The position numbers and the translations under genes are program-made. Below, piece after piece: positions 1 through 64,000 of a stretch of 64,000 nucleotides of DNA; position 1 is the stretch's first letter; every line of letters starts with the position of its first letter. The DNA lies in NCBI GenBank assembly GCA_963759165.1, contig CAVWXK010000002.1, positions 320,231 through 384,230 of the forward strand, in the 5' to 3' direction. This DNA is from an uncultured Pseudomonadota bacterium. Lineage in GTDB: Bacteria > Desulfobacterota > Binatia > Binatales > Binataceae. Below the pieces are notes generated by a model that was not told where the DNA came from, did no database searches, and worked only from the letters and a program-made list of their open reading frames with translations.

Positions 1-106
1 CGCTGAGATAAGATCGCGGCTCCGCCTCCTTATTCAGGTGAGATTTTGGTTAAGCACGAAGGACAGCGCGAGCGTTTGGGAACCGTTCCAGAACGCGAGG
101 CCGACA

Positions 107-229
107 TCACTTTGCCCCTTCTGCTTTTCGGACGAAGGACAATGCAACCGAGTTCATACAGTAACGCAGACCGGTCGGGGCAGGGCCGTCATCGAACACG
201 TGCCCGAGATGCGCGTCGCACTTGGCGCG
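107..229 (-). pseudogene. msrB: 3' fragment of peptide-methionine (R)-S-oxide reductase MsrB, 5' part lost at the IS junction
   Basis: Reverse translation reads [40 protein letters not shown]-stop, the conserved C-terminal HLGHVFxDGPxPTGxRYCxNS block of MsrB. Nothing upstream; homology stops where IS-copy homology begins (~229). Confidence 0.6.
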
Positions 230-1263
230 ATGACGAGCGCAGGCAGGTGTGATAACTCAGCGCCCGATGGTCGAGTTTCTGTGCCGGTCTCTGTTGATTT
301 TGCGTTCGTTGTTCAAGTCGCGAGCGCGACTTGAGGCTGAGATCATTGTCCTGCGCCAGCAGCTTAACGTGCTCGGTCGGCGCGCACCCAAGCGAATACG
401 CCTCAGGAACTGGGATCGTTTCGTATTCGTATGGCTGTATCAATTCTTCCCGTCGCTTTTAAGCGCCATCACCATCGTCAAGCCAGAGACGGTGATCCGC
501 TGGCATCGCGCCGGCTTCCGCGTCTATTGGCGCTGGAAGTCTCGCCGGCGAGCTGGCCGCCCGGCGATTGATCACGAGATTCGGCGGCTTATTCGACAGA
601 TGAACATCGAGAATCCGCTATGGGGAGCACCCCGAATTCACGGCGAGCTGCTGATGCTCGGGATCAAGGTCGCCGAATCAACCGTCGGCAGGTACATCGT
701 GAGGAGGCGGCATCCGCCGTCGCAGGGTTGGAGAACGTTCCTGCGCAATCACGCCGCCGGCATCGCATCCATCGACCTGTTCGTCTTGCGGACGATTTCG
801 TTCAAGCTGCTCTATGGCCTGGTGATTCTTCGTCACGCCCGAAGGCGTCTGATTACCGTCAGCGTGACCACCAGCCCGACCGCCGACTGGATTGCAAGGC
901 AGGTCACCGACGCCTTCCCTTGGGACGAAGCGCCGCGATACCCGATCCGTGATCGCGACTGCGCTTATGGTTATGCTTACACCCGTCGCGTTCGCGCCAT
1001 GGGAATCCGCGATCATCCGACCGCGCCCCGGTCGCCCTGGCAAAACGGACATGTCGAGCGGCTGATCGAATCGATTCGTCAAGAATCCCTTGATCACTTC
1101 ATTGTGTTCAGCGAGGCGCACCTGCGCCGGATCCTCAAATCCTACGCGGGCTATTACAATGACGTGCGAACTCATCTCTCCTTGAACAAAAACACGCCAG
1201 CTTTTCGCCGCGCGCAGTCCATTGGCCCGGTCCTATCGCTGCCAGTTCTCGGCGGACTCTACC
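229..1263 (+). mobile_element. Partial copy (copy 1) of a single-ORF rve/DDE-type IS (IS481/IS3-superfamily-like), lacking both termini
   Basis: Nucleotide homology to the complete copy at 28978..30075 starts at atgacgagcgcaggcaggtgtgata (~229), so the first ~27 bp including the TGT terminus are missing. Homology ends ~1263, where the C-terminus LGGLYL replaces LGSLHHHYIRI. Confidence 0.7.
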
Positions 1264-1268
1264 TATGA
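249..1268 (+). CDS. rve-domain DDE transposase/integrase (3'-truncated copy)
   Basis: 339 aa ORF with the integrase-core signature DRDCAYGY...[24 protein letters not shown]. Paralogous to ORFs at 29024, 20383(-) and 13814(-). The track start is GTG; ATG at 267 is also possible. Confidence 0.85.
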
Positions 1269-1737
1269 ATGGCGGGAATTTGGGGGGCAGGCCAAACTCC
1301 CTACTCAACAGAACAGGGAATTTTGCTCCAGGATCGGGGAATTGAAATTCCTTGATCCGTTTCCGATCAGCGAATCGCTCTCCGCGTCGGAATCGCCCAT
1401 ATCGCCCCCACACTGGGCTGTCACTTGGACCCCTTGATAGAGGTGCTGAAAAGATCGCGCGTGGACCGGCATTGGCACATGCGGGCATACGAACCAGGGA
1501 GAGATCGTAGAGCATGCCGGCTACAGTACGGCGCAAAATCACGACATTCCGGACTTTTCCTCGCGGATGGAATTTTGAGTAGACACAGAAGGAAGCGGTC
1601 TTTGTGTGGGATCTCTGTAAACGCATCGGAGTGAAACCCGGGTTGAACAATGCGTTTGCGAGGCGTCTGGAATTGGTGCGAATGTGGATAACGAGCTAAA
1701 AGGGTCAGCTATAGAAATTTCCGGTTGAGACACGCAG

Positions 1738-3447
1738 GTGGCGAAAATGCGCTCGGCAGAACGCTCGCTTCACAACGGCAACCGTGAATACCGGCCTCAC
1801 TTCTCAGGATTCATAAGGCGCGGGGACAAGGCGAGGCTTGCGCGGTGGCTGGGTAGGGCTATCGCGGCCCTGCTGATCCTGGCTCTTTCGAGCGCAAGCG
1901 CGACGGCGGGCGAGACCGACGGTAAGGTGCTGACGCCGCGCAAGATCCTGGACAGGCAATGCGCCGGATGCCATCGCAAGCTTCCCGATGGCGGCTACTT
2001 GCGGATCAGCCGGATACGCGGAGTCCCGGAAGCGTGGGACATGACGATAATCCGGATGCGTCGGGTCCACCACGCCGGAATTTCTCCGGCGGAGCAGGCG
2101 CAACTGGTTAAGTACCTCGCCGATTCGCAGGGGTTGGCGCCCGAAGAAGCCGCGCCCTACCGCTACATCCTCGAAAGGCGCCCCAACTACATCGAGCAAA
2201 TCCCGAATGAACAGATCGGCCTGGTCTGCGGCTCGTGTCACAGCTTCGCGCGGGTGGCTTTGGAAAGGCGTCCGGCGGATGAGTGGTTGAAACTGGCGAA
2301 TTTCCATCTCGGCCAGTTTCCCAGCCTCGAGTACCAATCGCGCCTGCGCTCGGTCGAGTGGTGGAAAATCGCGAGCACGCAGATGCCATCGGAGCTTGAA
2401 AAACGATTTCCGTTTGAGAGCGCGGCTTGGAAGCGATGGCGCGAGCACAAGAGCCGGGATCTGTCGGGCGAATGGCGCGTGGCCGGTCACGAACCCGGCA
2501 CCGGCGATTATCGCGGTTCGCTCACCATCGCGAAAGCCGACGGCGACGACCGCTACAACGTGCGGTGGAGTCTGACCTTTGCGGACGGCAAGCACATGGG
2601 AGGTGACGGCGCCGCGATCCTCTACACCGGTTTCGAATGGCGGGCTTCCGCGACGCTCGAGGGCAAGCCGGTCCGGCAGGTTTTTGCTGTAGCGCCCGAC
2701 GGCGCATCGATGGCGGGGCGGTGGTTTTACACCGAAACCGACGAGCGCGGCGGCGAGATACGCGCGGTGCGGGTCAAGCCAGGCGCCTCCAGGGTGCTCG
2801 CCGTCGAGCCTTCATCGCTACGTGCCGGGGGGAAGGCGCGGCTGACAATCGTCGGCGTCAACCTGAGCGGCGACATACGGCTGGGCGACGGAATCAAAGT
2901 CGTCGAGAGCGTGAGCAGCGGGCCGAGTGAGATGGTCGTGATCGCCCAAGCGGATGCAAATGCTGCCGACGGGATACGCGACGTCTCGGTCGGCAGCGCA
3001 AGCGGTAAGTCGCTGCTCACCGTGTATCACCGGCTGGACTCGGTGCGCATCGAGCCCGACTACGCAATCGCGCGTGTCGGCGGCAACGGCGGGCCGATTC
3101 CGCCGGTCACGGCGCAATTCGAGGCGGTCGGATATCTGAATGGACCCGATGGCAAACCTGGTACCGCCGACGACATCCGCGTGGGCGTGGTTGCGGCGAA
3201 GTGGTCGGTCGTTCCCTTCGACGACACGGCGGCTGAAATGCAGGATGTCAAATTCGCCGGACGGATGGATACCAACGGGCTGTTTACCCCGGCAGGGGCT
3301 GGACCGAATCCCCGGCGGCGTTTTGGTACCAACAACACCGGCAATCTCAAGGTGTTCGCGAGCGTGGAAGACCAGCACAAACCGCTGAACGGGACCGCTC
3401 AACTGATCGTCACCGTGCAGCGTTGGATCGATCCGCCGCTCAGGTAG
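1738..3447 (+). CDS. qhpA: Quinohemoprotein amine dehydrogenase alpha subunit (di-haem cytochrome c)
   Basis: 569 aa with a signal-like segment (AIAALLILALSSASATA) and two CxxCH motifs (CAGCH, CGSCH). The blocks VKYLADSQGLAPEE and FHLGQFPSLEYQ are as I recall them from Paracoccus QhpA. First gene of the qhp-ordered operon. Start uncertain (GTG 1738 or ATG 1747). Confidence 0.8.
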   Translation: MAKMRSAERSLHNGNREYRPHFSGFIRRGDKARLARWLGRAIAALLILALSSASATAGETDGKVLTPRKILDRQCAGCHRKLPDGGYLRISRIRGVPEAWDMTIIRMRRVHHAGISPAEQAQLVKYLADSQGLAPEEAAPYRYILERRPNYIEQIPNEQIGLVCGSCHSFARVALERRPADEWLKLANFHLGQFPSLEYQSRLRSVEWWKIASTQMPSELEKRFPFESAAWKRWREHKSRDLSGEWRVAGHEPGTGDYRGSLTIAKADGDDRYNVRWSLTFADGKHMGGDGAAILYTGFEWRASATLEGKPVRQVFAVAPDGASMAGRWFYTETDERGGEIRAVRVKPGASRVLAVEPSSLRAGGKARLTIVGVNLSGDIRLGDGIKVVESVSSGPSEMVVIAQADANAADGIRDVSVGSASGKSLLTVYHRLDSVRIEPDYAIARVGGNGGPIPPVTAQFEAVGYLNGPDGKPGTADDIRVGVVAAKWSVVPFDDTAAEMQDVKFAGRMDTNGLFTPAGAGPNPRRRFGTNNTGNLKVFASVEDQHKPLNGTAQLIVTVQRWIDPPLR

Positions 3448-3499
3448 CCGCGTGCCGGAGGATGAAATAGCGGAGGGAACAACGGCGGGAAGATAACCG

Positions 3500-4946
3500 A
3501 TGGCCAAACTGCGACTGCTCGAGCGAAATTTTCACGAGGTCCGGGTCGACGGACGCCGCGTCCTCTTCCACGTTCCGAGCGCCGGACTATTCGAGACGGA
3601 CGAGACGACCGGTCCGATCATCGATCTGCTTCGCGAGCGCAAGGAACTCGCACCAGAAGAGCTTGCTTCGAACCTCGACGCGGGCGCGCCGTTTCACGAG
3701 GCGCTCGCCGAGTTGCGGGCGCTCGGAATCGTAGGCGGCGAATCGGCCGATCCGAAGCTCGACCAAAACCGCGTCGCGATCCGGCGTTTTCCGCTGAGCA
3801 CGATGGTGCTCAATGTGACAACCGGGTGCAACCTCAGCTGCACCTACTGTTACAAGGAGGATCTCGACACGCCCGCGGATGCGAGGCGGATGGATTTTGA
3901 GACGGCTCGCAAGAGCGTCGAGCTGTTGCTGAGCGAGGGCGAAGGGCGCTCGCGCCTCGGGGTCGTGTTCTTTGGCGGCGAACCGCTGACCAACCTTCCG
4001 CTCATACGCCAGGTGGTCGATTATGCCGAGCGGCGATGCGGCGAGACTCGGCAAACAGCCCGATTTCTCCCTGACCACTAACGCGCTCCTGCTCACCGAG
4101 GAGGTCGTCAATTATCTCGATGGGCACCGGTTCGGGATCACGGTCAGCATCGACGGCCCCAGGGCTGTCCACGATCGCAATCGGATGACGGTCGGGGGCG
4201 CCGGAACCTACGATACGGTCGCGAAGAATGCTCGCATGCTGCTCGAACGCTATCGGTCGAAGCCGGTCGCCGCTCGCGTCACCCTCGCCGCCGGTGTCTC
4301 CGATGTGGAAACGATTTTCGACCATCTCAAGGATGAGCTGGGCTTCGGGGAGGTCGGATTCGCTCCGGTCACCGCCGATCAGGACGCGCGGTTCGGACTC
4401 GAAGAGGAGGAACTCGCGCGGGTATTCCAGGGAATGAAGCGGCTCGGCGAGCGCTACGAGCATGCCGCTCTAAGCGGCCGGTATATCGGCTTCTCCAACC
4501 TGCACCACCTGATCGGCGATCTCCATCACGGTACCCGCAGACTTTTGCCGTGCGGCGCCGGAGTCGCGCTCCTGGCGGTCGACCACGAGGGCAAACTCAA
4601 TCTTTGCCACCGCTTCACCGGCTCCGATCTGCCGACCTTCGGCGATGTCGAGAATGGGATCGACAAATCCGGATTGGGCGCGTTTCTGGATCAGGCGCGC
4701 GCTCTCTCAGGCCGCTGGTGCGCGCAATGTCATATTCGCTCGCTTTGCGGCGGCGGTTGCTATCACGAGCGCTACCAGCGTTACGGCGATCCGCTTCATC
4801 CTTCCTATCACTACTGCGAATTACTGCGTGAATGGATCGACTTCGGAATCACGACGTACAGCAGGATTCTGGCGCGTAATCCCGGCTTCTTCGAACGGCA
4901 TCTGGAGCCCGGGCGTTACGCGGATCAAAGAGGTGTACTGCCATGA
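3500..4946 (+). pseudogene. qhpD: Radical SAM/SPASM thioether-forming maturase QhpD, split by a +1 frame change near 4031..4046
   Basis: ORF 3500..4081 carries CNLSCTYCY (CxxxCxxC). ORF 4023..4946 carries the rest of the barrel plus a Cys-rich SPASM tail (CAQCHIRSLCGGGCYH). The two halves join as ...VVDYAERR/AARLGKQPDFSLTTNALLL if one nucleotide is skipped. The stop overlaps the qhpC start (ATGA). Confidence 0.75.
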
Positions 4947-5269
4947 AGCACCTGAAGCCACTGAACAAGAGCGCGCAGGCGATTGACGATGCCGCGGCGG
5001 CGGGGCGGCTGGAGGAAGTGCGTACCATGCAGGCCAAGGTCGTGGCTGGATGCTCGACGGTGTTCGACCCCGGATGGGAGGTCGACGCGTTCGGCGGGGT
5101 CTCCTCGCTGTGCCAGCCCATGGAGGCGGACCTTTATGGGTGTGCCGACCCGTGTTGGTGGCCGGCGCAGGTGCCCGACACAATGAACAGTTATCCGCAG
5201 TTCAACGCCGGCAGCCCTTCGGCCGCGCGCGACTGGCGCAATCTCCAGCAGGTTTACCCCAAAAAATGA
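4943..5269 (+). CDS. qhpC: QHNDH gamma subunit precursor (CTQ-bearing, triple-thioether RiPP-like small subunit)
   Basis: 108 aa: a ~30 aa leader, then the core [44 protein letters not shown]. Numbering from the first Cys as 7 gives C7/E16, C27/D33, C41/D49 and C37/W43, exactly the spacing of the known cross-link and CTQ residues. Confidence 0.9.
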
Positions 5270-5314
5270 GAGCCGACGCCGGTGAGGGCCGAGCTTGTTA
5301 AGCGGAGCGCAACC

Positions 5315-6424
5315 ATGAACAGAACGGCGATCCTCAAAACCTGGGCGATGGCCGCCGTCGCGGCGATCCTGCCCCTGATACTCCCGATCCACGCGACCGC
5401 CAAGGAATACCTCATCACCGGCACCAAGCCCAACCTGTTGTTCCTGATCGATCTGCAAGCTCGCAAAGTCGTGCGTCAATACAAGATCCCGAAGGACGGT
5501 CCGCCCTTCTCAATCTCCGTCTCGCCGGACGGCAAGATCGCCTACGTGGTGACGAATCATTGGGGTACGGTGTCGGGAATCGATCTGGCTAGCGGCAATG
5601 AACTGTTCCGCGCGGAGCTGAAAGAGGGGCAGGAACTGGTGAAGTCGCTCGGCGGTATAACGCTCAGCCGTGACGGCAGGGAACTCTTCGTGATGGAGTC
5701 GGTCAGCAAGCTCCTCCCCGGAGAATACCAGGTCCAGCCGTCGCGGGTCGCGGTGTACCGCACTGACGCCGGGCTTCGGGCGAAGCCGGTGCGGACCTTC
5801 AACACTCCGCGCCGGATCGCAGTGCTGGCGCCATCGACCGACGGGAAAATCATTTACGGCCTGGGCTGGGACTTGTACGCATTCGACGCGGCCACGGGAA
5901 AGCTGCTCGACACCCGGAAATTCTTCAACTGGGATCGGCCCAACAGCAGCCGGCCCGACCTTCTCAACTTCTGGCCGATGTACGAGCAAAGCGAGATTTA
6001 CGCGGCCCCGTACTACTATTCACGAACCGACATTCCCCAGAACAACCCGGATTCCCAAAAGACCGGCATGCTGATGCTCGATCTGCGGAGCGGAAAGATG
6101 AGCCTGGTCGATTTCGAAACCACTTCCGCGAGCATCTTTTCGGCGGTGGTGAACCCGAAGAATCCAAAGGAAGTGTTCGGAGTCTATGTCACGCTCAGCC
6201 GGATCGACGCGGGTGATTCGCCCCGGCTCGAAAAGCGCGTCTTCCTCGACCATTCATACTACGCGATTGATATCTCGGCCGACGGAAGCGAATGCTATTT
6301 GGGCGGCGCCATGAATGATGTCGCCGTGTATTCAACGAATACCATGAAAAAACTCGCCGATATAAGGCTTCCGGGCGGCGGTGATATGGCCTTGTCGGTA
6401 ATGCGTATTGTGCATCGGCCGTGA
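5315..6424 (+). CDS. qhpB: QHNDH beta subunit (beta-propeller)
   Basis: Signal peptide MNRTAILKTWAMAAVAAILPLILPIHATA. Repeated propeller-like blades (SVSPDGKIAYVV, TLSRDGRELFV, PSTDGKIIYGL, ISADGSECYLGG). Operon position after qhpC. GGAG ribosome-binding site before ATG 5315; the track ORF starts at GTG 5282. Confidence 0.8.
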   Translation: MNRTAILKTWAMAAVAAILPLILPIHATAKEYLITGTKPNLLFLIDLQARKVVRQYKIPKDGPPFSISVSPDGKIAYVVTNHWGTVSGIDLASGNELFRAELKEGQELVKSLGGITLSRDGRELFVMESVSKLLPGEYQVQPSRVAVYRTDAGLRAKPVRTFNTPRRIAVLAPSTDGKIIYGLGWDLYAFDAATGKLLDTRKFFNWDRPNSSRPDLLNFWPMYEQSEIYAAPYYYSRTDIPQNNPDSQKTGMLMLDLRSGKMSLVDFETTSASIFSAVVNPKNPKEVFGVYVTLSRIDAGDSPRLEKRVFLDHSYYAIDISADGSECYLGGAMNDVAVYSTNTMKKLADIRLPGGGDMALSVMRIVHRP

Positions 6425-6470
6425 TCGGATTGCGTCGTGGGTCTTTCAAAGCCGAGCGCCGGTCTGAAAA

Positions 6471-8192
6471 ATGAGGGATGACCGGCAAGAGCCGCGTTTC
6501 CCGATCGGGCCGTCAACTCTGGGATGGCTCGGCGGCTTCGTTCGCCCTCATCGCTGGCGGGTCGCGGGAGTGCTGTGCCTGTCGCTGCTCAGCACGGCTT
6601 TCGTTCTGGCCCAGCCCTACGTCACCAAGCTTCTTATCGATCGCGGTCTTCTCGCGCGTCGCATGGACATGGTCGTGATGCTTTGCGGCATAATGCTCGT
6701 GGTCGCGGTGGTCGCGACCGTGCTCAGCGGCATCAACGGCCTGCTCTACACCGATCTCTCGGCGCGCGTCCTGTTCGCGATGCGCGAGGCGGTTTACCGG
6801 CACTTGATGACATTGCCGCCCACCTTCTATGCCCGGATGAGCGGCGGCGATCTGATGGCGCGGCTGGACGGCGACGTGAGCGAGATCCAGCGCTTTTGCG
6901 TCGATTCGGTGCTGGCGGGCGTCAACGGCGTCGCGGCGCTGATCGTGACGGTCGGTTTGCTGGTTTCGCTGAGCTGGCGTCTGTCGCTGCTCGCGTTGGT
7001 GCTGTTGCCCGCCGAGGCGCTTTTTCTGCGCGCGATGAGGCCGCGGGTCGAGCGGCATACGCGGCGTCTGCGTGAGCGCGCAAGCGAGCTTGCGGGTTTT
7101 TTCTTCGAGACCCTGCCCGCGGTGAAGTTCGTGCAGTCGGTCGGCGCCGAGGAGTTCGAGGCTGGCCGTCTCCACGCGCTCAACAAATCCTACCTCCGTG
7201 AGCTGCTCAAGCTGCAGACCGTGAATTTTTTCACGGGAGCGGTGCCCGGACTGCTGACCTCGGTCAGCGGCGCGGTGGTCTTCGTAGCGGGCGGGTATCT
7301 GGTGATCGGCGGCCGACTCACGCTGGGAAGCCTGGTCGCTTTCTATGCATATCTCGCCCGCGCAACCGGACCGGTGCAAACCCTGCTCGGTCTCTATGTT
7401 GCCGTGCAGCGCGCGCAGGTCAGCGTCGCGCGGGTAAGGGAATTGACCCGCGCGGAGCCCGCGGTACGCAGCGTCGCCAAGCCGGTTCAATTGCCCCGCG
7501 ACACCAAGGGCGAGATCAGGATCGAAGGCGTCAGTTTCGCATACGGCGACGGCGCGCCGCGGGTGCTTTCCAGCGCTGATATGTTCATACCGGCGGGAAG
7601 CAAGCTCGGCGTTATCGGTCCTTCGGGAGTGGGCAAAAGCACGCTCATCGATCTTCTTCAGCGGCATTTCGATCCCGTCGCGGGACGGATCCTCCTCGAC
7701 GGAATCGATTTACGGGTTCTCAACCTGACCGAGCTCAGGCGGCGCGTCACGGTCGTGGCGCAGGATACCGTTCTCTTTTCGGGTTCCATCATTGAGAATA
7801 TTCGTTACGCCGCCCCCACCGCCGACGACGCGGCGGTGCGCCGGGCGGCGGAGCGCGCACGAGTCGACGAGTTCGTCCATTTGTTTCCCCTCGGCTACCA
7901 AACCCAAGTGGGCGCGCGCGGCATCGCTCTGTCCGGCGGCCAGCGCCAGCGGATAGCCATCGCGCGGGCGCTGATCCAGGATCCTCTCGTTCTGGTCCTC
8001 GACGAGGCTACTTCCGCAATCGATCTCGAAACCGAAGCTTGGATCAGCGATGAGATCGATCGGTTGTTTCCGGACCGAACGCGAATCGTTGTCACACACC
8101 GGCCGCAGACTCTCGCGAATGCCGAAATCATCTATCGGATTGTCGATGGCCGAATCGTGCTTGAGCGCGCGATCAGAGGCGCGGTTGCGTGA
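6471..8192 (+). CDS. qhpF: ABC efflux transporter, fused permease and ATPase (QhpF-type)
   Basis: 573 aa with an N-terminal 6-TM exporter domain, Walker A GPSGVGKST, signature LSGGQRQR and Walker B LVLDEATS. Sits in the qhp operon. Confidence 0.75.
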   Translation: MRDDRQEPRFPIGPSTLGWLGGFVRPHRWRVAGVLCLSLLSTAFVLAQPYVTKLLIDRGLLARRMDMVVMLCGIMLVVAVVATVLSGINGLLYTDLSARVLFAMREAVYRHLMTLPPTFYARMSGGDLMARLDGDVSEIQRFCVDSVLAGVNGVAALIVTVGLLVSLSWRLSLLALVLLPAEALFLRAMRPRVERHTRRLRERASELAGFFFETLPAVKFVQSVGAEEFEAGRLHALNKSYLRELLKLQTVNFFTGAVPGLLTSVSGAVVFVAGGYLVIGGRLTLGSLVAFYAYLARATGPVQTLLGLYVAVQRAQVSVARVRELTRAEPAVRSVAKPVQLPRDTKGEIRIEGVSFAYGDGAPRVLSSADMFIPAGSKLGVIGPSGVGKSTLIDLLQRHFDPVAGRILLDGIDLRVLNLTELRRRVTVVAQDTVLFSGSIIENIRYAAPTADDAAVRRAAERARVDEFVHLFPLGYQTQVGARGIALSGGQRQRIAIARALIQDPLVLVLDEATSAIDLETEAWISDEIDRLFPDRTRIVVTHRPQTLANAEIIYRIVDGRIVLERAIRGAVA

Positions 8193-8212
8193 AGTTTTTT
8201 CCGGAGGCGTGA

Positions 8213-8935
8213 GTGAAAGGGACGGTTCGAATAGGGCTGCTGGATAGCGGAGCGGGGGTCGCGCTCACTGAACGGATGCTGGCACGCTCGCGTTTCGAAC
8301 TCGGCCGCGATGGACAGCTTGTCGAGTCGTCCCCGATCGTGGGTCGCGATGGCCATGGCAGTGCGCTCGCCGGCATCATCGCGGCGCTCGCGCCGCAAAC
8401 CGGGTTCCTCGACGCGCAGGTGTTCGACCCGCGCGGAGTGTCATCGCCCGCAGCGGTGGCCGCGGGGCTGGACTGGATGGTCGGCAATGATGCGCGCGTG
8501 GTCAACATGAGCTTTGGCCTGATCGAGGATCGCGAAGTGCTGCGCCTCGCGTGCGAACGGGCGCGCGAAGCGGGAGTCGTCATGTTCGCGGCAACGCCGG
8601 CGCGTGGACAACAGGTATTTCCCGCCGCATATCCCGGAATAATCCGGGTTAGCGCGGACGGACGCTGCGGCCGTCGCGAACTGTCGGTCCTCGACGGCGG
8701 TGCGGCTGATTTCGGCGCCTGTCCCTTTCCGCTGGAGCAATATTCCTACGGGCGCGTGATGGGAGGCGCCAGCTACGCCGTGGCCCATGCTGCCGGCATC
8801 GCGGCAGCCTGGCTCCTTGAGCGGCCGGGCGCGAACGCCAGCGAAATCCGTGGCTACCTGAACTCGATCGCGCGCTACTTCACCGCGGCAAGAACCGGAG
8901 TAAGCGTCGACAAACAGGCGACGGCGCGGCGTTAG
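8213..8935 (+). CDS. qhpE: Subtilisin-like serine protease (QhpE-type leader peptidase)
   Basis: 240 aa with the S8 triad context VRIGLLDSG (Asp), GHGSALAGIIA (His) and GGASYAVAHAAG (Ser). GGAGG ribosome-binding site 5 nt before GTG 8213. Confidence 0.75.
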   Translation: MKGTVRIGLLDSGAGVALTERMLARSRFELGRDGQLVESSPIVGRDGHGSALAGIIAALAPQTGFLDAQVFDPRGVSSPAAVAAGLDWMVGNDARVVNMSFGLIEDREVLRLACERAREAGVVMFAATPARGQQVFPAAYPGIIRVSADGRCGRRELSVLDGGAADFGACPFPLEQYSYGRVMGGASYAVAHAAGIAAAWLLERPGANASEIRGYLNSIARYFTAARTGVSVDKQATARR

Positions 8936-8947
8936 GCGGGAGCAGGC

Positions 8948-9907
8948 ATGGAGACTCCTTCTCGCAACGAAACAATCGCCGACGCATTCGCCGCGGCGGC
9001 AACGTCTCCGGAAGTGGCGATCGCATTCACCGATCCCGACCGGCTGGTTCGATTCATTTCCGCGAATTCCGCCGATCCGTCGGGCGAGCGGCTGGCGATG
9101 ATGGGCCTCGCGGGCGCGGGTCCCGGTGCTTTGGGAACCCAACGGGTATCGCGCGTTCATTTCGGAAATGAGTTTTGCGAGCGGCTGCTTCCGTCCCGCG
9201 CCGGGCTCGAGTCGGCCATAAAGTTGATTTCCGCCGCGGGCGTGGGCTTTTCGCTGGTTGCGCCCATGCTCACCGATGACGGGCTCGACACGACGCAGCA
9301 ATTGCTCGAGGCCCTGCCCGATGACAGCGAGGTGGCGGCGAATGACTGGGGGCTGATGCGCCTCGTGCGGCGCCGATTTCCGGGACTGCGTCTGAGCGCG
9401 GGACGGTTGCTGTGCAGGATGCTCAAGGAGCCGCGCGCTCCGTCGGCTAAGTACATGGAACTCGGCGGGCACGGATTTATGAACCCGGGATTCGAGGGGC
9501 TGTTACGAAGTTTCGGAGTGAGCCGCCTTGAGATCGACGTTCCGCCGTTCGCGACGGTGGAGGATCTTCGGGCCCCCAACCACCGGCTGTCGGTCCACGT
9601 GCCCTTCGGGTTCACGACGGTCGGCCGGATTTGCCGGATCGGCTCACTGCATCAACCGCCCACGCGCAAGTTTGCCACCGGCCACAATTGCGCCCGCGAG
9701 TGTCTGACTTATGTGACCGCGATGGAGTCGCCGCGCGAACCGCGTGGTTCCGACATCCGTGTTTTCCAGCGCGGCAACACCATCTTTTATCGCCACACGC
9801 CCGCGATGAGCGCGGTCGTCGCTGACGCGATCGTGGCGGGTATCGTCGATCGCGTGATCGTTTCAGGAGACTGGAATGAAGCTGGTAGCGCCAATCTCAG
9901 CGCCTGA
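8948..9907 (+). CDS. U32-family-like protein, UbiV-like partner (putative Fe-S)
   Basis: 319 aa. Blocks VHFGNEFCERL, EVAANDWGLMRLVRRRFPGLRLSAG and GRIC-x18-C-x3-C resemble the UbiV layout (one early Cys plus a late C...CxxxC). Starts 13 nt after the qhpE stop, with a GGGAG ribosome-binding site. Confidence 0.55.
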   Translation: METPSRNETIADAFAAAATSPEVAIAFTDPDRLVRFISANSADPSGERLAMMGLAGAGPGALGTQRVSRVHFGNEFCERLLPSRAGLESAIKLISAAGVGFSLVAPMLTDDGLDTTQQLLEALPDDSEVAANDWGLMRLVRRRFPGLRLSAGRLLCRMLKEPRAPSAKYMELGGHGFMNPGFEGLLRSFGVSRLEIDVPPFATVEDLRAPNHRLSVHVPFGFTTVGRICRIGSLHQPPTRKFATGHNCARECLTYVTAMESPREPRGSDIRVFQRGNTIFYRHTPAMSAVVADAIVAGIVDRVIVSGDWNEAGSANLSA

Positions 9908-10865
9908 CGATGTGGCTGTTCTGGCCGGCGCCGGGGCGGACGAATTTTACTGCGGCGTGGTGCCTCGCGAATGGGAATCGCGGTTTGGGCGCTCCACGCT
10001 GAATCGCCGCATGGGAGGAAACCTCGGGAGTTTCGAGGATCTTGAGCGTGCGGTTCAGATGTCACACCATCTGGGCAGGCGGATCTCGGTCGCCGTGAAT
10101 GCCCAAACGTATTCGAACGATCGATGGGACGATCTCCTCACCCTGCTCGCGCGGATCGGCGACAGCGGCGCCGACGCCGTCATCGTTGGAGATCTGGGGC
10201 TTCTCGCCACGCTTTCCAGGTGCCGCCCCCCGGTCCGGATTCATCTGAGTTCCGTGGCCTCCTGCCACAATTCCGAGACCGCGGCGCTCGCCGCCGAACT
10301 GGGCGCCGAGCGCGTGATCCTGCCGCGTCAGGTGACGCTTGCGGAAATCGAAAGGATCGGCCGCCAGGTTCCGGGCCTGGAGTTGGAAGCCTTCATTCTC
10401 AATGACGGATGCGTGTTCGAGGAAGGCTCCTGCCACACGCTTCATTTGCCGCCCGCGCTCGGCGGTCCAATATGTATCGACCGGTTCGGATATGACTATC
10501 GCCGCGATGACGGAAAGCCGCTTTCCGCCGCGGAGCGCGAACGGTTCGATGCCAACGATCAGGCGTATGAGAAATGGCTGTGGTACACGTTCTCCTGTGG
10601 ATTCACCGTAACGGCTGAAGGACTTCCGCATGGGCCATGCGGCCTGTGCGCCATCGCCCGCCTTGAGCGGGCCGGCCTCGCGGCGGTGAAGATCGCGGGC
10701 CGCGACGGTCCGCTCGAGCGGCGCCTGCGCGGCGTCGAGATGGTACGATCGGTGCTCGATCGGGCCGCGAAAGAGCCGGGCGAAGAGGCCGTCGCCGCTT
10801 TTGCGCAGGGCTTGCGGAAAAATCCCGAACTCTGCATCAGCGGCTACATGTGCTATTATAGGTAA
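9876..10865 (+). CDS. Peptidase-U32-family protein, UbiU-like (putative Fe-S)
   Basis: 329 aa with the typical U32 N-terminus MKLVAPISAPDDVAVLAGAGADEFYCG, then GADAVIVGDLGLL, RIHLSS and RVILPRQVTLAEI. Cys cluster DGCVFEEGSCH...PICID...PCGLC, followed by AAVKIAGRD. Overlaps the previous ORF by 32 nt; AGGAG ribosome-binding site. Confidence 0.75.
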   Translation: MKLVAPISAPDDVAVLAGAGADEFYCGVVPREWESRFGRSTLNRRMGGNLGSFEDLERAVQMSHHLGRRISVAVNAQTYSNDRWDDLLTLLARIGDSGADAVIVGDLGLLATLSRCRPPVRIHLSSVASCHNSETAALAAELGAERVILPRQVTLAEIERIGRQVPGLELEAFILNDGCVFEEGSCHTLHLPPALGGPICIDRFGYDYRRDDGKPLSAAERERFDANDQAYEKWLWYTFSCGFTVTAEGLPHGPCGLCAIARLERAGLAAVKIAGRDGPLERRLRGVEMVRSVLDRAAKEPGEEAVAAFAQGLRKNPELCISGYMCYYR

Positions 10866-10872
10866 TTAGCTG

Positions 10873-11190
10873 TGCTCCGCAAAAATTCTTTACCGCGGTA
10901 TTAAGGGCTAAAAACCGAGCTGAAATTTACGAAGCTGTCGCTGGAGGTTGGGCGTGGCATTCTGCGATGCCATGTCCACGGGCAATGTTTGGCTGCGCTT
11001 GATTTCTGTGCTCTTGCTTCTGCTCCGAGATGCCGTCCGTTTCCTGTTACTGGGAACACGCTCGAGCGCGGCACTGAAGGCCGCCGGGGAAAGTGCGGGG
11101 TGGAGGCGTTTCAACAGTTGAAAACTCAAGAGCGAGAAGGCGTTGCCGCCTTGCACTTGACTACTGAGACGGTTGCTCCCGCTGATCCAG
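10873..11190 (+). mobile_element. 5' fragment of an rve-type IS of the same family (terminus plus decayed transposase N-terminus)
   Basis: tgtgctccgcaaaaattct at 10873 matches the inverted termini of the IS at 13744/14959 (tgtgctatgcaaaaattct, tgtcctccgcaaaaattgc). Downstream, MSTGNVWLRLISVLLLLLRDAVRFLLLGTRSSAALKAAGE parallels WLNLFADLLRFLVLGLRSKSSLAAEN of that copy. Confidence 0.55.
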
Positions 11191-11284
11191 AAACTACGTA
11201 GCGATTGGCGAGTGAAGAGAACGAGAAGATGAAAAGACGGAGAGTGGGCCAAATCTAAATATCAAAGTGGGCCAGACCGGATTG

Positions 11285-11598
11285 TCAAAAGCAAGGTCCG
11301 CCACAAATCGCTTGAGCTTGGCGTTCTCTTCGCGCAACTGCCTGAGCTCACGCAACTCGCTCAGGCCCAAGCCCGCGTACTTCTTCTTCCAAACGTAATA
11401 TGTGGCTTCGCTGATGCCGTGCTCACGGCAGATGTCGCTGATCCTCGTGCCGCCTTCCGCCTGGTGCAGCGCCCGCAGAATCTGCTCCTCCGTGTGACCC
11501 CGCTTCGACATCCTGGTCCTCCTTCCTCGCTCTCAGAGGACCACATCAATCGCCGATTCCTCAACTTATCGCTGTCCTAGTTTTCGGGTTTTGGGTCA
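11285..11598 (-). mobile_element. IS3-family left end with truncated OrfA
   Basis: ORF 11194..11511(-) reads MSKRGHTEEQILRALHQAEGGTRISDICREHGISEATYYVWKKKYAGLGLSELRELRQLREENAKLKRFVADL, a typical IS3/IS407-group OrfA. Homology ends ~11285 and there is no OrfB. A TGACCC... terminus lies at 11598. Confidence 0.75.
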
Positions 11599-11715
11599 AT
11601 CGACTACCCCGTCGCCGCTTATTCGTGCCAACTTGTCCAAAACGGTTCTGATGACATAGATTCAAAAACCCAAGCAACGAGTAGCTCGGAAAGACCCATA
11701 GAACCGGAGGAAACA

Positions 11716-11991
11716 ATGGCCAGCGAGTCTAAGGTTCGAGTCATCCGTGTCGGCGTCATCGCAATGGTGTTTGCGGTGGGCTTTCTTTGCGGCTCCGTCA
11801 CTCAGCATCGGGCTGAGGCCCAGTTAGGGGATCTCGGAAAACAAGCAATGGAAAAAGCCGGCGAGTCGGGCGGCCCGCTGGGATCTGCCGTGAAGCTCGG
11901 CCAAGCGATTACCGACATGCAGCAACACGTAGACGGTCTGCAAAAGAACATCGAGGTCCTTAAGACCGTGAAAGCCGGCCTCGGAGGATAG
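11716..11991 (+). CDS. Hypothetical small exported or membrane-anchored protein
   Basis: 91 aa ORF with an N-terminal hydrophobic segment (VIRVGVIAMVFAVGFLCGSV) and GGAGG upstream. No family recognised. Confidence 0.4.
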   Translation: MASESKVRVIRVGVIAMVFAVGFLCGSVTQHRAEAQLGDLGKQAMEKAGESGGPLGSAVKLGQAITDMQQHVDGLQKNIEVLKTVKAGLGG

Positions 11992-12003
11992 AACGCGCAG
12001 CTT

Positions 12004-12186
12004 GACGGGACTGCGCGCGGCGAACTCGTCACGCTAATCGATGACTACCGCGGCGGCATGGCGCCATTAGTCGTGCCGATCACTCTTTTTCGGCACTACG
12101 TCCGGGGGTTCAACGTCGCCTACTTACGCGGGCAGGTCTATCTCGAGCCACATCCGAAGGAGCTGCTGCTCCGTAACCACGTCTGA
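12004..12186 (+). pseudogene. C-terminal fragment of a DUF1722 (YbgA-like) protein
   Basis: Translation LIDDYRGGMAPLVVPITLFRHYVRGFNVAYLRGQVYLEPHPKELLLRNHV-stop matches the conserved DUF1722 C-terminus. No N-terminal part or start codon. Confidence 0.55.
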
Positions 12187-12213
12187 AGTGTTGGTGCATC
12201 GCACCGAGGACGA

Positions 12214-13709
12214 ATGAAAGGTTCGGTTTCAAACCCGCCCCTTGTACTACTCACCGGCGCGACCGGCTACGTGGGCGGCCGTTTGCTGGGGGCGCTCCAT
12301 CACAAGGGAGTGCGCGTGCGATGCCTCGCACGGCGACCGGAGTATTTGCGGGCTCGCGGCGGCGCAAATGCCGAATTGATTCGCGGCGATGTGCTGGATC
12401 CGGGTAGTCTCAAATCCGCTTTCGAAGGCGTTTCGACCGCTTACTACCTGATCCATTCGATGGGGGCGACGGAATCCTTCGAAGAAAAAGATCGGCAGGG
12501 TGCGAGCAACTTCGCAGAAGCGGCGCGTGCCGCCGGAGTCCGTCGGATCATTTACCTTGGCGGCCTCGGCGACAACGGCGGCGACCTCTCGCCGCATCTG
12601 CGAAGCCGCCACGAGGTGGGCGAGGTACTGCGCCGGCGGGCGTACAAGTGATCGAGTTTCGTGCGTCGGTCATCATCGGGTCCGGCAGCTTGTCGTTTGA
12701 AATGGTCCGGGCGCTGGTTGAGCGACTGCCGATCATGATCACGCCCAAGTGGGTCGCGATAAAGTCTCAGCCAATCGCTATCGGCGACATGATCGATTAC
12801 CTGCTTGCGGCACTGAACCTCGAGGTCGAGGGCAACCCTATCTACGAAATCGGCGGCGCCGACATCGTCTCCTATGGGGACATCATGCGCGAGTATTCGC
12901 GCCAGCGTGGTCTGCGACGGCTGATGATTCCGGTGCCGGTCCTCACTCCGCGGCTCTCGAGCCTGTGGCTTGGGCTGGTGACGCCGCTTTATGCGCGAGT
13001 GGGCCGCATGCTGATCGACAGCATTATCCATCCGACGGTCGTGCGTGACGATGCCGCGCTGAAGAAGTTCTCGATTCGGCCGAAGGGATTGCGCGAAGCA
13101 ATAATGCTGGCGCTGCGCAACGAAGATATCGGTTACGGAGCGACGAAATGGTCCGATGCGCTGTCATCCGCGGGCGATCCGCGCGACTGGGGCGGCGTGA
13201 GATTCGGCAACCGCCTCGTCGATTCGCGCGTCGCGCATGTCGACGTACCGCCGGAGCGGGCGTTTGCACCGATTCGCCGAATCGGCGGTGCAACCGGTTG
13301 GTTTTACGCTAACTGGCTGTGGCGAGTGCGCGGAATGCTGGATTTGCTGGTTGGCGGAGTCGGGATGCGCCGGGGACGGCGCGATCCGGAAGTATTGGAA
13401 GTAGGTGACACGATCGACTGCTGGCGTGTCGAGACGTTTGTGCCGACGCGCCAACTTCGGCTCTCTAGCGAGATGCGTTTACCGGGACGGGCATGGCTCG
13501 ATTTCGAGGTCGAGTCCGACGGTTCGGGTTCCACCATTCGGCAAACAGCAATCTTCGACCCCATCGGACTTCCGGGACTTGCATACTGGTACGGGATCTA
13601 TCCGCTGCATCAGATCGTATTCGCCGGTATGTTGCGCGGAATCGCGCGCGCCGCAATCGCCACTGCCTCCGCGGAGCGGCTCTCTCAGCACCCGATGCAA
13701 GTGGATTGA
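12214..13709 (+). pseudogene. NmrA/SDR-type NAD(P)-binding protein fused to DUF2867, interrupted by a -1 frame change near 12631..12641
   Basis: ORF 12214..12651 has LLTGATGYVGGRL (Rossmann motif). ORF 12648..13709 continues IEFRASVIIGSGSLSFEMVR... and ends with a DUF2867-like domain. The halves join as GEVLRR/AGVQVIEFRAS if one G is added in the run cgccggcggg. Confidence 0.7.
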
Positions 13710-13743
13710 TCCTGGCATTCTGTCAATGCTGTAAATCAGTACC

Positions 13744-14959
13744 TGTGCTATGCAAAAATTCTGCGACACTCATGCAGCGTGCGCCATGAGGCGGTACTCA
13801 TGGTGAAGTCCGTTCAGGACGGAGCGAGCCACAATTCGGCTTGTTCGGTCGAAACGATGCCTATGGCGCTGCAAATCGCACGGGGAAATTTGGCGGCGGA
13901 TCGGGAAGTGCCTGGCCCCAAGGAAGAGTGTGGTCTGCCTCGGTTATAATGCGGCGACCACGACCATAGGGTTTTCCGAAGGTGCTCCTCCGTCAACGGG
14001 ACAATCCAATCCAGACACTCACGCCGTAGTGTCCCGATTAGCCTTTCGCAAAGCGAATTCGCTTTCGGGCTCCGAACTGGTGTTTTGATGACTTCAAGGC
14101 CGAGATCAGCCACGGAAACATCGAATCCAGTCGAAAAGATCGCGTCGCGGTCATGGATGATAAACCGGTACGCGTGGTCTGAAGGAATGGCCTCCCGCAG
14201 TTGTTGGAGGGTCCAGGCTGCGGTGGGATGGGCCGTCACATTGAGGTGAATAATCCGGCGTGAGCCATGTTCCATGACCACAAACAGATACAGAATCCGA
14301 AAAGTGGCGGTCACTACGACGCAGAAATCACAGGCGATGATGGCACGGGCGTGATTCTTGAGAAAGGTTGACCAACGTTGATCACCGCGAGGTTTCCCAG
14401 CCGGTGCGGCCGGCAAATTCGGCAAATACTTACGGATCGTGCGCGGCGACACGCGCAGACCGAGTTTCAGCAGCAACTCGTTTGCAATTCGCTCCTCGCC
14501 CCACGAGGGGTTCTCACAAGCCATCTTGCGGATCAGACGTTGGAGTTCCGGCGGAATCCGCGGCCGGCCGGATTGGCATTTCCAACGCCAGAAAAGTTGG
14601 AAGCCCTTGCGGTGCCAGCCGATGAAGGTTTTGGGCGTCACCCCACCAAGGCGTTTCGCCAATCGAACCAGCGACTGAGCCACACGAGAGTCAAGCGTGT
14701 TGGATTGTCGGTCCGTCGTGGCTTGATTTTGCGTTCTTGGTAGAAGGCGAGCTGCTTGCGTAAGAAGAGATTCTCGGCCGCGAGCGAGCTTTTAGATCGT
14801 AAGCCGAGGACCAGAAAGCGAAGGAGATCGGCGAACAGGTTAAGCCAACACAGCCAGGACTTCATGATGGACCGATGTCCTTTGTTGTCGACGTTCTCCC
14901 CTTAAATCGATCATAATTTCGCGCGGTTCAAGCTGAGGCGGCAATTTTTGCGGAGGACA
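13744..14959 (-). mobile_element. rve-type IS (copy 4) with recognisable inverted termini
   Basis: Termini are tgtgctatgcaaaaattctg (13744) and the reverse complement of ggcaatttttgcggaggaca (to 14959), which reads tgtcctccgcaaaaattgcc. They enclose the transposase ORFs. No clear target duplication seen. Confidence 0.75.
13814..14865 (-). pseudogene. rve-domain transposase, frameshifted in a G/C run (14641..14644)
   Basis: The N-terminal ORF 14638..14865 (...LVWLSRWFDWRNALVG-stop) and ORF 13814..14683 (...VTPKTFIGWHRKGFQLFWRWK...SPKANSLCERLIGTLRRE) join if GGGG is read as GGGGG. Confidence 0.8.
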
Positions 14960-15099
14960 ATCGCAGGGACTGAAAAAGCCGGACAAGTCGATTTCCTGGT
15001 CTTGGGTGTCAAGGCCGGGATCACAGGCCGGCCGCGGGAAACGTGACCTGGAGGTAAATAGGAGATCACGCCATAACGGAAACGGCGGTTACTCTCGTA

Positions 15100-18000
15100 C
15101 TACCGGCGCGCGCCTCCGACCGCAGGTCTGTCTTCGCCAGCCGTAGACGCGGGAACCCTTCCAGAGGGCTTCTCTAACGGCACCAGGCGCTGGCCGGTCA
15201 GCCGACGGATCACGGTATAGAAGACAGGGGTAAGGAACACTCCGAAGAATGTCACGCCGATCATGCCGAAGAACAGAACCGTGCCGAGAGCCTGTCTCAT
15301 TTCGGCGCCGGCGCCGGTGGCGATAATCAGCGGGATCACGCCGAAAATAAACGCGAAGCTCGTCATGAGGATCGGTCGCAGACGCAGACGTGCGGCTTCG
15401 ATCGCGGCCTCCGCCGCCTTCATGCCGCGGTTATGTTCCTGCTGCTGTTTGGCGAATTCGACGATCAGCACGGCGTTCTTCACACTCATTCCCGCCAGCA
15501 CCACGAAGCCGATCTGGGTGAAGATGTTGTTGTCCAGGTGCCGGCCCCAGACCGCGGTAATGCCGCACAGCAGGCACATGGGGACGATCAGGATGATCGC
15601 CGTCGAAAGCGCGAAGCTCTCGTATTCCGCCGAGTGCGTGAGCCACACAAACAGCATGCAGAGCGGGAATATAAGGAACGCCAGGCCGCCGGCGGCCTTC
15701 TCCTGGAAGGCCAAATCCGTCCACTCGTAACTGTATTGTTTGGGGAGCTCCCGATCGGCGACCTCTTCCATAGCGGCGAGGGCCTGGCCGCTGCTGTAGC
15801 CGGGTGCGGAGGCGCCGATGATGCTGGCGGAGCTGTACAAATCGTATCTTTGGATCCGGTCCGGACCGACGATATCCTTCAGCTCGGATATCGCGCCCAG
15901 CGGAACCATCTGACCCGCCGCATTGCGGGTCTTGAGCATGGCCACCTGTGCGACGGTGGCGCGGAACGGAGCGTCGGCCTGCGCCATCACGTGCCACGTG
16001 CGACCTAGATAGTTGAAATCGTTGATGTATAAGCCTCCGAGGTAGACCTGCAGCGCCTGGAAAACGTCGGTGACCGCCACATTCTGCTTCTTGGCTTTGA
16101 CGCGATCCACGTTGACGTAAATCTGCGGGACGCTGGCGCGGAAGGTGGAGAACAACATGCTCAACTCGGGGCGACTGCGGGCGGCATCGATCAGATGCCG
16201 GGTAGCCTGCTCGATCTGCTGCGGCGTGGCGCCGCCGGAACGGTCTTCAACCTGCATCGTGAAGCCGCCGGCGTTGCCGATCCCGTTGACTGCCGGCGGG
16301 AGCAGCACAATCGCCTGGCCTTCTTCCACCTTGCTGAATTGTTGATAGAGCCGGTTCGCGATCGCCGCGGCGGTCATATCGGGCTTGCCCGCGCGCTCCC
16401 TGAACGGCGTTAAGTGCAGGAATACCAGCCCGGCCGCGGATGAGTTGGAGCGGGTCAGGATGGAGAACCCGGAAACCGCGAACGCGTCCTCAATTCCCCT
16501 GGTCTTCAACGCCAGGTCAGACAGTCGCGTCACCGCCGCGTCGGTCCGCTCGATCGACGATGCGTCGGGCATCTGAACGTTCACGATGACATAGCCCTGG
16601 TCCTGCGTCGGAATGAAACCGGTAGGCACGATTCCGAACATACCGTACGCCAGAAGCACCAGGCCGAAATAAACAATCAGCGCGACGCCCGCGTAGCGGA
16701 CCACGTGGCGCAGCGACTTGGCGTACCACCGGTTGGTCAGATCGAAGCCCTTGTTGAACAGCCGAAAAAACCAGCCGAGCGTGAAATCGAGCACCCTCGT
16801 CAGCCAGTCCTGTTTGGCGTCGTGGGGCCTGAGCAGCAGCGCGGAAAGCGCCGGACTGAGGGTCAGCGAGTTAAAAGCCGAGAGCAGGGTCGAGAACGCG
16901 ATCGTCAGCGCGAACTGCTGATAGAACCGGCCGGTGATACCCGGAATGAAGGCCACGGGAATGAACACCGCGGAGAGGCCGAAAGCGATGGCGATGACGG
17001 CCGGCGTAACCTCGTCCATCGCGCGAAACGCCGCGTCGCGCGGGCTCAGGCCCACCTCGAGCCAACGCTGAACGTTCTCGACCACGACGATCGCGTCGTC
17101 CACCACGATCCCGATGGCCAGCACCAGCCCGAACAGCGAAAGCATGTTCAGGGAGAATCCGACAAGCCACATGACCGCGAAGGTGCCGATCAGCGACACC
17201 GGGATCGCCAGGATCGGCACCAGCGAAGCTCGCCAGTTCTGCAGGAACACGAGCACCACCAGCGCCACCAAACTGACGGCTATAAGCAGCGTCTTGACCA
17301 GGTCCTTGATGCTTTCACGGACAAAAGGCGTGGTGTCGTGCGCGACGGAGTAATCAATGCCTGGGGGAAAGCGCTTCTTGAGCTCCTTCATCTTGGCGTA
17401 GATCACGTCGGCGGTGTTGATCGCATTGGTGCCCGGTAGCTGGAAAACCGCCAGCCCGACGGTGGGATGTCCGTCGTAATTAACGGTGGTGCTGTAGTCG
17501 GCGGCGCCGAGCTCGACGCGGCCGACCTCTTTCAGCCTCGTGATGCGACCGTCGCTGCCCACCTTGACCACGATGTCGCCGAACTCGGACGGATCGGTGA
17601 GCCGGCCCTGCGCATTCAACGTGTACTGGAAAGCGGCGGTCTGCCTGGGGAGCGGCGGCCCGCCGACCATTCCCGCCGCCACCTGGATGTTTTGCTCTTT
17701 GACCGCGTTGACGACATCGCCCGCGGTCATGCTTCGCACCGCGAGCTTGCCGGGATCGAGCCACAACCGCATCGAATAGTCGCGTACGCCGAAGATCGTG
17801 ATGTCGCCGACGCCCGGCAGCCGGGCAATCTCGTCCTTGAGCTCCAGGGTCACGTAGTTGCTGATAAACAACGCATCGTGCGACCCGTCGGGCGAGTATA
17901 AGGCGATCGCCAGCGTAATGTCCGGCGACGCCTTCTTCACCGTGATTCCCAGCTGCTGCACCTCCACCGGAAGTTGCGGCTGGGCGATAGCCACCCGGTT

Positions 18001-18330
18001 CTGCACCTGCACCTGGGCCACATCGAGGTTCGTGCCGACCTTGAACGTCACCGTCAGGTTCAGGTTCCCGGTGTTGGTCGACTGGCTGGACATGTAAAGC
18101 ATATTCTCCACGCCGTTAATCTGTTCTTCGATCGGCGTGGCGACGGTCTTCGCGACGGTTTCGGCGTTGGCGCCCGGGTAGGCGGCGCTGACGGTAACGG
18201 TCGGCGGCGCGATCTGCGGGTATTGGGCGATCGGCAGAGTGAACATCGCGATCGAGCCAGCGATGATCGCGACAATCGAAAGGACGATCGCGAAGACCGG
18301 CCGGTCAATAAAAAAATGTGCGATCTTCAC
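15100..18330 (-). CDS. RND (HAE1, AcrB/MexB-like) multidrug efflux permease
   Basis: 1076 aa starting MKIAHFFIDRPVFAIVLSIV, with a 12-TM layout, two large periplasmic loops and the block VVDDAIVVVENV. Confidence 0.95.
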   Translation of the reverse strand: MKIAHFFIDRPVFAIVLSIVAIIAGSIAMFTLPIAQYPQIAPPTVTVSAAYPGANAETVAKTVATPIEEQINGVENMLYMSSQSTNTGNLNLTVTFKVGTNLDVAQVQVQNRVAIAQPQLPVEVQQLGITVKKASPDITLAIALYSPDGSHDALFISNYVTLELKDEIARLPGVGDITIFGVRDYSMRLWLDPGKLAVRSMTAGDVVNAVKEQNIQVAAGMVGGPPLPRQTAAFQYTLNAQGRLTDPSEFGDIVVKVGSDGRITRLKEVGRVELGAADYSTTVNYDGHPTVGLAVFQLPGTNAINTADVIYAKMKELKKRFPPGIDYSVAHDTTPFVRESIKDLVKTLLIAVSLVALVVLVFLQNWRASLVPILAIPVSLIGTFAVMWLVGFSLNMLSLFGLVLAIGIVVDDAIVVVENVQRWLEVGLSPRDAAFRAMDEVTPAVIAIAFGLSAVFIPVAFIPGITGRFYQQFALTIAFSTLLSAFNSLTLSPALSALLLRPHDAKQDWLTRVLDFTLGWFFRLFNKGFDLTNRWYAKSLRHVVRYAGVALIVYFGLVLLAYGMFGIVPTGFIPTQDQGYVIVNVQMPDASSIERTDAAVTRLSDLALKTRGIEDAFAVSGFSILTRSNSSAAGLVFLHLTPFRERAGKPDMTAAAIANRLYQQFSKVEEGQAIVLLPPAVNGIGNAGGFTMQVEDRSGGATPQQIEQATRHLIDAARSRPELSMLFSTFRASVPQIYVNVDRVKAKKQNVAVTDVFQALQVYLGGLYINDFNYLGRTWHVMAQADAPFRATVAQVAMLKTRNAAGQMVPLGAISELKDIVGPDRIQRYDLYSSASIIGASAPGYSSGQALAAMEEVADRELPKQYSYEWTDLAFQEKAAGGLAFLIFPLCMLFVWLTHSAEYESFALSTAIILIVPMCLLCGITAVWGRHLDNNIFTQIGFVVLAGMSVKNAVLIVEFAKQQQEHNRGMKAAEAAIEAARLRLRPILMTSFAFIFGVIPLIIATGAGAEMRQALGTVLFFGMIGVTFFGVFLTPVFYTVIRRLTGQRLVPLEKPSGRVPASTAGEDRPAVGGARR

Positions 18331-19595
18331 CGAGGCGCTTCCGCTGACGGTCGCGAAACGGACTGAGCGGCGGTCCGCATCCCGGGCGGCGCCTGCGTAG
18401 TCGGCGGCCCGGCCGCGATGCTCTCCAGCGCGTCCAGCGATTCGGTGGGAACCGGAACCTCATGCGGGTCGACTTTCGCGCCCGGTCTCGCCGACAGCAT
18501 TCCGTTGACGATAACCCTCTCGCCCGGTTTCAGCCCGTCAGTAATCGATCGCAGAGAGCCGAATAGCGGGCCCAATCTGACCGGCCGCTGCCCCACGACG
18601 TCGTCGGTTCCGACAATCAGGAGGTATCGCTCGTTCTGGTCGGTGTTCACCGCCGCATCCGGAATCAGCAGCGCCTGGTAACGTCCACTGGCCGGGATAC
18701 GCGTGAGGGCGAAGAGTCCGGGGGTCAGCAAGGTCGTGGGGTTGGGGAACACGCAACGGATCTGCACCGTTCCGGTATTCACGTCTACCTGATTGTCAAC
18801 AAAGTCGATCACGCCTTGGCGCGGAAAATTCGTCTCGTCTTCAAGTTGCAGAAAACAGGCGACGTTTGCTCCCGCAAGGTTGGCCTTCTTCTCCTGCAGG
18901 GCCAGCTCCCGATAACGCAGGGCCGCGCCTTCGGGCACATTGATGTAGCAATAGAGCGGATCGATCGAGACGATGGTGGTCAGGGCCGTGGCCTGTCCGG
19001 AGCCGCTGTTGACCAGGTTCCCTGCCGTCACGTTCATGCGGCTGACGCGGCCCGTGATCGGAGCCCTCACCTCAGTCCATTCGAGATTAAGCCGGGAGGT
19101 CTCCAGGGACGCCTCGGCAGCATCCAGCGACGCGTCCGCCTGCTCGTAAGAGGCTTTGGTGCTGTCATAATCCGCCCGTGCAATCACTCGGGCCTTAAGG
19201 AGCACGGTGGAGCGCTCGAAGTCAGCCTTCGTTCGGTCCGCCATCGCCTTGGCCTGGGCCACTGCGGCTTTCTTGTTGTCGAGGTCGGCCTGGAACGGGC
19301 GCGGGTCGATCTTGAACAGCAAGTCGCCCGCGTGGACGATCGCGCCCTCCTGGAAAGGGGCCTCTTCGATAAGTCCGCTGACCCGCGCATTAACAGTGAC
19401 CGTTTTGGGAGACGAGAGATATCCGCTGTATTGATCCCAGCGCACCACATCCCGCTGAAGCGGTTGGCTGACCGTGACCGTCGGCGGCGGCGGCGCCTGC
19501 GGCGCAATCGCTCGTTTGCAGCCCGGAAGAAGCGCCAATACCAATCCTGCGAGCGCCGTCGCCCGTTGAGAGCGGCGCAACCGAATACGATTCAT
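18327..19595 (-). CDS. RND periplasmic adaptor (membrane fusion protein) lipoprotein
   Basis: 422 aa with lipobox LLPGC and coiled-coil hairpin plus barrel segments typical of AcrA/MexA. 4-nt overlap with the RND gene. Confidence 0.9.
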   Translation of the reverse strand: MNRIRLRRSQRATALAGLVLALLPGCKRAIAPQAPPPPTVTVSQPLQRDVVRWDQYSGYLSSPKTVTVNARVSGLIEEAPFQEGAIVHAGDLLFKIDPRPFQADLDNKKAAVAQAKAMADRTKADFERSTVLLKARVIARADYDSTKASYEQADASLDAAEASLETSRLNLEWTEVRAPITGRVSRMNVTAGNLVNSGSGQATALTTIVSIDPLYCYINVPEGAALRYRELALQEKKANLAGANVACFLQLEDETNFPRQGVIDFVDNQVDVNTGTVQIRCVFPNPTTLLTPGLFALTRIPASGRYQALLIPDAAVNTDQNERYLLIVGTDDVVGQRPVRLGPLFGSLRSITDGLKPGERVIVNGMLSARPGAKVDPHEVPVPTESLDALESIAAGPPTTQAPPGMRTAAQSVSRPSAEAPR

Positions 19596-19633
19596 CCTAC
19601 TACTTCTACCTCTGATCGCTTATGGCCGCGAGT

Positions 19634-20308
19634 TTATGATCCTTGACGCCGGCCACCGCCGTTTGCCGTGCGTGAGGCCGAGAGCTTCGCGGGATTCGCC
19701 GCCCCGTCGAGAAACATCCGCGCCACCGTGGTAACGACCGTTTCGTCTGACAGTGGGTAGAGGTCCTTCCCGCCAGCCAGTTCCTGAGTCAGGAGAAAGA
19801 ACCACAGCATTCCGAACAGGCACTGAGCCGCCGCAAGCGCGTGCTGGCGTCTTAGCACTCCGCGTTTCATCCAGTGGTCGAGATAACTGGCCAGCGACTG
19901 GTAGGCGGGCAGGCCTACCCGCTCCGCGAACAGCCTGGCACGTTCGGGGTTACTCTGAATTTCGCGTACGATTACGCGCGCCAGTTCTTTGCGCTCCCGC
20001 AGCAGCCGCCAGGTTTCAGCGATCAATGTGGGAATCCCGATCGCCGGTGGAGTGTCTCCCAATGCGGCCACCATCGCTGGCAATTCCGGCAAAAGCGAGT
20101 AGCGGTCGAGAAGGCTCCGCAGCAGCGAAGCCTTGGACGGAAAGTATATGTACAATGCCGCTTTCGATAGTTCGGCTGCTACCGCGACCTGGTCCATTTT
20201 CGCTTCGGCGAAACCCGTCTGTGCGAAAACCCGCAGGGCGGCGCTCAGGATCGTCTCCCGGCGCGCCTGCGCAAATTCCTCGTGCTTGGCCGCAGCTACC
20301 CTTCCCAC
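19634..20308 (-). CDS. TetR/AcrR-family transcriptional regulator
   Basis: 224 aa with N-terminal helix-turn-helix RRETILSAALRVFAQTGFAEAKMDQVAVAAELSKAALYIYFPSK. First gene of the efflux operon. Confidence 0.85.
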   Translation of the reverse strand: MGRVAAAKHEEFAQARRETILSAALRVFAQTGFAEAKMDQVAVAAELSKAALYIYFPSKASLLRSLLDRYSLLPELPAMVAALGDTPPAIGIPTLIAETWRLLRERKELARVIVREIQSNPERARLFAERVGLPAYQSLASYLDHWMKRGVLRRQHALAAAQCLFGMLWFFLLTQELAGGKDLYPLSDETVVTTVARMFLDGAANPAKLSASRTANGGGRRQGS

Positions 20309-20366
20309 GTTTGAACCATAACTGACCCGTCAGTTATGATGCAAGTTCCAAAAGTGATCGACCAGG

Positions 20367-20868
20367 TGTCCTTAGTCAAAAGCTAAACCCTGACATAATG
20401 GTGATGCAGCCCACCCAGAATTGAGATGGCTGCGATGCGACCCAGCTTCTGCGGGCGCCGAAAATGCGGCGCATTCTTGCGCAATGAAAGATGCGTTCGG
20501 ACCTGGTTGTAATAGGAAGCGTAATTCTTCAGAACGCGGCGCAACTGCGCTTCGTCGAACACGATGAGGTGGTCGAGAGCTTCGCGCCGGACCGATCCGA
20601 TGAGGCGCTCGACGTGGCCGTTCTGCCGCGGTGAGCGCGGCGCGGTCGGATGATCGCGGATGCCCATCGCTCGAATGCGCTGGGTGTAGGCTGAGCCGAA
20701 GGCTTCGTAACGGTCGCGAAGCGGATGACTTGGCGCTTCATCCCAGGGGAAAGCGTCAGTCACCTGCCCAGCGATCCACTGGGCAGTCGGATTGGTAGTG
20801 ACGCTAATCGTGACTAGCCGCCTGCGAGTGCGACGCAGGATCACCAGGCCGTAGAGCAGGTAGAGCAG
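20367..20868 (-). mobile_element. 3' portion of an rve-type IS (copy 3), truncated transposase
   Basis: ORF 20383..20943(-) matches copies 1 and 2 only from LLYGLVILR onward through the C-terminus LGGLHHHYVRV. Terminus ...aaggaca at 20367. A 9-bp ctgctctac duplication sits at the break. Confidence 0.75.
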
Positions 20869-20900
20869 GGCGTTGTCCCCACGCGCGTGGGGACAACGCC
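20869..20900. repeat. Perfect 32-bp palindrome at the IS/recombinase-relic junction
   Basis: ggcgttgtccccacgcgcgtggggacaacgcc equals its own reverse complement. Single copy in the window. Confidence 0.9.
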
Positions 20901-20940
20901 GAACGCCAACCCCAATCTGCAACTCGCGACGGTTCACCCC

Positions 20941-21299
20941 CAAGCGCGAAGGGGTTCTCCCAAACTACGTCCGGCGCCTGACTCGGTTGGCGTTTCTGGC
21001 TCCCCGGATTGTTGAGGCCATCTCTGCCGGTTTTCAGCCGCCGGAGCTTACCGCGAAGGCTCTGAGCGAACGCATCGAACTTCCGCTACTTTGGAGCGAG
21101 CAGGAACGAACGGTCGGAATCAGCTAGTCAGCGCAATCTCGAAACTTTCGTTTAGCTTCGTCCGTCGTCGCAACTCCCGAACGGTCGCGCCGAATTTGCC
21201 AACAGAGATTTTGGCCGCAAATTACGCGTCACCTGCCCGAAAGTGGTTTTCTCCGCTACCACATAGATGCAAATGAAGCCGTCAGCGCGGGCTATTCGG
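20941..21299 (+). repeat. Direct repeat copy A: relic 3' end of a serine recombinase gene plus ~170 bp of downstream sequence
   Basis: Aligns colinearly with 59950..60309 with roughly a dozen mismatches. Encodes REGVLPNYVRRLTRLAFLAPRIVEAISAGFQPPELTAKALSERIELPLLWSEQERTVGIS-stop versus the C-terminus of the intact recombinase. Confidence 0.9.
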
Positions 21300-21666
21300 T
21301 GATTCGAGCAGAGAATCCGCAGACACTGGGACTCGGTGGCGGATGACGCAGTCTGCTGCGAACCATTCTCCGCGACAAATTCCCTGATCATCAGGGAAAA
21401 TACAGGGAATTTCCGCAATTTCGGTCTTCCTGGGGCCGACTCGCAGCCGAAAAAGCCTTGTCTTCTCTAGCGTTTTGTCGGAATTCTCTACTCAACGGAA
21501 CAGGGAATTTCCTTCGAACAACAGGGAAACCGCTTTCAGATTCATTCGATAGGCCAGCTGGGGCGATTATTTCCGCAGGCCATTTACGCTCCGCATTTAC
21601 GCTCCGTAGGAGACGAGTCCGCTAGCGCTCTTCTATTCCCTCCGTCCATGGTGTCCCATTTTATCA

Positions 21667-21695
21667 TTGACAACATAAACGCAGATAATTATAGT
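21667..21695 (+). promoter_or_regulatory. Candidate sigma70-type promoter for the Rrf2-oxidoreductase pair
   Basis: TTGACA (21667..21672), a 17-nt spacer, then TATAGT (21690..21695), about 100 nt upstream of ATG 21794. An ATAATTAT palindromic core overlaps the -10 element. Confidence 0.5.
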
Positions 21696-21793
21696 CCGCG
21701 TTATGGGCCGAATCGCCTTGGCCGGGCAGTACGCGGATATGATGAGTGCGATCTATCGCAGGCCGTTAGGCACAGAGTTTATGGGTCATAGTG

Positions 21794-22333
21794 ATGGCAC
21801 ACCTGACTGTGAGCGTCGAATACGGTATCCACTGTCTGCTTTGGCTTGCCGGCTCGGACGGGACGGCACTGAGCAGCCGCGACCTGGCGGAGCTGCAGAG
21901 AATATCCCCGAGCTTTCTCGCCAAGATTTTCCCGAAGCTTGAGAAGGCCGGGATCGTCGAGGCGAGCGAAGGCGTGCGGGGCGGATATAGGCTTGCCCAA
22001 CCGCCGGAGGAAATCAGCGTCCTACAAATCGTCGATGCGATCGAAGGCGACAAGCCGTTGTTCGACTGTCAGGAAATCCGCAGACGCTGCGCGACGTTCG
22101 GAGAGGTGCCGCCAACTTGGGCGACGGCCGGCGTTTGCGCCATCCACGCCGTGATGCTGAGGGCGGAAAAGGTGATGCGAGACGAGCTTGCAGCCCATTC
22201 CCTCGCCGACTTGGCGACGACCTTCGCTGGCAAGGCGCCGGAGGAATTCCTCGCCCAAGTGCAGGATTGGATGACCGATCGTGTGAGCGCCCGCAAGCCG
22301 GGACGGCGCACCAGGCCCGAACCGCCATCCTGA
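21794..22333 (+). CDS. Rrf2-family transcriptional regulator
   Basis: MAHLTVSVEYGIHCLLWLA...SSRDLAELQRISPSFLAKIFPKLEKAGIVEASEGVRGGYRLA is a typical Rrf2 winged helix-turn-helix. Cys residues follow (CQEIRRRC...C). Confidence 0.85.
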   Translation: MAHLTVSVEYGIHCLLWLAGSDGTALSSRDLAELQRISPSFLAKIFPKLEKAGIVEASEGVRGGYRLAQPPEEISVLQIVDAIEGDKPLFDCQEIRRRCATFGEVPPTWATAGVCAIHAVMLRAEKVMRDELAAHSLADLATTFAGKAPEEFLAQVQDWMTDRVSARKPGRRTRPEPPS

Positions 22334-22473
22334 TACCAGCCCGCCGCCGCCCGGCGGCCTTTTAACAATTCCTCCTTTCTCGGTATCCGCCGGACGCACC
22401 GAGAATGGGGGCCCGCTAGCCTTGCGGACCGAATGCTCTCTGCTGCGCCCGGTTTATGGAAGGAGCAAATATC

Positions 22474-23679
22474 ATGAGCAAGAAGATTGTGATCGCCGGT
22501 TCCGGTTTCGCTGGCTTGTGGGCCGCGCTTTCGGCCGCTCGGGCGGTAAGCCTGGCCGGCAAACAGCGGGACGTTGAGGTGACGGTGGTATCTCCCAGTC
22601 CGAGCTTGGTCATCCGCCCCCGGCTCTACGAAGCGGCGATCGAGAATATGGATCCCGACCTGACAGCGTTGTTCCAGGCCGTCGGTGTACGCCACGTGGC
22701 CGGCCGGATCGACACGATCCGCGCCGGGGCGCTCGAGACCGACGTGGCCGGCACCGACGGCCACCGCACCCTGACCTTCGACAAGTTCATCCTCGCTACC
22801 GGGAGCATCCTGTACCAGCCGCCGGTGCCGGGCCTTGCCGAGCACGCGTTCAACGTCGATCAGTTGTCCTCCGCCAAGGCGCTGGACGCCCATCTCAAGT
22901 CGCTGGCGGACAAGCCGAACAGCGTTGCACGCAACACGGTCGTCGTCGTCGGTGGCGGGCTGACCGGCGTCGAGACCGCCGCCGTGATGCCCCAGCGGCT
23001 GCGCGCCATTCTCGGCGGGACCGTGGAAATCCGGGTGGTGCTGATCGAGCAGGCACCGGTCATCGGCTCCAATCTCGGTCCGGCCGCCCGTCCAGTCGTC
23101 GAGGAGGCGTTGGCCGCCTGCGGCGTCGAGATCATCACCGATACAGCCGTCTCCTCCATCAAGGCCAATCGCATGACGACCTCCACCGGTCGGATCATTG
23201 AGACCGACACGGTTGTGTGGACGACCGGCGCTAGAGCCAACCCATTGGCCGACCAGATCGCCGGAGACCATGACCGCCTTGGCCGCATTCACGCCGATCC
23301 CTATCTGCGCGCCAACCGCGTCAAGGACGTGTTCGTCACCGGCGACGTGGCCTTTGCCGCCAGCGACGACATCGGCAACCACGCGCTGATGTCCTGCCAG
23401 CACGCCCTCAGCCTGGGGCGGGTCGCCGGCCACAACGCCGCGGCCGAACTGGTCGGCCTGCCGCTTCATCCCTACAGCCAGCCCAAATATGTGACGTGCA
23501 TCGACCTGGGCCCCTGGGGCGGGCTCTATACGGAGGGCTGGGACCGGCAGGTCCGTCTCACGCGGGACGACGCCAAGGCGCTCAAGATCGAGATCAACAC
23601 CAAATGGATCTACCCGCCGGCTGCCGACCGCGACGCCGTCTTCGCCATCTCCAATCCCGATTTCGTGATTGTCCCATGA
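22474..23679 (+). CDS. FAD/NAD(P)-dependent oxidoreductase of the NDH-2 / pyridine nucleotide-disulfide family
   Basis: MSKKIVIAGSGFAGLWAAL (GxGxxG), a second dinucleotide motif VVVVGGGLTGVETA, and the C-terminal motif VFVTGDVA. AAGGAG ribosome-binding site before ATG 22474. Confidence 0.8.
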   Translation: MSKKIVIAGSGFAGLWAALSAARAVSLAGKQRDVEVTVVSPSPSLVIRPRLYEAAIENMDPDLTALFQAVGVRHVAGRIDTIRAGALETDVAGTDGHRTLTFDKFILATGSILYQPPVPGLAEHAFNVDQLSSAKALDAHLKSLADKPNSVARNTVVVVGGGLTGVETAAVMPQRLRAILGGTVEIRVVLIEQAPVIGSNLGPAARPVVEEALAACGVEIITDTAVSSIKANRMTTSTGRIIETDTVVWTTGARANPLADQIAGDHDRLGRIHADPYLRANRVKDVFVTGDVAFAASDDIGNHALMSCQHALSLGRVAGHNAAAELVGLPLHPYSQPKYVTCIDLGPWGGLYTEGWDRQVRLTRDDAKALKIEINTKWIYPPAADRDAVFAISNPDFVIVP

Positions 23680-23973
23680 ACCGCAGCCAGCATCTTCCGG
23701 GCAACAGCCGATGCCTGGAAGATATCAGCCCCGCGTTCCTCCAGTTGCAGCCATGGCGGGCGTGGCTCACAAATTGGGCCATGCAGCGCGCCAACGGCCG
23801 CTCCTGGCGGCTTAGGAGACGGTCGCGGCAAAGCATTTTTGCACGTTTTTTTTGGCGGGCAAGAAACCCAATTTTGCTCTGGTCCAATCCACCATCGTTC
23901 ACTGATAGGGCTAATTCGCTTTCTGTAGCACAATTGCTCGAAAGCGGCGGGGGAGCGATGGCGGCATTTTCTC

Positions 23974-24576
23974 ATGCCCCCAATCGACGAGCGTGAGATC
24001 GTCCGGCACTACACGCTTGGCCAGGGTGACCTGGGTTTCGTTGCGGTAAAACGGCTGGCTCATAACCGTCTCGGGTTAGCGTTGCTGGTATGTTATCTCC
24101 GCTATCCGGACTGCCCGTTCGAATCCGATTCGGAGCCGCATCCTGCCATCCTCGCTGATGTCGCCCGCCAAGTCGGCGCCGAGCCCGGTGACTTCACCGA
24201 ATATCGCCGAAGGGAGCAAACGCGCCGGGAACAGTTGGCGAAAATCATGCGCCGAACTGGCCACCGCTTTTTCGACCGATCCATTTTCAAAGAGGTGGCC
24301 GCTTGGCTGGTCGCGCTTGCCTAGACGACCAAGAATCCGACCGATTTGGCAGCGGCCTTGGTTGACGAGCTACGCCGCCGCAAGGTGTTGCTCCCCTCGG
24401 CCGACGTGCTTGAACTTGTGTTACACCGTGCGCGCGGTCAGGCCGAGCGAGTGCTGCAACAGCCGGTCACGTCCGGTCTGTCGGTGGGCACGTCCGATGC
24501 GTCCGACCGCCTGCTCCAGCCTTGGGCGGACAGCGGCATGGCCATGCCGGCTCGGCTGCGCGAAGCCTTTGTGTAG
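23974..24576 (+). pseudogene. N-terminal ~200 codons of a Tn3-family transposase (DUF4158 region) with an in-frame TAG, 3'-truncated
   Basis: EREIVRHYTLGQGDLGFVAVKRLAHNRLGLALLVCYLRYPD is the TnpA N-terminal signature. TAG at 24322 is in frame with the continuation AAALVDELRRRKVLLPSADVLELVL. The reading frame ends at palindromic element copy a. Confidence 0.75.
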
Positions 24577-24613
24577 CGAATTGCTGTTTCGGGCAGAATT
24601 AGCAATCCGGCAC
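24570..24613. repeat. ~50-bp palindromic element, degenerate copy a
   Basis: tttgtgtagcgaattgctgtttc-gggca-gaattagcaatccggcac aligns with copies at 43232 and 45564. Confidence 0.6.
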
Positions 24614-24779
24614 TAACTCTCAACGGTTCAGGTCGTAGCTCGCCACGATTCATCGCAGGCTGCGGTCAGCTGGGGCGATCACGTCCGGGAGCCATTCACA
24701 CCAGCTAGGTGACGGGTTTGCTAGCGCCTCCCCTATGCTCTGCCGCGCAACCTTCAGATCTGGGTTTTCGGTACCCCCC

Positions 24780-26090
24780 CTAGCAGGCTGTTGATAAACG
24801 CCTGAATCTCATCGTTGGATTATTCGTCTTAATGAGCAAACGGATTGGTGGAGGAAGCGGCGGATGCGGGGTGAAGAGCGGCGGCAGCGGGCGATGTTGA
24901 TGATTATGGAGCCTGGCGATCGGGTGCCGAAGGAGCATCCGCTGAGGCGGGTCAAGGAACTCGCCGATGCGGCGCTGGCTCAGCTTTCGCCACTGTTCGA
25001 TGAGATGTACAGCGCGATCGGGCGACCGTCGATCCCGCCCGAGCGGCTGCTGAAGGCCTCGCTGCTGATGGCGCTCTATACGGTGCGCAGCGAACGGCTG
25101 TTCTGCGAGCAACTCGATTACAACCTGTTGTTCCGCTGGTTTCTCGATATGGATGCGGCCGAGCCGAGCTTCGACCATTCGACCTTCTCGCGCAACCGGG
25201 CGCGGCTGCTGGAGCACGACGTGGCGCGCGAGTTTTTCACCCGCGTGGTCGCGCAGGCCCGCAGTCTGCGGTTGCTTTCGGACGAACACTTCACCGTCGA
25301 TGGCACATTGGTCGAGGCTTGGGCGTCGCTCAAGAGCTTCAAGCGCAAGGACCCGGAACCGAGCCAGCCGCCCGACGACCCCGGCAACCCGACGGTTAAC
25401 TTCCACGGCGAGCGCCGCAGCAACGCGACTCATCAATCGACCACCGACCCCGAAGCCAAGCTGGCCAGGAAGGGCGCGGGCAAGGAAGCGAAGTTGTGTT
25501 ACTCGGCCAACGCGCTGATGGAGAACCGCAACGGTCTTCTGATCGAGTTCGCGGTCGAACCAGCCGACGGCTACGCCGAGCGCAAAAGCGCCCGCGCGAT
25601 GCTGGAGACCACATTGCCCGGCAGCCGGCGGATTACCCTCGGGGCCGACAAGGGCTACGATACTGCGGAGTTCGTCGCCTCGTGCCGCGCGCTCAAGGTC
25701 ACGCCACATATCGCGCGCAACCAGGGTCGCGCCGGCGGTTCCGCGCTCGACCGCCGCACTGCGCGTCATGTTGGCTACGCGGTGAGCCAAAGGGTACGCA
25801 AGCGGGTCGAAGAGATCTTCGGCTGGATGAAGACCGTCGGCGGCCTGCGCAAAACTCGCTATCGCGGCCTCGACCGCACCCAATTGCATGCCTACCTGGT
25901 GGCTGCCGCCTACAACCTGCTCCGAATCGCCAGACTCAGCCCGGCACCCGCATGAAGTACGATTCCACCACGCTACCGCGTTCGCCTCGGCCAGCGAAAA
26001 CCGTCGAACCCGGCGGCTGAATCCAGCACTTCTGTCACTACCATGGCGATCACAATGAATAATCACACCACTTTCTCAACAGCCTGCTAG
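24780..26090 (+). mobile_element. IS5-family insertion sequence, apparently intact
   Basis: Inverted termini ctagcaggctgttga (24780) and tcaacagcctgctag (to 26090), 15/16 matching with the next base included. Both junctions read c-ta / ta-g, consistent with insertion into a CTAG-type target with TA duplication. Confidence 0.8.
24864..25955 (+). CDS. IS5-family DDE transposase
   Basis: 363 aa. The N-terminal block GRPSIPPERLLKASLLMALYTVRSERLFCEQLDYNLLFRWFL (DUF772-type) and the C-terminal block RKRVEEIFGWMKTVGGLRKTRYRGLDR are classic IS5 features. Confidence 0.9.
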   Translation: MRGEERRQRAMLMIMEPGDRVPKEHPLRRVKELADAALAQLSPLFDEMYSAIGRPSIPPERLLKASLLMALYTVRSERLFCEQLDYNLLFRWFLDMDAAEPSFDHSTFSRNRARLLEHDVAREFFTRVVAQARSLRLLSDEHFTVDGTLVEAWASLKSFKRKDPEPSQPPDDPGNPTVNFHGERRSNATHQSTTDPEAKLARKGAGKEAKLCYSANALMENRNGLLIEFAVEPADGYAERKSARAMLETTLPGSRRITLGADKGYDTAEFVASCRALKVTPHIARNQGRAGGSALDRRTARHVGYAVSQRVRKRVEEIFGWMKTVGGLRKTRYRGLDRTQLHAYLVAAAYNLLRIARLSPAPA

Positions 26091-26612
26091 GGACCACCAG
26101 TGCTCATCTTCTGGGCATCGCCATCAAGGCCTGACTGTCCGTACTCAATCGAAACCACCAATCAATCAGCACGTACTAGGTTCTGAGGAGGCCCAAGGGC
26201 CAGAGCCCGGTTCCTGGCCTTAGGAGAGATGCCGAGTGTTGAGCTCCCGCGGCGTTGTCTGAGCGGCGGTTCGACACCCGCCTGAAGCGGCTGACTCACC
26301 TCGATCCAGCGTTCGACATCGTAGAGGCGGTTACACCCAACCCATCCACCAAAGGACATCCACCCCGCCGGAGAGACTTCCAGCCGAGCGTGCTCGGATT
26401 CTTCGACGGCGTCCGCCGATCACGGTCTCGAGCCCCCGGTTACACGCTAATTTGCCGCGGACAGCGGCGGCCATGCCCCGCTGTCGGACTTCTCTTCACC
26501 TCACGGCGAGATTTCTGAAAACAGGCACGCTCGAGTTGTGGTAGCCCTCGCAGATGAAGGGGGCCTTCTTCATGAAGGAGGCCTTCTGAAGGAGGCTCGA
26601 GGGTGAATTAAC

Positions 26613-26822
26613 ATGAAGAGAAATGGCGAAAAGCCCCCAAACATAGAGGCAAAGCCGATCGCGGTCACCTATCTCCCGATCAACGCGCTGAAGCTGGACC
26701 CCAGAAATCCGAGGATCCACAGCAACCGGCAGGTGCGCCAAATAGCTCGCAGCATCGGGGCGTTCGGCTTCAACGTGCCGGTCGTGATCGATGCCAACAA
26801 CAAGGTGCTCGCCGGGCACGGT
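26613..26822 (+). pseudogene. ParB-like nuclease N-terminal domain fragment (as found fused to DNA methyltransferases), truncated after AGHG
   Basis: IAVTYLPINALKLDPRNPRIHSNRQVRQIARSIGAFGFNVPVVIDANNKVLAGHG matches the ParB/Srx fold motif. Sequence beyond 26822 no longer matches this family. Confidence 0.6.
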
Positions 26823-27261
26823 CCGGTCGCTTTGCTGAATCCTTACCGTGGCCGACTAGCCACCGTCCGCGTGGATGACGATGGTGTCGGACACAAATTC
26901 GGGTTGCATCTGCGCGACCAACGATTCCAGGCCGACCTTGTCCACGTCGGCTTCCCTGTGGAAAGCAAGCCTGAACTGCAGGGCAACGATCCGGCCCTGC
27001 CCTTTTTCAATCAGAAAGCGCAACTGTATCAGCGCGTTGCAGACTTGTTGGAGCGCGATGGGCTCGACGGTCTGACCGACGATACGACGATCGCGCAATT
27101 CGCCAGCATCGCAGCCGCGTGCGATTTCCATCCCACCGGGCTCCGAGTGATTGCAGCCAAACGCTATTCGTTCTTGCGCTACCGCAAATTTCCGTTCAGA
27201 TGGGATTCTCAGCAGGGGCAGCCTTCCGGCCAACGCGCTGCTTGCGGGGGAGGATGTTCGC

Positions 27262-28470
27262 TCATGGCGACGGGTCCGAGTGCATGGGTTGCTGGGTCAA
27301 CAGCATCGGGCCGTACACGATCTCGAATAAGCCGAACGCCGCCATCCAGCACGCAGCCGACAAGGCAAGGAGAATCATCATGTCGTTTGTGTTCCAGGAT
27401 GCAGCGACTCGCGTGATCGCGGCGGCGTTGATGAGGACGAAGATGGCGACCGTTGCCCGGTTGGCAGTCAGTTCGCGCCCGGTATGTCCGAGCGTAACGC
27501 GGGGCATTACGGCGAGGATCATGGTGCCGATGGAGCCTGCGGTCAGCGCGTGGATCGCCGAAGCCACCGGAACTACGGTATCGAGAATCGAAAGTCCAAG
27601 AAGCGCCGTGCCGATCGCCACCCAGGCGTAGCCGAGATGCAAGATGAACAACAGTGGGTTTGCCCATGTCGAGCCGCCGGCCCAGCGGACAACCCGCCAC
27701 GCGTTGACTATGGCGGCGATGACCAGAATCATGCCGGCCACACGGAAATCGGGAAGCACAGCCCAGACAATAAACCCCGCGCAAAGCAGGCCGACCGCGG
27801 CACTGTCAACGGCGCTGTGAGCAGCCGGGAGACGCTCACTGTGGCGCTTGAGCAGCCAGTTGCGCGTGAAGCTCGGGATGATGCGCCCGCCTATCACCGA
27901 GATCAGCAGGATCGGCACCGCCAGCCCGAGGCGCCATCCGAGGCCGCTCGGTACGGGCATATCCAGAGACTCAAGGTGCATGAGCAAGTCGGCAATGATG
28001 AAAACCGCGAGGAGCGCGGTCATCGCCAGATTACGCCAGTTCCGGCTGACGATGATTTCGCGGGCAGCCACCGCGAGGAGCACCACCGGGAAAGACAAAT
28101 CGGCGACGATCGCCAGCCAAGCAGGAAGATCGGCCGAAATCAGGCAGGCGACGCGGCCGAGCAGCCACAGACCCGCGAGCAGAGCGAGCTGACAGCCCTG
28201 CACGGGCGGTCGACCGGTCCAGTTCGGAATGGCGGTCAGGAGGAACCCCGCAACCGCCGCCATCACGAAGCCGAACAGCATTTCGTGGATATGCCATGCC
28301 AGTGGGTCGAAGCGAGTCGGCGGGTGCAAGTATCCGAGGAACATGGCGAGCCACAGCGCGATAGCCAGGAGCGCCCAACTTCCGGCCGCGAGAAACAACG
28401 GGCGGAAAGCGTAAGTGAGCACCGCGGGCTGCCGTAGGCGGCGGGCGCGTTCTTCGGTCGTGGCGGTCAT
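27262..28470 (-). CDS. nnrS: NnrS-family haem/copper membrane protein (NO-response associated)
   Basis: 402 aa, polytopic, with the N-terminal block AFRPLFLAAGSWALLAIALW...DPLAWHIHEMLFGFVMAAVAGFLLTAIPNWTG typical of NnrS. Confidence 0.85.
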   Translation of the reverse strand: MTATTEERARRLRQPAVLTYAFRPLFLAAGSWALLAIALWLAMFLGYLHPPTRFDPLAWHIHEMLFGFVMAAVAGFLLTAIPNWTGRPPVQGCQLALLAGLWLLGRVACLISADLPAWLAIVADLSFPVVLLAVAAREIIVSRNWRNLAMTALLAVFIIADLLMHLESLDMPVPSGLGWRLGLAVPILLISVIGGRIIPSFTRNWLLKRHSERLPAAHSAVDSAAVGLLCAGFIVWAVLPDFRVAGMILVIAAIVNAWRVVRWAGGSTWANPLLFILHLGYAWVAIGTALLGLSILDTVVPVASAIHALTAGSIGTMILAVMPRVTLGHTGRELTANRATVAIFVLINAAAITRVAASWNTNDMMILLALSAACWMAAFGLFEIVYGPMLLTQQPMHSDPSP

Positions 28471-28889
28471 GTCTTTCTTCCGGACTTGCCAGCACTTCTT
28501 ATGGCTGTCCTGCGTTTGGGTCGTTCAGCCAGCAACACTTCGCGCAGGACAACGGCGTTGTTGTGCAGTTCGTCATGCGCCGCGAATAACAAAGTGACCG
28601 GACTCTTTCGCGCTAGGTCCCGAATCTTGCCGAGCGCTTCCGGTTGTCGGGCGAGTTCCGATTTATACCGTTTGCGGAATTCATCCCAGCGCTCGGGCTT
28701 GTGGCCGAACCATTGGCGGAGCGCGGCGCTGGGCGCCACATCCTTATACCAATGCACGGTAGCGGCGTCGGCCTTGCTCAAGCCTCTGGGCCAGAGGCGA
28801 TCGACCAGGACACACACGCCGTCGCTCGGCGCGGCCGGTTCATAGACCCGCCTGAGTTTGATCAGGGAGGAGTCCAGTCGCCGCGTCAT
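28467..28889 (-). CDS. DUF488-family protein
   Basis: IKLRRVYEPAAPSDGVCVLVDRLWPRGLSKADA...WYKDVAPSAALRQWFGHKPERWDEFRKRY matches the DUF488 consensus. 4-nt overlap with nnrS. Confidence 0.8.
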   Translation of the reverse strand: MTRRLDSSLIKLRRVYEPAAPSDGVCVLVDRLWPRGLSKADAATVHWYKDVAPSAALRQWFGHKPERWDEFRKRYKSELARQPEALGKIRDLARKSPVTLLFAAHDELHNNAVVLREVLLAERPKRRTAIRSAGKSGRKT

Positions 28890-28977
28890 AGAGGTCTCGC
28901 TTGGGGTTTAAGCAGGGCGGCGAGTTTCCTTCACTGGGCGCCCTTACTCCGATGACTTTAGCGTATAGACCGCGCAC

Positions 28978-30075
28978 CTGTCGCTACCGAAAATCAGATA
29001 GGGAATGACGAGCGCAGGCAGGTGTGATAGTTCAGCGCCCGATGGTCGAGTTACTGTGCCAGCTTCTGTTGATATTGCGTTCGTTGTTCGAGTCACGAGC
29101 GCGGCTTGAGGCTGAGATCACGGTCCTGCGCCAGCAGCTTGACGTCCTCGGCAGGCGCGCACCCAAGCGAATACGCCTCAGGAACTGGGATCGTTTCGTG
29201 TTCGTATGGCTACATCGAACCTTCCCGTCGATCTTAGGCGCCATCACAATCGTCAAGCCGGAGACCGTGATCCGCTGGCATCGTGACGGCTTCGGCGCCT
29301 ATTGGCGCTGGAAATCTCGCCAGCGCGCCGGACGTCCGATGATCGACCGCGAGATTCGGCAGCTTGTCCGACAGATGAGCATCGAGAATCCGCTTTGGGG
29401 AGAGCCGCGGATTCACAGAGAACTGCTGATGTTCGGTATCAGGGTCGCCCAGTCGACGGTCGCCAAGTACATTGACAAACCCCGACAGCCGCCCTCACAA
29501 AGCTGGAAGACATTCCTACGCAATCAAGCAGCGGGAATCGCATCGATCGATCTGTTCGTCGTGCGGACGGTCTCTTTCAAGCTGCTTTACGGCCTGGTGA
29601 TACTGCGGCACGTGCGAAGACGGATCGTTACTATCGGTGTCACGTCTAACCGGGCCGCCGAGTGGATTGCCGGGCAGGTGACCGAAGCCTTTCCTTGTGA
29701 CGAGGCACCCCGATACCTGCTCAGCGACCGCGATTGCTCGTATGGTTACGCTTTCACCAGACGCGTACGGGCGATGGGCATCTGCGATCGGCCAACCGCG
29801 CTACACTCGCCGTGGCAGAACGGTCATGTTGAGCGGCTCATCGGATCGATTCGTCGAGAATGCCTCGATCACCTTATCGTGTTCGGCGAGACCCACCTGC
29901 GCCGGATCCTCGCGGCGTATGCTTCCTACTACAATGAAGTCCGAGCGCATCTCTCTTTGAACAAAGATGCGCCGGTCTTCCGGCGAGCTCAGTTCTTCGG
30001 GAAGGTCGCGTCACTGTCGGTCCTGGGCAGCCTACATCACCATTACATTCGGATCTAAGTTCTCAGTACGGACAA
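28978..30075 (+). mobile_element. Complete copy (copy 2) of the rve-type IS
   Basis: Termini (c)tgtcgctaccgaaaatcag and the reverse complement of aagttctcagtacggaca(a), which reads tgtccgtactgagaactt (about 11/17 matching). GCAC is present on both flanks (28974..28977 and 30076..30079), a possible 4-bp duplication or chance. Confidence 0.7.
29024..30058 (+). CDS. rve-domain DDE transposase, full length
   Basis: 344 aa, colinear with ORF 249..1268, with the intact C-terminus LGSLHHHYIRI. Confidence 0.9.
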   Translation: MIVQRPMVELLCQLLLILRSLFESRARLEAEITVLRQQLDVLGRRAPKRIRLRNWDRFVFVWLHRTFPSILGAITIVKPETVIRWHRDGFGAYWRWKSRQRAGRPMIDREIRQLVRQMSIENPLWGEPRIHRELLMFGIRVAQSTVAKYIDKPRQPPSQSWKTFLRNQAAGIASIDLFVVRTVSFKLLYGLVILRHVRRRIVTIGVTSNRAAEWIAGQVTEAFPCDEAPRYLLSDRDCSYGYAFTRRVRAMGICDRPTALHSPWQNGHVERLIGSIRRECLDHLIVFGETHLRRILAAYASYYNEVRAHLSLNKDAPVFRRAQFFGKVASLSVLGSLHHHYIRI

Positions 30076-30180
30076 GCACGGCTCTCGCCAATAATTCGCT
30101 TGTTTGACATGTCAGGGCCTTCCGCTCGATAGTCCTTGCGGCTTAATTGGTTCCAATGCCGTCCGGGGAGGAAGCGACCC

Positions 30181-31449
30181 ATGCCTATCGATTTCACGCT
30201 CAGCGAATTGCAGCGAGAGATCCGGGCCAATGCCCGCGCCTTTGCCGAACGCGTCCTGGCTCCGGTCGCCGCAAAGGTTGACCGAATCGTCGACCCCTGG
30301 GAGGCCTTTGTGGCTACCCGCGAGGCTTATCGCGGGATGGCTCGCGCCGGTTTCACCAAATGCTTCATCCCGATCGAACATGGCGGGCTCGGCTTTTCGA
30401 TGATCGACATTGCTATCGCTGCCGAGGAACTCACTCGGATCGACGTCAACGTGCCGACCACGCTGCTGGCAACCGGCCTCTCGCTTCAGCCGATCCTGCA
30501 GCGCGGCACCTCCGAACAGAAAATGCGCTTCCTTACGGACTTTGTGAATGATACCGAAGGCGAGCTGCTCGCGGCTTTCGCGTTTACGGACGTCGGCGGC
30601 GGAGCCAACTTCGACTCCGCGCAACCCCCAGCCGGTATTCAGACTATCGCACGCCGTGAAGGTGACCACTGGGTGATCAACGGCCAGAAGCATTACACCA
30701 CCAACGGCACCGGCTGGAACAAAAACGGAGCGCACCTCTATCTCGCGGTATGCCGCACCGATCGCACCAAGGCGGCCGACGAGTCTCTCGCGGTGATCGC
30801 AGTACCAGGTAATTCACCAGGTATCGAGGTGGTGAACGTTTACGACAAACTTGGTCATCGCGGCACGGTGACCCCCGCGATTAACTTCGAAAACGTCCAT
30901 GTGCCTATCGACAACCTGATTGGAACGACCGGCACCGAAGCCAAGAAGCTCGTCGCCGGCGCCTTTAGCTGGACCGCGGCCCTGATCGGCGCGGCGTGCG
31001 TAGGCGTGATGCGTGCGGCGTTTGAGTACGCGCTCGATTTCGCGCGCAGGGAAAAGCGCCTGGGCCCCGTACCTGTGATCGAATATCAGAGCGTGGGCTA
31101 CATGCTGGCTGACATCAAGATGCGGGTCGAAGAGGCGCGCTATCTTACATGGAAAGCCTGTCATTACCTGGAAAGCACCGGAGGCAAAGGACAGGAACTG
31201 GCTGTGATGACCAAGGTCCGATGCTCGGAGCTGGCAGTAAAGACGGTATACGACGCGATGCGAGTGGTTGGGGTCGAGAGCTATACCAAGTTTACACCGC
31301 TGGAACGGTTGATGCGGGAGGCGATGGTATTTCCTCTATATGATGGCGGCAACCAGGGTGTGCGTCGGCGCCAACTCCACGAGATGATGATGAAACCCGG
31401 GTATCACTCGATGTTGGCAGCCAACGGCGACCCCGCACCTTGGGAATAG
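30181..31449 (+). CDS. Acyl-CoA dehydrogenase family protein
   Basis: MPIDFTLSELQREIRANARAFAERVL..., the mid-domain INGQKHYTTNG, and a C-terminal helical domain. GGAGGA ribosome-binding site before ATG 30181; the track ORF starts earlier at 30136. Confidence 0.85.
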   Translation: MPIDFTLSELQREIRANARAFAERVLAPVAAKVDRIVDPWEAFVATREAYRGMARAGFTKCFIPIEHGGLGFSMIDIAIAAEELTRIDVNVPTTLLATGLSLQPILQRGTSEQKMRFLTDFVNDTEGELLAAFAFTDVGGGANFDSAQPPAGIQTIARREGDHWVINGQKHYTTNGTGWNKNGAHLYLAVCRTDRTKAADESLAVIAVPGNSPGIEVVNVYDKLGHRGTVTPAINFENVHVPIDNLIGTTGTEAKKLVAGAFSWTAALIGAACVGVMRAAFEYALDFARREKRLGPVPVIEYQSVGYMLADIKMRVEEARYLTWKACHYLESTGGKGQELAVMTKVRCSELAVKTVYDAMRVVGVESYTKFTPLERLMREAMVFPLYDGGNQGVRRRQLHEMMMKPGYHSMLAANGDPAPWE

Positions 31450-31528
31450 CCGTTTTTCCTTCTTTGCTTGCTGCCTGCTGACCTTCGTACCGACCGTGTC
31501 CGCGAGCTCTGAACGGATTTGGCAGGCA

Positions 31529-31909
31529 TTATGACCGGGCGGCCTGCGGAGGTTGCATGATAGTGAGCAGGAATGCTCCCTCTTCAAGTGCTTCGACGTC
31601 GTGAGGAACCGCCTTGTCGAGGGTTAGCAAGCCATCGGCTCGCACGATTCGCTCCTCCCCGCCTGCGGTGAACCGCATCGCCCCCGAGAGCACAAACAGC
31701 GTGATCGGACCTTCCACTTGGTGCTCGTGCATCGTTGCGCCCTTTCGAACGATCACCAGCACCATACGGAGTTCGGAGGTCTTCGCCAGCGTGATCGCGT
31801 TGCGACTTCCAGTCGTCCACTGGGTTCCCTGCTTCAACCGCTCGATTTCGTCCGCAATCGAGAACGCCATCAATGGAGCGTGCAGTATGCGTTCCTTGGT
31901 TTCAGACAT
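31529..31909 (-). CDS. Cupin-domain protein
   Basis: MSETKERIL...ATMHEHQVEGPITLFVLSGAMRFTAGGEERIVRADGLLTLDKAVPHDVEALEEGAFLLT has a cupin motif pattern. GGAGGAG ribosome-binding site before ATG 31909. Confidence 0.7.
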   Translation of the reverse strand: MSETKERILHAPLMAFSIADEIERLKQGTQWTTGSRNAITLAKTSELRMVLVIVRKGATMHEHQVEGPITLFVLSGAMRFTAGGEERIVRADGLLTLDKAVPHDVEALEEGAFLLTIMQPPQAARS

Positions 31910-31944
31910 GGAATCTCCTCCTGAAGCCGAACTACCTCCGTCGC

Positions 31945-33069
31945 CTATACGACCGGAGCCTTGTGATAGCGCGTGAGCGGCACGGGACCGTCGGCGCTCA
32001 CCCACACTGTATCCTCGACCCGAACGCCGAACTCATCGCGATAGATTCCACAGTTGCCGATGCCGACGACCATCCCGGCTCCAACTTGCTCCACCTTCTC
32101 CTCACCGTGGATCACGGCATGACCACCCGGGATCGGTGCTTCCTCGTGCTCGATCCCAACCCCGTGGAAGACCGGACGGAGAAAGGCACCGCCGAAGCCC
32201 TGCTCGTCCAGCACGCGCGCCATCGATGAATCGATACCGAGTAATGGAGCGCCCGACGAAGCGGCCTTGATGCCTGCCTCTTGGGCCAAAATGTAGGCCT
32301 GGAGGGCATCGGCAACCTCCTTCGGCACGCTGCCGACGAGAACGGTCCGGCAAAGGTCTGCCGTGTATCCTTCTACGATTGGCGCCAAGTGAACCTGAAC
32401 GGCGTCGCCCGCCGCGATTTGCTTGGCAGACGCCGGGCCATGGGCCATCGCGGATCGCCACCCCGAAGCCACGTACGTCGCCGATGCCCAGCCCTCGGCT
32501 CCCGCCTTGCGCATGACGTATTCCGCCTCGCCTGCCACGTCGATCTCTCGCACACCGACTCGGATTGCTCATACCGCGGCGGCCATGCCCTGGTCCGCGG
32601 CCGAAGCTGCGGCCTTGATGCACTCGATCTCGCCACGCTCTTTGAGCATCCGAAGTCGTGAGAGAACCTGCGCCGCCGGCACTACCGTGGCCTGCGGCAA
32701 AATGTGCGCCTTGAAAACCTCATAGAGCGCCGCGTCGAAGAAGTTCTTCTCCAGCGCGATGGTCGCTTGGGTCAGACCCAGATCTTTCAGCACGTCTCGG
32801 AATCCGTGGAACATCTCCTCCTCGCTGCCGAATCCGCGGACCTCGGTGGCGGCCGACGCGGCACGGACGCTCCGAAGGTCGGAAGTCGGAACCGAGACGA
32901 TACATTGCAGCGACTTGGTGAAGAGACAAAGGGCGCAAGGGCGACCATCGCCGGTAAAGTAAGCCAGGTTGGCGGGCTTCATCAGGAACAGCGCATCGAT
33001 GCCCTTGGCTTCCATGAGCGAAGCGGCACGCGCCCAGCGGGCCTTGAAGTCGAAAGCTGGCGAACCCAT
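31945..33069 (-). pseudogene. M24-family metallopeptidase (Xaa-Pro aminopeptidase/creatinase-like) with an in-frame TGA at 32569..32571
   Basis: The N-terminal creatinase-like domain ORF 32569..33069 ends ...DQGMAAAV-TGA. The same frame continues AIRVGVREIDVAGEAEYVMRKAGA... through the pita-bread domain (HGVGIEHEEAP, VRVEDTV). Confidence 0.75.
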
Positions 33070-33189
33070 CGCGATTCCTCCCTTGGCCGTGATTCCCGCC
33101 CGAAGGCCGTGCCGGTGCGCTAAAGTTCACGGGCGGCCTCCATCGAACGTATCTCTGCCCCGCAAGAGCCAATATCCAGTTTCAGAGCT

Positions 33190-33720
33190 TCATCGTTTCA
33201 TGCGCTTTCGGATTCTCCGCCGCAGTCGAACTGCACCTTGAGATACAGGCATGCGCGCGGTGCCGTTTGCTGTCCACGACCGAACCGACGGCAATGCCAG
33301 GCGGAAGCGAAGTTTCGCGGGCCTCGCCAGAAGGTCGTGCAGAGTATAACGATCGAGTGTGGCTAGAAAGCTGTCACAGGCTTCTTGAAGAATACCCGCC
33401 AGTCGGCAGGCTCCGCTGATCACACAGCGGTTATCGGCTCCACGGAAGCATTCGGCGGGTTTAAACGCTCCTTCTGTGTAACGCACAAGTGCGCCGATAT
33501 TTATGTCTCGGGGATGGCGATCCAGGGTCATTCCACCGCCTTTTCCTCGATAAGTACGAATGAACCCGCCCCGCGCCAGCCCATGAACGACCTTCATTAG
33601 ATGATTGCGGGATATGCGATAGTCCTCGGCGATCTCGGAGATCATGGAAAGCTGGGGACGACGCAAGCCGAGATAGATCAGAACCCGTAAGGAGTAATCG
33701 GTATAGAACGTCAGCTCCAT
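33190..33720 (-). CDS. nsrR: NsrR-like Rrf2-family NO-sensing repressor
   Basis: MELTFYTDYSLRVLIYLGLRRPQLSMISEIAEDYRISRNHLMKVVHGLARGGFIRTYRGKGGGMTL plus the Cys triad CFRGADNRCVISGAC. Lies directly downstream of the hemerythrin gene and next to NsrR-type operators. Confidence 0.75.
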   Translation of the reverse strand: MELTFYTDYSLRVLIYLGLRRPQLSMISEIAEDYRISRNHLMKVVHGLARGGFIRTYRGKGGGMTLDRHPRDINIGALVRYTEGAFKPAECFRGADNRCVISGACRLAGILQEACDSFLATLDRYTLHDLLARPAKLRFRLALPSVRSWTANGTARMPVSQGAVRLRRRIRKRMKR

Positions 33721-33787
33721 GGGTTGGCGCACTCCTCTCCGAAGAGAGCATCGACGCTAATTTGCGGTCCGCCAGCAAACGGCGTGC

Positions 33788-34480
33788 TCATCCAGCCTGC
33801 ATCCTCAAGATTAGCTGCCTTCTTTCGTCCTGGTTCAGGATTTTGTCGGCCATTGGGTAGAGAACATCTTCCTCTTTGGCATCATGGCTGGTGAGCAAGG
33901 CCGAAGGATCAACCTGTTGGCCCTGAATCGTCTCCACTATCGTGCTGCAGGCCTGCGCCTTCGTGAGCGCGGACAGCTTTTCCAGCATAGCCCCTATCTC
34001 GCGGTGCTCGCGGCGCATCACAGCCGTCGGGCCAGTACCCCGCATGCCGGTTCGTTCTTCAAACACGGGAAAGAAAATCTGCTCTTCGACCTGGATATGA
34101 TGGCGCAAACCCAGGACGAACTCTGCAAGACGAGTCTGAATGCGACCGAGATTGCAGGCTTGAACTCCCTGCATACAGTCCTGCCAGAGCTCGGCAAGAC
34201 GATGATGATCGACGCCAAGAAAATCCGTGATCGACCATGCCTCGGTATTGTCGCGCTTGACGATCTTGACTCGCCACAGCTCAGGCCCTTGCTCCAGCCG
34301 CCACCAGTGGAAACCTCCGCTGTACTTCTGGCGAAATTCATCGAAGAACGGCTTCGGGTCATAGCTGGTGACAAGTTCCACGCTCTGCCCAGCGCGAAGG
34401 CCGTCAAAGGCTTCGAAGACTCGTTCGCGGCCGTCGCTTGGAAAGCTGTCGAATACCTCGATGCGTGCTGGTGCGTTCAT
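33788..34480 (-). CDS. DUF2249 domain fused to a hemerythrin-like (RIC/YtfE/NorA-type) di-iron domain
   Basis: The N-terminus FEAFDGLRAGQSVELVTSYDPKPFFDEFRQKYSGGFHWWRLEQGPELWRVKI is DUF2249. The C-terminus carries H/E-rich hemerythrin motifs (DHHRL, LRHHIQVEEQIFFP, REHREI, HDAKEEDVLYP). GGAGGA ribosome-binding site before ATG 34480. Confidence 0.75.
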   Translation of the reverse strand: MNAPARIEVFDSFPSDGRERVFEAFDGLRAGQSVELVTSYDPKPFFDEFRQKYSGGFHWWRLEQGPELWRVKIVKRDNTEAWSITDFLGVDHHRLAELWQDCMQGVQACNLGRIQTRLAEFVLGLRHHIQVEEQIFFPVFEERTGMRGTGPTAVMRREHREIGAMLEKLSALTKAQACSTIVETIQGQQVDPSALLTSHDAKEEDVLYPMADKILNQDERRQLILRMQAG

Positions 34481-34551
34481 CACTTTTCCTCCAATTCTAG
34501 TCCCGGCTCCGGTGGACCTCACGGGCTTTCGGTTGATCGGCTGATGTCCAA

Positions 34552-34574
34552 AAGATATATACAAGATATATCTT
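34552..34574. promoter_or_regulatory. NsrR-type 11-1-11 palindromic operator (box 1) within a bidirectional promoter-like region
   Basis: AAGATATATACAAGATATATCTT. Flanked by TTGATC-17nt-TATATA on the plus strand and TTGCAG-16nt-TATATA on the minus strand. 72 nt upstream of the hemerythrin start. Confidence 0.6.
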
Positions 34575-34733
34575 CTGCTGCAAGACCCCTAAAAGGCACC
34601 AAAGTAATGCTGCGGACGTCCAAAAACGGTCGGAAGAACTGGATAACGAATGATCCTGACAACCTACATCGATCAAGAGCTTGAGCGCGCTGGATGGAAC
34701 CAAACGACGGGCCTTTAGTGCAGCCGCTCGTTT

Positions 34734-36581
34734 TCATTCCGTCCTGCCATTCCCATGAGCCTTCCTCTTTTTATAACCCGCTACCTGCACGGACTGCGGC
34801 TTTAGAGGCCGCCTGCGAAGATCCAGAGCTCGCAGGATATCGGCTTTGGTGAGAATGCCTAGCAAAACGTCATCGGCGTCCGTGACCAGCAGCATTTGTT
34901 CGGGTTCGTGCCGCGCGAGCAGCATGAGCGCCTCTTCCACGTCGCTGCGCTCGTTGATTCGTACAGCCTCGCGTCGCGCGACCTCGGTCACCTTAGTCTT
35001 GGGCCAATCCTCTGCGGCAATCGCCGCAAGCTCCCATATTGAGATCAGCCCCACAGGCTTATTGGCAGCCAATACCGGAAAGACCGAATGCCGGTGTCGA
35101 CGCACCACATTATAGGCAAATTCCTGCAAGGTTGCGGCGCTGTCCACTGCGATTACTTGTGTTTGCATCACATCGCGTACCGGGACGCTCGTCAGTTCGG
35201 CGATCTTCACAACTTCGTGCAGGCGCTGATCCGCGGATACCGAGGCTTCACCGGAAACCGCATAGGCCATCGCCGCCCCGATCAGGGTGGGGATGATATA
35301 GGCGTGACCGCCCGTAGTCTCAGCCACGAACACGACTGCGGCCAGCGGAGCCTTGTAGGCCGCCGCGATAAACGATGCCATCCCGACTGCGGCATAGAGA
35401 TCGAAGGCCGGAGAATGAACCATTGATTGGCCGAAAATGCTTCCGAGCGCGCCACCCACCAGCAGCAGCGGGACGAACATCGCGCTGACCCCGCCGCTAC
35501 CCAAGGTGAAGATAGTCGCCGCCATCTTGGTTCCAGCAAAAGCGAACAGCGAGCTTGAGCTATGTGGCCGGCTTAAGAGCTCACGTACTGCTTCGTAGTT
35601 GGGCCCCAGCGGCATCAGCGGTTCACTGAAGAAGATGACGAACAGGAGACCGCACAGGCCGGTGCCCAAGCCGCCGATCAGAAGCTTTACTGTGTGCGGG
35701 ATGGGCGCAAGGATCGCATAGCCGCGCGCCCGGCGGAACGTGATGGCAAAGGTCATCGCAATCAGACCACAGAGTACTCCAAGTAGCGCTGACCAAAGCA
35801 GATCCCCTTCCGAAAAACTGGTGCTGCCAGTGAAGCCGAACAGCGGTTCCGAGCCGACGATCGAGACCAGCGTCGCATAGGCCACGACCGAACCGATTAA
35901 CGAAGGCAGCAGCGCCTCGTGTGCGAGGTCGTCACGATAGGGCATCTCTAGCGCGAACACTAAACCGGTGAGCGGAGCGCGAAACACCGCTGCCATGCCC
36001 GCCGCTGCCCCACTGATCAACATGATGCGACGGTCGCGATTCTCAAGCCCGAAGCGCCCGAGCCTGGTCCAAAGCCACGAACCGATAGCTCCACCACCGT
36101 AGATGCTCGGCCCTTCGAGAGCGGCACTGCCTCCGAAGCCAACGGTTGCGACCGCTGCCAGCAACTTCAGCCAGAAAGGCCTCATGTCGATGACGCCTTG
36201 ATGTTCGTGATAAGAGCGGACGATCTCTTCAGTTGAGTGTTCGTTTGGATCAGGAGTGCCCAACTGCATGACGAGGCCGGCAATCAAAAACCCAACCAGC
36301 AGACCGGGGACGATCGCCCAGTGATGCCTGTAATAATAAGGGCGCAGGAACGCCCATACGCCGTTCAGAATGACCTGGTTGATTCCGGTGATCACTAAGC
36401 CGGTCACGACACCGACTACGGGTGCGACAAGAAGCCACTTCTGTACGTCGCGTGAATAGGTCGCGGCTAAATCCTCATGAACCAAGGCGGTGTATTTGCG
36501 CCAGAGCGGATGGTTTAACCAGGGCGACTTTTGTAGCCAAGCCAGCGGCCTCACAAGCGGAACCGTCTCCTTTCGCGACAC
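34734..36581 (-). CDS. ClC-family voltage-gated chloride channel / anion:proton exchanger with a C-terminal CBS pair
   Basis: 615 aa with ClC selectivity motifs GSAALEGP, GGGVSAMFVP (GxFxP-like) and AAYKAP, followed by two CBS-like repeats (VRDVMQTQVIAVDS..., LLVTDADDVLLGILTKADILRAL). Confidence 0.9.
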   Translation of the reverse strand: MSRKETVPLVRPLAWLQKSPWLNHPLWRKYTALVHEDLAATYSRDVQKWLLVAPVVGVVTGLVITGINQVILNGVWAFLRPYYYRHHWAIVPGLLVGFLIAGLVMQLGTPDPNEHSTEEIVRSYHEHQGVIDMRPFWLKLLAAVATVGFGGSAALEGPSIYGGGAIGSWLWTRLGRFGLENRDRRIMLISGAAAGMAAVFRAPLTGLVFALEMPYRDDLAHEALLPSLIGSVVAYATLVSIVGSEPLFGFTGSTSFSEGDLLWSALLGVLCGLIAMTFAITFRRARGYAILAPIPHTVKLLIGGLGTGLCGLLFVIFFSEPLMPLGPNYEAVRELLSRPHSSSSLFAFAGTKMAATIFTLGSGGVSAMFVPLLLVGGALGSIFGQSMVHSPAFDLYAAVGMASFIAAAYKAPLAAVVFVAETTGGHAYIIPTLIGAAMAYAVSGEASVSADQRLHEVVKIAELTSVPVRDVMQTQVIAVDSAATLQEFAYNVVRRHRHSVFPVLAANKPVGLISIWELAAIAAEDWPKTKVTEVARREAVRINERSDVEEALMLLARHEPEQMLLVTDADDVLLGILTKADILRALDLRRRPLKPQSVQVAGYKKRKAHGNGRTE

Positions 36582-36644
36582 AAAGGCTCATCTATAATTA
36601 GACGAGCGTGGCTGTATGCGTACAGGGTAACCCAAAACTCCGCG

Positions 36645-36795
36645 CTACCTAGGCAACGTGAAAGGTTCGCGAGGAAGCCAAGCAGCTGCCGCCGCGCAAG
36701 TTACTTTCGCAACACTGCCTTCCCAATTCGCATCGCAGCCGTGAAGCCAGAACACGTTCTTTGCCAGATCGATCCCGAGAGTAGCGACCTGCATC
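36645..36795 (-). pseudogene. N-terminal stub of an IS110-family transposase
   Basis: MQVATLGIDLAKNVFWLHGCDANWEG matches the IS110 N-terminal DEDD motif (GIDLAK). It diverges after ~30 codons, with no remainder. Confidence 0.6.
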
Positions 36796-36944
36796 TTCAG
36801 ACCCTCCTCGCTTTGGTTGTTGGCGGTCGAATGTACCACCATGGCCCATTAAGGCCGTTATCCAAGCGGGGAGCGGTCCATCCCATCAATTTTCAATCGG
36901 CGACGCTGAGCCCCACGGACTTTCTGTTGATCATCGGTCCTAGA

Positions 36945-36967
36945 AAGATATATGTGAAATACATCTT
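36945..36967. promoter_or_regulatory. NsrR-type operator (box 2)
   Basis: AAGATATATGTGAAATACATCTT. The right half AAATACATCTT is identical to the E. coli ytfE NsrR site as I recall it (AAGATGCATTTAAAATACATCTT). Overlaps TTGATC-16nt-TATATG and lies 61 nt upstream of the DUF2249 start. Confidence 0.6.
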
Positions 36968-37027
36968 ACTCAAGGCCCCCTAAGAAAGCGCCGAAGTAAT
37001 GCTGCGCGTAACGAGGAGAAGAAGACG

Positions 37028-37285
37028 ATGGAGCAAGGACAGGGTGAGAGAGCGCGGACCGAACCCCACCTCGGCGTGCGGAAGATTCCGCCAGCCAGGC
37101 GCCATAGGCTGATCTTTGAGACTTTTGAGGCACTCAAGTCGGGCGACGCTTTCATTCTCGTGAACAACCACGATCCGGAACCGCCTTATTACCAAATCCA
37201 GGCCGAGCGGACCGGGCAATTTAGCTGGGACTGCTTGGAGCAAGGTCCTGAAGTATGGCGGGTGCGCATTGGCCGCGTGGGCTAG
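37028..37285 (+). CDS. DUF2249-family small protein
   Basis: RRHRLIFETFEALKSGDAFILVNNHDPEPPYYQIQAERTGQFSWDCLEQGPEVWRVRI parallels the N-terminal domain of the gene at 33788..34480. Confidence 0.75.
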   Translation: MEQGQGERARTEPHLGVRKIPPARRHRLIFETFEALKSGDAFILVNNHDPEPPYYQIQAERTGQFSWDCLEQGPEVWRVRIGRVG

Positions 37286-37598
37286 AAGCCTGCTGCGTTT
37301 GGCCAGAAGAGGCCCAACGGACTTCTGAGAGCTAACGCCTTGCGGAAGGAACCGAGCCGCCGTGCTGCGGTTGGAAAATTCGAACCGGCCTGCTAGGTGA
37401 ACTTTTGGCGTATGCTCTACCGCGCCGCACAAATCGCGTAGGTGCTGAAGCAGCAACGAAACAGGTTCTGCTTTGGTGAAAGAATATCGCATTTGAATTG
37501 CGGAGGTCTTGGCTCGCCGGGAACTGAGCCTCTGCTCCATGGGAGTACGGCGAACCAGACCTAACCAACGTTCGGCGCGGGACTCGGGGAGGAAAACC

Positions 37599-39902
37599 GT
37601 GGAAGAGCAGGAAACCCTCTCAGCGTGGTGGTGGCGGTCGGTTGTTCTGACAACCGTGTTTGGCTTTGCGCTCCTTGCCTGGCTTGCGGCACGGACGTAT
37701 AAGGACGCGCCACCGATTCCCAAACATGCGGTGAGCCAGTGGGGAGAGTCCCTCTTCTCGGGAGATGACATCCTTGCGGGACAACGTATCTTCCTCAAGC
37801 ACGGCTTGATGGAAAACGGCACGATTTGGGGCCACGGCGCCTATCTAGGCCCTGACTTCTCCGCCGAATACTTGCACACGCTGGCACTTGACGCTCGATC
37901 CATACTGGCGCGGCAGCGCTGGCACCGCGAGTTCGCGGACCTTTCTCCACAAGATAAGACCGCCGTAAGTGCGGAGGTGGAGCAGTCACTCAAACAAAAC
38001 CGTTACGATGATAAAAGCGAAACCTTGGTCCTTACTGATGCCGAAGCAGCCTCGTTCCGCGAACAACAGAACAAGTGGATGACGTACTTTTCGCGGCCGG
38101 AAGAGAACGGCGGCCTGCCGGCGAACTACATCAGCGACAGCCGAGACCTACGACAACTAACTGCCTTCTTCGCCTGGACGGCGTGGGCTGCAGTGGCGAA
38201 CAGACCGGGCAAACTTTACTCGTATACCAACGACTTCCCCTATGACCCTAGCGCCGGCAATGTCCCGACAGCCGATGCCGTGCTGTGGAGTGCACTCAGC
38301 CTGATAGCGCTACTGGTGGGAACCGCTGCGGTTCTCTTCGCCTTCGGCAGGTTCGACTTTTTGGGCTGGAAGCGAAGGGCGGACCATGTCCATCCTCGGA
38401 TGATTCCCGGCGCCACAACTGAAAGTCAAAAGGCGGCAATCAAATACTTTGTCGTTGCGGTCCTGCTTTTCCTTGCCCAGGTGCTGGTAGGTGGAGGTAC
38501 CGCTCACTATCGCGCGGACCCGGGAACGTTTTATGGCATTCACCTGTCTAATCTCGTGCCGAGCCACGTCCTTCGGACCTGGCATCTGCAGCTTGGCATC
38601 TTATGGATCGTGACGGCCTACGTGGCGGGCGGACTGTTCTTAGCGCCGTCGCTCGGCGGTATCGAACCTCGAGGCCAGGTTCTATGGGTCAACCTGCTGT
38701 TTGGTGCGCTGGTTACGATACTGGCTGGCAGCTTGCTCGGCGAGCTGCTCGGGCTAAGGCAGTTGCTCGGCAAGTTTTGGTACTGGTTCGGAGACCAAGG
38801 CTGGGAGTACCTCGACCTGGGTCGCGCCTGGCAGGTTCTTTTAGCTATTGGCCTTGCTCTATGGGCTGAGCTGGTAACCAGAGCTATGAGGCCGGCAATA
38901 AAGGATCGCGAACGAGGCGAGGTCTCGTCGCTCTTTTTATGTTCGGTAATCGCGATCCCGGTATTTTACCTGCCTGCCTTATTTTACAATGCCAATACTC
39001 ATTTCTCCGTGGTGGACATGTGGCGCTTTTGGATCATCCATCTTTGGGTGGAGGACTTCCTCGAACTGTTTGTGACCGCTTCGATCGCGATCATCGTGTA
39101 CCAGCTCGGCGTGGTCTCCGGCGCCACCGCAGCTCGCGTCGTTTATATGGACGCGCTGCTTTACTTGGGAAGCGGGATCGTGGGTACGGGCCACCACTGG
39201 TATTTCACCGGGCAATCGGTCATCACCATGGCGCTCAGCGCGACCTTCTCTGCAATGGAGGTTGTGCCGCTGACGTTGCTCACACTTGGCGCTTGGGACT
39301 TCATCCAGTTGAGCAAAGGAAGATGCGAACTATGTGGGAAGGAGATTCTTGTGCCGCACAAATGGACCTTCTACTTTCTCTTGTCGGTCGGATTTTGGAA
39401 CTTCTTGGGCGCTGGTGTCTTCGGCTTTCTGATTAATTTGCCGATCGTCAGTTACTTCGAGGTGGGTACGATTCTTACGCCCAACCACGCCCACGCTGCG
39501 ATGATGGGAGTTTTCGGCATGCTGGCCATCGCGCTGATGGTCTTCGCCTTCAGGCAGGTACTGTCAGATGACGAGTGGAGCCGTTTGGAAACATATGTCG
39601 CCCTCTCCTTCTGGGGCCTCAATGCCGGTCTCGCCCTGATGATTGTGAGCAATCTCTTTCCGGGCGGCGTGCTGCAACTCTATGACGTTCTCCGAAATGG
39701 TTACTGGCACGCAAGAAGCCCGGAGTTTCTGCATGCCGTTCGGCTTATCGAATGGCTGCGGCTTCCAGGCGACCTCGTCTTCATCGGCTTCGGTGTGCTC
39801 CCCGCGGTGCTCGTAGCCTGCTTAACCTACGTATCAATCCGGCGAAGACCGCCAGGCTACGTATTCAGCGGAAAAAGTTCGCAAGCTGGACTTCACATGT
39901 AG
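37599..39902 (+). CDS. norB: Quinol-dependent nitric oxide reductase (qNOR, NorZ/NorB long form)
   Basis: N-terminal TM plus periplasmic extension (YKDAPPIPKHAV...DDILAGQRIF...GHGAYLGPDFSAEYLH) fused to a 12-TM haem-copper-oxidase-like core (HHWYF, NHAHAAMMGVFG). GGGGAGG ribosome-binding site before GTG 37599; the track ORF starts at 37509. Confidence 0.9.
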   Translation: MEEQETLSAWWWRSVVLTTVFGFALLAWLAARTYKDAPPIPKHAVSQWGESLFSGDDILAGQRIFLKHGLMENGTIWGHGAYLGPDFSAEYLHTLALDARSILARQRWHREFADLSPQDKTAVSAEVEQSLKQNRYDDKSETLVLTDAEAASFREQQNKWMTYFSRPEENGGLPANYISDSRDLRQLTAFFAWTAWAAVANRPGKLYSYTNDFPYDPSAGNVPTADAVLWSALSLIALLVGTAAVLFAFGRFDFLGWKRRADHVHPRMIPGATTESQKAAIKYFVVAVLLFLAQVLVGGGTAHYRADPGTFYGIHLSNLVPSHVLRTWHLQLGILWIVTAYVAGGLFLAPSLGGIEPRGQVLWVNLLFGALVTILAGSLLGELLGLRQLLGKFWYWFGDQGWEYLDLGRAWQVLLAIGLALWAELVTRAMRPAIKDRERGEVSSLFLCSVIAIPVFYLPALFYNANTHFSVVDMWRFWIIHLWVEDFLELFVTASIAIIVYQLGVVSGATAARVVYMDALLYLGSGIVGTGHHWYFTGQSVITMALSATFSAMEVVPLTLLTLGAWDFIQLSKGRCELCGKEILVPHKWTFYFLLSVGFWNFLGAGVFGFLINLPIVSYFEVGTILTPNHAHAAMMGVFGMLAIALMVFAFRQVLSDDEWSRLETYVALSFWGLNAGLALMIVSNLFPGGVLQLYDVLRNGYWHARSPEFLHAVRLIEWLRLPGDLVFIGFGVLPAVLVACLTYVSIRRRPPGYVFSGKSSQAGLHM

Positions 39903-40064
39903 GTCTCTTCCGGACGTAGTGGTGATGAAATCCTGCGATAACCGGCAGCGGTGCGACGTTCTCGATGGACTGCGCTCGCCGGAATACCGACACTGGGTCC
40001 ATATAAGGGACGGGTGTATGATGAGTTGCAAGGATTTCCGAGCGATGTGTGAGGATTGTTAGTA

Positions 40065-40304
40065 ATGTTTCAAACGACTCTCAGCGAGGGCTCTCTCTTT
40101 CAGGACAATCCAGTCAAGCTTCGCGACAAATTCCTGGCCGAGAAAACCTCTTTCCATATCCTGGTCTACTGTGACGACTGTCAAATGCCCGCCCACGACA
40201 GCCGCTTCACCGGCCTTGTGACTGAGTTATGCCAATATCTGCTCGACCATCTGGCTCTGGATAAGAAGGAGATGAATGTCTCCATCACGGTGGTCAAGCG
40301 CTAG
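40065..40304 (+). CDS. Hypothetical protein
   Basis: 79-codon ORF (MFQTTLSEGSLFQDNPVKL...YCDDCQMPAHD...) with host-like GC3-rich codon choice. No family recognised. Confidence 0.35.
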   Translation: MFQTTLSEGSLFQDNPVKLRDKFLAEKTSFHILVYCDDCQMPAHDSRFTGLVTELCQYLLDHLALDKKEMNVSITVVKR

Positions 40305-40444
40305 CCCTGAGGCGCCCTCGAGTCGATAGCGCGGGTCTGCGTAGGCGGGACGCGTGCATAGCGCGAAGTCTTGGAGCGCGTAGGACGGGGGGTCAACACT
40401 GGCAAGAAAGCACCCGACGCGTGCCGTATTGGGGATAAAAGCAA

Positions 40445-40651
40445 ATGCCGAGTGCCTTCTCCGCCAAGGACAATAAAGCGTTGGTGGGGATCTGCCTCGC
40501 TTGCCAAAAGACAACGCCGACCGCGTTAATGGTCAGTTTGACGGGCTCCGAAAATGGCCGCCGCAAGTACTATGCGGTTTGCCTCTCGTGCGCAGACAAG
40601 GGCTGGCGTCCGCCGGGTTTCAGCGGAGTTTATCAATCGCGTTATGAATAA
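40445..40651 (+). CDS. Hypothetical small CxxC...CxxC (zinc-ribbon-like) protein
   Basis: 68 aa with ICLACQ and VCLSCADKGW pairs and coding-like codon usage. No family recognised. Confidence 0.35.
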   Translation: MPSAFSAKDNKALVGICLACQKTTPTALMVSLTGSENGRRKYYAVCLSCADKGWRPPGFSGVYQSRYE

Positions 40652-40721
40652 AGCATCGTCTGCCAATTCCATTGTCGGCCGTGCAGCGACCGACGGGCGA
40701 GAAGTGCGTGGGGGGAGTCGA

Positions 40722-40874
40722 ATCGTTATCAAGCCCGAGACCGTCATCCGCTGGCATCGGGGCGGATTCCATGCGTACCGGCGGTGGAAGCTCCGAGTTC
40801 GCGGCGGACGCCCAGGGATCCACGGCGAGATACGCGATCTCATCCGACAGATGCGCATAGCGAACCCGCTCTGG
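40722..40874 (+). pseudogene. Internal fragment of the rve-type IS transposase (fragment 6)
   Basis: [51 protein letters not shown] parallels [50 protein letters not shown] of copy 1. Confidence 0.65.
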
Positions 40875-40920
40875 CTGCGCCCAGCTAACACTTCCTTCGG
40901 CGCCGGTGTGATTTGGATGG

Positions 40921-42585
40921 CTAAACCGGTTCGGTGAGTTCGCCGAGTTTCTTCGTTAGCGCAAGATTTTCGGAGTAGTCGACCGGACAGACGATGAGCG
41001 ATACGACATCGTCGGCGAGCGCGCGAGTGAGGGTCGGCAGAAGCTGGCCGGCGGCGCGAATCCGATAACCCCTGACCCCGAAACTCTCGGCGTACGAGAC
41101 CAGGTCGGGGTTGGTGAAGTCGCAGTGCGAATCGCGGCCCAGCTCCATTCTCATCTTCCACTTGATGAGACCGTAAGCCGAGTCCTCCCAGACTAGAACC
41201 ACAAACGGAATCTTCTCGCGCACCGCGGTCTCCAGCTCCTGCGAGTTCATGAGAAAGCCGCCGTCCCCCATCACGGCGAGCACCCTGCGATCAGGACATG
41301 CGAGCTTCGCCGCGAGCGCACCCGGCAGCGCGAAGCCCATGGTCGATAATCCGTTCGAGATGAGGCAGGTGTTTGCCGCGTGGGCCGGATACAGCCGCGC
41401 CATCCACATCTTGACCGCGCCGGTGTCGACCAGCGCGATGTCGTTGCGGCCCATCGCCTTGCGGATGTCGGCGACCAGGCGTTGCGGCTTGACGGGGAAT
41501 GAAGCGTACTTCGCTCCGCGGTCGAGCTCATCGCGCAGCAAAGCGCGGATCCTGGCGGAGGGCACCTGGCCGTCGCGCTTGGGCTGGATCGCGCCCGCGA
41601 GCGCGTCGAGTGACTGCGGGATGTTTCCCTCGATCCCGACTGCCACGTGATAGTTTGCGTCCACTTCGGCGGGGTAACGATGGACGTGAATGATGTGCTT
41701 GTCGCCCCTCGGATTGATGCGGCCGGGAGAATACTCCTGCAGGTCATAGCCCACGCACACGATTACGTCCGACCGGTCAAACCCGAAGTTGACATAGTCG
41801 TGATGCATGAAGCCGAGCGCGCCAAGCGCGTTGGGGTGGTTGTCGGGAAACACGCCTTTCCCCATGAAGGTGGTCGCGACCGGGATCCGCAGACGCTCCG
41901 AGAAGCGCACCAGCGCATCGGCCGCATCGTTGCGCACGGCGCCGTGCCCGGCGAGAACGATCGGCGACTTGGCGTGCCTCAGCACCTCCGCGGCACGCGC
42001 TATCTGGCTCGCCGACGGCGCCATGTCGCGCACCACGTTGATCCCGAGCGGCACGGCATCGCGCGGAGCCGCAAGCTTCTCGACGTCCTCGGGCACCGCG
42101 AGATAGCTGGCACCCGGCCGCTCGGTTTGCGCGACCTTGAACGCCTTGCGTACCATCTCGGGAACCGCGGCGGGGCTCAGTACGAGGTCGGCCCATTTGG
42201 TCACCGGCCGGAACATCGCCACAAGGTCCACCCCCTGATGGGACTCTTTGTAGATGCGGAAGAGGCCGACCTGCGCCGAGATTGCGACCAATGGCGCACT
42301 GTCCGTCTGCGCATCGGCGACGCCAAGCAACAGGTTGATCGCACCCGGACCGAGCGTCGCGACACACACGCCCGCGCGCCCGGTCAATCGCCCATAAATG
42401 TCCGCCATGAATGCGGCGCCCTGCTCGTGGCGTACCAGGATGAAGCGGATCGATGAGCGGTTGAATGCATCGATGAAATGGATGTTCTCCTCACCGGGAA
42501 TGCCGAACACGTACTTCACGCCTTCGTTCTCTAGGCATCGAACGAGCAGTTGGGCCGCATTCAGTTTTCCGGGGCGGGTCGCCAT
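40921..42585 (-). CDS. Thiamine-diphosphate enzyme of the acetolactate synthase family
   Basis: 554 aa with N-terminal GVKYVFGIPGEENIHFIDA...VRHEQGAAFMADIYGRLTGRAGVCVATLGPGAINLL and the TPP-binding motif GDGGFLMNSQELET. Confidence 0.8.
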   Translation of the reverse strand: MATRPGKLNAAQLLVRCLENEGVKYVFGIPGEENIHFIDAFNRSSIRFILVRHEQGAAFMADIYGRLTGRAGVCVATLGPGAINLLLGVADAQTDSAPLVAISAQVGLFRIYKESHQGVDLVAMFRPVTKWADLVLSPAAVPEMVRKAFKVAQTERPGASYLAVPEDVEKLAAPRDAVPLGINVVRDMAPSASQIARAAEVLRHAKSPIVLAGHGAVRNDAADALVRFSERLRIPVATTFMGKGVFPDNHPNALGALGFMHHDYVNFGFDRSDVIVCVGYDLQEYSPGRINPRGDKHIIHVHRYPAEVDANYHVAVGIEGNIPQSLDALAGAIQPKRDGQVPSARIRALLRDELDRGAKYASFPVKPQRLVADIRKAMGRNDIALVDTGAVKMWMARLYPAHAANTCLISNGLSTMGFALPGALAAKLACPDRRVLAVMGDGGFLMNSQELETAVREKIPFVVLVWEDSAYGLIKWKMRMELGRDSHCDFTNPDLVSYAESFGVRGYRIRAAGQLLPTLTRALADDVVSLIVCPVDYSENLALTKKLGELTEPV

Positions 42586-42920
42586 CGTAAGTTCCTCCGG
42601 GCAAGCTCACGGCGGTACCGGCGGTGCGAAGAGGTCGCAGTGGAATTCTTAACAAAGAACTTGCGCCGGAAACAGCGCGCCGCGTGCGTGCCGCGATTGC
42701 ATTGCTATCGGGACCGACTGTCCCTACCAAGAACCTTATCCTGTATGTAGACCGTGGGACGCGAGGAAGTTCCCGATTGCCGCATGGCTGTTCGGATCGA
42801 GTGTGTTGAGCGTGAACTCGAATAATCCACGAGTTGTAGTGCGCCGATGTGGGGATAAGGCACTCCAGCCAGCGCAAACGCAAATCAAGAGTTTCGCACA
42901 GAAATCGACAACCGACAGCC

Positions 42921-43223
42921 TTAGTAAGGCCTGCCGTCCTTACGCGCGAAGCGCCGTCTTCCGCCCTCGCCCAGGACCGCTTGGAGGTCGTCGTCGGGAT
43001 AGGACACCTCGTCGCCCTTTGCCCGGTCGCCGATTTCGAGATAAACGACGTGCCTTCTGGAGCGGTTCACCAGGTGATGCGCCGCCCCACCCGCGGGAAA
43101 GCCCGCGCACATACCAGGCCGAAGCGTCGGCTCGCCTTCGATGACATAGATGAACTCGTCCTGGCAACTGTGGCGATGATGCAGTGCAGACTGGGTACCG
43201 GGCGTTAGCCGCGTCAGGTTCAC
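42921..43223 (-). pseudogene. Cupin-domain protein lacking its N-terminal ~40 residues
   Basis: Begins inside the family block (V)NLTRLTPGTQSALHHRHSCQDEFIYVIEGEPTL...GFPAG...HHLVNRS...YPDDDL...KDGRPY. The reading frame starts immediately next to palindromic element copy b. Confidence 0.6.
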
Positions 43224-43231
43224 GCCGAAGC

Positions 43232-43281
43232 TGTATGTGGCGAATTGCTAATTCTGCCAGAGTCAGCAATTCCGCACACAC
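43232..43281. repeat. ~50-bp palindromic element, copy b
   Basis: tgtatgtggcgaattgctaattc-tgcca-gagtcagcaattccgcacacaca. The left arm differs by 1 nt and the right arm by about 4 nt from copy c. Confidence 0.7.
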
Positions 43282-43289
43282 AGGATTTC

Positions 43290-44408
43290 CTAAGCGGTGG
43301 ACCGGGCAGGTTGATAGCCGCACCACGGGTCAGTCGCGAGAAAGTCGCCGGTCAGCGCATAGGCGCGCGAGCGCGAACCGCCGCAGAAGGTGCGATACTC
43401 GCACCGACCGCACCTGCCATGCAGGGCGGCGGGGTCACGCAGCCTGCGGAAGAGCGCGGAGCTACGATAAATCTCGGCCAAGCTTTGCGATCGCACGTTT
43501 CCCGCAGAAACCGGCAGGAATCCGCTCGGATAGACCTCGCCCGTGTGTGACACGAAGACAAAGCCGTTGCCAGCGTTGACGCCGTGAGGCGCAAGCCCGA
43601 CGGTGTGGCCCGGCCCTTCCGATCGCCGAAGCATGTCGGGCATCGCCACCGTGCCAGGATGGCCCTGGGACTGCTCGCCGCTGCTTTCCGCCTCCTGTTG
43701 CGCGACATAGCGCCGGTAGTGGGGCGCCTCGGTTACCTTCACGATGAAGTGCGACTTTTTCTGAACCGCGTATAAGATCGCGAACAGTTCTTCACACTGG
43801 CGTGCCGCGACGCCGTCCAAGACCTCGCCGCGTCCGACCGGGACCAGGAAGAACACTTCCCAGAAGACCGCTCCAAGACGTTCGACCAACTCGGCCATCT
43901 CGGACAGAAACGGTGCCGAACCAGCCCACAGCGTCGTGTTGATTTGCAGCGGCAGACCACATTGGTGTGCCCATTCGACCGCCGCCATCGTCTTGTTGAA
44001 GGCCCCCGGTACTCCGCGGAAACCGTCGTGTAGGTCAGCGCGCGGATAATCGAGGCTCAGCGCCATCTGGTCCAGGCCCGCCTCCTTCAACTGGCGCACC
44101 ACGGTCGGCGTAAGTGCTGGAGTTGCCGCGGGGATGGTTCCCATGCGCAGGCCGAGCCGCTTGCCCTCGCGCACGAGGTCCAACAGGTCGGGCCGTTTGA
44201 GCGGATCGCCACCGCTGAGGATAAACACCGGAGTGCCCATCGCGGCGGCCTCGGCAAGCAGCGCGAAGCCTTGCACGGCGGTCAGTTCGTCGGAATGGCG
44301 CAACGGTTGAGCCGAGGCGCGGCAATGGCTGCAGGCGAGGTCGCAAGCCTGGGTCGTTTCCCAGATAACCAGAAAGGGCGCTTTCGCGAAGTCAATCGAT
44401 GGCATCAT
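43290..44408 (-). CDS. Radical SAM/SPASM-domain protein (NirJ/AhbD/PqqE-like)
   Basis: 372 aa with ETTQACDLACSHC (CxxxCxxC), the GGDPL motif, FWEVFFLVPVGRG, and a C-terminal Cys cluster LHGRCGRCEYRTFCGGSRSRAY...DPWC. Confidence 0.85.
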   Translation of the reverse strand: MMPSIDFAKAPFLVIWETTQACDLACSHCRASAQPLRHSDELTAVQGFALLAEAAAMGTPVFILSGGDPLKRPDLLDLVREGKRLGLRMGTIPAATPALTPTVVRQLKEAGLDQMALSLDYPRADLHDGFRGVPGAFNKTMAAVEWAHQCGLPLQINTTLWAGSAPFLSEMAELVERLGAVFWEVFFLVPVGRGEVLDGVAARQCEELFAILYAVQKKSHFIVKVTEAPHYRRYVAQQEAESSGEQSQGHPGTVAMPDMLRRSEGPGHTVGLAPHGVNAGNGFVFVSHTGEVYPSGFLPVSAGNVRSQSLAEIYRSSALFRRLRDPAALHGRCGRCEYRTFCGGSRSRAYALTGDFLATDPWCGYQPARSTA

Positions 44409-45178
44409 GGCACGTTCACTCAGAAATGATTGCGAATACCGATCTCAAGTGCAACACGCCCGACCTTCAGTTCCGGCCCGCTCGACGCGACGGGCAATTT
44501 AAGTGCGAGCCGAATCCCCTCATCGGTTTTTCTCTTACTTTCCCCTCAGCCGCGCGGCAGCCCTGATCAATGAAATGGTCGAGGCCATGATGGGGACTCG
44601 CTCTTTTGCTCCGGATCACTCCAGCGACCTTCGGTATCATCTCGCAGACGACCCTCCAACCGTGCGGTTGAGTATTTTCCTGGGCCGCACGCATTCCCCT
44701 GATGTCGCCAGTGGCGACAGAACCCAAGTGCCCTTTTGCGCCACGTTGCCATAGACCAGCCCTGTTTCGCGCCGCATTTGCTCAAGGGCGGACTCCCCCT
44801 ACGGATCTGGCCGGCTTGAGATGCCTTCCGGATGTTCAGACGGATCTTTCTTTAGGTACGCGGCTATCCGCTCCTCAACGATAAGTAACTGTCAAATGAA
44901 CGTAGAGTGTTTCTTGTTTACGGCCGTGGGTACGCTCATTGCTTTTACGTTTCAACACTGAAAAAAGGCACCAGAAGGCGGAACAGCCGCGGCCCGAGTT
45001 ATCTGTCAGGATCAACGTCGACCGTGTCGCGATATGCGCCGCTATAAGGTCCGTCCTAGTGACTGAGAGTGCGTGCCTCAGAAGCACTGAAGCAGTCTCG
45101 GGATAGGCGAGATTAGCGAAATAAATATGGCCCCCGCTCTCGGCAGGGACGGAGGATGAACCATGCAGCCGAAAATGA

Positions 45179-45614
<436 letters not shown>

Positions 45615-45820
45615 CCTTGCCGGTCTCGATGGTCGGCATAAACGCCCCTGCCCTCACGACCTTATCCAGCCTGCGGGTCGGCACCGGGCAATTTGCCACA
45701 GGCCGAGAAATCTAACTTCCGGGGTTCTGGAAATTCCGGATTTTAGGTTTCCTCGGAGCGACTGCTCGACATGTCGTTGACCAGCCAGCGAAGACCAGCG
45801 ATGATCCGCTGCGGTTCGAC

Positions 45821-46747
45821 ATGGAAATCATTGGCGCACGCGCCGCTCGCTTCTTTTTCATGCACCTGGGCAGCTTCATTGCGGTTATCGTCTATTTTTA
45901 CCTGTGCGGGGCGAGCGGTTACTCGCCGCCGGGCGTACGCTTAGCGCTGCTGACGGCGCTTATCGTGAACTGCGGCTACACGGTGCTGGCTTACTGGAAG
46001 GGCGAGCAGAAGCACTTCGACTTCGGCATCTGGACAATGTTCGCCCTGGGGGCGACCGCCGCATACCTCGGCATCGAGCCGGTGTTCCGGCTTTTTCTGC
46101 TCTACTCGCCGGCGATTCTGTTCGTGACGCTCGGCCTCACGGCCATCGTTCCACTCCTGCTTGGCCGCGAGCCGTTCACGTATTACTTTGCACGGCGCCA
46201 GGTTCCGCGCTGGCAGTTCAAGACACGCGAGTTCCACGTCATCAACCATGTGATGACCGTCTACTGGATACTGATCTTCTCTGCGGCTGGCGCGCTGTGC
46301 GCTTATTCGCCGCTCGATCCCCGCTTCACGTTTCTGTTGCCCAACCTCGCGGTGTTCGTACTCGGAATTCCGGCTCAGTTCTGGCTACCTCCTCTCTACT
46401 TCAAACTGTTCCCGCCTGAGCTCCCGCAGTTCGTCGAGCCGCTGATCATGGCGATGCCTATGGCCTTCAATGCAAAAGCCGCACGCGACGAGCGGGCTCG
46501 TATTCAGTTCCAGGTGAGCGGTGCCGAGCCTGGGAGCTACTGGCTGCGGATCGCTGACGGCAAGTGCGAAAGCTTCGAAGGTGCGACCGAGGCACCAGAC
46601 CTAACAGTGACTACGCCCGGCGAGGTCTGGGTGCGCATCGCCCGCGGTCAGCTCGACGGCGCCAAGGCGCTCGCAGACGGTCTCTACCAGGTGCAGGGCG
46701 ACTATGCGATCCTCGGGAAGATGAACGAATGGTTCAACGCCGGCTGA
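45821..46747 (+). CDS. Polytopic membrane protein with a C-terminal SCP2 (sterol/lipid carrier) domain
   Basis: The N-terminal ~200 aa contain 5-6 hydrophobic helices. The C-terminus IQFQVSGAEPGSYWLRIADGKCESFEG...LTVTTPGEVWVRIARGQLDGAKALADGLYQVQGDYAILGKM is SCP2-like. Confidence 0.6.
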   Translation: MEIIGARAARFFFMHLGSFIAVIVYFYLCGASGYSPPGVRLALLTALIVNCGYTVLAYWKGEQKHFDFGIWTMFALGATAAYLGIEPVFRLFLLYSPAILFVTLGLTAIVPLLLGREPFTYYFARRQVPRWQFKTREFHVINHVMTVYWILIFSAAGALCAYSPLDPRFTFLLPNLAVFVLGIPAQFWLPPLYFKLFPPELPQFVEPLIMAMPMAFNAKAARDERARIQFQVSGAEPGSYWLRIADGKCESFEGATEAPDLTVTTPGEVWVRIARGQLDGAKALADGLYQVQGDYAILGKMNEWFNAG

Positions 46748-46819
46748 ACCGCCGCGTTTAGCTTTCCAAATTCCCGCCCGATGCCGCGCACAACCGCACA
46801 ACAAACGCAGGAGAATGGT

Positions 46820-48994
46820 ATGACAGTGAGCACAGCCCCAAAACGCTCGCCGAGAATACTTGGCATAGACGCAGGCGGGACGATGACGGACACATTTCTG
46901 ATCGACGACAACGGTGACTTTGTCGTCGGCAAATCGCAGACCACACCGCAAGACGAATCGATCGGATTCCTGAATTCAGCGCGCGACGCGATGAAATACT
47001 GGGGCCTGACGGTTGAAGAAGGCTTTCCACAACTGCGCACCGGCATCTACTCGGGCACGGCCATGATCAACCGGCTCTTGGAACGCAAAGGACGGCGAGT
47101 GGGAGTCTTGGTCTCGGGCGGCATGGAAGACTACCTGCGCCTGGAACGGGGCATCCAGACCTACCTGGGCTACTCCTACTCGGACCGGGTGCACCTCGTC
47201 ACCCATCACCACAACCAACCGCTGGTGCCGCGCGAACGGATCTTCGGCATCCGCGGGCGGATCAACGTCTTCGGCAAGGAAGCCATCCCGCTCTACACGG
47301 CGGAAGTGCGCACGGCGGTCGAGAAATTGCTGGACATGCAAGTCGAATCGATCGTCATCTGCTTCATCTTCAGCTACAAGAACACCACCCACGAACAACT
47401 CGCCAAAAAAATCGCGCTGGAAGTCTTGGCCGAGCGCAAAGTCAGCCTGCCGCTCTACATCTCCAGCGAACTCTACCCGGTGCGCCAGGACTTCCCGCGG
47501 CTCAACACCACCCTGATGGAAGCCTACGCCGCCGAACCCTCGCGCCAATCGCTGCAACTGGTGCGGCAAAAAACCCGTGACTGCGGCGGCAACTTTGACC
47601 TGCGGGTCATGGCCAGTCACGGCGGCACCATCTCCATGGACGCCAAAGAACTCGCCCGCACCCTGGTCAGCGGCCCAATTGGCGGCGTCATCGGCAGCCG
47701 CTACCTGGGCAACAAAATCGGCGTCAAAAACCTCGCCTGCACCGACATCGGCGGCACCTCATTCGACATTGCGCTAGTCACCGACGGCGAATTCGCCATC
47801 ACCCAAAACCCCGACATCGGCCGCTTCCTGCTCAACATGCCGCTGGTGCGGATCGACTCGATCGGCGCCGGCACCGGATCGTTTGTGCGCATCAACCCCA
47901 CCTCGCAACGCATCGAAATCGGCCCGGACAGCGCCGGCTACCGGGTGGGGATGTGCTGGGCGGACTCGGGACTGGATACCGTCTCCATCACCGACTGCGA
48001 TGTAGCGCTGGGCTACATCAACCCCGACTTCTTCCTGGGCGGGGACATCACCCTGGACCGCCAGCGCGCCATCGACGCCGTCAAAACCCAGATCGCCGAT
48101 AAACTCGGCATCGACGTCTATCAAGCGGCTGCCGGCGTCGTCGAACTCTTCGAAGACAGCCTCAAAAACGCCCTGCTCGGACAAATCCTCGGCAAAGGCT
48201 ACGGCCCGGAAAGCTACACCCTGCTCTCCTACGGTGGTGGTGGCCCACTGCACGTCTGCGGCTATTCCCACGGACTGGCCTTCGACGACATCCTGATCCC
48301 CTCCTGGGCGCCGGGCTTCTCGGCCTTCGGCTGCGCTTGCGGCGACTACGAATACCGCTACGACCACACCCTCGACCAACCGTTGCTGCCGAGCTTCGAC
48401 GCCGCCCAGCGCGACAAGGTCGCGGCCACCATCACCGCCAGCTGGAAAATCCTCGCCGAACAAGTCGTCAGCGAATTTGCCAAGAGCGGCGCCGAACGTA
48501 AGGCGATCAAATTCAAGCCGGCGGTGCGCATGCTCTACTACGGCCAACTCAACGCCCTGGAAATCCTCTCCCCCCTGCCGGAATTCAAATCGGGCGACGA
48601 CCTCCAATTGCTGATCGACGGCTTCGAAGATCACTACGGGCGCATCTACGGCAACTCGGCGCGCAGCCCGCAGTTCGGCTACATGGTAGTCGGCGTCGTT
48701 ATGTCCGGCTCGGTCGACGTCGACAAACCGGCCCTGCCGGTCGAAACAGAAGTCGGTGCCAGGATCGGCTCGTCCGCCGTCAAAGGCACCCGCCAACTCT
48801 ACTACCGCGGCAGATGGCATACGGCGCAAATCCTCGATCTGGACAAGATCAAGGCCGGCAACGTGGTCGAAGGACCGGCCGTGGTCGAAGCGCCGGCCTC
48901 GACCATGGTCGTGCCTCCCGAGCGCACGGCCCGCCTCGACCAGCACCGCATCTTTCACATGAGCACCAACGCCGGCGCGAAGCAGCCTGCTTAA
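46820..48994 (+). CDS. acxA: Acetone-carboxylase-like beta subunit (hydantoinase A / HyuA family)
   Basis: ILGIDAGGTMTDTFLID, the later CTDIGGTSFDIALV, and ~720 aa length. First of a beta-alpha-gamma trio. AGGAGA ribosome-binding site before ATG 46820. Confidence 0.8.
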   Translation: MTVSTAPKRSPRILGIDAGGTMTDTFLIDDNGDFVVGKSQTTPQDESIGFLNSARDAMKYWGLTVEEGFPQLRTGIYSGTAMINRLLERKGRRVGVLVSGGMEDYLRLERGIQTYLGYSYSDRVHLVTHHHNQPLVPRERIFGIRGRINVFGKEAIPLYTAEVRTAVEKLLDMQVESIVICFIFSYKNTTHEQLAKKIALEVLAERKVSLPLYISSELYPVRQDFPRLNTTLMEAYAAEPSRQSLQLVRQKTRDCGGNFDLRVMASHGGTISMDAKELARTLVSGPIGGVIGSRYLGNKIGVKNLACTDIGGTSFDIALVTDGEFAITQNPDIGRFLLNMPLVRIDSIGAGTGSFVRINPTSQRIEIGPDSAGYRVGMCWADSGLDTVSITDCDVALGYINPDFFLGGDITLDRQRAIDAVKTQIADKLGIDVYQAAAGVVELFEDSLKNALLGQILGKGYGPESYTLLSYGGGGPLHVCGYSHGLAFDDILIPSWAPGFSAFGCACGDYEYRYDHTLDQPLLPSFDAAQRDKVAATITASWKILAEQVVSEFAKSGAERKAIKFKPAVRMLYYGQLNALEILSPLPEFKSGDDLQLLIDGFEDHYGRIYGNSARSPQFGYMVVGVVMSGSVDVDKPALPVETEVGARIGSSAVKGTRQLYYRGRWHTAQILDLDKIKAGNVVEGPAVVEAPASTMVVPPERTARLDQHRIFHMSTNAGAKQPA

Positions 48995-49017
48995 ACGCCA
49001 CGAATCAAGGAGCAGCC

Positions 49018-51252
49018 ATGGGCAAACCCGAAGAAATTGAAAAAGCGCTGCAGGCCAAGCCGATCGGCGAGAACGGCAAGACCCTCATCCAGATGCTGGC
49101 CGACAGCAACCGCCTGATGGAAGAGACGGGTCACTACTGCGGCGTCAAGGAGCTGACGCTGAAGACCAAGAACCCGATCCATTACGAGAAACTCTGGTCG
49201 CGGCTGCGCGGCGCGCTGGTCGGTGCGCGCGAAACGGCACTCAACATCTCCGCCTCGCCGATCGTACGCGAGATTGGCGAACTATGCTTTGCGCTGTACA
49301 CCCCCGAAGGCGACTCAATCACGCTGTCGACCGGCATCATGGCGCACGTGCACACCATGTCGGAAGCCATCAAGCACATTGTGCGCAGCAACTACGAAAA
49401 CGATCCGGGGATACGCCCGGGCGACATTTTTGTGAACAACGACCCACAGCTGGGGGACGTGCACAATGCCGACGTGATGGAACTGGTCCCGATCTTCTGG
49501 GAGGACGAACTGATCGGCTGGGCCGGCGGCGTCAGCCATGAAATCGATGTCGGTGCGCCGCAGGCGGCGAGCATGCCGATCGGCACCATGAGCCGCTTCG
49601 AGGACGGCTGGATTCTGTCGTGCCAGAAGGTAGGGGCCAACGACAAGCTGTTTGCCGATTATGAACGGCGTTGTTACACGGCGGTGCGGTTGCCGTTCTA
49701 CTGGGTGCTCGACGAGAAGTGCCGCGTCTCGGGTTGCCAAATCATCCGCGAAGCGGTCAAGCGGCTGGTGGCGGAGGAAGGCATCGACACCTACAGGTGC
49801 TTCATCCGTGAAGTGATCGAGGATACCCGCCAGGCCTTCGTGAATCGCGTCAAGGAATTCATGATTCCGGGAATCTACCAATATCCGAGCTTCATGGACG
49901 TGCCGCACAGCATCGACAAGGGGCGCATGCCGGACTATGCGGCGATCGATTCGATGATGCACTGTCCGCTGGAGATCCGGGTCGGCGTGGATGCCAGTTT
50001 CGAACTCGACCTGGAAGGCGCCAACAAGTGGGGCTACCATGCCTTCAACTGTACCCCTTCGGGAATTCAGGGCGGCTTGTGGGTCGGCATTACGCAGGTG
50101 CTGATCCCCAACGACAAGGTGAATGACGGCGCTTACCTGGCGACGAAATTCAACACCCCTTACGGTACCTGGTCGAATCCTGACAACATCTACGTCTCCA
50201 ATACGCTCTCCTGGATGTTCCTGATTCCTTGCTTCACCGGCCTGTTCCTGGCGGTCAGCCAGGCGGTCAGTGCGCGCGGCTATGTCGAGGAAGTGGTGGC
50301 CGGCTATCCTTTCACCGGCAATCTGGCTCAGGGCGGCGGTCCAAACCATTATGGCCAGGAAGGCAGCTGGTGCAATTTCGAGCACAGCTGCTGCGGCACT
50401 TCGGCGGGCTTCGCGCGCGACGGAGAATCCTGCTGCGCCGCCATCTGGAATCCGGAAGGCGACATGGGCGATGTCGAGGCGTGGGAACTGCTGGAGCCTA
50501 ACCTCTATCTCGGCCGTCGTCTGCGGCCTTCCACGGCGGGCATGGGCAAGTACCGCGGCGGCGCCGGTTTCGAATCGATCCGCATGATCTACGGCACGCC
50601 ACGGCAGGAAATGCTCAATGGCGTGAATAGCCACGTCTTCCATGGCAACGGTCTGTTCGGCGGCTATCCGGCCTCGACCCCTTACCGCCGCAGCGTCAGG
50701 AACACCGACATGAAACAGCGCGTCGCCGAGGGTCGTCCCTATCCGGTCTCCGATCGCGATCCGGAGCACAGCGACCTCGACCTAGAAGCCAATATTCAGG
50801 GCGAGCAGTTGAAGGACAAGTATTGCTACCACTTGCCCGACATGCACAAGGAATATGACATTTACGTCAACCAACTCTGCGGCGGTCATGGCCTCGGCGA
50901 CGTGCTGGAGCGCGATCCGGCGATGGTGGTGCAGGACCTCAACGACGACCTGTTGCTGGCGCGCTTTGCCAGTTCCGCTTACGGCGTGATTGCCAAGCAG
51001 GGCGCCGACGGCAAATGGCAGCTAGATGAGCATGCCACCGCGCAGCGCCGCATCGAGATCCGTAAAGCCCGGCTTGCGCGCAGCGTGCCGGTGGCGGAGT
51101 GGATCAAGCAGCAGCAGCCGCACGTCATGAAAGGCGAATATTTTTCGCCGGTGCGCGACATGTACAAGTCCAGCATGAGCCTGTCGAAGTCCTGGGCGAA
51201 CAAGTACCGCTGCTTCTGGGGACTTCCGGATGACTGGACGCTGGATGCTTGA
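49018..51252 (+). CDS. acxB: Acetone-carboxylase-like alpha subunit (hydantoinase B / HyuB family)
   Basis: 744 aa from MGKPEEIEKAL (AAGGAG ribosome-binding site). HyuB-type blocks GDIFVNNDPQLGDVHNADV and GMGKYRGGAGFESI. Confidence 0.8.
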   Translation: MGKPEEIEKALQAKPIGENGKTLIQMLADSNRLMEETGHYCGVKELTLKTKNPIHYEKLWSRLRGALVGARETALNISASPIVREIGELCFALYTPEGDSITLSTGIMAHVHTMSEAIKHIVRSNYENDPGIRPGDIFVNNDPQLGDVHNADVMELVPIFWEDELIGWAGGVSHEIDVGAPQAASMPIGTMSRFEDGWILSCQKVGANDKLFADYERRCYTAVRLPFYWVLDEKCRVSGCQIIREAVKRLVAEEGIDTYRCFIREVIEDTRQAFVNRVKEFMIPGIYQYPSFMDVPHSIDKGRMPDYAAIDSMMHCPLEIRVGVDASFELDLEGANKWGYHAFNCTPSGIQGGLWVGITQVLIPNDKVNDGAYLATKFNTPYGTWSNPDNIYVSNTLSWMFLIPCFTGLFLAVSQAVSARGYVEEVVAGYPFTGNLAQGGGPNHYGQEGSWCNFEHSCCGTSAGFARDGESCCAAIWNPEGDMGDVEAWELLEPNLYLGRRLRPSTAGMGKYRGGAGFESIRMIYGTPRQEMLNGVNSHVFHGNGLFGGYPASTPYRRSVRNTDMKQRVAEGRPYPVSDRDPEHSDLDLEANIQGEQLKDKYCYHLPDMHKEYDIYVNQLCGGHGLGDVLERDPAMVVQDLNDDLLLARFASSAYGVIAKQGADGKWQLDEHATAQRRIEIRKARLARSVPVAEWIKQQQPHVMKGEYFSPVRDMYKSSMSLSKSWANKYRCFWGLPDDWTLDA

Positions 51253-51291
51253 TGAACAATTGCGAGATATCACAAATAAAGGAAACCCAAA

Positions 51292-51783
51292 ATGGCCAAC
51301 TACACGCAAGAAGTGATTGCCGACCTGGTCGACGGCAAACTGCCCTGGAAAATGCTCAAAGAAATGATGAGCAACTACAAGGACCCGAACCGCTTCGACA
51401 AATATGTGGCAGTGCTGCAGCAGAAGCAGAAATGGCAGGAGAAAATCCTGTTGCCGCTCGGCCCGCATTTGTTCATCGTCAAGAAGGCGGACGGCGGCAT
51501 CGTCACCAAGAGCAGCAGCGGCTACGAGTTCGGCGACTATCGCCAAAACTGGAAGCTGCAGGCGCGGATTTATGTACGCGACAGCAACGAGGCCTATATG
51601 GAAATCTATCCGGCCTTGATGCATGCCGATCCGAAGTGGATGGAACTGCGCGAATACTATGACCCGCTCGATGGCACCCTGCTGGAAATCGAGGCGGTGC
51701 CGCCGGGCTATCCGATCGTCCATTCCTTCCAGCCCGACCTGGAGGCTTTCTATCAGCACTGGCTGAAGCGCCCCTTGCATTGA
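51292..51783 (+). CDS. acxC: Acetone-carboxylase gamma-subunit-like protein, cysteine-free variant
   Basis: 163 aa. VIADLVDGKLPWKMLKEMMSNYKDPNRFDKYVAVLQQKQKWQEKILLPLGPHLFIV and NWKLQARIYVRD...EIEAVPPGYPIVHSFQPDLEAFYQHWL parallel AcxC as I recall it. The ORF contains no Cys at all. Confidence 0.75.
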   Translation: MANYTQEVIADLVDGKLPWKMLKEMMSNYKDPNRFDKYVAVLQQKQKWQEKILLPLGPHLFIVKKADGGIVTKSSSGYEFGDYRQNWKLQARIYVRDSNEAYMEIYPALMHADPKWMELREYYDPLDGTLLEIEAVPPGYPIVHSFQPDLEAFYQHWLKRPLH

Positions 51784-51791
51784 GGATGGGC

Positions 51792-51878
51792 ATGGAAGGA
51801 CTGTTCGCTCTGAAAGGCAAGGTGGCTTTCGTTTCGGGGGCGTCCAGCGGCATTGCTACGAAGCCGAGTCCCCAATAA
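51792..51878 (+). pseudogene. N-terminal stub of a short-chain dehydrogenase/reductase
   Basis: MEGLFALKGKVAFVSGASSGIA matches the SDR TGxxxGIG start, then diverges and stops after 28 codons. Confidence 0.5.
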
Positions 51879-51888
51879 ATCTACCAAT

Positions 51889-52563
51889 ATGTGCGGTCGG
51901 TTCACGCTGACCCGAAAAGACAAGCGCGAAGTTGCCGAGTTCCTCGGTGTCGACGAGGGCGAACTGGGCGACTACCGGCCTCGATACAACATCGCGCCAA
52001 TGCAGTGGCATTTCTTGGTTGTGTCCGAATACGAGCGCCGTAAGGCTCTGCCGGCGAGGTGGGGCCTGGTCAATCGATGGGCTAAGGACAACTCGCGCGC
52101 CTCGCAATGCATCAACGCCAAGAGCGAGACCGTCGATATCAAGCCGAGCTTTCGCGACGCCTTCCTTAAACGCCGCTGCGTTATCCCCGGCGACGGGTTT
52201 TATGAGTGGAAAGGTCCGAAGAACTCCCGCAAGCCGCTTTGGATTCATCGCGCGGACCATCAGTTGCTGCTTTTCGCGGGCCTCTACGAATCCTGGCAGC
52301 GCGAGCCTGGTAACTGGGAGCGCACCTTCACGATCCTCACCTGTGAGCCGAATCAAACCATGGCCCAGATTCACAACCGCATGCCGGTCATCCTTTCGGA
52401 ACGGGATGCCGACGATTGGATGAATCCGCTGGAGAAAGACCCATCGTCGCTGAAGCGGCTGCTCGCGCCGGCGCCGGATGAGCTTCTGGTTGTCCAGCCC
52501 GCGTCAACGCTGGTTAACAGCCCGAGGAATGAAGGACCAGAGCTGTTGGAGGTGCTGGGCTGA
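51889..52563 (+). CDS. SOS-response-associated peptidase (SRAP, YedK/HMCES family) abasic-site DNA-protein crosslinking protein
   Basis: Starts MCGRFTL (catalytic Cys2). Blocks YNIAPMQ, WGLV, INAKSETV, RRCVIPGDGFYEW and HNRMPVIL. Confidence 0.85.
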   Translation: MCGRFTLTRKDKREVAEFLGVDEGELGDYRPRYNIAPMQWHFLVVSEYERRKALPARWGLVNRWAKDNSRASQCINAKSETVDIKPSFRDAFLKRRCVIPGDGFYEWKGPKNSRKPLWIHRADHQLLLFAGLYESWQREPGNWERTFTILTCEPNQTMAQIHNRMPVILSERDADDWMNPLEKDPSSLKRLLAPAPDELLVVQPASTLVNSPRNEGPELLEVLG

Positions 52564-52741
52564 ACCCAACGCTTTCGCTCTGGGCTGGGTCCATATAAGG
52601 CACTACCATCCCATCGTCGTAGCCCTCGCCGAAACCATTCTCTGCTGATGAGGAAAGTCGACGAGGTAATCGACAAGCACGGAGGCTGGCTTGCGGCGTT
52701 TTCATGGCCCGACGGCTGCCCGCCTCGAAGACAGTGGCACC

Positions 52742-53974
52742 ATGCGTTCATCAACAGACACCTGGCCGCGAGTAATAGCCCACGCCGACATGGACGCGTT
52801 CTACGCGTCGGTCGAGCAGCTCGATAATCCCGAGTTGCGCGGCAAGCCGGTGATCGTCGGCGGCAGCAGCAGTCGCGGAGTTGTAACCTCCGCCTCTTAC
52901 GAAGCGCGCCCTTTCGGCGTACGCGCCGCGATGCCTACGGCGCAGGCCCGCAGGCTTTGCCCGCAGGCGACTTTCGTGCGCGGCCGGATGGATCGTTACG
53001 TCGAGTTGTCGGACGTCATCAGGAAAGTCTTCGAAAGCTTCACGCCGATGGTCGAGCCGCTTTCGCTCGACGAAGCCTTTCTCGATCTCGCCGGCACCGA
53101 GCGCATCCACGGATCGCCGCTCGAGGCCGCCCGCGAACTCAAGCGGCGCGTGCGCGAGAAGACAGGGCTCGTGGTTTCGGTCGGAATCGCGCCGGTCAAG
53201 ATGGTCGCGAAGGTCCTCTCCGACATGTCGAAGCCCGACGGTTTGCTGCTACTTGGGCCGGAACACCTCACAGAGTTCTTAAATCCGCTGCCGGTCGAGC
53301 GGCTGTGGGGCGTGGGCCGCGTGACGCTCGATCGGCTCAATCGCGAGGGAATCCGGACCATCGGCGATTTGGCGCGCTGGGACCGGGCGGCGCTGCGCTC
53401 GCGCCTTGGATCGCTTGGCACCCATCTGGGCGAACTCGCACAGGCGCATGACTCGCGCGAAGTGATACCCGACTGGCAACGCAAGTCTTACGGCGAGGAA
53501 AACACCTTCGAGCACGACCAGCCGCCCGATTCGCTCGAGCTCAAGCGCACGATTATCGCCCACGGCGAGGCACTGGGGCGCCGCTTGCGCGAAGACGGCG
53601 TGCGCGCCCGCACGGTTACGCTCAAGCTCAAACTCGCCCGTCCGCTGGGCGGCGGACGCTATCCGCAACTGACCCGAAGCTGGTCGCTGGAGACGGCGAC
53701 CGACGACGGCGATCAGATCACGCGGATAGCGCTGCGGCTGCTGGCGAAACTCCGGGACCAGGGGAAGATTCGCTTGGCCGGAGTGCAGGTGCACAATCTC
53801 GAGCGGCCCGATTCATCGCAGCTCGGCCTATTCACGGCGCCAGCGGAGTCGGCCAGCAAGCGTGCGCGGCTCAACCGTGCACTGGACTTGGTGGCCGAGC
53901 GATTCGGGGACAAGGCGGTAACGCGCGGGATGGTGCGAGTCGAGCGCGCCGCGCCAAGCACGCAAATCAAGTAG
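52742..53974 (+). CDS. dinB: DNA polymerase IV (Y-family translesion polymerase)
   Basis: IAHADMDAFYASVEQLDNPELRGKPVIVGG, SLDEAFLDL, SVGIAPVKMVAKVLSD and LWGVGRVT. Confidence 0.9.
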   Translation: MRSSTDTWPRVIAHADMDAFYASVEQLDNPELRGKPVIVGGSSSRGVVTSASYEARPFGVRAAMPTAQARRLCPQATFVRGRMDRYVELSDVIRKVFESFTPMVEPLSLDEAFLDLAGTERIHGSPLEAARELKRRVREKTGLVVSVGIAPVKMVAKVLSDMSKPDGLLLLGPEHLTEFLNPLPVERLWGVGRVTLDRLNREGIRTIGDLARWDRAALRSRLGSLGTHLGELAQAHDSREVIPDWQRKSYGEENTFEHDQPPDSLELKRTIIAHGEALGRRLREDGVRARTVTLKLKLARPLGGGRYPQLTRSWSLETATDDGDQITRIALRLLAKLRDQGKIRLAGVQVHNLERPDSSQLGLFTAPAESASKRARLNRALDLVAERFGDKAVTRGMVRVERAAPSTQIK

Positions 53975-54269
53975 CGGCATTCCATGCCGACGGGACGTAA
54001 CACGCTTGCCAGGAAAGTGGACGGCTGCAAAGTACGCATCCCCTACCAGCGGCTGGCCGCTGTGGAATGACTCCCGCCCCAAGGATCATCAAGAGGCGGT
54101 GAAAGCCTGCGTTGAAAAGCGCAGACCCAATTTCGTCGGGGCCGAATAGCCGCACCGTGTCTCAGGTTGAACACGAACTGGCGATCCGGTCGCGGACTTC
54201 TATTTGACGGGCGGGGCGTCGCCTCCGTATTGGACCAGTCCGCTTGCTTCGACCGCGCGCTGGGTAACC

Positions 54270-55988
54270 TCATCGCAGGGATTTGGCCAGTCGGCCACGC
54301 CCCTCAACCGTCAGGCGCCTCGAAACCGGCGCTTCGCTAAGCGAGGTGCGTCGAACGATCGCGTCGAGATCGTGGCTGCCCTCCAGCGTGCCGAACGTTC
54401 GTCCCGATTTCTTCTCCAGCCGGGTTTCCAGGAACGCGGACGCTACCGGGCTCGAAGAGTAACGGGCGATCACGCTTGCCTGTACGCCGAGAGCGAGCAT
54501 TTCGGTCAGTCGGCGAGCCTGCTGCGCGGCGAGTTCCGGGTCGCGGGCGATGGTTTCGATTTCGCTCGCCCATGCCCCGATCCGTCGATCGGCGGACGCG
54601 CCAAGCCTGATCTCATCCATTATCGCGTCCAGTGCGCCCGGCACGCGTCCGATCGCCCTGACCACGTCCATGCACATCATGTTGCTGGTGCCTTCCCAGA
54701 TGGTATTGATCGGCGCCTCCCGATAGAGCCTCGCCATCGGATGCTCTTCGACATAACCGTTACCCCCGATACACTCGAGCGCCTCTTCCACTACCACGGG
54801 AGCGCGCTTACAGTTCCAGTACTTGGCAACCGGAGTCAGAATCCGGGTCAAGCGGCGTTGCGATTCGTCGTGCTCGGCCCGGTCCAGCGCTCCCGCAAGC
54901 CGCATCGCGAGCAGCGTCGCCGCCTCCGATTCGAGCGCGAGGTCGGCCAGCGTGTTCTTCATCATCGGTTGGTCGATCAGATGCTTGCCAAATGCCTTGC
55001 GATGTTGCGCGTGAAACATCGCGAGGTTGAGCGCCTGCCGCAGCAGAGCGGCCGAGCCAATCGCGAAGTCCAGGCGAGTGTAGTCCGCCGACTCCAGGAT
55101 CGTGCGAACGCCGCGGCCTTCCTCGCCGACCAGAATTGCCCACGTGCCGGCCAGCTCGGTCTCGCTCGACGCGTTGGAACGGTTGCCGCACTTGTCCTTG
55201 AGGCGCTGGAGGAAGAAGCTGTTGCGGGTCCCGTCGGGCTTCCAGCGCGGCACGAAGAAACACGAGACGCCGCTCTGCGTTTGTGCGGTGGTGAAGAACC
55301 CGTCGCTCATCGGCGCCGAAAAGAACCACTTGTGTCCAGTCAGCTCGTAAATATCGGCGTCGGCGTCGCGGCCCACGCGCTGCGCGGTGGTCGAATTGGC
55401 GCGCAGATCCGAACCGCCCTGCTTTTCGGTCATCGCGTAGCCGACCGTAACCGCGCGCTTCTCGGACATCGGCTTGAACCCGGGATCGTAATCCTGAGCC
55501 GCGAGCTTCTTCAGCCATTCGCCCGAAAGCCGGCTCGACATCTGAAAGCCGCCGATGGCCGCGTAGGCCATCGAGGTCGGGCAGCCGGTTCCATTTTCCG
55601 CCTGATTCCAGAGATAGCTCAGCGCCGCGCGCGCCACATGTCCACCCGGCCGGTTGGCGTTGTACGCGAAGCAGTGAACTCCGGCTCCAAACGCGATCGC
55701 CATCAGCGCGTGATAAGCGGGATGGAATTCGACGTAATCGATCCGATTGCCGAAGCGGTCATAGCTGCGCAATTCGGGCGTGTGCTTGTTGGCGAGGCGC
55801 ACCAGTTCCGCCACGCGCTCGCTGGCAACGATTGCCCCGAACTCCGCGCAGTGATCGTGAGCCCATCCCGCACCCTCACGTTCCAGGGCCTCTACCAGAA
55901 TCGGGTCCTGAGTGAAGGCGTTGTGCCCCACCATCGGAGGCGTTTGATTCTCTACCGCGTGGCCGGCATCCACAGTCAGATTCGACAT
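54270..55988 (-). CDS. AidB-like acyl-CoA dehydrogenase family protein
   Basis: 572 aa with an N-terminal extension (NQTPPMVGHNAFTQDPILVEALEREGAGW...RSYDRFGNRIDYVEFHPAYHALM), then an ACAD core (GMTEKQGGSD, WFFSAP, IWEGTSN). Confidence 0.8.
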   Translation of the reverse strand: MSNLTVDAGHAVENQTPPMVGHNAFTQDPILVEALEREGAGWAHDHCAEFGAIVASERVAELVRLANKHTPELRSYDRFGNRIDYVEFHPAYHALMAIAFGAGVHCFAYNANRPGGHVARAALSYLWNQAENGTGCPTSMAYAAIGGFQMSSRLSGEWLKKLAAQDYDPGFKPMSEKRAVTVGYAMTEKQGGSDLRANSTTAQRVGRDADADIYELTGHKWFFSAPMSDGFFTTAQTQSGVSCFFVPRWKPDGTRNSFFLQRLKDKCGNRSNASSETELAGTWAILVGEEGRGVRTILESADYTRLDFAIGSAALLRQALNLAMFHAQHRKAFGKHLIDQPMMKNTLADLALESEAATLLAMRLAGALDRAEHDESQRRLTRILTPVAKYWNCKRAPVVVEEALECIGGNGYVEEHPMARLYREAPINTIWEGTSNMMCMDVVRAIGRVPGALDAIMDEIRLGASADRRIGAWASEIETIARDPELAAQQARRLTEMLALGVQASVIARYSSSPVASAFLETRLEKKSGRTFGTLEGSHDLDAIVRRTSLSEAPVSRRLTVEGRGRLAKSLR

Positions 55989-56109
55989 GATTGGCCTTCC
56001 CTCCCGCTGTCAGCCGTGCCGAGGCTGACGGATCTCGCCTTGGAGCGTTGATTATCGTTGAGCCCAGAACCGTGGACCACGAAATGCAGGAACTCAGGGC
56101 GTGGATCTA

Positions 56110-56472
56110 TCACCCGGTCCAGGCGCCTCCCTGGATGAGCACACCATTGTGGATGAGGAAGCCCCGCACCACGTTGCCATTGGCGACGGCGTCGCGTCCG
56201 GTCCAGCCCTTCTTGGCCACGAACTCAGAGATGGCCTCGTTCATGGCCTGCCGGGCCTTGGTGTTGATGAACAGGTCGCCCGTGACCTTCTTGCGCAGAA
56301 GGCAGCCAGCTACGAGCTCGTCGGGCGACTTGCCTGTCTGCTCGCTGAAGTCCGCCAGGATCCCAAGCAGACGCTCTTGCATCTCGGGTGGATCCTTGTC
56401 GTGCCCGGCGCTGGCGAACCAGCGGCGGACCGTCCGGAAGGAACGGATGTCTGTGCCGCCAGGGACGTTCAA
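56110..56472 (-). CDS. Hypothetical protein downstream of the nitroreductase
   Basis: 120-aa ORF 34 nt after the nitroreductase stop. No family recognised. The start could be the internal Met (MQERLLGIL...). Confidence 0.35.
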   Translation of the reverse strand: MNVPGGTDIRSFRTVRRWFASAGHDKDPPEMQERLLGILADFSEQTGKSPDELVAGCLLRKKVTGDLFINTKARQAMNEAISEFVAKKGWTGRDAVANGNVVRGFLIHNGVLIQGGAWTG

Positions 56473-56505
56473 ATCGGATACCCTCGTGTCGGCTCGGTCG
56501 TTCGC

Positions 56506-57291
56506 CTACATGGGAAGGCCGAAGCGCTCCGCCAGCTTGCGGATCTCGGCCTTACGCGGACCATCCGGCGACATGGGCTCCTGGATAAGCCCCCGCCGCT
56601 TGAGCTTCTCCGTCACTGCCTGGTCCTCAGGGAATGGGACGCCGTACTGTCCCAGGAAGTTGTTCTCGCTCAAAGGACGCCGGGGACGCTGCCCGCCTGC
56701 CTTGGGGTCCTCGGCGGGGTAGCCGACCAGGAGCATCCACATTGGGAACCAGTGGTCGGGGACTTTGAGCACATCCTTGGCCACGTTCGCGTCGAAGGCG
56801 TGCAGGCCCGCCCCGAGCCCCTCCTCGAAGGCGGCCAGCAAAGCCTGGCAGATGGCCAAGCCGCACTCGACGGAAAGGAACCACATGTTGAGCGTCGGAT
56901 CGTTGGCGAACGCTCCGATGACGTTGCCCCAGATCACATCATCGACGTAGGCGTGTGACCAGCCATGGGTGGCGGGGAGGGCGCCCAGGTCGACCAGCTG
57001 CTTGAGACGCGTTTTCCCCTGGGCTGGGTATTTCATGTCGCCGTAAAAGAAAATCCACACGGGGGCGAGGTCCAGCGCCACGTTGGTGGTCGGCGTTTTC
57101 AGCCGCTGGCGGACATCGTCGCTGATCTCGTCACGATAGACGACGATGCTCTTGCAGAAGTCGACGTTGATTCCCCGAGACGACCGGTTGGCGGCCTCCA
57201 GGATGACCTGGATCTTCTCGGGCTCTACCGGTTTGTTGGGCTCGAAGAATCGGATCGTGCGCCGGTTTCCGAGCACTTGCATGAACTCCAT
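56506..57291 (-). CDS. Nitroreductase-family protein
   Basis: MEFMQVLGNRRTIRFFEPNKPVEPEKIQVILEAANRSS is a typical nitroreductase N-terminus. Later LAICQALLAAFEEGLGAG. GAGAGGA ribosome-binding site before ATG 57291. Confidence 0.7.
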   Translation of the reverse strand: MEFMQVLGNRRTIRFFEPNKPVEPEKIQVILEAANRSSRGINVDFCKSIVVYRDEISDDVRQRLKTPTTNVALDLAPVWIFFYGDMKYPAQGKTRLKQLVDLGALPATHGWSHAYVDDVIWGNVIGAFANDPTLNMWFLSVECGLAICQALLAAFEEGLGAGLHAFDANVAKDVLKVPDHWFPMWMLLVGYPAEDPKAGGQRPRRPLSENNFLGQYGVPFPEDQAVTEKLKRRGLIQEPMSPDGPRKAEIRKLAERFGLPM

Positions 57292-57451
57292 CGGTGTTCC
57301 TCTCGTGTTCGGGGAACCCACCGGCGAGAAGCCGAGAAGGCCCGTGCCGACAAGACCGCATCTAGCGCCGGTTCACGTTCCCGGTCAAGGTCCTAAACCC
57401 CTGCTCGAATCGTGGTGAAATCGGCGGTAAGCCGGGCGCAGGCCGCCGCGC

Positions 57452-57790
57452 CTACTCTTTGATGTTACGCCACCCGCGCCTGCCCCAACGCGCCTCAGCC
57501 TTGTTGCCGAGCGCGGCCTGGTTGTTGTTCTTGCTGTAGGCGTAGGGCAGGAACGCCTCGGCGTCGATGCGCGCGAGCGCCTGGCAGCTGCCGTAGATGT
57601 CGGCCTCGACGTAGGTCGCCCCGCGAGCACCTTCACGATCCGAATCTGGCCGAGCGCGTCGAGCACCGTGTTGGCAAGTTCCAGGGTAGCGATGCCGGTA
57701 TCGCTGAGAGTCGGTTTGGTCTTGAAGCCCGCTATGACGCCGACGAGCCGCGACGGAGCGCAGTCAATTCGAACTCTCCGGCGACCTTCG
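57452..57790 (-). pseudogene. Unidentified 3' gene remnant with an internal frame change, adjacent to the prophage left edge
   Basis: The minus strand reads ...IDCAPSRLVGVIAGFKTKPTLSDTGIATLELANTVLDALGQIRIVKVLAG, then after a 1-nt shift ATYVEADIYGSCQALARIDAEAFLPYAYSKNNNQAALGNKAEARWGRRGWRNIKE-stop. A stop codon lies upstream and there is no start. Family not recognised. Confidence 0.3.
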
Positions 57791-57981
57791 GCGGAAGTGG
57801 CGCAAATCAGGCGAATCTACATACGCCCCTGGCGTTCGAAATCTCCGCCGCGCAGGACTGGCTCCGTGCCGCGAATCGAGCAATGTGTGTGTCATTGGGC
57901 GGCAAATCGCCCGCCTCGAGGAGGACCACATATGAGCTTGAATGTCGACCTGAAGGTCGCGAAATATCGAGAGAAACGATT

Positions 57982-58461
57982 ATGAAGCGGCGGGCCCCGG
58001 CCATGGACCGTGAGGCGCTTGCCGCGGAAATCGCGGGCCTGTCGAAGATCGGTACTGAGGAACTCCGCCAGCGCTGGAAAACGATGTATGGGAAGGCGCC
58101 TTCCCGAGAAATCGGCCGGTCCTTTCTGACTCGCGCGATCGCCTACCGTCTCCAGAAGCGGGCTTACGGCGGACTCAAACCCTCAACCCGCCGACTGCTA
58201 GCCCGGGCCGCAGAAGGGACCGCGACTGCATCAGCGAAGAGACCCCAGACCCGAATGGCCCAATCGGGAACAATCCTGATTCGAGAGTGGCAAGGTGCCG
58301 CTCACCGGGTGACGATGCTCGACGACGGAGTGTCATTCAATGGGAAGCGCTACCGTTCGCTCTCGGAAGTAGCACGCGAGATAACGGGCAGCAGATGGTC
58401 AGGACCGCGATTCTTCGGGCTACGATCGCAGGCAATGGAGAATAACAATGGAACGGCCTAA
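57982..58461 (+). CDS. DUF2924-family protein (recombinase-associated)
   Basis: LRQRWKTMYGKAPSREIGRSFLTRAIAYRLQKRAYGGLK...LIREWQGAAHRVTMLDDGVSFNGKRYRSLSEVAREITGSRWSGPRFFGL matches DUF2924. Overlaps the recombinase start. Confidence 0.75.
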   Translation: MKRRAPAMDREALAAEIAGLSKIGTEELRQRWKTMYGKAPSREIGRSFLTRAIAYRLQKRAYGGLKPSTRRLLARAAEGTATASAKRPQTRMAQSGTILIREWQGAAHRVTMLDDGVSFNGKRYRSLSEVAREITGSRWSGPRFFGLRSQAMENNNGTA

Positions 58462-60136
58462 ATCACCAAATCGCCGCTGTGCGATCTACACACGCAAATC
58501 GTCCGAAGAGGGCCTCGAGCAGGACTTCAACTCGCTGCACGCGCGGCGCGAGGCGTGCGAAGCGTTCATCAAGAGCCAGACGGGCGAGGGCTGGCGGCTC
58601 ATCAAGACCGCCTACGATGATGGTGGCCTTTCGGGCGGGACGATGGAACGACCGGCTCTTCAGCGCCTGCTCGCTGATATCAGTCAAGGACTAGTTGATG
58701 TTGTTGTCGTATATAAGGTTGACCGCTTGACCCGCTCGCTGACCGACTTCGCCAAGATGGGCGAAGTGTTCGACGCACGGGGAGTTTCGTTCGTAGCAGT
58801 AACCCAACAGTTCAATACGACGACATCGCTGGGACGCCTGACGCTCAACGTCCTGCTGTCCTTCGCCCAGTTCGAGCGCGAGGTAACCGGTGAGAGGATC
58901 CGCGACAAGATCGCCGCCTCCAAGCAGAAGGGGATGTGGATGGGCGGTCTGGTCCCGATCGGCTACGACGTGATTGATCGCCGCCTTCAGGTCAATCAAA
59001 CGGAAGCCGAGACTGTACGAGAGATCTTCCGTCGATACCTGGAACTCGGGTCCGTCCGGCTTCTGATGGAGAATTTGAACCGCCGCGGCCTCCGCTCCAA
59101 AGTACGGGTGGCGAAGAACGGCAAACGATCGGGCGGGAACCTGTTCTTCCGAGGAGCGCTCTATGAACTGCTCTCAAATCCCATTTACATCGGCGAGATT
59201 CGCCACAAGGGTGTCCGCCACCCGGGGCTGCATGAGCCGATCGTGGATCGCGAGTTGTGGGACGGTACACAGCTGCTACTGCGAAGCCATGCGGCGCGGC
59301 GCACACCACGAGCAACGAAATCAGCCGCAAGTCCGCTTACGGGCAGGCTGTTCGACGAAAGCGGCCAGAGCCTGACGCCCACTCACGCGGTGAAGGGCGA
59401 GCGCAGATATCACTACTACGTATCACGCAGCCTGATAACGGGCACCGTGGATTCGGCCGCACGCGGGTGGCGCCTGCCAGCACCAGAGATCGAGCGTTGC
59501 GTCGCAGCTGCGACCTGCACGCCTTTAAGTGACCACGCGGCAATTGCGGAAGCCACTCACACCATCGGTCTTGCCGAGAGTCGGCTTCCGTCGATCTTCT
59601 CCGCCGCAGGAACCTGGATGAAACGCTTGCAATCGGAGGTTGAAGTCGGCGCTGCTTTAAAAGGCTTGGTTGATCGCGTGGATCTCCTCGATACAGGCAT
59701 TCGCGTTGCGCTCAAGCTGCCCAATTCCATCGCAGAGGAACAGCACAGTGCGAACGTCGCCGAACTGAATATCACGCGCGTCTTCCCGATGCAGATCAGA
59801 CGGCGCGGCTTCGAATTGCGTCTGGTTATCCAAGGCAGTCGCGCGTCAGCTCCACTGGCCGATCTCGCGCTCATGAAAGCGATCGCGCGGGGACGCCAAT
59901 GGGCGGACGATTTGCTTGCCGGTCGGATGGAATCAGTTGCCGTGATCGCCAAGCGCGAAGGGATTCTCCCGAACTACGTCCGGCGCCTGACTCGGTTGGC
60001 GTTTCTGGCTCCCCGGATTGTTGAGGCCATCTCTGCCGGTCAGCAGCCGCCGGAACTTACCGCGAAGGCTCTGACCGAACGCATCGAACTCCCGCTAATT
60101 TGGAGCGAGCAGGAACGAACGGTCGGAATCAGCTAG
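58448..60136 (+). CDS. Large serine recombinase (resolvase domain plus recombinase/zinc-ribbon domains)
   Basis: 562 aa. RCAIYTRKSSEEGLEQDFNSL (catalytic Ser context), VVVVYKVDRLTRSL, FAQFEREVTGERIRDK and YDVIDRRLQVNQTEAETVREIF. Confidence 0.9.
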   Translation: MERPKSPNRRCAIYTRKSSEEGLEQDFNSLHARREACEAFIKSQTGEGWRLIKTAYDDGGLSGGTMERPALQRLLADISQGLVDVVVVYKVDRLTRSLTDFAKMGEVFDARGVSFVAVTQQFNTTTSLGRLTLNVLLSFAQFEREVTGERIRDKIAASKQKGMWMGGLVPIGYDVIDRRLQVNQTEAETVREIFRRYLELGSVRLLMENLNRRGLRSKVRVAKNGKRSGGNLFFRGALYELLSNPIYIGEIRHKGVRHPGLHEPIVDRELWDGTQLLLRSHAARRTPRATKSAASPLTGRLFDESGQSLTPTHAVKGERRYHYYVSRSLITGTVDSAARGWRLPAPEIERCVAAATCTPLSDHAAIAEATHTIGLAESRLPSIFSAAGTWMKRLQSEVEVGAALKGLVDRVDLLDTGIRVALKLPNSIAEEQHSANVAELNITRVFPMQIRRRGFELRLVIQGSRASAPLADLALMKAIARGRQWADDLLAGRMESVAVIAKREGILPNYVRRLTRLAFLAPRIVEAISAGQQPPELTAKALTERIELPLIWSEQERTVGIS

Positions 60137-60309
60137 TCAGCGCAATCTCGAAACTTTCGTTTAGCTTCGTCCGTCGTCGCAACTCCCAAACGGTCGCGCC
60201 GAATTTGCCAACAGAGATTTTGGCCGCAAATTACGCGTCACCTGCCCGAAAGTGGTTTTCTCCGCTACCACATAGATGCAAATGGAGCCGCTGGCGCGGG
60301 CTATTCGGC
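59950..60309 (+). repeat. Direct repeat copy B (3' end of the intact recombinase gene plus downstream sequence)
   Basis: Colinear with 20941..21299; see copy A. Confidence 0.9.
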
Positions 60310-60377
60310 CATTGTAGCTTTGCAGATGGTTTGATCTATTGGATCGGTTGGTTTGATCGATCCACCAAGCCGCGCCA

Positions 60378-60758
60378 TTAGCCCATCTTAACTAACGACG
60401 GTGCGGCAGGCCCGGCACGTCGATGATCCTGCCTATTTATCGGAGATGAGAGCACCTGGCGCACCCAGCGTGCCGAACATCCGACAGTCCGCGCGATCTC
60501 CTGCGAACTGCGGCCCTCAAGGTTGAGCGCCTGGATGCGCTGGCGGCGCGACGCGCCCGAAGATGGCTCGCGCGTCGGAACGTCTATGCGCTCGCCGCCC
60601 AAGGCCGCCACAAGCGCCCGCATGGCTTCGATTCCGATTATCCGGGTAATTCGGCTGTCCTCGCGGGCTTCGACGGGAATCGAAAGCCGCGTGCCGCCGA
60701 ACGTCGCGATGAGCTGCCGGGCCGCCTCCATGCCTACCACGTCCGCCAGCAAGCCCAA
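60378..60758 (-). CDS. Phage-type helix-turn-helix regulator (Mor-like)
   Basis: QLIATFGGTRLSIPV...ALGGERIDVP...RSSQEIARTVGCSARWVRQVL has Mor-like FGG..l.IP repeats plus a C-terminal helix-turn-helix. Confidence 0.45.
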   Translation of the reverse strand: MGLLADVVGMEAARQLIATFGGTRLSIPVEAREDSRITRIIGIEAMRALVAALGGERIDVPTREPSSGASRRQRIQALNLEGRSSQEIARTVGCSARWVRQVLSSPINRQDHRRAGPAAPSLVKMG

Positions 60759-60774
60759 CCCCGCCTTTTCCCCT

Positions 60775-60990
60775 TCAACCCTTCGACGTTCCCCGGCGCG
60801 CTCTCGGACTGAGTGAGCCCGGTGGATGAAACACCGCCGGTTGCCCGCGGGCCGCGCGGGTGACGTGCCAGAGGCGAACTTCCTCGTTCTCCCGGCCGCC
60901 CGGCTCGCGAGCCCGCCGACACCACGGGCACACGTCGTCCGCCGGCGCGAAGCGCCCAGCGCAATCAGGACAGAGGCTATAGCCGCCCAC
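60775..60990 (-). CDS. Small CxxC...CxxC protein (hypothetical)
   Basis: 71 aa with SLCPDCAGRFAPADDVCPWCRR, located between the tape measure and regulator genes. Could be spurious. Confidence 0.3.
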   Translation of the reverse strand: MGGYSLCPDCAGRFAPADDVCPWCRRAREPGGRENEEVRLWHVTRAARGQPAVFHPPGSLSPRARRGTSKG

Positions 60991-60999
60991 CGCGAGATT

Positions 61000-62895
61000 T
61001 CACCACCTGACTCGCCCTCGCGTTTCTATCTCGCGCTCAACTATGTCAGCCAACGTGCGCGCGTGGCTCCTCAATTCCTTTTCGAGATCACCTCGCGACG
61101 CTGCACTGGCCGGGATGACTGGCGCATACGTGATGTTGATTACGATCGGGACTCCGCGCGAGGAGCCGCCCGGCATCGGCCCCGCCATCGCGCCGACAGC
61201 CGGCGCGATCATCATCGGCGCCGCGACCATCGTGACCGCCGCGACGCGGCGGATCGCGGCGAGCACCGGGGCCGGCTTGAAGGTCTCGGCAATCGTCTGA
61301 ATCAGATTGACCTGGCCGAGCTGATGCAGCGGCCCGAGCGGCGGCGGCGAATGGCCTTTAAAATGGCCCAAAATGGTGCTGCCGATCTTGCCCAGGACGG
61401 GGATTATGTGCGCCGTCAGGCCGAAGGTCATCCCGTTAGCGATGCCCATCAGGATGCTCGCGCCAAGACCTTTCCAATCGATCGATCCGAAATATTTCTT
61501 GATAGCGTCCCAGTGTTTATAAACTTCGTAGGCGGCAACCCCAAGCACGACGGCGCCGGCCACAATGGCCGCGATCCAGCCAAACCCGAAGGCAGCCGCA
61601 GCATCGTAGAGCCACTGCGCGGCGGTAAGCGCTTTCGTCGCGAGCTCCAATGACCGGATGGCGAAAACGCCAGCCTTCACGTAAGAGACCAAGCCGCTAA
61701 ACACACTCAACCCGGAGCCGAGCAGCTTAAGAGCCCAGCCTGCGGCAGCGATGCCCGTGACGGTCAGGCCTATGCTTCCGAGTGCGAACACGATTTTCCC
61801 GACCCATGGATACGCGTCGATTAGATGCCGAGTCGCCTCACTCACGCCCTTTAGTGCATCAATCACGTTGGTGAGTGTTTGGAGCATCGGCGTGCCGAGG
61901 CTGTTCTTCAAGGCCTCCCACGAGTGCGCGAGCAAGGTGACTTGCGCGCCAAAAGTAGCGGCTCGCGCGGCCTGCTCCGCCGAAAGCGCCGCGCCGTTGT
62001 CCTCGCGGATTGCCTGAGCAGCGCGCCGCATCTTTCCAACATTGTCGAGCAGCGGTAGAAGTTCCGCGCCCATGGCCTTATCGATGTGCATGTCGGCGAG
62101 CACACGTATTTTGCTCGCGGCATCCAGCCCTTCAGTTCGCGCGCGCACCTGCTCCAGGATGCCGAATAGCCCCTGACTGAGGTCGAGATTAGCGTTCTCG
62201 GCGATGTCCGGGAGCTTACTTACGATCGAGGCCATGAGCTGGGCGCCGCGGCCACCGGGCAAGAGCATCTGCGCCTCGCCGGCAATCGCGGTCAGATCGG
62301 CAAAATCCGAGTGCGCTATTTTTGCCGCCGACGACATCCGCGCGACGGCGTAGACTGTTTGCTGTGCCGAGTCACGCGACATCGCGAACTGGCGTTGGGC
62401 CGCAGCCATGACATTCACGACCTCGGTCGAGCCGACTGCTAGGTTTTCATGGGCCGAGGTTATGAGCTGGATTGTTTCGCTATAGGAAATCCCCGTTGCG
62501 TCAGAGAGGCGAAGCGCATCATCGGCGGCCTTCTGTGCGTCCGTGAAGTTGTGCAGGGTCTGATAAGCTTGGCGCCAGGCATCCGTATATTCCTCGGCCG
62601 AGGCGGAGAAGTGGACTGCCGCGAAATCCTCCGCGTGCCGCTTGAGCGCCTCCAACTGCTCGGACCCAATACCTGTCGCTGCGGCCACGTCGGCGATGGA
62701 TGACTGCATTGCCGCAGCCGCCTCCGTTACCTTATGCATACCCTCGGCGATCGCTGCGAAGGCGGCAGATTCGGCAACCGCGCTGGCCACTTCGCCGAGG
62801 GTTTTTGTGGTCTCGGCGACCTTTTGGATGCTGGCGCTGGCCTCGTCGATCGCCCGCAGGCGCATCGCAAAGTCGAGAAGCTTCTCAGTTGCCAT
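61000..62895 (-). CDS. Phage tail tape measure protein
   Basis: 631 aa with an Ala-rich helical N-terminal half and several Gly/Ala hydrophobic segments (GLTVTGIAAAGWALKLLGSGL, FGFGWIAAIVAGAVVLGVAAY). Located directly after the frameshifting chaperone pair. Confidence 0.8.
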   Translation of the reverse strand: MATEKLLDFAMRLRAIDEASASIQKVAETTKTLGEVASAVAESAAFAAIAEGMHKVTEAAAAMQSSIADVAAATGIGSEQLEALKRHAEDFAAVHFSASAEEYTDAWRQAYQTLHNFTDAQKAADDALRLSDATGISYSETIQLITSAHENLAVGSTEVVNVMAAAQRQFAMSRDSAQQTVYAVARMSSAAKIAHSDFADLTAIAGEAQMLLPGGRGAQLMASIVSKLPDIAENANLDLSQGLFGILEQVRARTEGLDAASKIRVLADMHIDKAMGAELLPLLDNVGKMRRAAQAIREDNGAALSAEQAARAATFGAQVTLLAHSWEALKNSLGTPMLQTLTNVIDALKGVSEATRHLIDAYPWVGKIVFALGSIGLTVTGIAAAGWALKLLGSGLSVFSGLVSYVKAGVFAIRSLELATKALTAAQWLYDAAAAFGFGWIAAIVAGAVVLGVAAYEVYKHWDAIKKYFGSIDWKGLGASILMGIANGMTFGLTAHIIPVLGKIGSTILGHFKGHSPPPLGPLHQLGQVNLIQTIAETFKPAPVLAAIRRVAAVTMVAAPMMIAPAVGAMAGPMPGGSSRGVPIVINITYAPVIPASAASRGDLEKELRSHARTLADIVEREIETRGRVRW

Positions 62896-62929
62896 TCCTA
62901 CCCTTCCCGTTCGTCTCCGTGCGAGAGCT

Positions 62930-63369
62930 TCACCCGGTTTGCTGCCGACTCGCTTCTTCGAGGCGGCGGTTGAACTCGGCGGCGCCGCGCACCCAGAACG
63001 CGATCTCCTCGAAGTCCATTGTCATCAGCTCTGCGGCTGAAAACCCGAAGTGAACTAGCCCCGCGAGGCTGCCGGCATCAAGGCCGGCCCCGGAAAATTT
63101 GGGGCGACTTCGGCCTGGAGCGCGAGCACGTCTGCCAGCTTCATCTCCTGCAGATCTTCCACCGCGATCGCCTTGCCGTCGATCTGGACAAGCCTGGCCA
63201 TCAGCGCGAACAGAAATAAGCTCGCGTCAGTAGCGGCCACAATCTGCGCGCGGCGCAAGTCGTCTCCGACCCCCTCGCGGATAGCGGCGGTCCTGCCGCT
63301 GGGAAGAGTGACTGTTTTGGCTCCCGCGAACGCGTCAGCCGCATCGGGAACTGTGATGTTGAGTGCCAT
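62930..63369 (-). CDS. Predicted GT-like -1 frameshift fusion of the tail assembly chaperone
   Basis: The -1 frame is open from the heptamer through ...SGAGLDAGSLAGLVHFGFSAAELMTMDFEEIAFWVRGAAEFNRRLEEASRQQTG-stop (TGA at 62930..62932), ending 35 nt before the tape measure ATG. Confidence 0.5.
63055..63369 (-). CDS. Tail assembly chaperone (G-like, zero-frame product)
   Basis: 104-aa ORF immediately upstream of the tape measure gene. The slippery heptamer lies 12 codons before its stop. Confidence 0.6.
   Translation of the reverse strand: MALNITVPDAADAFAGAKTVTLPSGRTAAIREGVGDDLRRAQIVAATDASLFLFALMARLVQIDGKAIAVEDLQEMKLADVLALQAEVAPNFPGPALMPAASRG
63094..63100 (-). promoter_or_regulatory. Candidate -1 programmed ribosomal frameshift heptamer A-AAT-TTT
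   Basis: On the minus strand the zero frame reads CCA AAT TTT CCG, so AAATTTT fits X-XXY-YYZ in the correct phase. Confidence 0.5.
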
Positions 63370-63535
63370 CTTTCCTCCTCTCTTCTTTATCCAAGCGCAA
63401 CGCGCGCTGTTCGTTTACAGACCAAGATCATGCGAGACGAAGCCGGGGAGACCGGCGGCTCGGGTGGACGACGTAGCCCCGAGCCCGCCGGCAGGTTATC
63501 GACCTCGCGGGTCCCGACTCCGCGCTCCCCGGCAA

Positions 63536-63799
63536 TCAACGAATGGCCATCTCATCCGCCTTGCGCACGACCTCCGCGCACTGAGCTAAGGCAGCCTCGT
63601 GGCTCTGCGTCTGCTTTTTAAGGGTGGCTTTTATATCCCGCAGTATGACAGCCAATTCTCCCTCTCCTTCCGCAGTGAGCTTCAGCTCGACAACCCGCGT
63701 GAGCATCTCGTCGAAAGCGCACAAGACTGCGGTGAGCTTTTGCAGCTCTGCCCGCGCCGCTTCGTACTCGTCCCGGTAGCCCGTCTTCGCGTCAGCCAT
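63536..63799 (-). CDS. Hypothetical phage protein (coiled-coil)
   Basis: MADAKTGYRDEYEAARAELQKLTAVL.... Its ATG overlaps the stop of the upstream partial ORF (AATGGCTGA), suggesting translational coupling. Confidence 0.4.
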   Translation of the reverse strand: MADAKTGYRDEYEAARAELQKLTAVLCAFDEMLTRVVELKLTAEGEGELAVILRDIKATLKKQTQSHEAALAQCAEVVRKADEMAIR

Positions 63800-64000
63800 T
63801 TTGCGCCGGACCTCCTGCGGTTCGATCCGCATACGGCGGGGCACTATCATCGAGCGCCTTCGCGATCAGCGCCCCGGCCTTGCCAAGCTCGCGCCAGGCG
63901 TCATCGCCCTCGGGCTCGGCCAGGAATTTATCGATCGCGTCGCGCGCCAGCTCCGCCAGTTCCGCCGCGTTTGCTCCCGCAGCCTCGCCGCCGGCGTCGG
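63792..64000 (-). CDS. Partial ORF running off the window end (phage, unknown function)
   Basis: Open minus-strand frame ...AELAELARDAIDKFLAEPEGDDAWRELGKAGALIAKALDDSAPPYADRTAGGPAQNG-stop. The 5' end lies outside the window. Confidence 0.3.
   Translation of the reverse strand, partial: DAGGEAAGANAAELAELARDAIDKFLAEPEGDDAWRELGKAGALIAKALDDSAPPYADRTAGGPAQNG

Follow-up and report, generated by a model that had tools for sequence, protein, structure and literature searches.

The qhp operon analysed here ends in two overlapping genes, ORF 8948-9907 and ORF 9876-10865 (ORF 8948 and ORF 9876 below), whose products, a hitherto unnamed pair, we read, with a probability of roughly 0.55, as a UbiV-UbiU-like cytoplasmic heterodimer that is dedicated to QHNDH maturation and is a candidate O2-independent Trp hydroxylase. 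The observations behind this reading are the identity of the two genes, the Cys patterns of their products, their strict pairing, their recurrent embedding in qhp operons and the fact that qhpG is often missing there. To our knowledge, QhpG is the sole CTQ oxygenation enzyme known, and it requires O2; QHNDH was reportedly found working in anaerobically grown cells in a 2019 study of Aromatoleum. Because the pair travels with qhp operons in many nitrate-respiring or anaerobic bacteria, we consider it the best candidate for building the tryptophan quinone without O2. Within the literature collection that was searched, no paper links U32 proteins to QHNDH.

The window, by which we mean the whole 64-kb stretch of DNA that was analysed, holds the operon and the flanking IS features in the following arrangement:

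249..1268, + strand: IS transposase (rve_3 integrase core) in the upstream flank of the operon; Pfam PF13683 and PF13565, same family as the transposase at 13814-14683
1738..3447, + strand: qhpA, QHNDH alpha subunit (dihaem); TIGR03908 at 669.8 bits (cut-off 274), with four Pfam QHNDH alpha domains
3500..4946, + strand: qhpD, radical SAM/SPASM thioether maturase, frame broken near 4046; TIGR03906
4943..5269, + strand: qhpC, gamma subunit with the CTQ precursor Trp (CWWPAQ); NF037958 at 162.5 bits, PF08992
5282..6424, + strand: qhpB, beta-propeller subunit; TIGR03907 at 386.7 bits (cut-off 223)
6471..8192, + strand: qhpF-type ABC exporter; PF00664 and PF00005, position conserved in 42 related loci
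8213..8935, + strand: qhpE, subtilisin-like leader protease; NF049966 at 213.5 bits (cut-off 165)
8948..9907, + strand: UbiV-like partner, 319 aa, outside existing family models; C77, C229, C248 and C252, profile-profile link to U32
9876..10865, + strand: U32-family protein, Fe-S by family, 329 aa, of a distinct subfamily nearest UbiU; PF01136 at 129.3 bits
10871..10888, + strand: IS terminal repeat abutting the operon end; 18-mer recurring at 13744 (+) and 14942 (-)

The first-pass annotation had given the gene order as qhpA, qhpD, qhpC, qhpB, ABC exporter and qhpE, and the Pfam and NCBIfam models agree. The equivalogs for qhpA, qhpB, qhpC and qhpE score above their NCBIfam cut-offs, and the C-terminal part of qhpD reaches 473 against 453. 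The junctions it had described were recovered at the same coordinates: ORF 8948 starts 13 nt past the last base of the qhpE stop (8935), ORF 9876 overlaps ORF 8948 by 32 nt, and Shine-Dalgarno-like sequences precede both (GGGAG upstream of ORF 8948 and AGGAG 7-11 nt before the ATG of ORF 9876). The reported absence of qhpG from the operon was borne out as well, as tblastn with five QhpG sequences (NF049967 family, E<=1e-3) found nothing in the whole 64-kb window. A qNOR is also encoded in the window.

Judged by its sequence, ORF 9876 is a clear Peptidase_U32 protein that belongs to a distinct subfamily. It matches PF01136 over residues 87-318 with a score far above the gathering score (129.3 versus 22.4 bits, E 1.8e-37), and its translation contains the motifs MKLVAP, AGADEFYCG, ADAVIVGDLGLL, RIHLSS and RVILPRQV that had been named for it. 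UbiU is its top-scoring characterized relative, although the score against the UbiU model (NF047963) is 89.8 bits with a cut-off of 440 and the match covers profile positions 1-177 of 331; the TrhP model gives 71.9 bits with a cut-off of 534. Three Cys residues, C179, C186 and C200, are present in 77 of 77 members and align to UbiU C169, C176 and C193. Candidates for a fourth ligand are C241 (65/77 members) and C255 and C258 (76/77 each). The subfamily also has extra, nearly invariant Cys at positions 255, 258, 320 and 326, which have no counterpart in UbiU.

The claim that ORF 8948 is likewise a U32 protein stands with respect to profile-profile homology and conserved Cys, but the protein misses every Pfam and NCBIfam U32 model. 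Searched against all Pfam and NCBIfam models, including UbiV (NF047965) and PF01136, ORF 8948 gave no match at E<=0.1, versus 38 bits for E. coli UbiV. A Pfam/NCBIfam scan of 111 family members gave no meaningful match either, with PF01136 touched by one of the 111 at E 0.21. Since the family comprises 113 clusters at 90% identity, with 290 relatives found in a set of 185,579 species genomes, ORF 8948 is not a chance ORF; it represents a conserved protein family not yet covered by the models of Pfam and NCBIfam. The motifs FGNEFCERL, ANDWGLMRL and GRIC-x18-C-x3-C are all found in the translation. Across the 111 sequences, C77, C229 and C248 are invariant and C252 is nearly so (CX151CX18CX3C), and these residues fall on UbiV C39/C180/C193/C197 in a collinear alignment whose C-terminal part is of low confidence. 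The one-plus-three Cys layout suspected earlier is thereby confirmed as a conserved pattern aligned to the UbiV ligands. That the Cys residues of both ORFs match UbiU/UbiV ligands was counted in favor of a [4Fe-4S]-type hydroxylase.

The link between ORF 8948 and U32 proteins was also examined by profile-profile comparison and structure prediction. With hhalign, the ORF 8948 family matches the family of its U32 partner at 89% probability (E 2.2e-6, 91 columns, N-terminal half). The comparison with a low-diversity UbiV alignment is statistically weak (E 0.0056), and comparisons with the single E. coli UbiV or UbiU sequences were not significant. The UbiV profile is shallow because the UbiV search gave enterobacterial sequences alone, at at least 85% identity. 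A PDB sequence search with the ORF 8948 family profile returned noise only. The AF2 model of ORF 8948 (pLDDT 86, pTM 0.86) is a beta/alpha barrel, for which Foldseek returned generic beta/alpha barrels with U32 proteins not separable from other TIM barrels; the U32 structure 5d88 ranked 26 (E 2.7e-3), with the top TMt (0.52) and joint-top TMq (0.42). From its conserved Cys and the hhalign match to the partner family, we read ORF 8948 as a highly diverged UbiV-like subunit, the U32 link being made by profile-profile comparison.

The distribution of the pair was analysed in 80 fetched genome loci, of which 46 have full flanks, with qhp linkage scored within 10 kb. Of the 80 loci, 79 have the two genes side by side in the same orientation, the sole exception being truncated by a contig end. 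qhp genes lie in the flanks of 51/80 pair loci, and of 37 of the 46 with full flanks. The pair is directly 3' of qhpE in 26 loci, separates qhpB from the exporter in L073 and L079, and is upstream of qhpA in L010 and L037. In an NJ tree of the U32 subunit, qhp linkage is found throughout, including the deepest branches, and unlinked cases are nested among linked ones. Distant members of the ORF 8948 family pair with U32 genes in unrelated contexts. Hosts of the pair, which are mostly denitrifiers, microaerophiles or anaerobes, include Aromatoleum (among them A. anaerobium), Thauera, Azoarcus, Magnetospirillum, Phaeospirillum and Sedimenticola. In the sulfate reducer Desulforhabdus sp. TSK, the operon with the pair scores above the cut-offs for QH_alpha, QH_gamma and QhpE and retains the CWWPAQ motif. 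The co-occurrence of U32 pairs with qhp operons, which the first-pass annotation had proposed as a check, is strong and extends into deep branches of the tree.

The pair had been described as sitting where qhpG should be, a view that is partly right. Among 39 complete pair-bearing operons, searched within 10 kb of the locus, qhpG is missing from 24 and present in 15. Given this co-occurrence, the pair is no simple substitute for qhpG; strict replacement is ruled out and the complementarity of the two is partial. By comparison with the 15 of 39, qhpG lies beside qhpA in 26 of 27 plasmid-borne qhp operons, none of which carries the pair. The Sedimenticola congeners L019 and L031 differ solely in the presence of qhpG, and in Sedimenticola hydrogenitrophicus the order is qhpE-qhpG-pair. 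Isolates in which the operon carries the pair and lacks qhpG include Aromatoleum anaerobium LuFRes1, A. buckelii U120, A. toluvorans Td21, Sedimenticola selenatireducens DSM 17993, Magnetospirillum sp. SS-4 and Desulforhabdus sp. TSK. There is one pair per operon; of the two pairs of Thauera aminoaromatica S2, found on two contigs, L059 adjoins qhpG-qhpADCB, and the flank of L054 contains a qhpA fragment only. An Azoarcus plasmid carries an unlinked qhpG-like gene.

The closest precedent for the pair is UbiU-UbiV, a heterodimer in which each subunit holds one [4Fe-4S] cluster, which is needed for O2-independent hydroxylation (PMC6747719) and for which prephenate is the oxygen donor (PMC10990095). 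Like UbiU-UbiV (E. coli YhbU/YhbV), the pair is encoded by two adjacent, translationally coupled genes in proteobacterial hosts that respire without O2, and it combines one clear U32 subunit carrying CX6CX13-16C with a second subunit that is shorter, more divergent and has the 1+3 Cys layout with the first Cys far upstream. Unlike UbiU-UbiV, the pair has the UbiV-like gene first, has a CX18CX3C spacing in ORF 8948 where UbiV has CX12CX3C, and resides in qhp operons rather than ubi loci. It also comes without UbiT, as no UbiT-like ORF was found with it in the window or among the conserved neighbor families, and its presumed substrate is a protein-bound Trp rather than a prenylated phenol. That the two ORFs are ordinary UbiU and UbiV was considered and rejected: ORF 9876 is far under the UbiU cut-off, ORF 8948 has no UbiV model match, and locus L011 has a separate ubiT-U-V operon beside the pair, whose true UbiU scores 516.6 bits. 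We accordingly treat the pair as separate from bona fide UbiU/UbiV.

Other characterized enzymes share parts of the proposed function. TrhP and RlhA (ho5U in tRNA and ho5C in rRNA) likewise have a U32 domain with a conserved Cys motif and carry out O2-independent, prephenate-linked aromatic-ring hydroxylation, a chemistry that the pair would share. In contrast to the pair, their substrate is RNA and no divergent partner was found with them here; the TrhP model score sets ORF 9876 apart from TrhP. The job proposed for the pair is that of QhpG, namely to dihydroxylate, in the cytoplasm, the Trp of cross-linked QhpC from which CTQ is formed, and the two share the qhp operon neighborhood. However, the fold and cofactor of the pair would be unrelated to those of this FAD monooxygenase, which is O2-dependent and draws both oxygen atoms from O2 (PMC7876137). 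QhpG has weak similarity to the LodB and GoxB models. LodB and GoxB are accessory enzymes that oxygenate Trp to CTQ in LodA-like oxidases, a role similar to the one proposed here, but they are O2-using flavoproteins with no sequence or fold relation to the pair.

Several other explanations were weighed, one of which concerns the window alone. The operon copy in the window may be inactive, since it lies between IS elements and its qhpD carries a frameshift. The qhpD gene consists of two ORFs, 3500-4081 and 4023-4946, which match TIGR03906 positions 1-177 and 173-464, respectively, and comparison with the intact orthologue of locus L006 shows a single additional base near 4046; the first-pass annotation had overlooked this 1-nt frameshift. 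It had correctly placed an IS terminus near the operon end, although the distance is 5 nt after the stop and not 7. The terminus is an 18-mer, TGTGCTCCGCAAAAATTC, that starts at 10871 and is repeated at 13744 and, inverted, at 14942. Three matches were reached in 0 of 100 shuffles, and the copies at 13744 (+) and 14942 (-) bracket a transposase. Together with a second split gene at 12214-13709, the frameshift and the surrounding IS transposases and termini could mean that the operon is a decaying, IS-captured remnant in which the pair has no current function in this genome, whatever it does elsewhere. We regard this as somewhat unlikely, because the other operon genes are intact and their proteins are 76-93% identical to those of the intact L006 operon, and because assembly errors are an equally good explanation for two single-base frame breaks that fall within 10 kb on a metagenome-type contig. 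Decay would in any case bear on the copy in the window and not on the pair family.

The remaining alternatives assign the family another task. A different step of QHNDH maturation, such as oxidation of dihydroxy-Trp to the quinone, O2-free formation of the Cys-Trp bond or an Fe-S electron relay for QhpG or QhpD, would explain the operon linkage equally well and could account for the 15 operons that hold qhpG and the pair together. The role of the cluster in U32 proteins is unsettled, and an Fe-S partner for QhpG is conceivable given that the physiological reductant of its FAD was not found in the study of that enzyme (PMC7876137). We nevertheless consider such a role unlikely: the 24 complete operons with the pair and without qhpG must have another enzyme for oxygen insertion, and no further conserved gene that could encode it was seen; canonical operons rely on QhpG and do so in the absence of the pair; and every characterized U32 Fe-S protein is tied to hydroxylation. 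It is very unlikely that the pair hydroxylates a small molecule, be it an aromatic amine or aldehyde intermediate or a quinone, and is merely co-regulated with amine catabolism. An aldehyde dehydrogenase gene adjoins the pair in many loci, the pair adjoins ubiT-U-V in L011, distant relatives lie beside methyltransferase, radical SAM or succinate dehydrogenase genes, and nine full-flank pair loci have no qhp gene nearby. However, those nine have no neighbors in common and hence give no hint of another target, most operons place the pair among maturation genes (after qhpE or in the qhpB/qhpF interval) and not among catabolic ones, host metabolisms are very different from Binataceae to Desulforhabdus, and the UbiT-like lipid carrier is missing. 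Peptidases that process QhpC or another QHNDH subunit, as the U32 name implies, are hardly credible. ORF 9876 does match Peptidase_U32 and QhpC does require leader removal, yet the operon already encodes QhpE, the assigned leader protease, the invariant residues are the Cys clusters typical of Fe-S U32 oxidases, and the nearest characterized relatives by score, UbiU and TrhP, are both hydroxylases.

Returning to the pair as a QHNDH-dedicated Trp hydroxylase, we infer Fe-S binding, heterodimer formation, substrate, chemistry and oxygen donor as follows. Each subunit would be expected to bind one [4Fe-4S] cluster, with C77, C229, C248 and C252 as the proposed ligands in ORF 8948, and C179, C186, C200 and a fourth Cys in ORF 9876. 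QhpD would first put the thioether cross-links into QhpC, after which the pair would insert two oxygen atoms into the conserved QhpC Trp without O2, using prephenate as the donor if the analogy with UbiU-UbiV holds. The product would then be exported by QhpF and its leader cleaved off by QhpE. The pair would thus be the anaerobic counterpart of the FAD monooxygenase QhpG, which serves under aerobic conditions, and cells encoding both may possess an oxic and an anoxic route, comparable to UbiI/H/F and UbiU/V. We give even odds to the fuller proposal that the pair is a new U32 Fe-S subfamily and the first U32 hydroxylase with a protein substrate, supplying both CTQ oxygens anaerobically and probably from prephenate.

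If this proposal is correct, a peptidyl amino acid would be added to the known substrates of U32 Fe-S hydroxylases, which are ubiquinone precursors and RNA bases. We know of no in vitro reconstitution of prephenate-dependent hydroxylation achieved to date, and a soluble protein substrate with a mass-spectrometric readout would be a tractable system for studying this reaction. A dedicated O2-independent route would close the gap between the O2-requiring QhpG and the anaerobic QHNDH of Aromatoleum, and would account for denitrifiers and sulfate reducers making active QHNDH without O2. Protein-derived quinone cofactors would then have, like ubiquinone, a dual oxic and anoxic biogenesis.

Two genes at the 3' end of the QHNDH operon had been read in the first-pass annotation as a U32 pair standing where qhpG would be expected. 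The observation of the pair is confirmed: both ORFs, the 13-nt spacing, the 32-nt overlap and the Shine-Dalgarno-like sequences (GGGAG upstream of the ORF 8948 ATG, AGGAG upstream of that of ORF 9876) are borne out, all motifs cited for the two proteins were found, and Pfam and NCBIfam agree with the identities given to the upstream qhp genes. The features are as follows.

249-1268: transposase, on the upstream flank of the qhp operon
qhpA: TIGR03908, 670 bits (NCBIfam)
qhpD: TIGR03906 (NCBIfam)
qhpC: NF037958 (NCBIfam)
qhpB: TIGR03907 (NCBIfam)
ABC exporter gene: among the genes upstream of the pair (Pfam/NCBIfam)
qhpE: NF049966, 213 bits against a cut-off of 165
8948-9907, + strand: ORF of 319 aa, starting 13 nt past the final base of the upstream gene's stop (ORF list)
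9876-10865, + strand: ORF of 329 aa, overlapping ORF 8948-9907 by 32 nt
10871: start of an 18-nt IS terminus; the same repeat recurs at 13744 and 14942

Neither pair protein has an obvious signal peptide in its sequence. The operon lacks qhpG as claimed, since tblastn of five QhpG proteins, one of which reaches 535 bits with the NCBIfam QhpG model, gave no match in the whole 64-kb window.

ORF 9876 is the U32 protein that it had been taken for (PF01136, E 1.8e-37, Pfam). It scores 89.8 bits on the UbiU equivalog, for which the cut-off is 440, and 71.9 bits on the TrhP model, for which it is 534. Among 77 homologues, C179, C186, and C200 never vary and match UbiU C169, C176, and C193 in the alignment, and C241 is present in 65. 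C255, C258, C320, and C326 are nearly invariant in the same set, whereas UbiU has no counterpart of them; these four cysteines could form a second, subfamily-specific metal site. They are encoded at 10638-10853, as GPCGLC and a C-x5-C near the C-terminus.

The proposal that ORF 8948 is a UbiV-like U32 protein held for its cysteine layout and profile-profile match but not for the standard models, as no Pfam or NCBIfam match was obtained for ORF 8948 or its family (all 111 members scanned). This family, of 113 clusters, is nevertheless well conserved: C77, C229, and C248 never vary and C252 hardly does, giving CX151CX18CX3C. A collinear alignment with a shallow UbiV set puts these residues on UbiV C39, C180, C193, and C197, the experimentally defined [4Fe-4S] ligands of the motif CXnCX12CX3C (PMC6747719). 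Profile-profile comparison with the U32 partner family gave 89% probability (E 2.2e-6, N-terminal half), and the match to the shallow UbiV alignment was weak (E 0.0056). The AlphaFold model, a confident one (pLDDT 86, pTM 0.86), is a beta/alpha barrel for which Foldseek returned mostly generic TIM barrels, the top target-normalised TM-score of 0.52 being that of the U32 structure 5d88. To our knowledge, no other U32 structure has been solved. We conclude that ORF 8948 is UbiV-like but very divergent, and outside all current models. NCBIfam has models for QhpE and QhpG and none for either pair member. Both halves of the pair are new, one as a U32 subfamily and the other as its partner family.

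Screening a single genome per species gave 290 relatives of ORF 8948; 80 loci were retrieved. A U32 gene directly follows the ORF 8948 homologue in 79 of these, the lone exception being truncated by the contig end. Genes of the qhp operon flank the pair in 51 of the fetched loci and in 37 of the 46 with full 10-kb flanks. The pair lies immediately 3' of qhpE in 26 loci; in L073 and L079 it sits between qhpB and the exporter, and in L010 and L037 it is 5' of qhpA. In Thauera aminoaromatica S2 there are two pairs, each on its own contig, one adjoining qhpG-qhpADCB (L059) and one flanked by a qhpA fragment only (L054). In a neighbor-joining tree of the U32 subunit, rooted with true UbiU on a long branch, qhp linkage extends throughout, deepest branches included, and the unlinked cases are nested within linked ones. 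The anticipated co-occurrence is strong, and the pair is very probably a dedicated companion of QHNDH operons. A CcmF/NrfE-like cytochrome c assembly protein of ∼720 aa (e.g., L064 11735-13900, L055 11645-13933, and L038 7938-9863) adjoins the pair in 13 loci of Thauera, Aromatoleum, and Magnetospirillum, possibly as a haem lyase dedicated to QhpA.

Pair-bearing operons were found in Aromatoleum (A. anaerobium included), Thauera, Azoarcus, Magnetospirillum, Phaeospirillum, Telmatospirillum, Sedimenticola, Motiliproteus, Binataceae, an Acidobacteriota MAG, and Desulforhabdus sp. TSK. The operon of the last is above the QH_alpha, QH_gamma, and QhpE cut-offs, and its QhpC retains the CWWPAQ motif. 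Desulforhabdus, a genus of the Syntrophobacteraceae, consists as far as is known of sulfate reducers. A 2019 study of Aromatoleum QHNDH reportedly purified CTQ-containing enzymes from denitrifying cultures. Within the window, 37509-39902 encodes a quinol-dependent nitric oxide reductase (NorB with an N-terminal cytochrome c-like domain), which fits a low-oxygen or denitrifying host lifestyle. Other genes of the window include an RND efflux pump with membrane-fusion protein (15100-19595), a hydantoinase A/B pair that is oxoprolinase or acetone-carboxylase-like (46781-51252), and a large serine recombinase (58448-60136).

The reading of the pair as sitting in place of qhpG is not borne out as a general rule: among 39 loci with a complete qhpADCB set, QhpG is absent from 24 but present in 15. 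The order is A-D-C-B-F-E-G-pair in Sedimenticola hydrogenitrophicus and A-D-C-B-F-E-pair in Sedimenticola selenatireducens. On 27 plasmids with qhpA, a qhpG homologue adjoins in 26 and an ORF 8948 homologue in none, a contrast that is indicative and no clean statistic because two genera dominate the set. A plasmid of Azoarcus sp. KH32C carries a solitary qhpG-like gene (L088 11932-13266; 54% identical to Cupriavidus QhpG) that adjoins phenylphosphate carboxylase genes and is distant from every qhp gene of the replicon; therefore, absence from the operon does not equal absence from the genome. On a Novosphingobium sp. RL4 plasmid (L087, 774739-794328), the qhp-like operon (A, D, C, exporter, E) is divergent, and no qhpG or U32 pair lies within 9 kb of it, the sole weak FAD-enzyme match being ∼700 kb away.

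The pair was also found unlinked from qhp in nine loci. On an alphaproteobacterial contig without qhp genes (L011), a canonical ubiT-ubiU-ubiV set, all three above cut-offs, lies divergently beside the pair (70-2518, - strand). This marks the pair as a paralogous system, and its identity with UbiUV was rejected. Distant ORF 8948 relatives accompany U32 genes on a Clostridium butyricum megaplasmid (L082 8404-10845, adjoining an iron ABC transporter), in a deltaproteobacterial MAG (L089 10001-11859, near methyltransferase, B12-radical-SAM, and GMC-oxidoreductase genes), and, in reversed order, beside succinate dehydrogenase on a metagenome contig (L090 8952-10798). Proteins of the ORF 8948 family may serve U32 enzymes generally as a hidden second subunit.

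The copy in the window may itself be inactive. One extra base near 4046, which the first-pass annotation had overlooked, splits qhpD (3500-4946) into two overlapping ORFs relative to the intact Binataceae orthologue, and IS elements lie on both flanks. Assembly error is equally plausible for the frameshift because a second single-base frame break occurs 8 kb away; qhpD is either a true pseudogene or carries an assembly indel. That second break is at 12214-13709, where a 145-aa NAD(P)-binding/NmrA-like ORF shares 4 nt with a 353-aa DUF2867 ORF and the frame of the latter extends upstream past the junction; this looks like a single split gene. The IS sequences (249-1268, 10871-11511, and 13744-14959) comprise two rve_3 transposases, an IS3-type orfA remnant (11194-11511, - strand), and three copies of the 18-nt terminal repeat, and the operon may have been moved as one block.

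QhpG inserts two oxygen atoms from O2 (PMC7876137), which bears on whether an anoxic route is needed. By analogy with UbiU-UbiV, the pair would form a heterodimer in which each subunit holds one [4Fe-4S] cluster, and would hydroxylate an aromatic ring independently of O2, prephenate being the putative oxygen donor. Acting in the cytoplasm on QhpD-cross-linked QhpC, it would hydroxylate the CTQ-precursor Trp twice, before export by QhpF and leader cleavage by QhpE; organisms with both qhpG and the pair would have an oxic and an anoxic route. We put the probability that the pair is an O2-independent Trp hydroxylase for QHNDH at roughly 55%. It could instead perform another anoxic maturation step or relay electrons to QhpG or QhpD, consistent with its co-occurrence with qhpG, but the 24 qhpG-less operons would then have no enzyme for the oxygenation. 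The qhp-unlinked loci, the ubiTUV neighbor in L011, and the other contexts of the distant relatives point to a small-molecule substrate; the position among maturation genes and the widely differing metabolism of the hosts argue against it. With QhpE present and Cys clusters as the conserved residues, the two proteins are unlikely to act as peptidases.

Full-text literature searches, with subscription journals outside their scope, found no paper joining U32 with QHNDH, amine dehydrogenase, or tryptophylquinone, or tryptophylquinone with prephenate. A 2024 review lists ubiquinone biosynthesis and RNA modification as the only known functions of U32 oxidases. If Trp hydroxylation by the pair holds, it would add a new substrate class for U32 enzymes.

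Follow-up and report, generated by a model that had tools for sequence, protein, structure and literature searches.

The window (the whole 64,000-nt stretch analyzed here, on contig C2 of an uncultured-lineage assembly that comprises two contigs, C1 and C2, and is 82.6% complete) carries a 39-kb accessory segment bracketed by a pair of direct repeats, each of which includes the 3′ end of a large serine recombinase gene. The features at this locus, in window positions unless a contig is named, are as follows:

20383..20864, minus strand: truncated IS481-family transposase fragment, C-terminal rve_3 part only (Pfam rve_3, E=2e-14)
20865..20939, no strand: unique filler of 75 bp separating the IS fragment from the recombinase remains, read from the sequence
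20940..21127, plus strand: probable remains of an older large serine recombinase gene, its 3′-terminal 61 codons and stop (coding part of the left repeat copy)
21128..21336, plus strand: probable P arm of the older island, non-coding, from the recombinase stop to the tRNA-end core (non-coding part of the left copy)
21337..21343, plus strand: common core TGGCGGA, the 7 bases with which the tRNA-Ser 3′ end begins on this strand, predicted to hold the crossover point
21344..21440, plus strand: left-end P′ arm of the 39-kb island (TGACGCAGTCTGCTGCGAACCATTCTCCGCG...)
21344..60312, plus strand: island 2, the accessory island at tRNA-Ser(GGA), up to the prophage interruption of its right arm
24780..26094, plus strand: IS5/IS1182-type IS (blastn; DUF772 and DDE_Tnp_1 on ORF 24864–25955)
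29005..30058, plus strand: IS481-family IS copy, with 81% identity to the copy at 230–1268
57982..58461, plus strand: DUF2924 gene (Pfam DUF2924, E=4e-46)
58448..60136, plus strand: intact large serine recombinase gene of island 2, 562 aa (Pfam Resolvase, Recombinase)
59949..60312, plus strand: in-window part of the right repeat copy, recombinase 3′ end and proximal P arm (MAFFT, offset scan, blastn)
60296..60312, plus strand: left member of an exact 17-bp duplication (GCGGGCTATTCGGCCAT) flanking the prophage remnant; right member at C2:391801–391817
60313..64000 and on to C2:391800, minus strand: Mu-like transposable prophage remnant, 11,258 bp in total, in the P arm between recombinase and tRNA
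C2:391818–391857, outside the window: last 40 bp of the right repeat copy, beyond the prophage remnant

The two repeat copies share 96.1% identity over 360 bp by blastn (20940–21299 versus 59949–60308, E=2e-166) and 97% in a repeat search (20940–21239 versus 59949–60248), similarity that lies far beyond chance; the same pair is recovered by MAFFT and by an ungapped offset scan (offset of 39,009). An earlier note on this DNA had reported colinear repeats at 20941..21299 and 59950..60309, which all four methods bear out, but its length of ~360 bp describes only the contiguous part: the uninterrupted match (364 bp) extends to 21303/60312, where the right copy is broken at 60313 by an 11,258-bp insertion, the Mu-like remnant, that the note had missed. 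Past this insertion, the left copy is again colinear with C2:391818–391857, and, with the insert spliced out, the full unit measures 404 bp (20940–21343), with 19 mismatches (95.3% identity). Its right end is the CCA end of a tRNA-Ser(GGA) gene lying 11.5 kb rightward, outside the window. The right copy was correctly recognized as the true 3′ end of the recombinase gene plus ~170 bp: it consists of the last 61 codons and stop of ORF 58448–60136, followed by 176 bp. The label “downstream DNA” falls short: the repeat is tied to tRNA-Ser(GGA) and is an attachment-site arm.

The left copy holds only the last 61 codons of a recombinase, as the note had also stated, with 9 nucleotide mismatches in 188 bp and 4 amino-acid differences relative to 59949–60136 (90% identity to recombinase residues 500 to 562 by tblastn). 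The IS debris that it was said to abut does not adjoin it immediately, being separated by the 75-bp filler, which contains a perfect 32-bp palindrome (20869–20900) and has no second copy in the genome. The IS fragment itself forms an inverted repeat with IS copies at 802–1217 and 29577–29992 and matches other IS copies on C2 (blastn). Downstream of the relic stop codon, the P arm is colinear with 60137–60312 plus C2:391818–391850 and with an uninterrupted relative (L017), shares 80% identity with a P arm at C1:1132516–1132665 (blastn), and returned neither an Rfam match nor excess RNA folding.

The last seven bases of the left copy, TGGCGGA, are identical to C2:391851–391857, the 3′ end of tRNA-Ser(GGA); past this point, the right copy and L017 run on into the tRNA gene, whereas the left copy departs from the tRNA sequence directly and switches to a conserved island left-end sequence, forming a junction of tRNA-end core and P′ arm at 21337–21375. 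The crossover is bracketed only to the shared core (TGGCGGA here, and CGGA(G) from the junction at C1:1439 compared with tRNA-Ser(TGA)), about which dyad symmetry is weak (11 of 24 positions). An exact stop of the left copy at the tRNA-end core, with island left-end sequence joined on there, is the signature of two islands in tandem, and the first alternative of the note, that a second, closely related recombinase-bearing element at 20.9 kb had lost its 5′ part, is thereby supported. The left repeat thus appears to be what remains of the right end of an older island whose recombinase gene was shortened by the IS fragment.

An assembly artefact, in which a repeat was misjoined or duplicated in a metagenome-assembled genome, would be conceivable in a two-contig, 82.6% complete assembly of an uncultured lineage. 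Since 19 positions distinguish the copies and their four flanks are all unique and unlike one another, the repeat is not a collapsed one, and the same junction type is seen independently in other assemblies; as such, we regard an artefact as highly improbable.

The recombinase of island 2 combines a Resolvase domain (PF00239, E=4.8e-36) with a Recombinase domain (PF07508, E=3.3e-14, residues 185 to 278), and its catalytic domain aligns with that of the TP901-1 integrase (phmmer, E=5e-21; AIYTRKSS aligned to AIYTRVST), retaining the serine of the YTRxS motif. It lacks a CxxC...CxxC (Cys4) motif, having five cysteines in all and none paired, and has no Pfam zinc-ribbon match. The AF2 model (pTM of only 0.37) matches full-length Bxb1, SPbeta, and PhiC31 integrases and, by Foldseek, aligns with the A118 C-terminal fragment 4KIS (E=2.5e-13) as well as with full-length Bxb1 and SprA; at that same low pTM, residues 308 to 461 are modeled as a beta-hairpin, long helices, and then beta strands. 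The DUF2924 gene, whose reading frame is open from 57883 with a likely start at M34 (57982), has a stop that overlaps the recombinase start. Its predicted fold has no PDB match. Of 80 homologous loci in other genomes (48 to 83% identity to the recombinase), 79 have a DUF2924 gene immediately before the recombinase gene, suggesting that DUF2924 is an obligate partner.

The insertion that splits the right copy encodes Mor, a tape measure protein, MuB-like (AAA_22, phrog_296) and MuA-like (rve and Mu-transpos_C, phrog_310) proteins, and, as regulators, a Ner-like HTH_35 protein and a repressor. It reaches 7.6 kb past the window end and is bounded by 28-bp terminal inverted repeats (TGTAGCTTTGCAGATGGTTTGATCTATT and TGTGACTTTGCAGATGGTTTGATCTATT; ends TGTAGC... 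and ...GTCACA). At 11.3 kb, and with no head genes, it is far too short to be anything but a remnant. It is flanked by a 17-bp duplication, not the 5-bp target-site duplication of Mu-like phages.

Between the repeats, Pfam matches agree with the earlier gene inventory: Rrf2 with an NDH-2-like gene, a Tn3 fragment, an IS5-like IS, NnrS, DUF488, and an IS481-like IS; acyl-CoA dehydrogenase, cupin, a split M24 peptidase, a further Rrf2, hemerythrin, ClC, and qNOR; a TPP enzyme, radical SAM/SPASM, SCP2, and acetone-carboxylase-like alpha, beta, and gamma subunits; and SRAP, a DinB-type polymerase, AidB, and nitroreductase. The IS5/IS1182-type element has three further copies on C1, with identities of 99.9% (two copies) and 96.6% (one copy). 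Island 2 itself carries neither phage nor transfer genes. The 39 kb is probably one IS-riddled genomic island rather than a special recombination device, and what had been a “bracketed segment” would become a precisely bounded island running from 21344 to the end of tRNA-Ser(GGA); the NO-detoxification, acetone-carboxylase-like, and DNA-damage genes would then be horizontally acquired cargo and not traits of the lineage.

The 39-kb interval is missing as a block from 40 of 40 relatives, its interior being neither syntenic nor contiguous in any of them. Occupancy of the tRNA-Ser(GGA) site is variable, and in most relatives the site is empty: among 20 sites compared (21 with contig L099 of relative G001), a recombinase adjoins the tRNA gene in only one (G002, of the same genus), and about ten carry unrelated sequence right up to TGGCGGAG, similarity at unoccupied sites stopping exactly at this tRNA end. 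In homologous loci, the island boundary is likewise the tRNA end. A tRNA gene (mostly tRNA-Ser) lies on the opposite strand 163 to 441 bp downstream of the recombinase in 39 of the 80, the corresponding distance here being 209 bp from recombinase stop to tRNA-Ser(GGA) once the Mu-like insert is spliced out; several of the remaining loci have P-core-P′ junctions behind an intact recombinase (L032, L044, and L050, also L022, L029, and L060).

The same pattern recurs within this genome. A search for other copies of the recombinase returned relics and two more full-length homologues, each beside an opposite-strand tRNA-Ser: one intact (C1:2060–3739, tRNA-Ser(TGA)) and one frameshifted (C1:1130734–1132417, tRNA-Ser(GCT)). 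Junctions of core plus P′ occur at four to five further places, with near-identical P′ sequence following TGGCGGA at C1:1094164 (344 bp past another recombinase 3′ relic) and C1:128453(−), and diverged versions at C1:1060661, C1:1439 (behind a recombinase relic), and C2:499026. These observations weigh on a different reading, in which the ~400-bp repeats are functional attL and attR sites of a 39-kb element, with a long identity segment and the recombinase 3′ end inside the att site. Direct repeats around the segment and a recombinase gene at one end are what such a reading would lead one to see. Serine recombinases, however, exchange strands at a 2-bp crossover; the same P′ follows TGGCGGA behind quite different upstream sequences; and both the unoccupied sites of relatives and the homologous loci place the boundary at the tRNA end, not inside the recombinase gene, leaving this reading with very little probability.

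We favor, with a probability of roughly 80%, the explanation that the repeats arose as a structural by-product of a tandem of two related islands at the 3′ end of the single tRNA-Ser(GGA) gene, a reading that draws on the anatomy of the junction, the presence of the same junction type elsewhere, the family-wide adjacency to tRNA genes, and the variable occupancy of the site. The right end of each island would consist of a DUF2924 gene, a large serine recombinase gene, and a non-coding P arm of ~215 bp abutting the CCA end of the tRNA. The older island would have been the first at tRNA-Ser(GGA); the related island 2 (now 39 kb) would then have recombined via the short core TGGCGGA at the tRNA end, its entry displacing the older right end outward and creating the internal P-core-P′ junction at 21337–21344. 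Later, an IS481-family element and an associated deletion would have reduced the older recombinase to its last 61 codons, and transposition of a Mu-like phage into the P arm of island 2 would have moved recombinase and tRNA 11.3 kb apart. Both repeat edges would thereby be explained, the left by IS-mediated truncation and the right by the attachment core together with the Mu-like insertion.

A single island could instead have been duplicated in tandem, either because a circular dimer integrated or because an incoming copy recombined homologously with a resident one through the ~2.3-kb DUF2924/recombinase/P-arm region, after which IS events removed nearly all of the first copy and left its last 404 bp. 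The 95.3% identity would suffice for homologous recombination, an IS fragment adjoins the left relic, and a Marinacidobacterales MAG contains two 100% identical recombinase ends 55 kb apart (L044 and L045), one at a P-core-P′ junction and the other at the tRNA, that look like such a duplication. Nevertheless, 19 differences in 404 bp speak against a recent event, the DNA to the left (a QHNDH operon and RND efflux genes) has no counterpart in island 2, the other arrays of this genome clearly derive from dissimilar islands, and partial duplication by dimer or homologous recombination alone leaves the precise end of the copy at the core unexplained, such that we consider this route unlikely.

For the tandem of two related islands, the stacking may have been catalyzed by the recombinase itself, using the tRNA half-site with any sequence on the other side. 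Canonical large serine recombinases are not known to recombine attP with a hybrid site of the attR type, so stacking by this enzyme would be non-canonical. Against recombinase-driven stacking, the right ends here are 95% alike, and the same anatomy would result if an incoming circle recombined homologously with the resident island or if a dimer integrated. In the other arrays of the genome, the inner P arm resembles the outer one at only ~55%, too little for homologous recombination to have made their junctions.

Since no proper left attachment site for island 2 was found, site-specific excision of the island is presumably no longer possible. Nor was the leftmost attachment site of the array found; an island origin of the DNA left of 20.9 kb is only patchily supported, the sole sequence hint being a weak 47-bp motif at 1295–1341. 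The 364-bp uninterrupted repeat could still delete island 2 by homologous recombination. Of the two rearrangements proposed in the earlier note, deletion stands and inversion does not, because the repeats are in direct orientation; amplification is a further outcome that such repeats can mediate. Deletion would free a 39,009-bp circle with an intact P-core-P′ site and an intact recombinase and without the Mu-like insert. We tentatively suggest, as a possibility that we hold to be rather doubtful, that this recombinase family reads only the tRNA side, accepts any other side, could thereby enter sites that are already occupied (in effect attP × attR), and stacks arrays at every tRNA-Ser, the leftover repeat serving as a homologous-recombination “escape hatch” that regenerates an integration-competent circle. 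If so, the hatch would work even after IS and Mu insertions had damaged the true attachment sites.

The architecture resembles the tDNA island arrays of tyrosine integrases (Islander/TIGER) in that the tRNA is intact, the newest island adjoins it with older ones displaced outward, each junction retains a tRNA 3′-end fragment, cargo is of accessory metabolism and stress genes, and older units decay via IS activity. It differs in having a large serine recombinase with DUF2924 in place of a tyrosine recombinase, and in sharing ~7 tRNA-end bases at the junction versus the usual tens of bases. The 2015 literature ascribed the tRNA target class to tyrosine integrases alone, the Islander paper naming theirs as the one family known to target tDNAs (PMC4383910); the present locus would illustrate, for a Binatia genome, how a serine integrase stacks islands at a tRNA gene.

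As in Bxb1, PhiC31, A118, TP901-1, and SPbeta SprA, an N-terminal resolvase-type catalytic domain with conserved serine precedes the recombinase domain, and full-length Bxb1 and SprA structures can be aligned to the predicted model across ~500 columns. Sequence identity to canonical large serine integrases is only 13 to 20%, and, unlike these, the protein lacks a Cys4 zinc-ribbon motif in its C-terminal half and has an extra C-terminal helical domain (residues ~473 to 559 in the AF2 model), what appears to be an obligate DUF2924 partner, tRNA gene ends as targets, and attP-like junctions inside arrays that canonical attP × attB logic does not predict. No RDF, the factor that governs attP × attB directionality in serine integrases, was found. 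Conserved, universal tRNA-end targets combined with apparent indifference to the other half-site would be of practical interest for integrase technology.

The best annotated phage homologue, with 46.6% identity across 73% of the protein, is the recombinase of the Acidithiobacillus caldus phage AcaML1, which is temperate and complete at 59 kb and whose recombinase is annotated as split into two ORFs: its module comprises Gp4, followed by Gp3 and Gp2 (“site specific recombinase” large and small subunits), and, as here, a small gene lies directly upstream of the recombinase. Its attB is given as “srrA,” with 10-bp direct repeats (PMC3826726, Table 2), which we would read as the tmRNA gene ssrA, i.e., a tRNA-like gene end; island 2, by contrast, belongs to a tandem array at a genuine tRNA-Ser gene. 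Much more distant are the serine recombinases of Wolbachia phage WO, with homology along 97% of the length at ~35% identity; one paper that pairs DUF2924 with serine recombinases concerns Wolbachia (PMC11376236).

The ~360-bp direct repeat that brackets the 39-kb accessory segment is the ordinary scar of tandem island integration. As described in the earlier note (20941-21299 versus 59950-60309), it is recovered by four alignment methods: MAFFT, a repeat search, an ungapped offset scan (offset +39,009), and blastn, the last of which, run against the whole genome (two contigs, C1 and C2, 3.85 Mb, with the window at 320231-384230 of the 578-kb C2), pairs 20940-21299 with 59949-60308 at 96.1% identity over 360 bp (E about 1e-166). 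The features involved are these:

20940-21343, left copy of the repeat, the right end of an older island
21344 to the tRNA-Ser(GGA) end, the 39-kb accessory island (island 2)
58448-60136, large serine recombinase of island 2
59949-60312, right copy of the repeat, up to its interruption
60313 to C2:391800, insert X, 11,258 bp, extending past the window's right edge
C2:391851-391942, minus strand, the sole tRNA-Ser(GGA) gene of the genome (aragorn)

The right copy comprises, as had been claimed, the 3' end of the recombinase ORF (61 codons and the stop) plus downstream DNA, and the left copy encodes those 61 codons only, with 4 amino-acid changes. The further claim that the left copy abuts insertion-sequence debris holds in part: a truncated IS481-family transposase fragment lies to its left on the opposite strand, but a 75-bp unique spacer separates the two. 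This spacer (20865-20939) contains a perfect 32-bp palindrome (20869-20900) and has no other copy in the genome (blastn-short), which rules it out as a repeat element.

The precise alignment that the earlier note proposed extends the unit further. With X and one copy of its flanking duplication spliced out, the two copies align over 404 bp (19 mismatches, 95.3% identity), and both also align to the uninterrupted arrangement in L017, the locus of the closest relative (recombinase 83% identical). In whole-genome blastn, left-copy positions 21281-21343 match C2:391795-391857, and the left copy resembles a third recombinase locus (C1:1132 kb, beside tRNA-Ser(GCT) at C1:1132659-1132750; aragorn) up to 21343. 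The unit closes with seven bases, TGGCGGA (the core), with which, on this strand, the tRNA 3' end begins; beyond them, the right copy and L017 run into the tRNA, whereas the left copy switches to TGACGCAGTCTGCTGCGAACCATTCTCCGCG. The conserved non-coding DNA between recombinase stop and tRNA end (the P arm) is rejected as an RNA gene: an Rfam scan of 20900-21700 finds no structured RNA, and P-arm folding gives z=+1.64. Aragorn also calls a "tRNA-Ser(ACT)" of unusual anticodon at C2:204981-205056, which may be a pseudo-tRNA or a mis-call.

The sequence to which the left copy switches recurs, nearly identical and again directly after TGGCGGA, at C1:1094164 (344 bp past a recombinase 3' relic, C1:1093278-1093820) and at C1:128453 (minus strand); diverged copies occur at C1:1060661, C2:499026, and C1:1439, the last following a recombinase relic at C1:8-1120. 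From this recurrence, we read it as the left end (P') of this island type; in a circular form, the core would link it to the P arm. The junction at 21337-21344 would thus be a P-core-P' site, as expected between two such islands in tandem. At the C1:1439 junction, only CGGAG is shared with tRNA-Ser(TGA), whereas identity at the window junction continues through TGGCGGA; comparing the window junction with the C1:1439 junction and tRNA-Ser(TGA) would bracket the crossover to CGGA. A dyad-symmetry scan of the junction places the best centre at the TG of TGGCGGA, but the symmetry is too weak to be informative (11/24 positions match). Immediately within the left end of the island (21385-21415 and 21482-21528) is a cluster of short repeats of the form CAGGGAA(T/A)TT, which recur beside an IS copy (1295-1341) and at C1:1072853. 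An island protein might bind them, or they might point to where the older island began on the left. A 47-bp stretch at 1295-1341 resembles 21482-21528, though too weakly to be accepted as an island end, and no further P' motif occurs on C2 left of the window that could mark the array's leftmost attachment site.

The other boundary was compared across tRNA-Ser(GGA) loci from 20 relatives plus one contig (L099) of relative G001. About ten relatives have unrelated sequence right up to TGGCGGAG and represent unoccupied sites; because these diverge at TGGCGGAG, the island boundary lies exactly at the tRNA end. Several others carry ~110 bp of P-arm-like sequence with no recombinase within 5 kb, G009 has a recombinase relic about 3.5 kb from the tRNA, and one relative of the same genus, G002, has DUF2924 and recombinase genes beside it. 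Taken together, these loci indicate that the non-tRNA side of the target is unconserved. To the right of the tRNA lie agmatine deiminase and CN-hydrolase genes, which are found at 65-79% identity in nearly all of 40 relatives searched but adjoin the tRNA only within the same genus.

Presence of the 39-kb interval in relatives, a comparison also suggested in the earlier note, proves negative for its interior: 30.1-50.0 kb is contiguous in 0/40 genomes, which yield scattered single-gene matches on different contigs. The 19 kb left of the relic are also patchy, with the amine-dehydrogenase operon contiguous in G002 only. The gene inventory previously given for the interval (Rrf2/NDH-2 pair, NO island, ALS-like gene, radical SAM block, acxABC, and DNA-damage genes) is borne out by Pfam, and debris is present as well:

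Tn3 transposase fragment (Pfam)
IS5-like insertion sequence, also present on C1 in three further copies (99.9% identity for two, 96.6% for the third)
IS481-like insertion sequence
31945-32553 (Peptidase_M24) and 32569-33069 (Creatinase_N), minus strand, split M24 peptidase/creatinase-type gene, probably a frameshifted pseudogene

A search for other copies of the recombinase, likewise suggested, returns 3' relics and two further full-length homologues, each a few hundred bp from a tRNA-Ser 3' end and on the opposite strand:

C1:2060-3739, intact, beside tRNA-Ser(TGA)
C1:1130734-1132417, frameshifted, beside tRNA-Ser(GCT)

The second belongs to a larger array (C1:1060661-1132750; loci L008, L010, L012, and L016) with junctions at C1:1060661 and C1:1094164 and recombinase 3' relics at C1:1072402 and C1:1093278. 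Its tRNA-proximal enzyme is a mosaic relative to that of the window (86% identity over residues 1-349, 61% in the C-terminal DNA-binding part), and the left end of this enzyme's island is almost identical to window 21337-21375. A relic island at C1:~113000-128453, with its P' end at C1:128453 (minus strand), carries acetone-carboxylase-like paralogues 63-73% identical to those at 46.8-51.7 kb of the window.

The association extends to other genomes. In a survey of one genome per prokaryote species, we collected 80 homologue loci (48-83% identity), mainly from Binatia ("Deltaproteobacteria bacterium" and Candidatus Binatus MAGs) and Alphaproteobacteria. A tRNA gene lies 163-441 bp beyond the recombinase stop in 39 of these, on the opposite strand in every case (aragorn); most are tRNA-Ser (GGA, GCT, CGA, TGA), with Met, Ala, Gln, Ile, Arg, and Lys also represented. 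Seven of the other loci end too early past the recombinase to judge adjacency, and several among the remainder retain a degenerate tRNA end. A stacked arrangement, with a P-core-P' junction behind an intact recombinase, occurs in loci L032, L044, and L050, and also in L022, L029, and L060. DUF2924 lies directly upstream of the recombinase in all but one of the 80 loci.

The suggestion that a second element once sat at the left copy and lost its 5' part is right, the older recombinase being reduced to 61 codons at a P-core-P' junction. In the other arrays of the genome, the inner P arms are only ~55% similar to the outer ones, so these junctions are not products of homologous recombination; there, a new island would enter an already occupied tRNA end site-specifically, which fits a target specified on the tRNA side only. 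By analogy, the same site-specific route is the best-supported reading of the window pair. Formation by homologous recombination or from a dimer is possible, given that the P arms of the window pair are 95% alike, and ranks below it. A possible example is L044 and L045, which lie 55 kb apart on the same Marinacidobacterales MAG contig and have 100% identical recombinase proteins and P arms; tRNA-Ser(GGA) adjoins one locus and a P-core-P' junction the other. Exact tandem duplication or the integration of a dimer would account for this pair, although an assembly effect is possible.

Of the two recombinases, the older is defunct, and the younger is intact but separated from the tRNA end by 11.5 kb. 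With no proper left attachment site found for island 2 or the array, canonical site-specific excision is now unlikely. By its geometry, the 364 bp of uninterrupted direct repeat could support RecA-type deletion; inversion, also entertained in the earlier note, is not expected, since the repeats are direct. The deletion product would be a 39,009-bp circle in which the P-core-P' site and the DUF2924/recombinase pair are intact and the Mu-like insert is absent; the relic, X, and the tRNA would stay on the chromosome.

The recombinase ORF matches Pfam Resolvase (E=4.8e-36) and Recombinase (E=3.3e-14), and alignment with TP901-1 integrase shows that its catalytic-serine motif is retained. Its AlphaFold model (38 homologues, mean pLDDT 76.5, pTM 0.37) is matched by Foldseek to the full-length Bxb1, SPbeta SprA, PhiC31, and A118 integrases (E down to 2e-16). 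The protein lacks the Cys4 zinc-ribbon motif (four zinc-binding cysteines), though its predicted fold aligns along the whole of Bxb1 and SprA. An extra helical domain is predicted at its C-terminus (residues ~473-559), and the coding part of the repeat corresponds to the final 61 residues of this domain. The preceding DUF2924 gene, whose stop overlaps the recombinase start, is open from 57883 to 58461; homologues begin at the equivalent of M34 (57982), upstream of which several close relatives have in-frame stops. Its predicted fold comprises two confident domains, one helical and one small beta domain, and has no match in the PDB (best E=0.4). The ORF at 57668-57985 is rejected as a third, DUF3489-like module gene: it has no Pfam match even at E=1, and what tblastn aligns to it is overlapping DUF2924 sequence in another frame.

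Tandem islands built by tyrosine integrases at tRNA genes are textbook; less ordinary than the repeat scar is the serine-recombinase/DUF2924 system that probably built this array. According to the 2015 Islander paper, tDNAs were known as targets of the tyrosine family only (PMC4383910). Among annotated phages, the recombinase has its nearest relative in Acidithiobacillus phage AcaML1 (46.6% identity over 73% of the protein), where a small gene likewise lies immediately upstream; the attB published for AcaML1 is "srrA", which we take to be the tmRNA gene, with 10-bp repeats (PMC3826726). Our literature search found no description of DUF2924-linked serine recombinases as tRNA-targeting, with AcaML1 at "srrA" the nearest lead.

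Insert X, together with its flanking duplications, spans 60296 to C2:391817 (66-11587 of locus L014). It ends in 28-bp inverted repeats (TGT at the start, ACA at the end), lies between two exact copies of a 17-bp sequence, GCGGGCTATTCGGCCAT, and encodes:

repressor
Ner-like HTH_35 protein
MuA-type transposase (rve and Mu-transpos_C, phrog_310)
MuB-type ATPase (phrog_296)
tail chaperone
tape measure protein
Mor-family activator

These ends and the gene set identify X as a deleted Mu-like prophage, and the position of the Mor-like gene beyond the tape measure gene indicates that it is also internally rearranged. Mu-type transposition typically yields a 5-bp duplication; X may derive from two copies that had inserted into neighbouring P arms at positions offset by 12 bp and then recombined. 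Just past the break in the right copy, 60313-60358 matches C1:2405383-2405428 (whole-genome blastn), a solo 46-bp copy of the X left end (98% identical; locus L004) that lies ~65 bp from the 3' end of tRNA-Ser(CGA), a tRNA that otherwise seems to be without a recombinase island.

Follow-up and report, generated by a model that had tools for sequence, protein, structure and literature searches.

The window, a 64,000-nt stretch of DNA from an uncultured Binataceae-like bacterium, contains two groups of nitric oxide (NO) defence genes that lie on either side of a ClC-type gene and a truncated IS110 transposase gene (Table 1). Each group is preceded by one copy of a repeat module with a central palindrome. 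As put forward in the preliminary description, module 1 stands before DUF2249, hemerythrin and nsrR reading leftward and module 2 before DUF2249 and the quinol-dependent NO reductase (qNOR) reading rightward. These assignments are right, as are those of the Rrf2, ClC-CBS, IS110 stub and NnrS genes, with the exception that DUF2249 and hemerythrin form one fused gene and not two. The fusion protein has weak YtfE/RIC matches together with full-length 230-aa homologues at 64-87% identity, and its DUF2249 domain is only 40% identical to the stand-alone DUF2249 protein. The gene call in L105, which is the same strain (99.98% identical) and provides no independent evidence, puts the qNOR start at the GTG. 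No terminator was found between the Rrf2 gene and the gene upstream of it, nor in the 313-nt gap between DUF2249 and qNOR, across which we assume co-transcription.

Table 1. Genes, repeat modules and candidate operators at the locus (window positions; matrix scores in bits)
Feature	Position	Strand	Details
nsrR-like Rrf2 repressor gene	33190..33720	-	176 aa from ATG 33720; GTG 33732 also open; Pfam Rrf2 1.9e-31
DUF2249-hemerythrin fusion, first gene of predicted leftward operon	33788..34480	-	230 aa; DUF2249 18-75, Hemerythrin 84-211 (Pfam)
Module copy 1	34493..34614	n/a	122 bp; leader/block L 34504-34538, operator, block R 34586-34614
Candidate NsrR-type operator 1, AAGATATATACAAGATATATCTT	34552..34574	n/a	27.4 bits, second best in genome
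Spacer	34615..34733	n/a	119 bp; module 1 to ClC stop; inserted segment begins here
ClC-type anion channel/exchanger with CBS pair	34734..36581	-	Pfam Voltage_CLC, CBS
IS110-family transposase stub	36600..36887	-	left end 36887; ~65 codons, frameshift and stop, 3' part missing
Module copy 2	36888..37006	n/a	119 bp; block L 36897-36931, operator, block R 36976-37006
Candidate NsrR-type operator 2, AAGATATATGTGAAATACATCTT	36945..36967	n/a	29.1 bits, best in genome
Stand-alone DUF2249 (COG4309)	37028..37285	+	85 aa; RBS GAGGAG at 37013; Pfam DUF2249 1.6e-26
qNOR, quinol-dependent NO reductase	37599..39902	+	GTG 37599 with RBS GGGGAGG, or TTG 37509; Pfam NorB_cytochrome_c-like, COX1

The two modules are direct repeats, with an alignment score of 66 in the same orientation compared with 21 in the opposite one, where the palindrome alone aligns. 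Local alignment of 34504-34614 with 36898-37006 gives 85 identities in 115 positions (74%), and global alignment of the complete units gives 72%, in keeping with the three-quarters identity reported earlier for a slightly shorter repeat. The similarity is significant in the flanks even with the palindrome removed: the left blocks are identical at 27 of 35 positions, a level matched by one of 5000 random genome 71-mers, and the right blocks at 26 of 30, matched by none of 5000. Within the 3.85-Mb genome, these two are the only full copies (BLAST, E 3.4e-6), and Rfam has no match for the module. In a strain with 93% identity (L171), the sequence right of the palindrome in module 1 is kept at 40 of 40 positions. 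The module flanks are not kept in Binataceae loci of 63% identity. The spacer between module 1 and ClC resembles neither what follows module 2 on its right nor any other part of the genome, and no remnant of a rightward gene follows module 1. Part of block L occurs a third time at C1:3029670-3029711. The possibility that block L serves as a regulatory motif throughout the family, for which 35 one-mismatch matches were found in 150 genomes, was ruled out, as the 19 matches fetched from other genomes sit in ORFs of more than 120 codons without NsrR boxes.

Both palindromes have the 11-1-11 form, sequence and coordinates reported previously, with 9 of the 11 arm pairs complementary in each. The pattern AAGAT-N13-ATCTT occurs four times in the 3.85-Mb genome and its reversed control not once. 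We trained a 23-bp weight matrix with 117 sites from 80 loci of Rrf2 orthologues, all in other genomes (consensus AAGATGTATTTAAAATACATCTT). The AAGAT...ATCTT shape that seeded the matrix was itself taken from the window, and this circularity is countered by two results. When no seed is used, the 8-mers with the highest enrichment within 160 bp upstream of the Rrf2 orthologues are AAGATGTA/TACATCTT (65-fold) and AGATATAT (70-fold), and sites of at least 16 bits are 79 times denser upstream of these orthologues than in the rest of the same loci. A matrix scan of the kind proposed in the preliminary description places the two palindromes far above background as the top two sites of the genome, the third best reaching only 14.3 bits in coding sequence, and none of 20 000 composition shuffles per box attains the observed score. 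The Escherichia coli ytfE operator scores 32.5 bits under the same matrix. Because the exact operator string was not found in a search of the literature, we read this site from the genome sequence (NC_000913.3) as AAGATGCATTTAAAATACATCTT. Its right half, described earlier as shared with palindrome 2, is identical to that of palindrome 2 at 11 of 11 positions, and the whole sites agree at 19 of 23. Relative to the published core gATGyAT-N5-ATrCATc (Rodionov et al. 2005, PMC1274295), box 2 has one mismatch and box 1 has two; under this short 14-position consensus alone box 1 is indistinct, with 17 genome sites at two or fewer mismatches versus 9 for the reversed control. The sites at C1:2789533 (14.3 bits) and C1:2793460 (11.9 bits) were rejected as regulon members, both lying inside long ORFs, and a weaker site at window 20141 (12.5 bits) was not counted in the regulon. 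Upstream of nnrS, where no box had been seen before, the maximum is -17 bits. Inspection by eye found no FNR/DNR-type TTGAT-N4-ATCAA boxes in the modules.

The IS110 stub, with the translation MQVATLGIDLAKNVF..., directly adjoins module 2 and, together with the partial third copy of block L, raises the question of whether the repeats lack any regulatory role, being either the ends or remnants of a mobile element (an IS110 end or a MITE) or AT-rich palindromes that arose by chance. We consider this scarcely credible. The stub is 70% identical to the IS110 copy at C2:553965-554119, yet the alignment begins exactly at window 36887, outside the module, and Rfam likewise gave no match; on these grounds we do not regard the module as the end of an IS110 element or as a bridge-RNA region. 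Only two full copies exist, no IS element lies beside module 1, and the block-L-like matches of relatives fall in coding DNA, whereas the boxes fit an operator found across phyla and precede NO-defence genes.

Sequence comparisons support the classification of the protein encoded at 33190-33720 as an NsrR-type Rrf2 regulator. Its best NCBIfam match is the NsrR equivalog (NF008240) at 114 bits, followed by RirA at 109; the score is under the 182-bit cut-off of a model built on enterobacterial sequences, which is passed in only one of nine control genomes with a match. The best PDB match is Streptomyces coelicolor NsrR (5N07, E 2e-19), and residues D8, C91, C99 and C105 (counted from MELTFYTD) align with D8, C93, C99 and C105 of that protein. 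The cysteines also align with those of E. coli NsrR, to which the overall identity is 40%. In NsrR proteins, which have the Rrf2 winged-helix fold, three cysteines in the C-terminal part bind the cluster and Asp8 serves as its fourth ligand. The genome holds seven Rrf2-type genes, one of them at window 21803-22216. With this number of candidates, and a neighbouring Rrf2 that falls below the equivalog cut-off, another paralogue or an unrelated factor might bind the palindromes while the neighbouring Rrf2 recognises something else. This appears very improbable given that the remaining paralogues reach at most 57 bits against the NsrR model, that in many phyla the motif lies directly upstream of the genes orthologous to this one Rrf2, with the enrichment described above, and that the operator closely resembles the experimentally known ytfE site.

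The boxes are positioned 72 bp upstream of the DUF2249-hemerythrin gene and 61 bp upstream of DUF2249-qNOR, in line with the usual location of NsrR operators, which is in front of genes for NO detoxification (hmp, ytfE/dnrN, norB, nnrS). The -10-like hexamers previously described at the palindromes are present, but only as TATATA, TATATG and TATATC, which match 4 of 6 positions and are missing the final T. A sigma-70 consensus scan found no match in module 1 and a single chance-level match in module 2, nothing convincing in either, and the promoter hexamers are weak. The tetranucleotide CTTG just right of the box is common to all five aligned regions and could possibly provide the TTG of a leftward -35 element.

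Comparison with relatives suggests how the two modules arose. In L175, at 71-77% DNA identity, one box of 30.4 bits lies between qNOR and DUF2249-hemerythrin, which are read divergently from it, and L172 has the same arrangement around one box of 25.0 bits. Two genomes of the same family (G013 and G008) carry Rrf2 and (DUF2249-)hemerythrin genes leftward of a box and hemerythrin-DUF2249 rightward. The two modules are more similar to each other (72-74%) than to the corresponding regions of L175 (43-54%) and L172 (35-41%), and the contrast is clearest right of the box, with 73% between the modules versus 34-40% to the outgroups. The left end of the IS110 stub at 36887 falls at the expected place of a leftward RBS. 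In two near-identical strains (L173 and L174), copy 1 is gone through a 461-bp deletion of one module. These comparisons support the modules as duplicates, made within this lineage, of one ancestral divergent intergenic region. The duplication implied by the earlier term 'promoter paralogy' holds, and is better described as that of a single divergent region now placed around a ClC/IS110 segment. The ancestral region would have used one box to drive both operons, an arrangement that relatives appear to retain; the whole region would then have been duplicated, with ClC and the truncated IS110 coming to lie between the copies in one event or several, and each operon would thereby have kept its own operator and promoter.

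The ClC gene itself was found in 90 of 121 family genomes and is 80% and 76% identical within the genus. In congeners, it sits between genes that adjoin each other on C1 of this genome, leaving the native chromosomal site empty here. On this comparison, in which the polarity is given by two congeners, ClC is apparently a vertically inherited core gene that has been relocated. Its flanks are too diverged from those of the congeners and from the empty C1 site for the breakpoints to be placed.

An alternative history takes the boxes as real and the modules as xenologues, with two NO cassettes, Rrf2-hemerythrin and DUF2249-qNOR, each with its own upstream region, acquired separately from related donors on either side of ClC. 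IS scraps make the surrounding region a mosaic, and the island is absent from same-genus genomes. The modest identity of the modules and of the two DUF2249 domains would also fit, and there is a hint of exchange in G013, whose NnrS is 80-90% identical to that of the window while its Rrf2 is 64% identical. We consider separate acquisition unlikely, as the closest match found for either module is the other one, block R above all; their homology extends exactly from one RBS-proximal intergenic edge to the other and ends where it meets the inserted segment, and in relatives both operons occur at one locus.

Overall, we favor an account, with a probability of roughly 80%, in which both palindromes are NsrR operators and the modules are copies of one divergent region separated by ClC and IS110. 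By analogy with characterized NsrR proteins, a [4Fe-4S] holo-dimer of the Rrf2 regulator would cover the core promoter at each of the 23-bp boxes and would be released once NO nitrosylates its cluster. Release would derepress DUF2249-hemerythrin and nsrR leftward from module 1, which would constitute negative autoregulation, and DUF2249 and qNOR rightward from module 2. The autoregulated NsrR control of both operons proposed in the preliminary description is therefore supported as a predicted circuit because of the matrix scores, the ytfE match, the conserved Asp8 and three cysteines, the 40% identity to E. coli NsrR and the gene assignments. To that proposal we add the divergent one-box relatives, the probable duplication in this lineage, the ClC/IS110 segment between the copies, the strains with a copy 1 deletion, and a ClC gene with no NsrR link.

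The predicted system shares with that of E. coli an Rrf2 protein with three cysteines, 11-1-11 operators like those of ytfE and hmp, and a di-iron hemerythrin-type protein among the targets. It differs in having AT instead of GC/GT at half-site positions 6-7, in its Binataceae-like host, and in an nsrR gene that would be autoregulated in an operon behind its own target; in E. coli, where purA and rnr flank nsrR, there is no such arrangement. S. coelicolor NsrR (5N07/5N08) is the best structural relative, with equivalents of its Asp8 and Cys93/99/105 present here. Its operators are GC-richer and its regulon consists of hmpA1, hmpA2 and nsrR, unlike the qNOR and hemerythrin genes predicted as targets here. 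In Ralstonia eutropha, norA-norB encodes a hemerythrin-like di-iron protein with qNOR, and is activated by sigma-54/NorR rather than repressed by NsrR, with a NorA that has no DUF2249 fusion. COG4309 (DUF2249) followed by norB, with an NsrR box of the core form given above in front, was predicted to be NsrR-controlled in beta-proteobacteria (Rodionov et al. 2005, PMC1274295); the present case, in a different phylum, has an NsrR box without a DNR/FNR box and a second DUF2249 that is fused to hemerythrin and linked to nsrR. Neisseria norB/aniA(nirK) has two NsrR sites in a region common to divergent NO-metabolism operons (PMC1274295), and both stay in that one intergenic region, unlike the duplicated regions here, which are 2.3 kb apart.

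These results leave knowledge of NsrR itself unchanged: the predicted NsrR regulon is an ordinary one with a single curiosity, a two-way promoter, probably duplicated, with ClC and an IS fragment between the copies. They extend the textbook NO-stress circuit (NsrR, a 23-bp operator, qNOR and di-iron targets) as a prediction to Binataceae-like bacteria, uncultured inhabitants of soil and sediment with no experimental genetics, for which two exact candidate operators are now given. They also provide a further example in which DUF2249/COG4309, a domain so far without explanation, accompanies NO reductase and hemerythrin genes under predicted NsrR control. At the level of micro-evolution, a bidirectional promoter can apparently split with control of both operons kept, and the strains with and without module 1 are natural variants for tests of autoregulation.

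Comparison with other genomes gives no support to the earlier suggestion of ClC as a regulon member, with NsrR boxes of at least 12 bits in none of 29 ClC orthologue loci and no ClC gene in the 80 Rrf2-orthologue loci. Module 2 might still fire leftward through the stub and make ClC inducible by NO, so that its relocation would be non-neutral; we view this as doubtful. In that reading, ClC could conceivably be a nitrite/nitrate or chloride exchanger, a housekeeping gene caught entering a stress regulon by duplication of an operator module, and L173 and L174, as natural deletion strains, would read hemerythrin-nsrR from the same NsrR-controlled transcript.

The two paralogous stretches named in the preliminary description are present in the window as it described them, and local alignment of 34504-34614 with 36898-37006 gives 85 of 115 positions identical (74%). 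A five-way alignment extends the homology from just past the leftward ribosome-binding site (RBS) up to just before the rightward RBS, and the repeat units, module 1 (34493-34614, 122 bp) and module 2 (36888-37006, 119 bp), are 72% identical by global alignment. The repeat is direct (alignment score of 66 in the same orientation versus 21 in the opposite one), and these are the only two full copies in the whole genome, which comprises contigs of 3.27 Mb (C1) and 0.58 Mb (C2), with the window on the smaller. The module flanks are significant even apart from the 11-1-11 palindromes that they enclose (boxes 1 and 2): the left block is identical at 27 of 35 positions, a level matched by 1 of 5000 random 71-mers, and the right block at 26 of 30, matched by none of 5000. 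A third, partial copy of the left block, matching module 1 at 33/40 positions and containing CTTTCGGTTGATCGG, is found at C1:3029670-3029711 (L149/L160) in a non-coding stretch of ~600 bp, with no NsrR box or related genes nearby.

Features around the modules and elsewhere in the window
Feature	Position	Strand	Remarks
Second Rrf2-family regulator gene	21803-22216	+	Pfam 3.5e-34; 38 bits to NsrR model
NnrS	27262-28470	-	Identity confirmed
Rrf2 regulator	33190-33720	-	67 nt downstream of DUF2249-hemerythrin fusion
DUF2249-hemerythrin fusion	33788-34480	-	One gene, 230 aa
Box 1	34552-34574		Palindrome of module 1
ClC channel with CBS pair	34734-36581	-	
IS110-family transposase 5' stub	36600-36887	-	With frameshift and stop
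Box 2	36945-36967		Palindrome of module 2
Stand-alone DUF2249 gene	37028-37285	+	
qNOR	37599 (or 37509)-39902	+	

We built an NsrR matrix without the window's genome by scanning 80 fetched loci that encode orthologues of the Rrf2 regulator (47-64% identical, several phyla) for the box shape, followed by refinement on 117 sites (consensus AAGATGTATTTAAAATACATCTT). The majority of these sites are located 30-100 bp ahead of the Rrf2 gene, and tandem arrangements are frequent. Because the seed shape originated in the window, we also ran a seed-free k-mer check, in which the top enriched 8-mers within 160 bp upstream of these orthologues are AAGATGTA/TACATCTT (65-fold, in 24 loci), and the window's own variants are enriched as well (AGATATAT 70-fold, AAGATATA 36-fold). 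Sites of at least 16 bits are 79 times denser in these 160 bp than in the rest of the loci. When all 3.85 Mb are scanned with the matrix, box 2 (29.1 bits) and box 1 (27.4 bits) head the genome; the third-ranking site scores 14.3 bits and, like one of 11.9 bits, falls within an ORF. None of 20000 composition-preserving shuffles matched the score of its own box in either case. The E. coli ytfE operator, taken from NC_000913.3 (AAGATGCATTTAAAATACATCTT), reaches 32.5 bits; it and box 2 have the same right half, a match already noted in the preliminary description. When the consensus given by Rodionov et al. (gATGyAT-N5-ATrCATc; PMC1274295) is used alone, with its 14 positions, two sites in the genome, box 2 among them, have at most one mismatch, and box 1 is one of 17 with at most two (reversed control, 9); much of the boxes' discrimination comes from the AAG/CTT ends and the A/T-rich centre. 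A 12.5-bit match at 20141 lies 1.6 kb from the second Rrf2 gene, and the two are probably unrelated.

For the Rrf2 protein, the NsrR equivalog of NCBIfam ranks first at 114 bits, which leaves it outside this narrow family with its 182-bit cut-off, and RirA scores 109 bits. Among solved structures, S. coelicolor NsrR ranks first (E 2e-19), aligning end to end with Asp8 and three cysteines in register. Identity to E. coli NsrR is 40%, and the six further Rrf2 paralogues of the genome reach at most 57 bits against the NsrR model. Given these comparisons, we treat the protein as NsrR-type and predict that it acts as NsrR. Its nearest relatives, from Candidatus Binataceae MAGs, are 63% identical.

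Rightward, both modules carry TTGATC-17-TATATA/TATATG; leftward, the corresponding elements are TTGCAG-16-TATATA in module 1 and TTGAGT-17-TATCTT in module 2. The -10-like hexamers that the preliminary description placed at the palindromes on both strands are weak, and a consensus promoter scan does not call these elements. CTTG directly right of the box is kept in all five aligned regions. In both directions the box would overlie the -10 element and the promoter spacer, as is usual for repression.

In same-family genomes, Rrf2<-(DUF2249-)hemerythrin and a hemerythrin-DUF2249 gene diverge from a stretch with NsrR boxes, one of 31.4 bits in G013 and two, 103 bp apart, in G008. COG4309 (DUF2249)-norB were predicted as NsrR targets in beta-proteobacteria by Rodionov et al. 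(PMC1274295), and denitrification induces DUF2249 genes in Haloferax (PMC11218638). The circuit is therefore of an already known kind. The preliminary description had read the locus as under autoregulated NsrR control, and the matrix, the regulator type and the targets in relatives support this; no terminator was found in the 67-nt gap between the fusion and Rrf2 genes. With the repeat itself confirmed, relatives further suggest a tidy rearrangement history.

A protein-database search led to closer relatives, whose contigs were then read. In one of these (L175, 71-77% DNA identity), qNOR and DUF2249-hemerythrin diverge from one region of ~190 bp that contains just one box (30.4 bits), and in another (L172) the arrangement is the same, with qNOR decayed and the box at 25.0 bits. 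The two modules are nearer to each other than either is to these single regions, with 73% identity right of the box versus 34-40%. Left of the box, module 1 is 55% identical to L175 and module 2 only 34%; as the leftward operon has its leader here, the divergence of module 2 fits relaxed constraint where the leftward gene is gone. Aligned with the other IS110 copy, the stub has its left end at 36887, which coincides exactly with the place of the leftward RBS in module 1. In the simplest reading, one divergent regulatory region would have been duplicated, with the ClC/IS110 segment now between the copies; possible routes are a single event that duplicated a long target, tandem duplication then insertion, or Campbell-type integration.

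The ClC gene belongs to the vertically inherited genes of the family: 90 of 121 genomes have it, with identity going from 80% and 76% within the genus to about 60-68% elsewhere. Since in both congeners it adjoins genes whose orthologues here stand ~300 bp apart on C1 with no ClC between (the empty native site, C1:1,162,203-1,162,487, outside the window), ClC seems to have been relocated to the NO locus; the only such ClC that the genome encodes lies between the two modules on C2. No NsrR box was found at ClC orthologue loci in 29 relatives and no ClC in the 80 Rrf2-orthologue loci, and regulation of ClC from module 2 across the IS110 stub is possible but unsupported. A hairpin at 36586-36607 on the minus strand (9-bp stem, weak T tract), immediately before the ClC start, at the stub junction, and kept in L173, a relative's contig, could attenuate read-through from module 2.

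Module 1 varies among close relatives. In L171 (93% identical) it is present with the operator AAGATATATACAAAATACATCTT (30.1 bits), whose right half is that of box 2; the module is identical to that of the window at 40/40 positions right of the box and 50/59 left of it, where TTGATC has become TCGATC. Two metagenome contigs from different samples (L173 and L174, 94-96% identical) share a 461-bp deletion (window 34193-34653) with TC microhomology at the junction, through which module 1 is lost entirely, together with the DUF2249 domain. They retain a chimeric, truncated hemerythrin ORF of 134 aa and an intact Rrf2 gene directly downstream of ClC, and no NsrR box was found on either contig. L105 is the same strain as the window.

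On G013 contig C22 (L115), an NnrS gene at 5309-6438, 74-91% identical to that of the window and broken across several frames, adjoins an Rrf2-hemerythrin pair whose Rrf2 is just 64% identical, a hint that parts of the island differ in their history. The gap between DUF2249 and the GTG start of qNOR (37286-37598, 313 nt) is unusually long, with no terminator predicted in it; an upstream TTG at 37509 would lengthen qNOR by 30 residues, and the qNOR gene of L175 has no recognisable DUF2249 gene in front of it. An in-frame TGA at 32554-32556 splits an M24 peptidase gene and is a strain-specific nonsense change, because L173 has an Arg codon there in an intact 374-aa gene whose protein is 97% identical.
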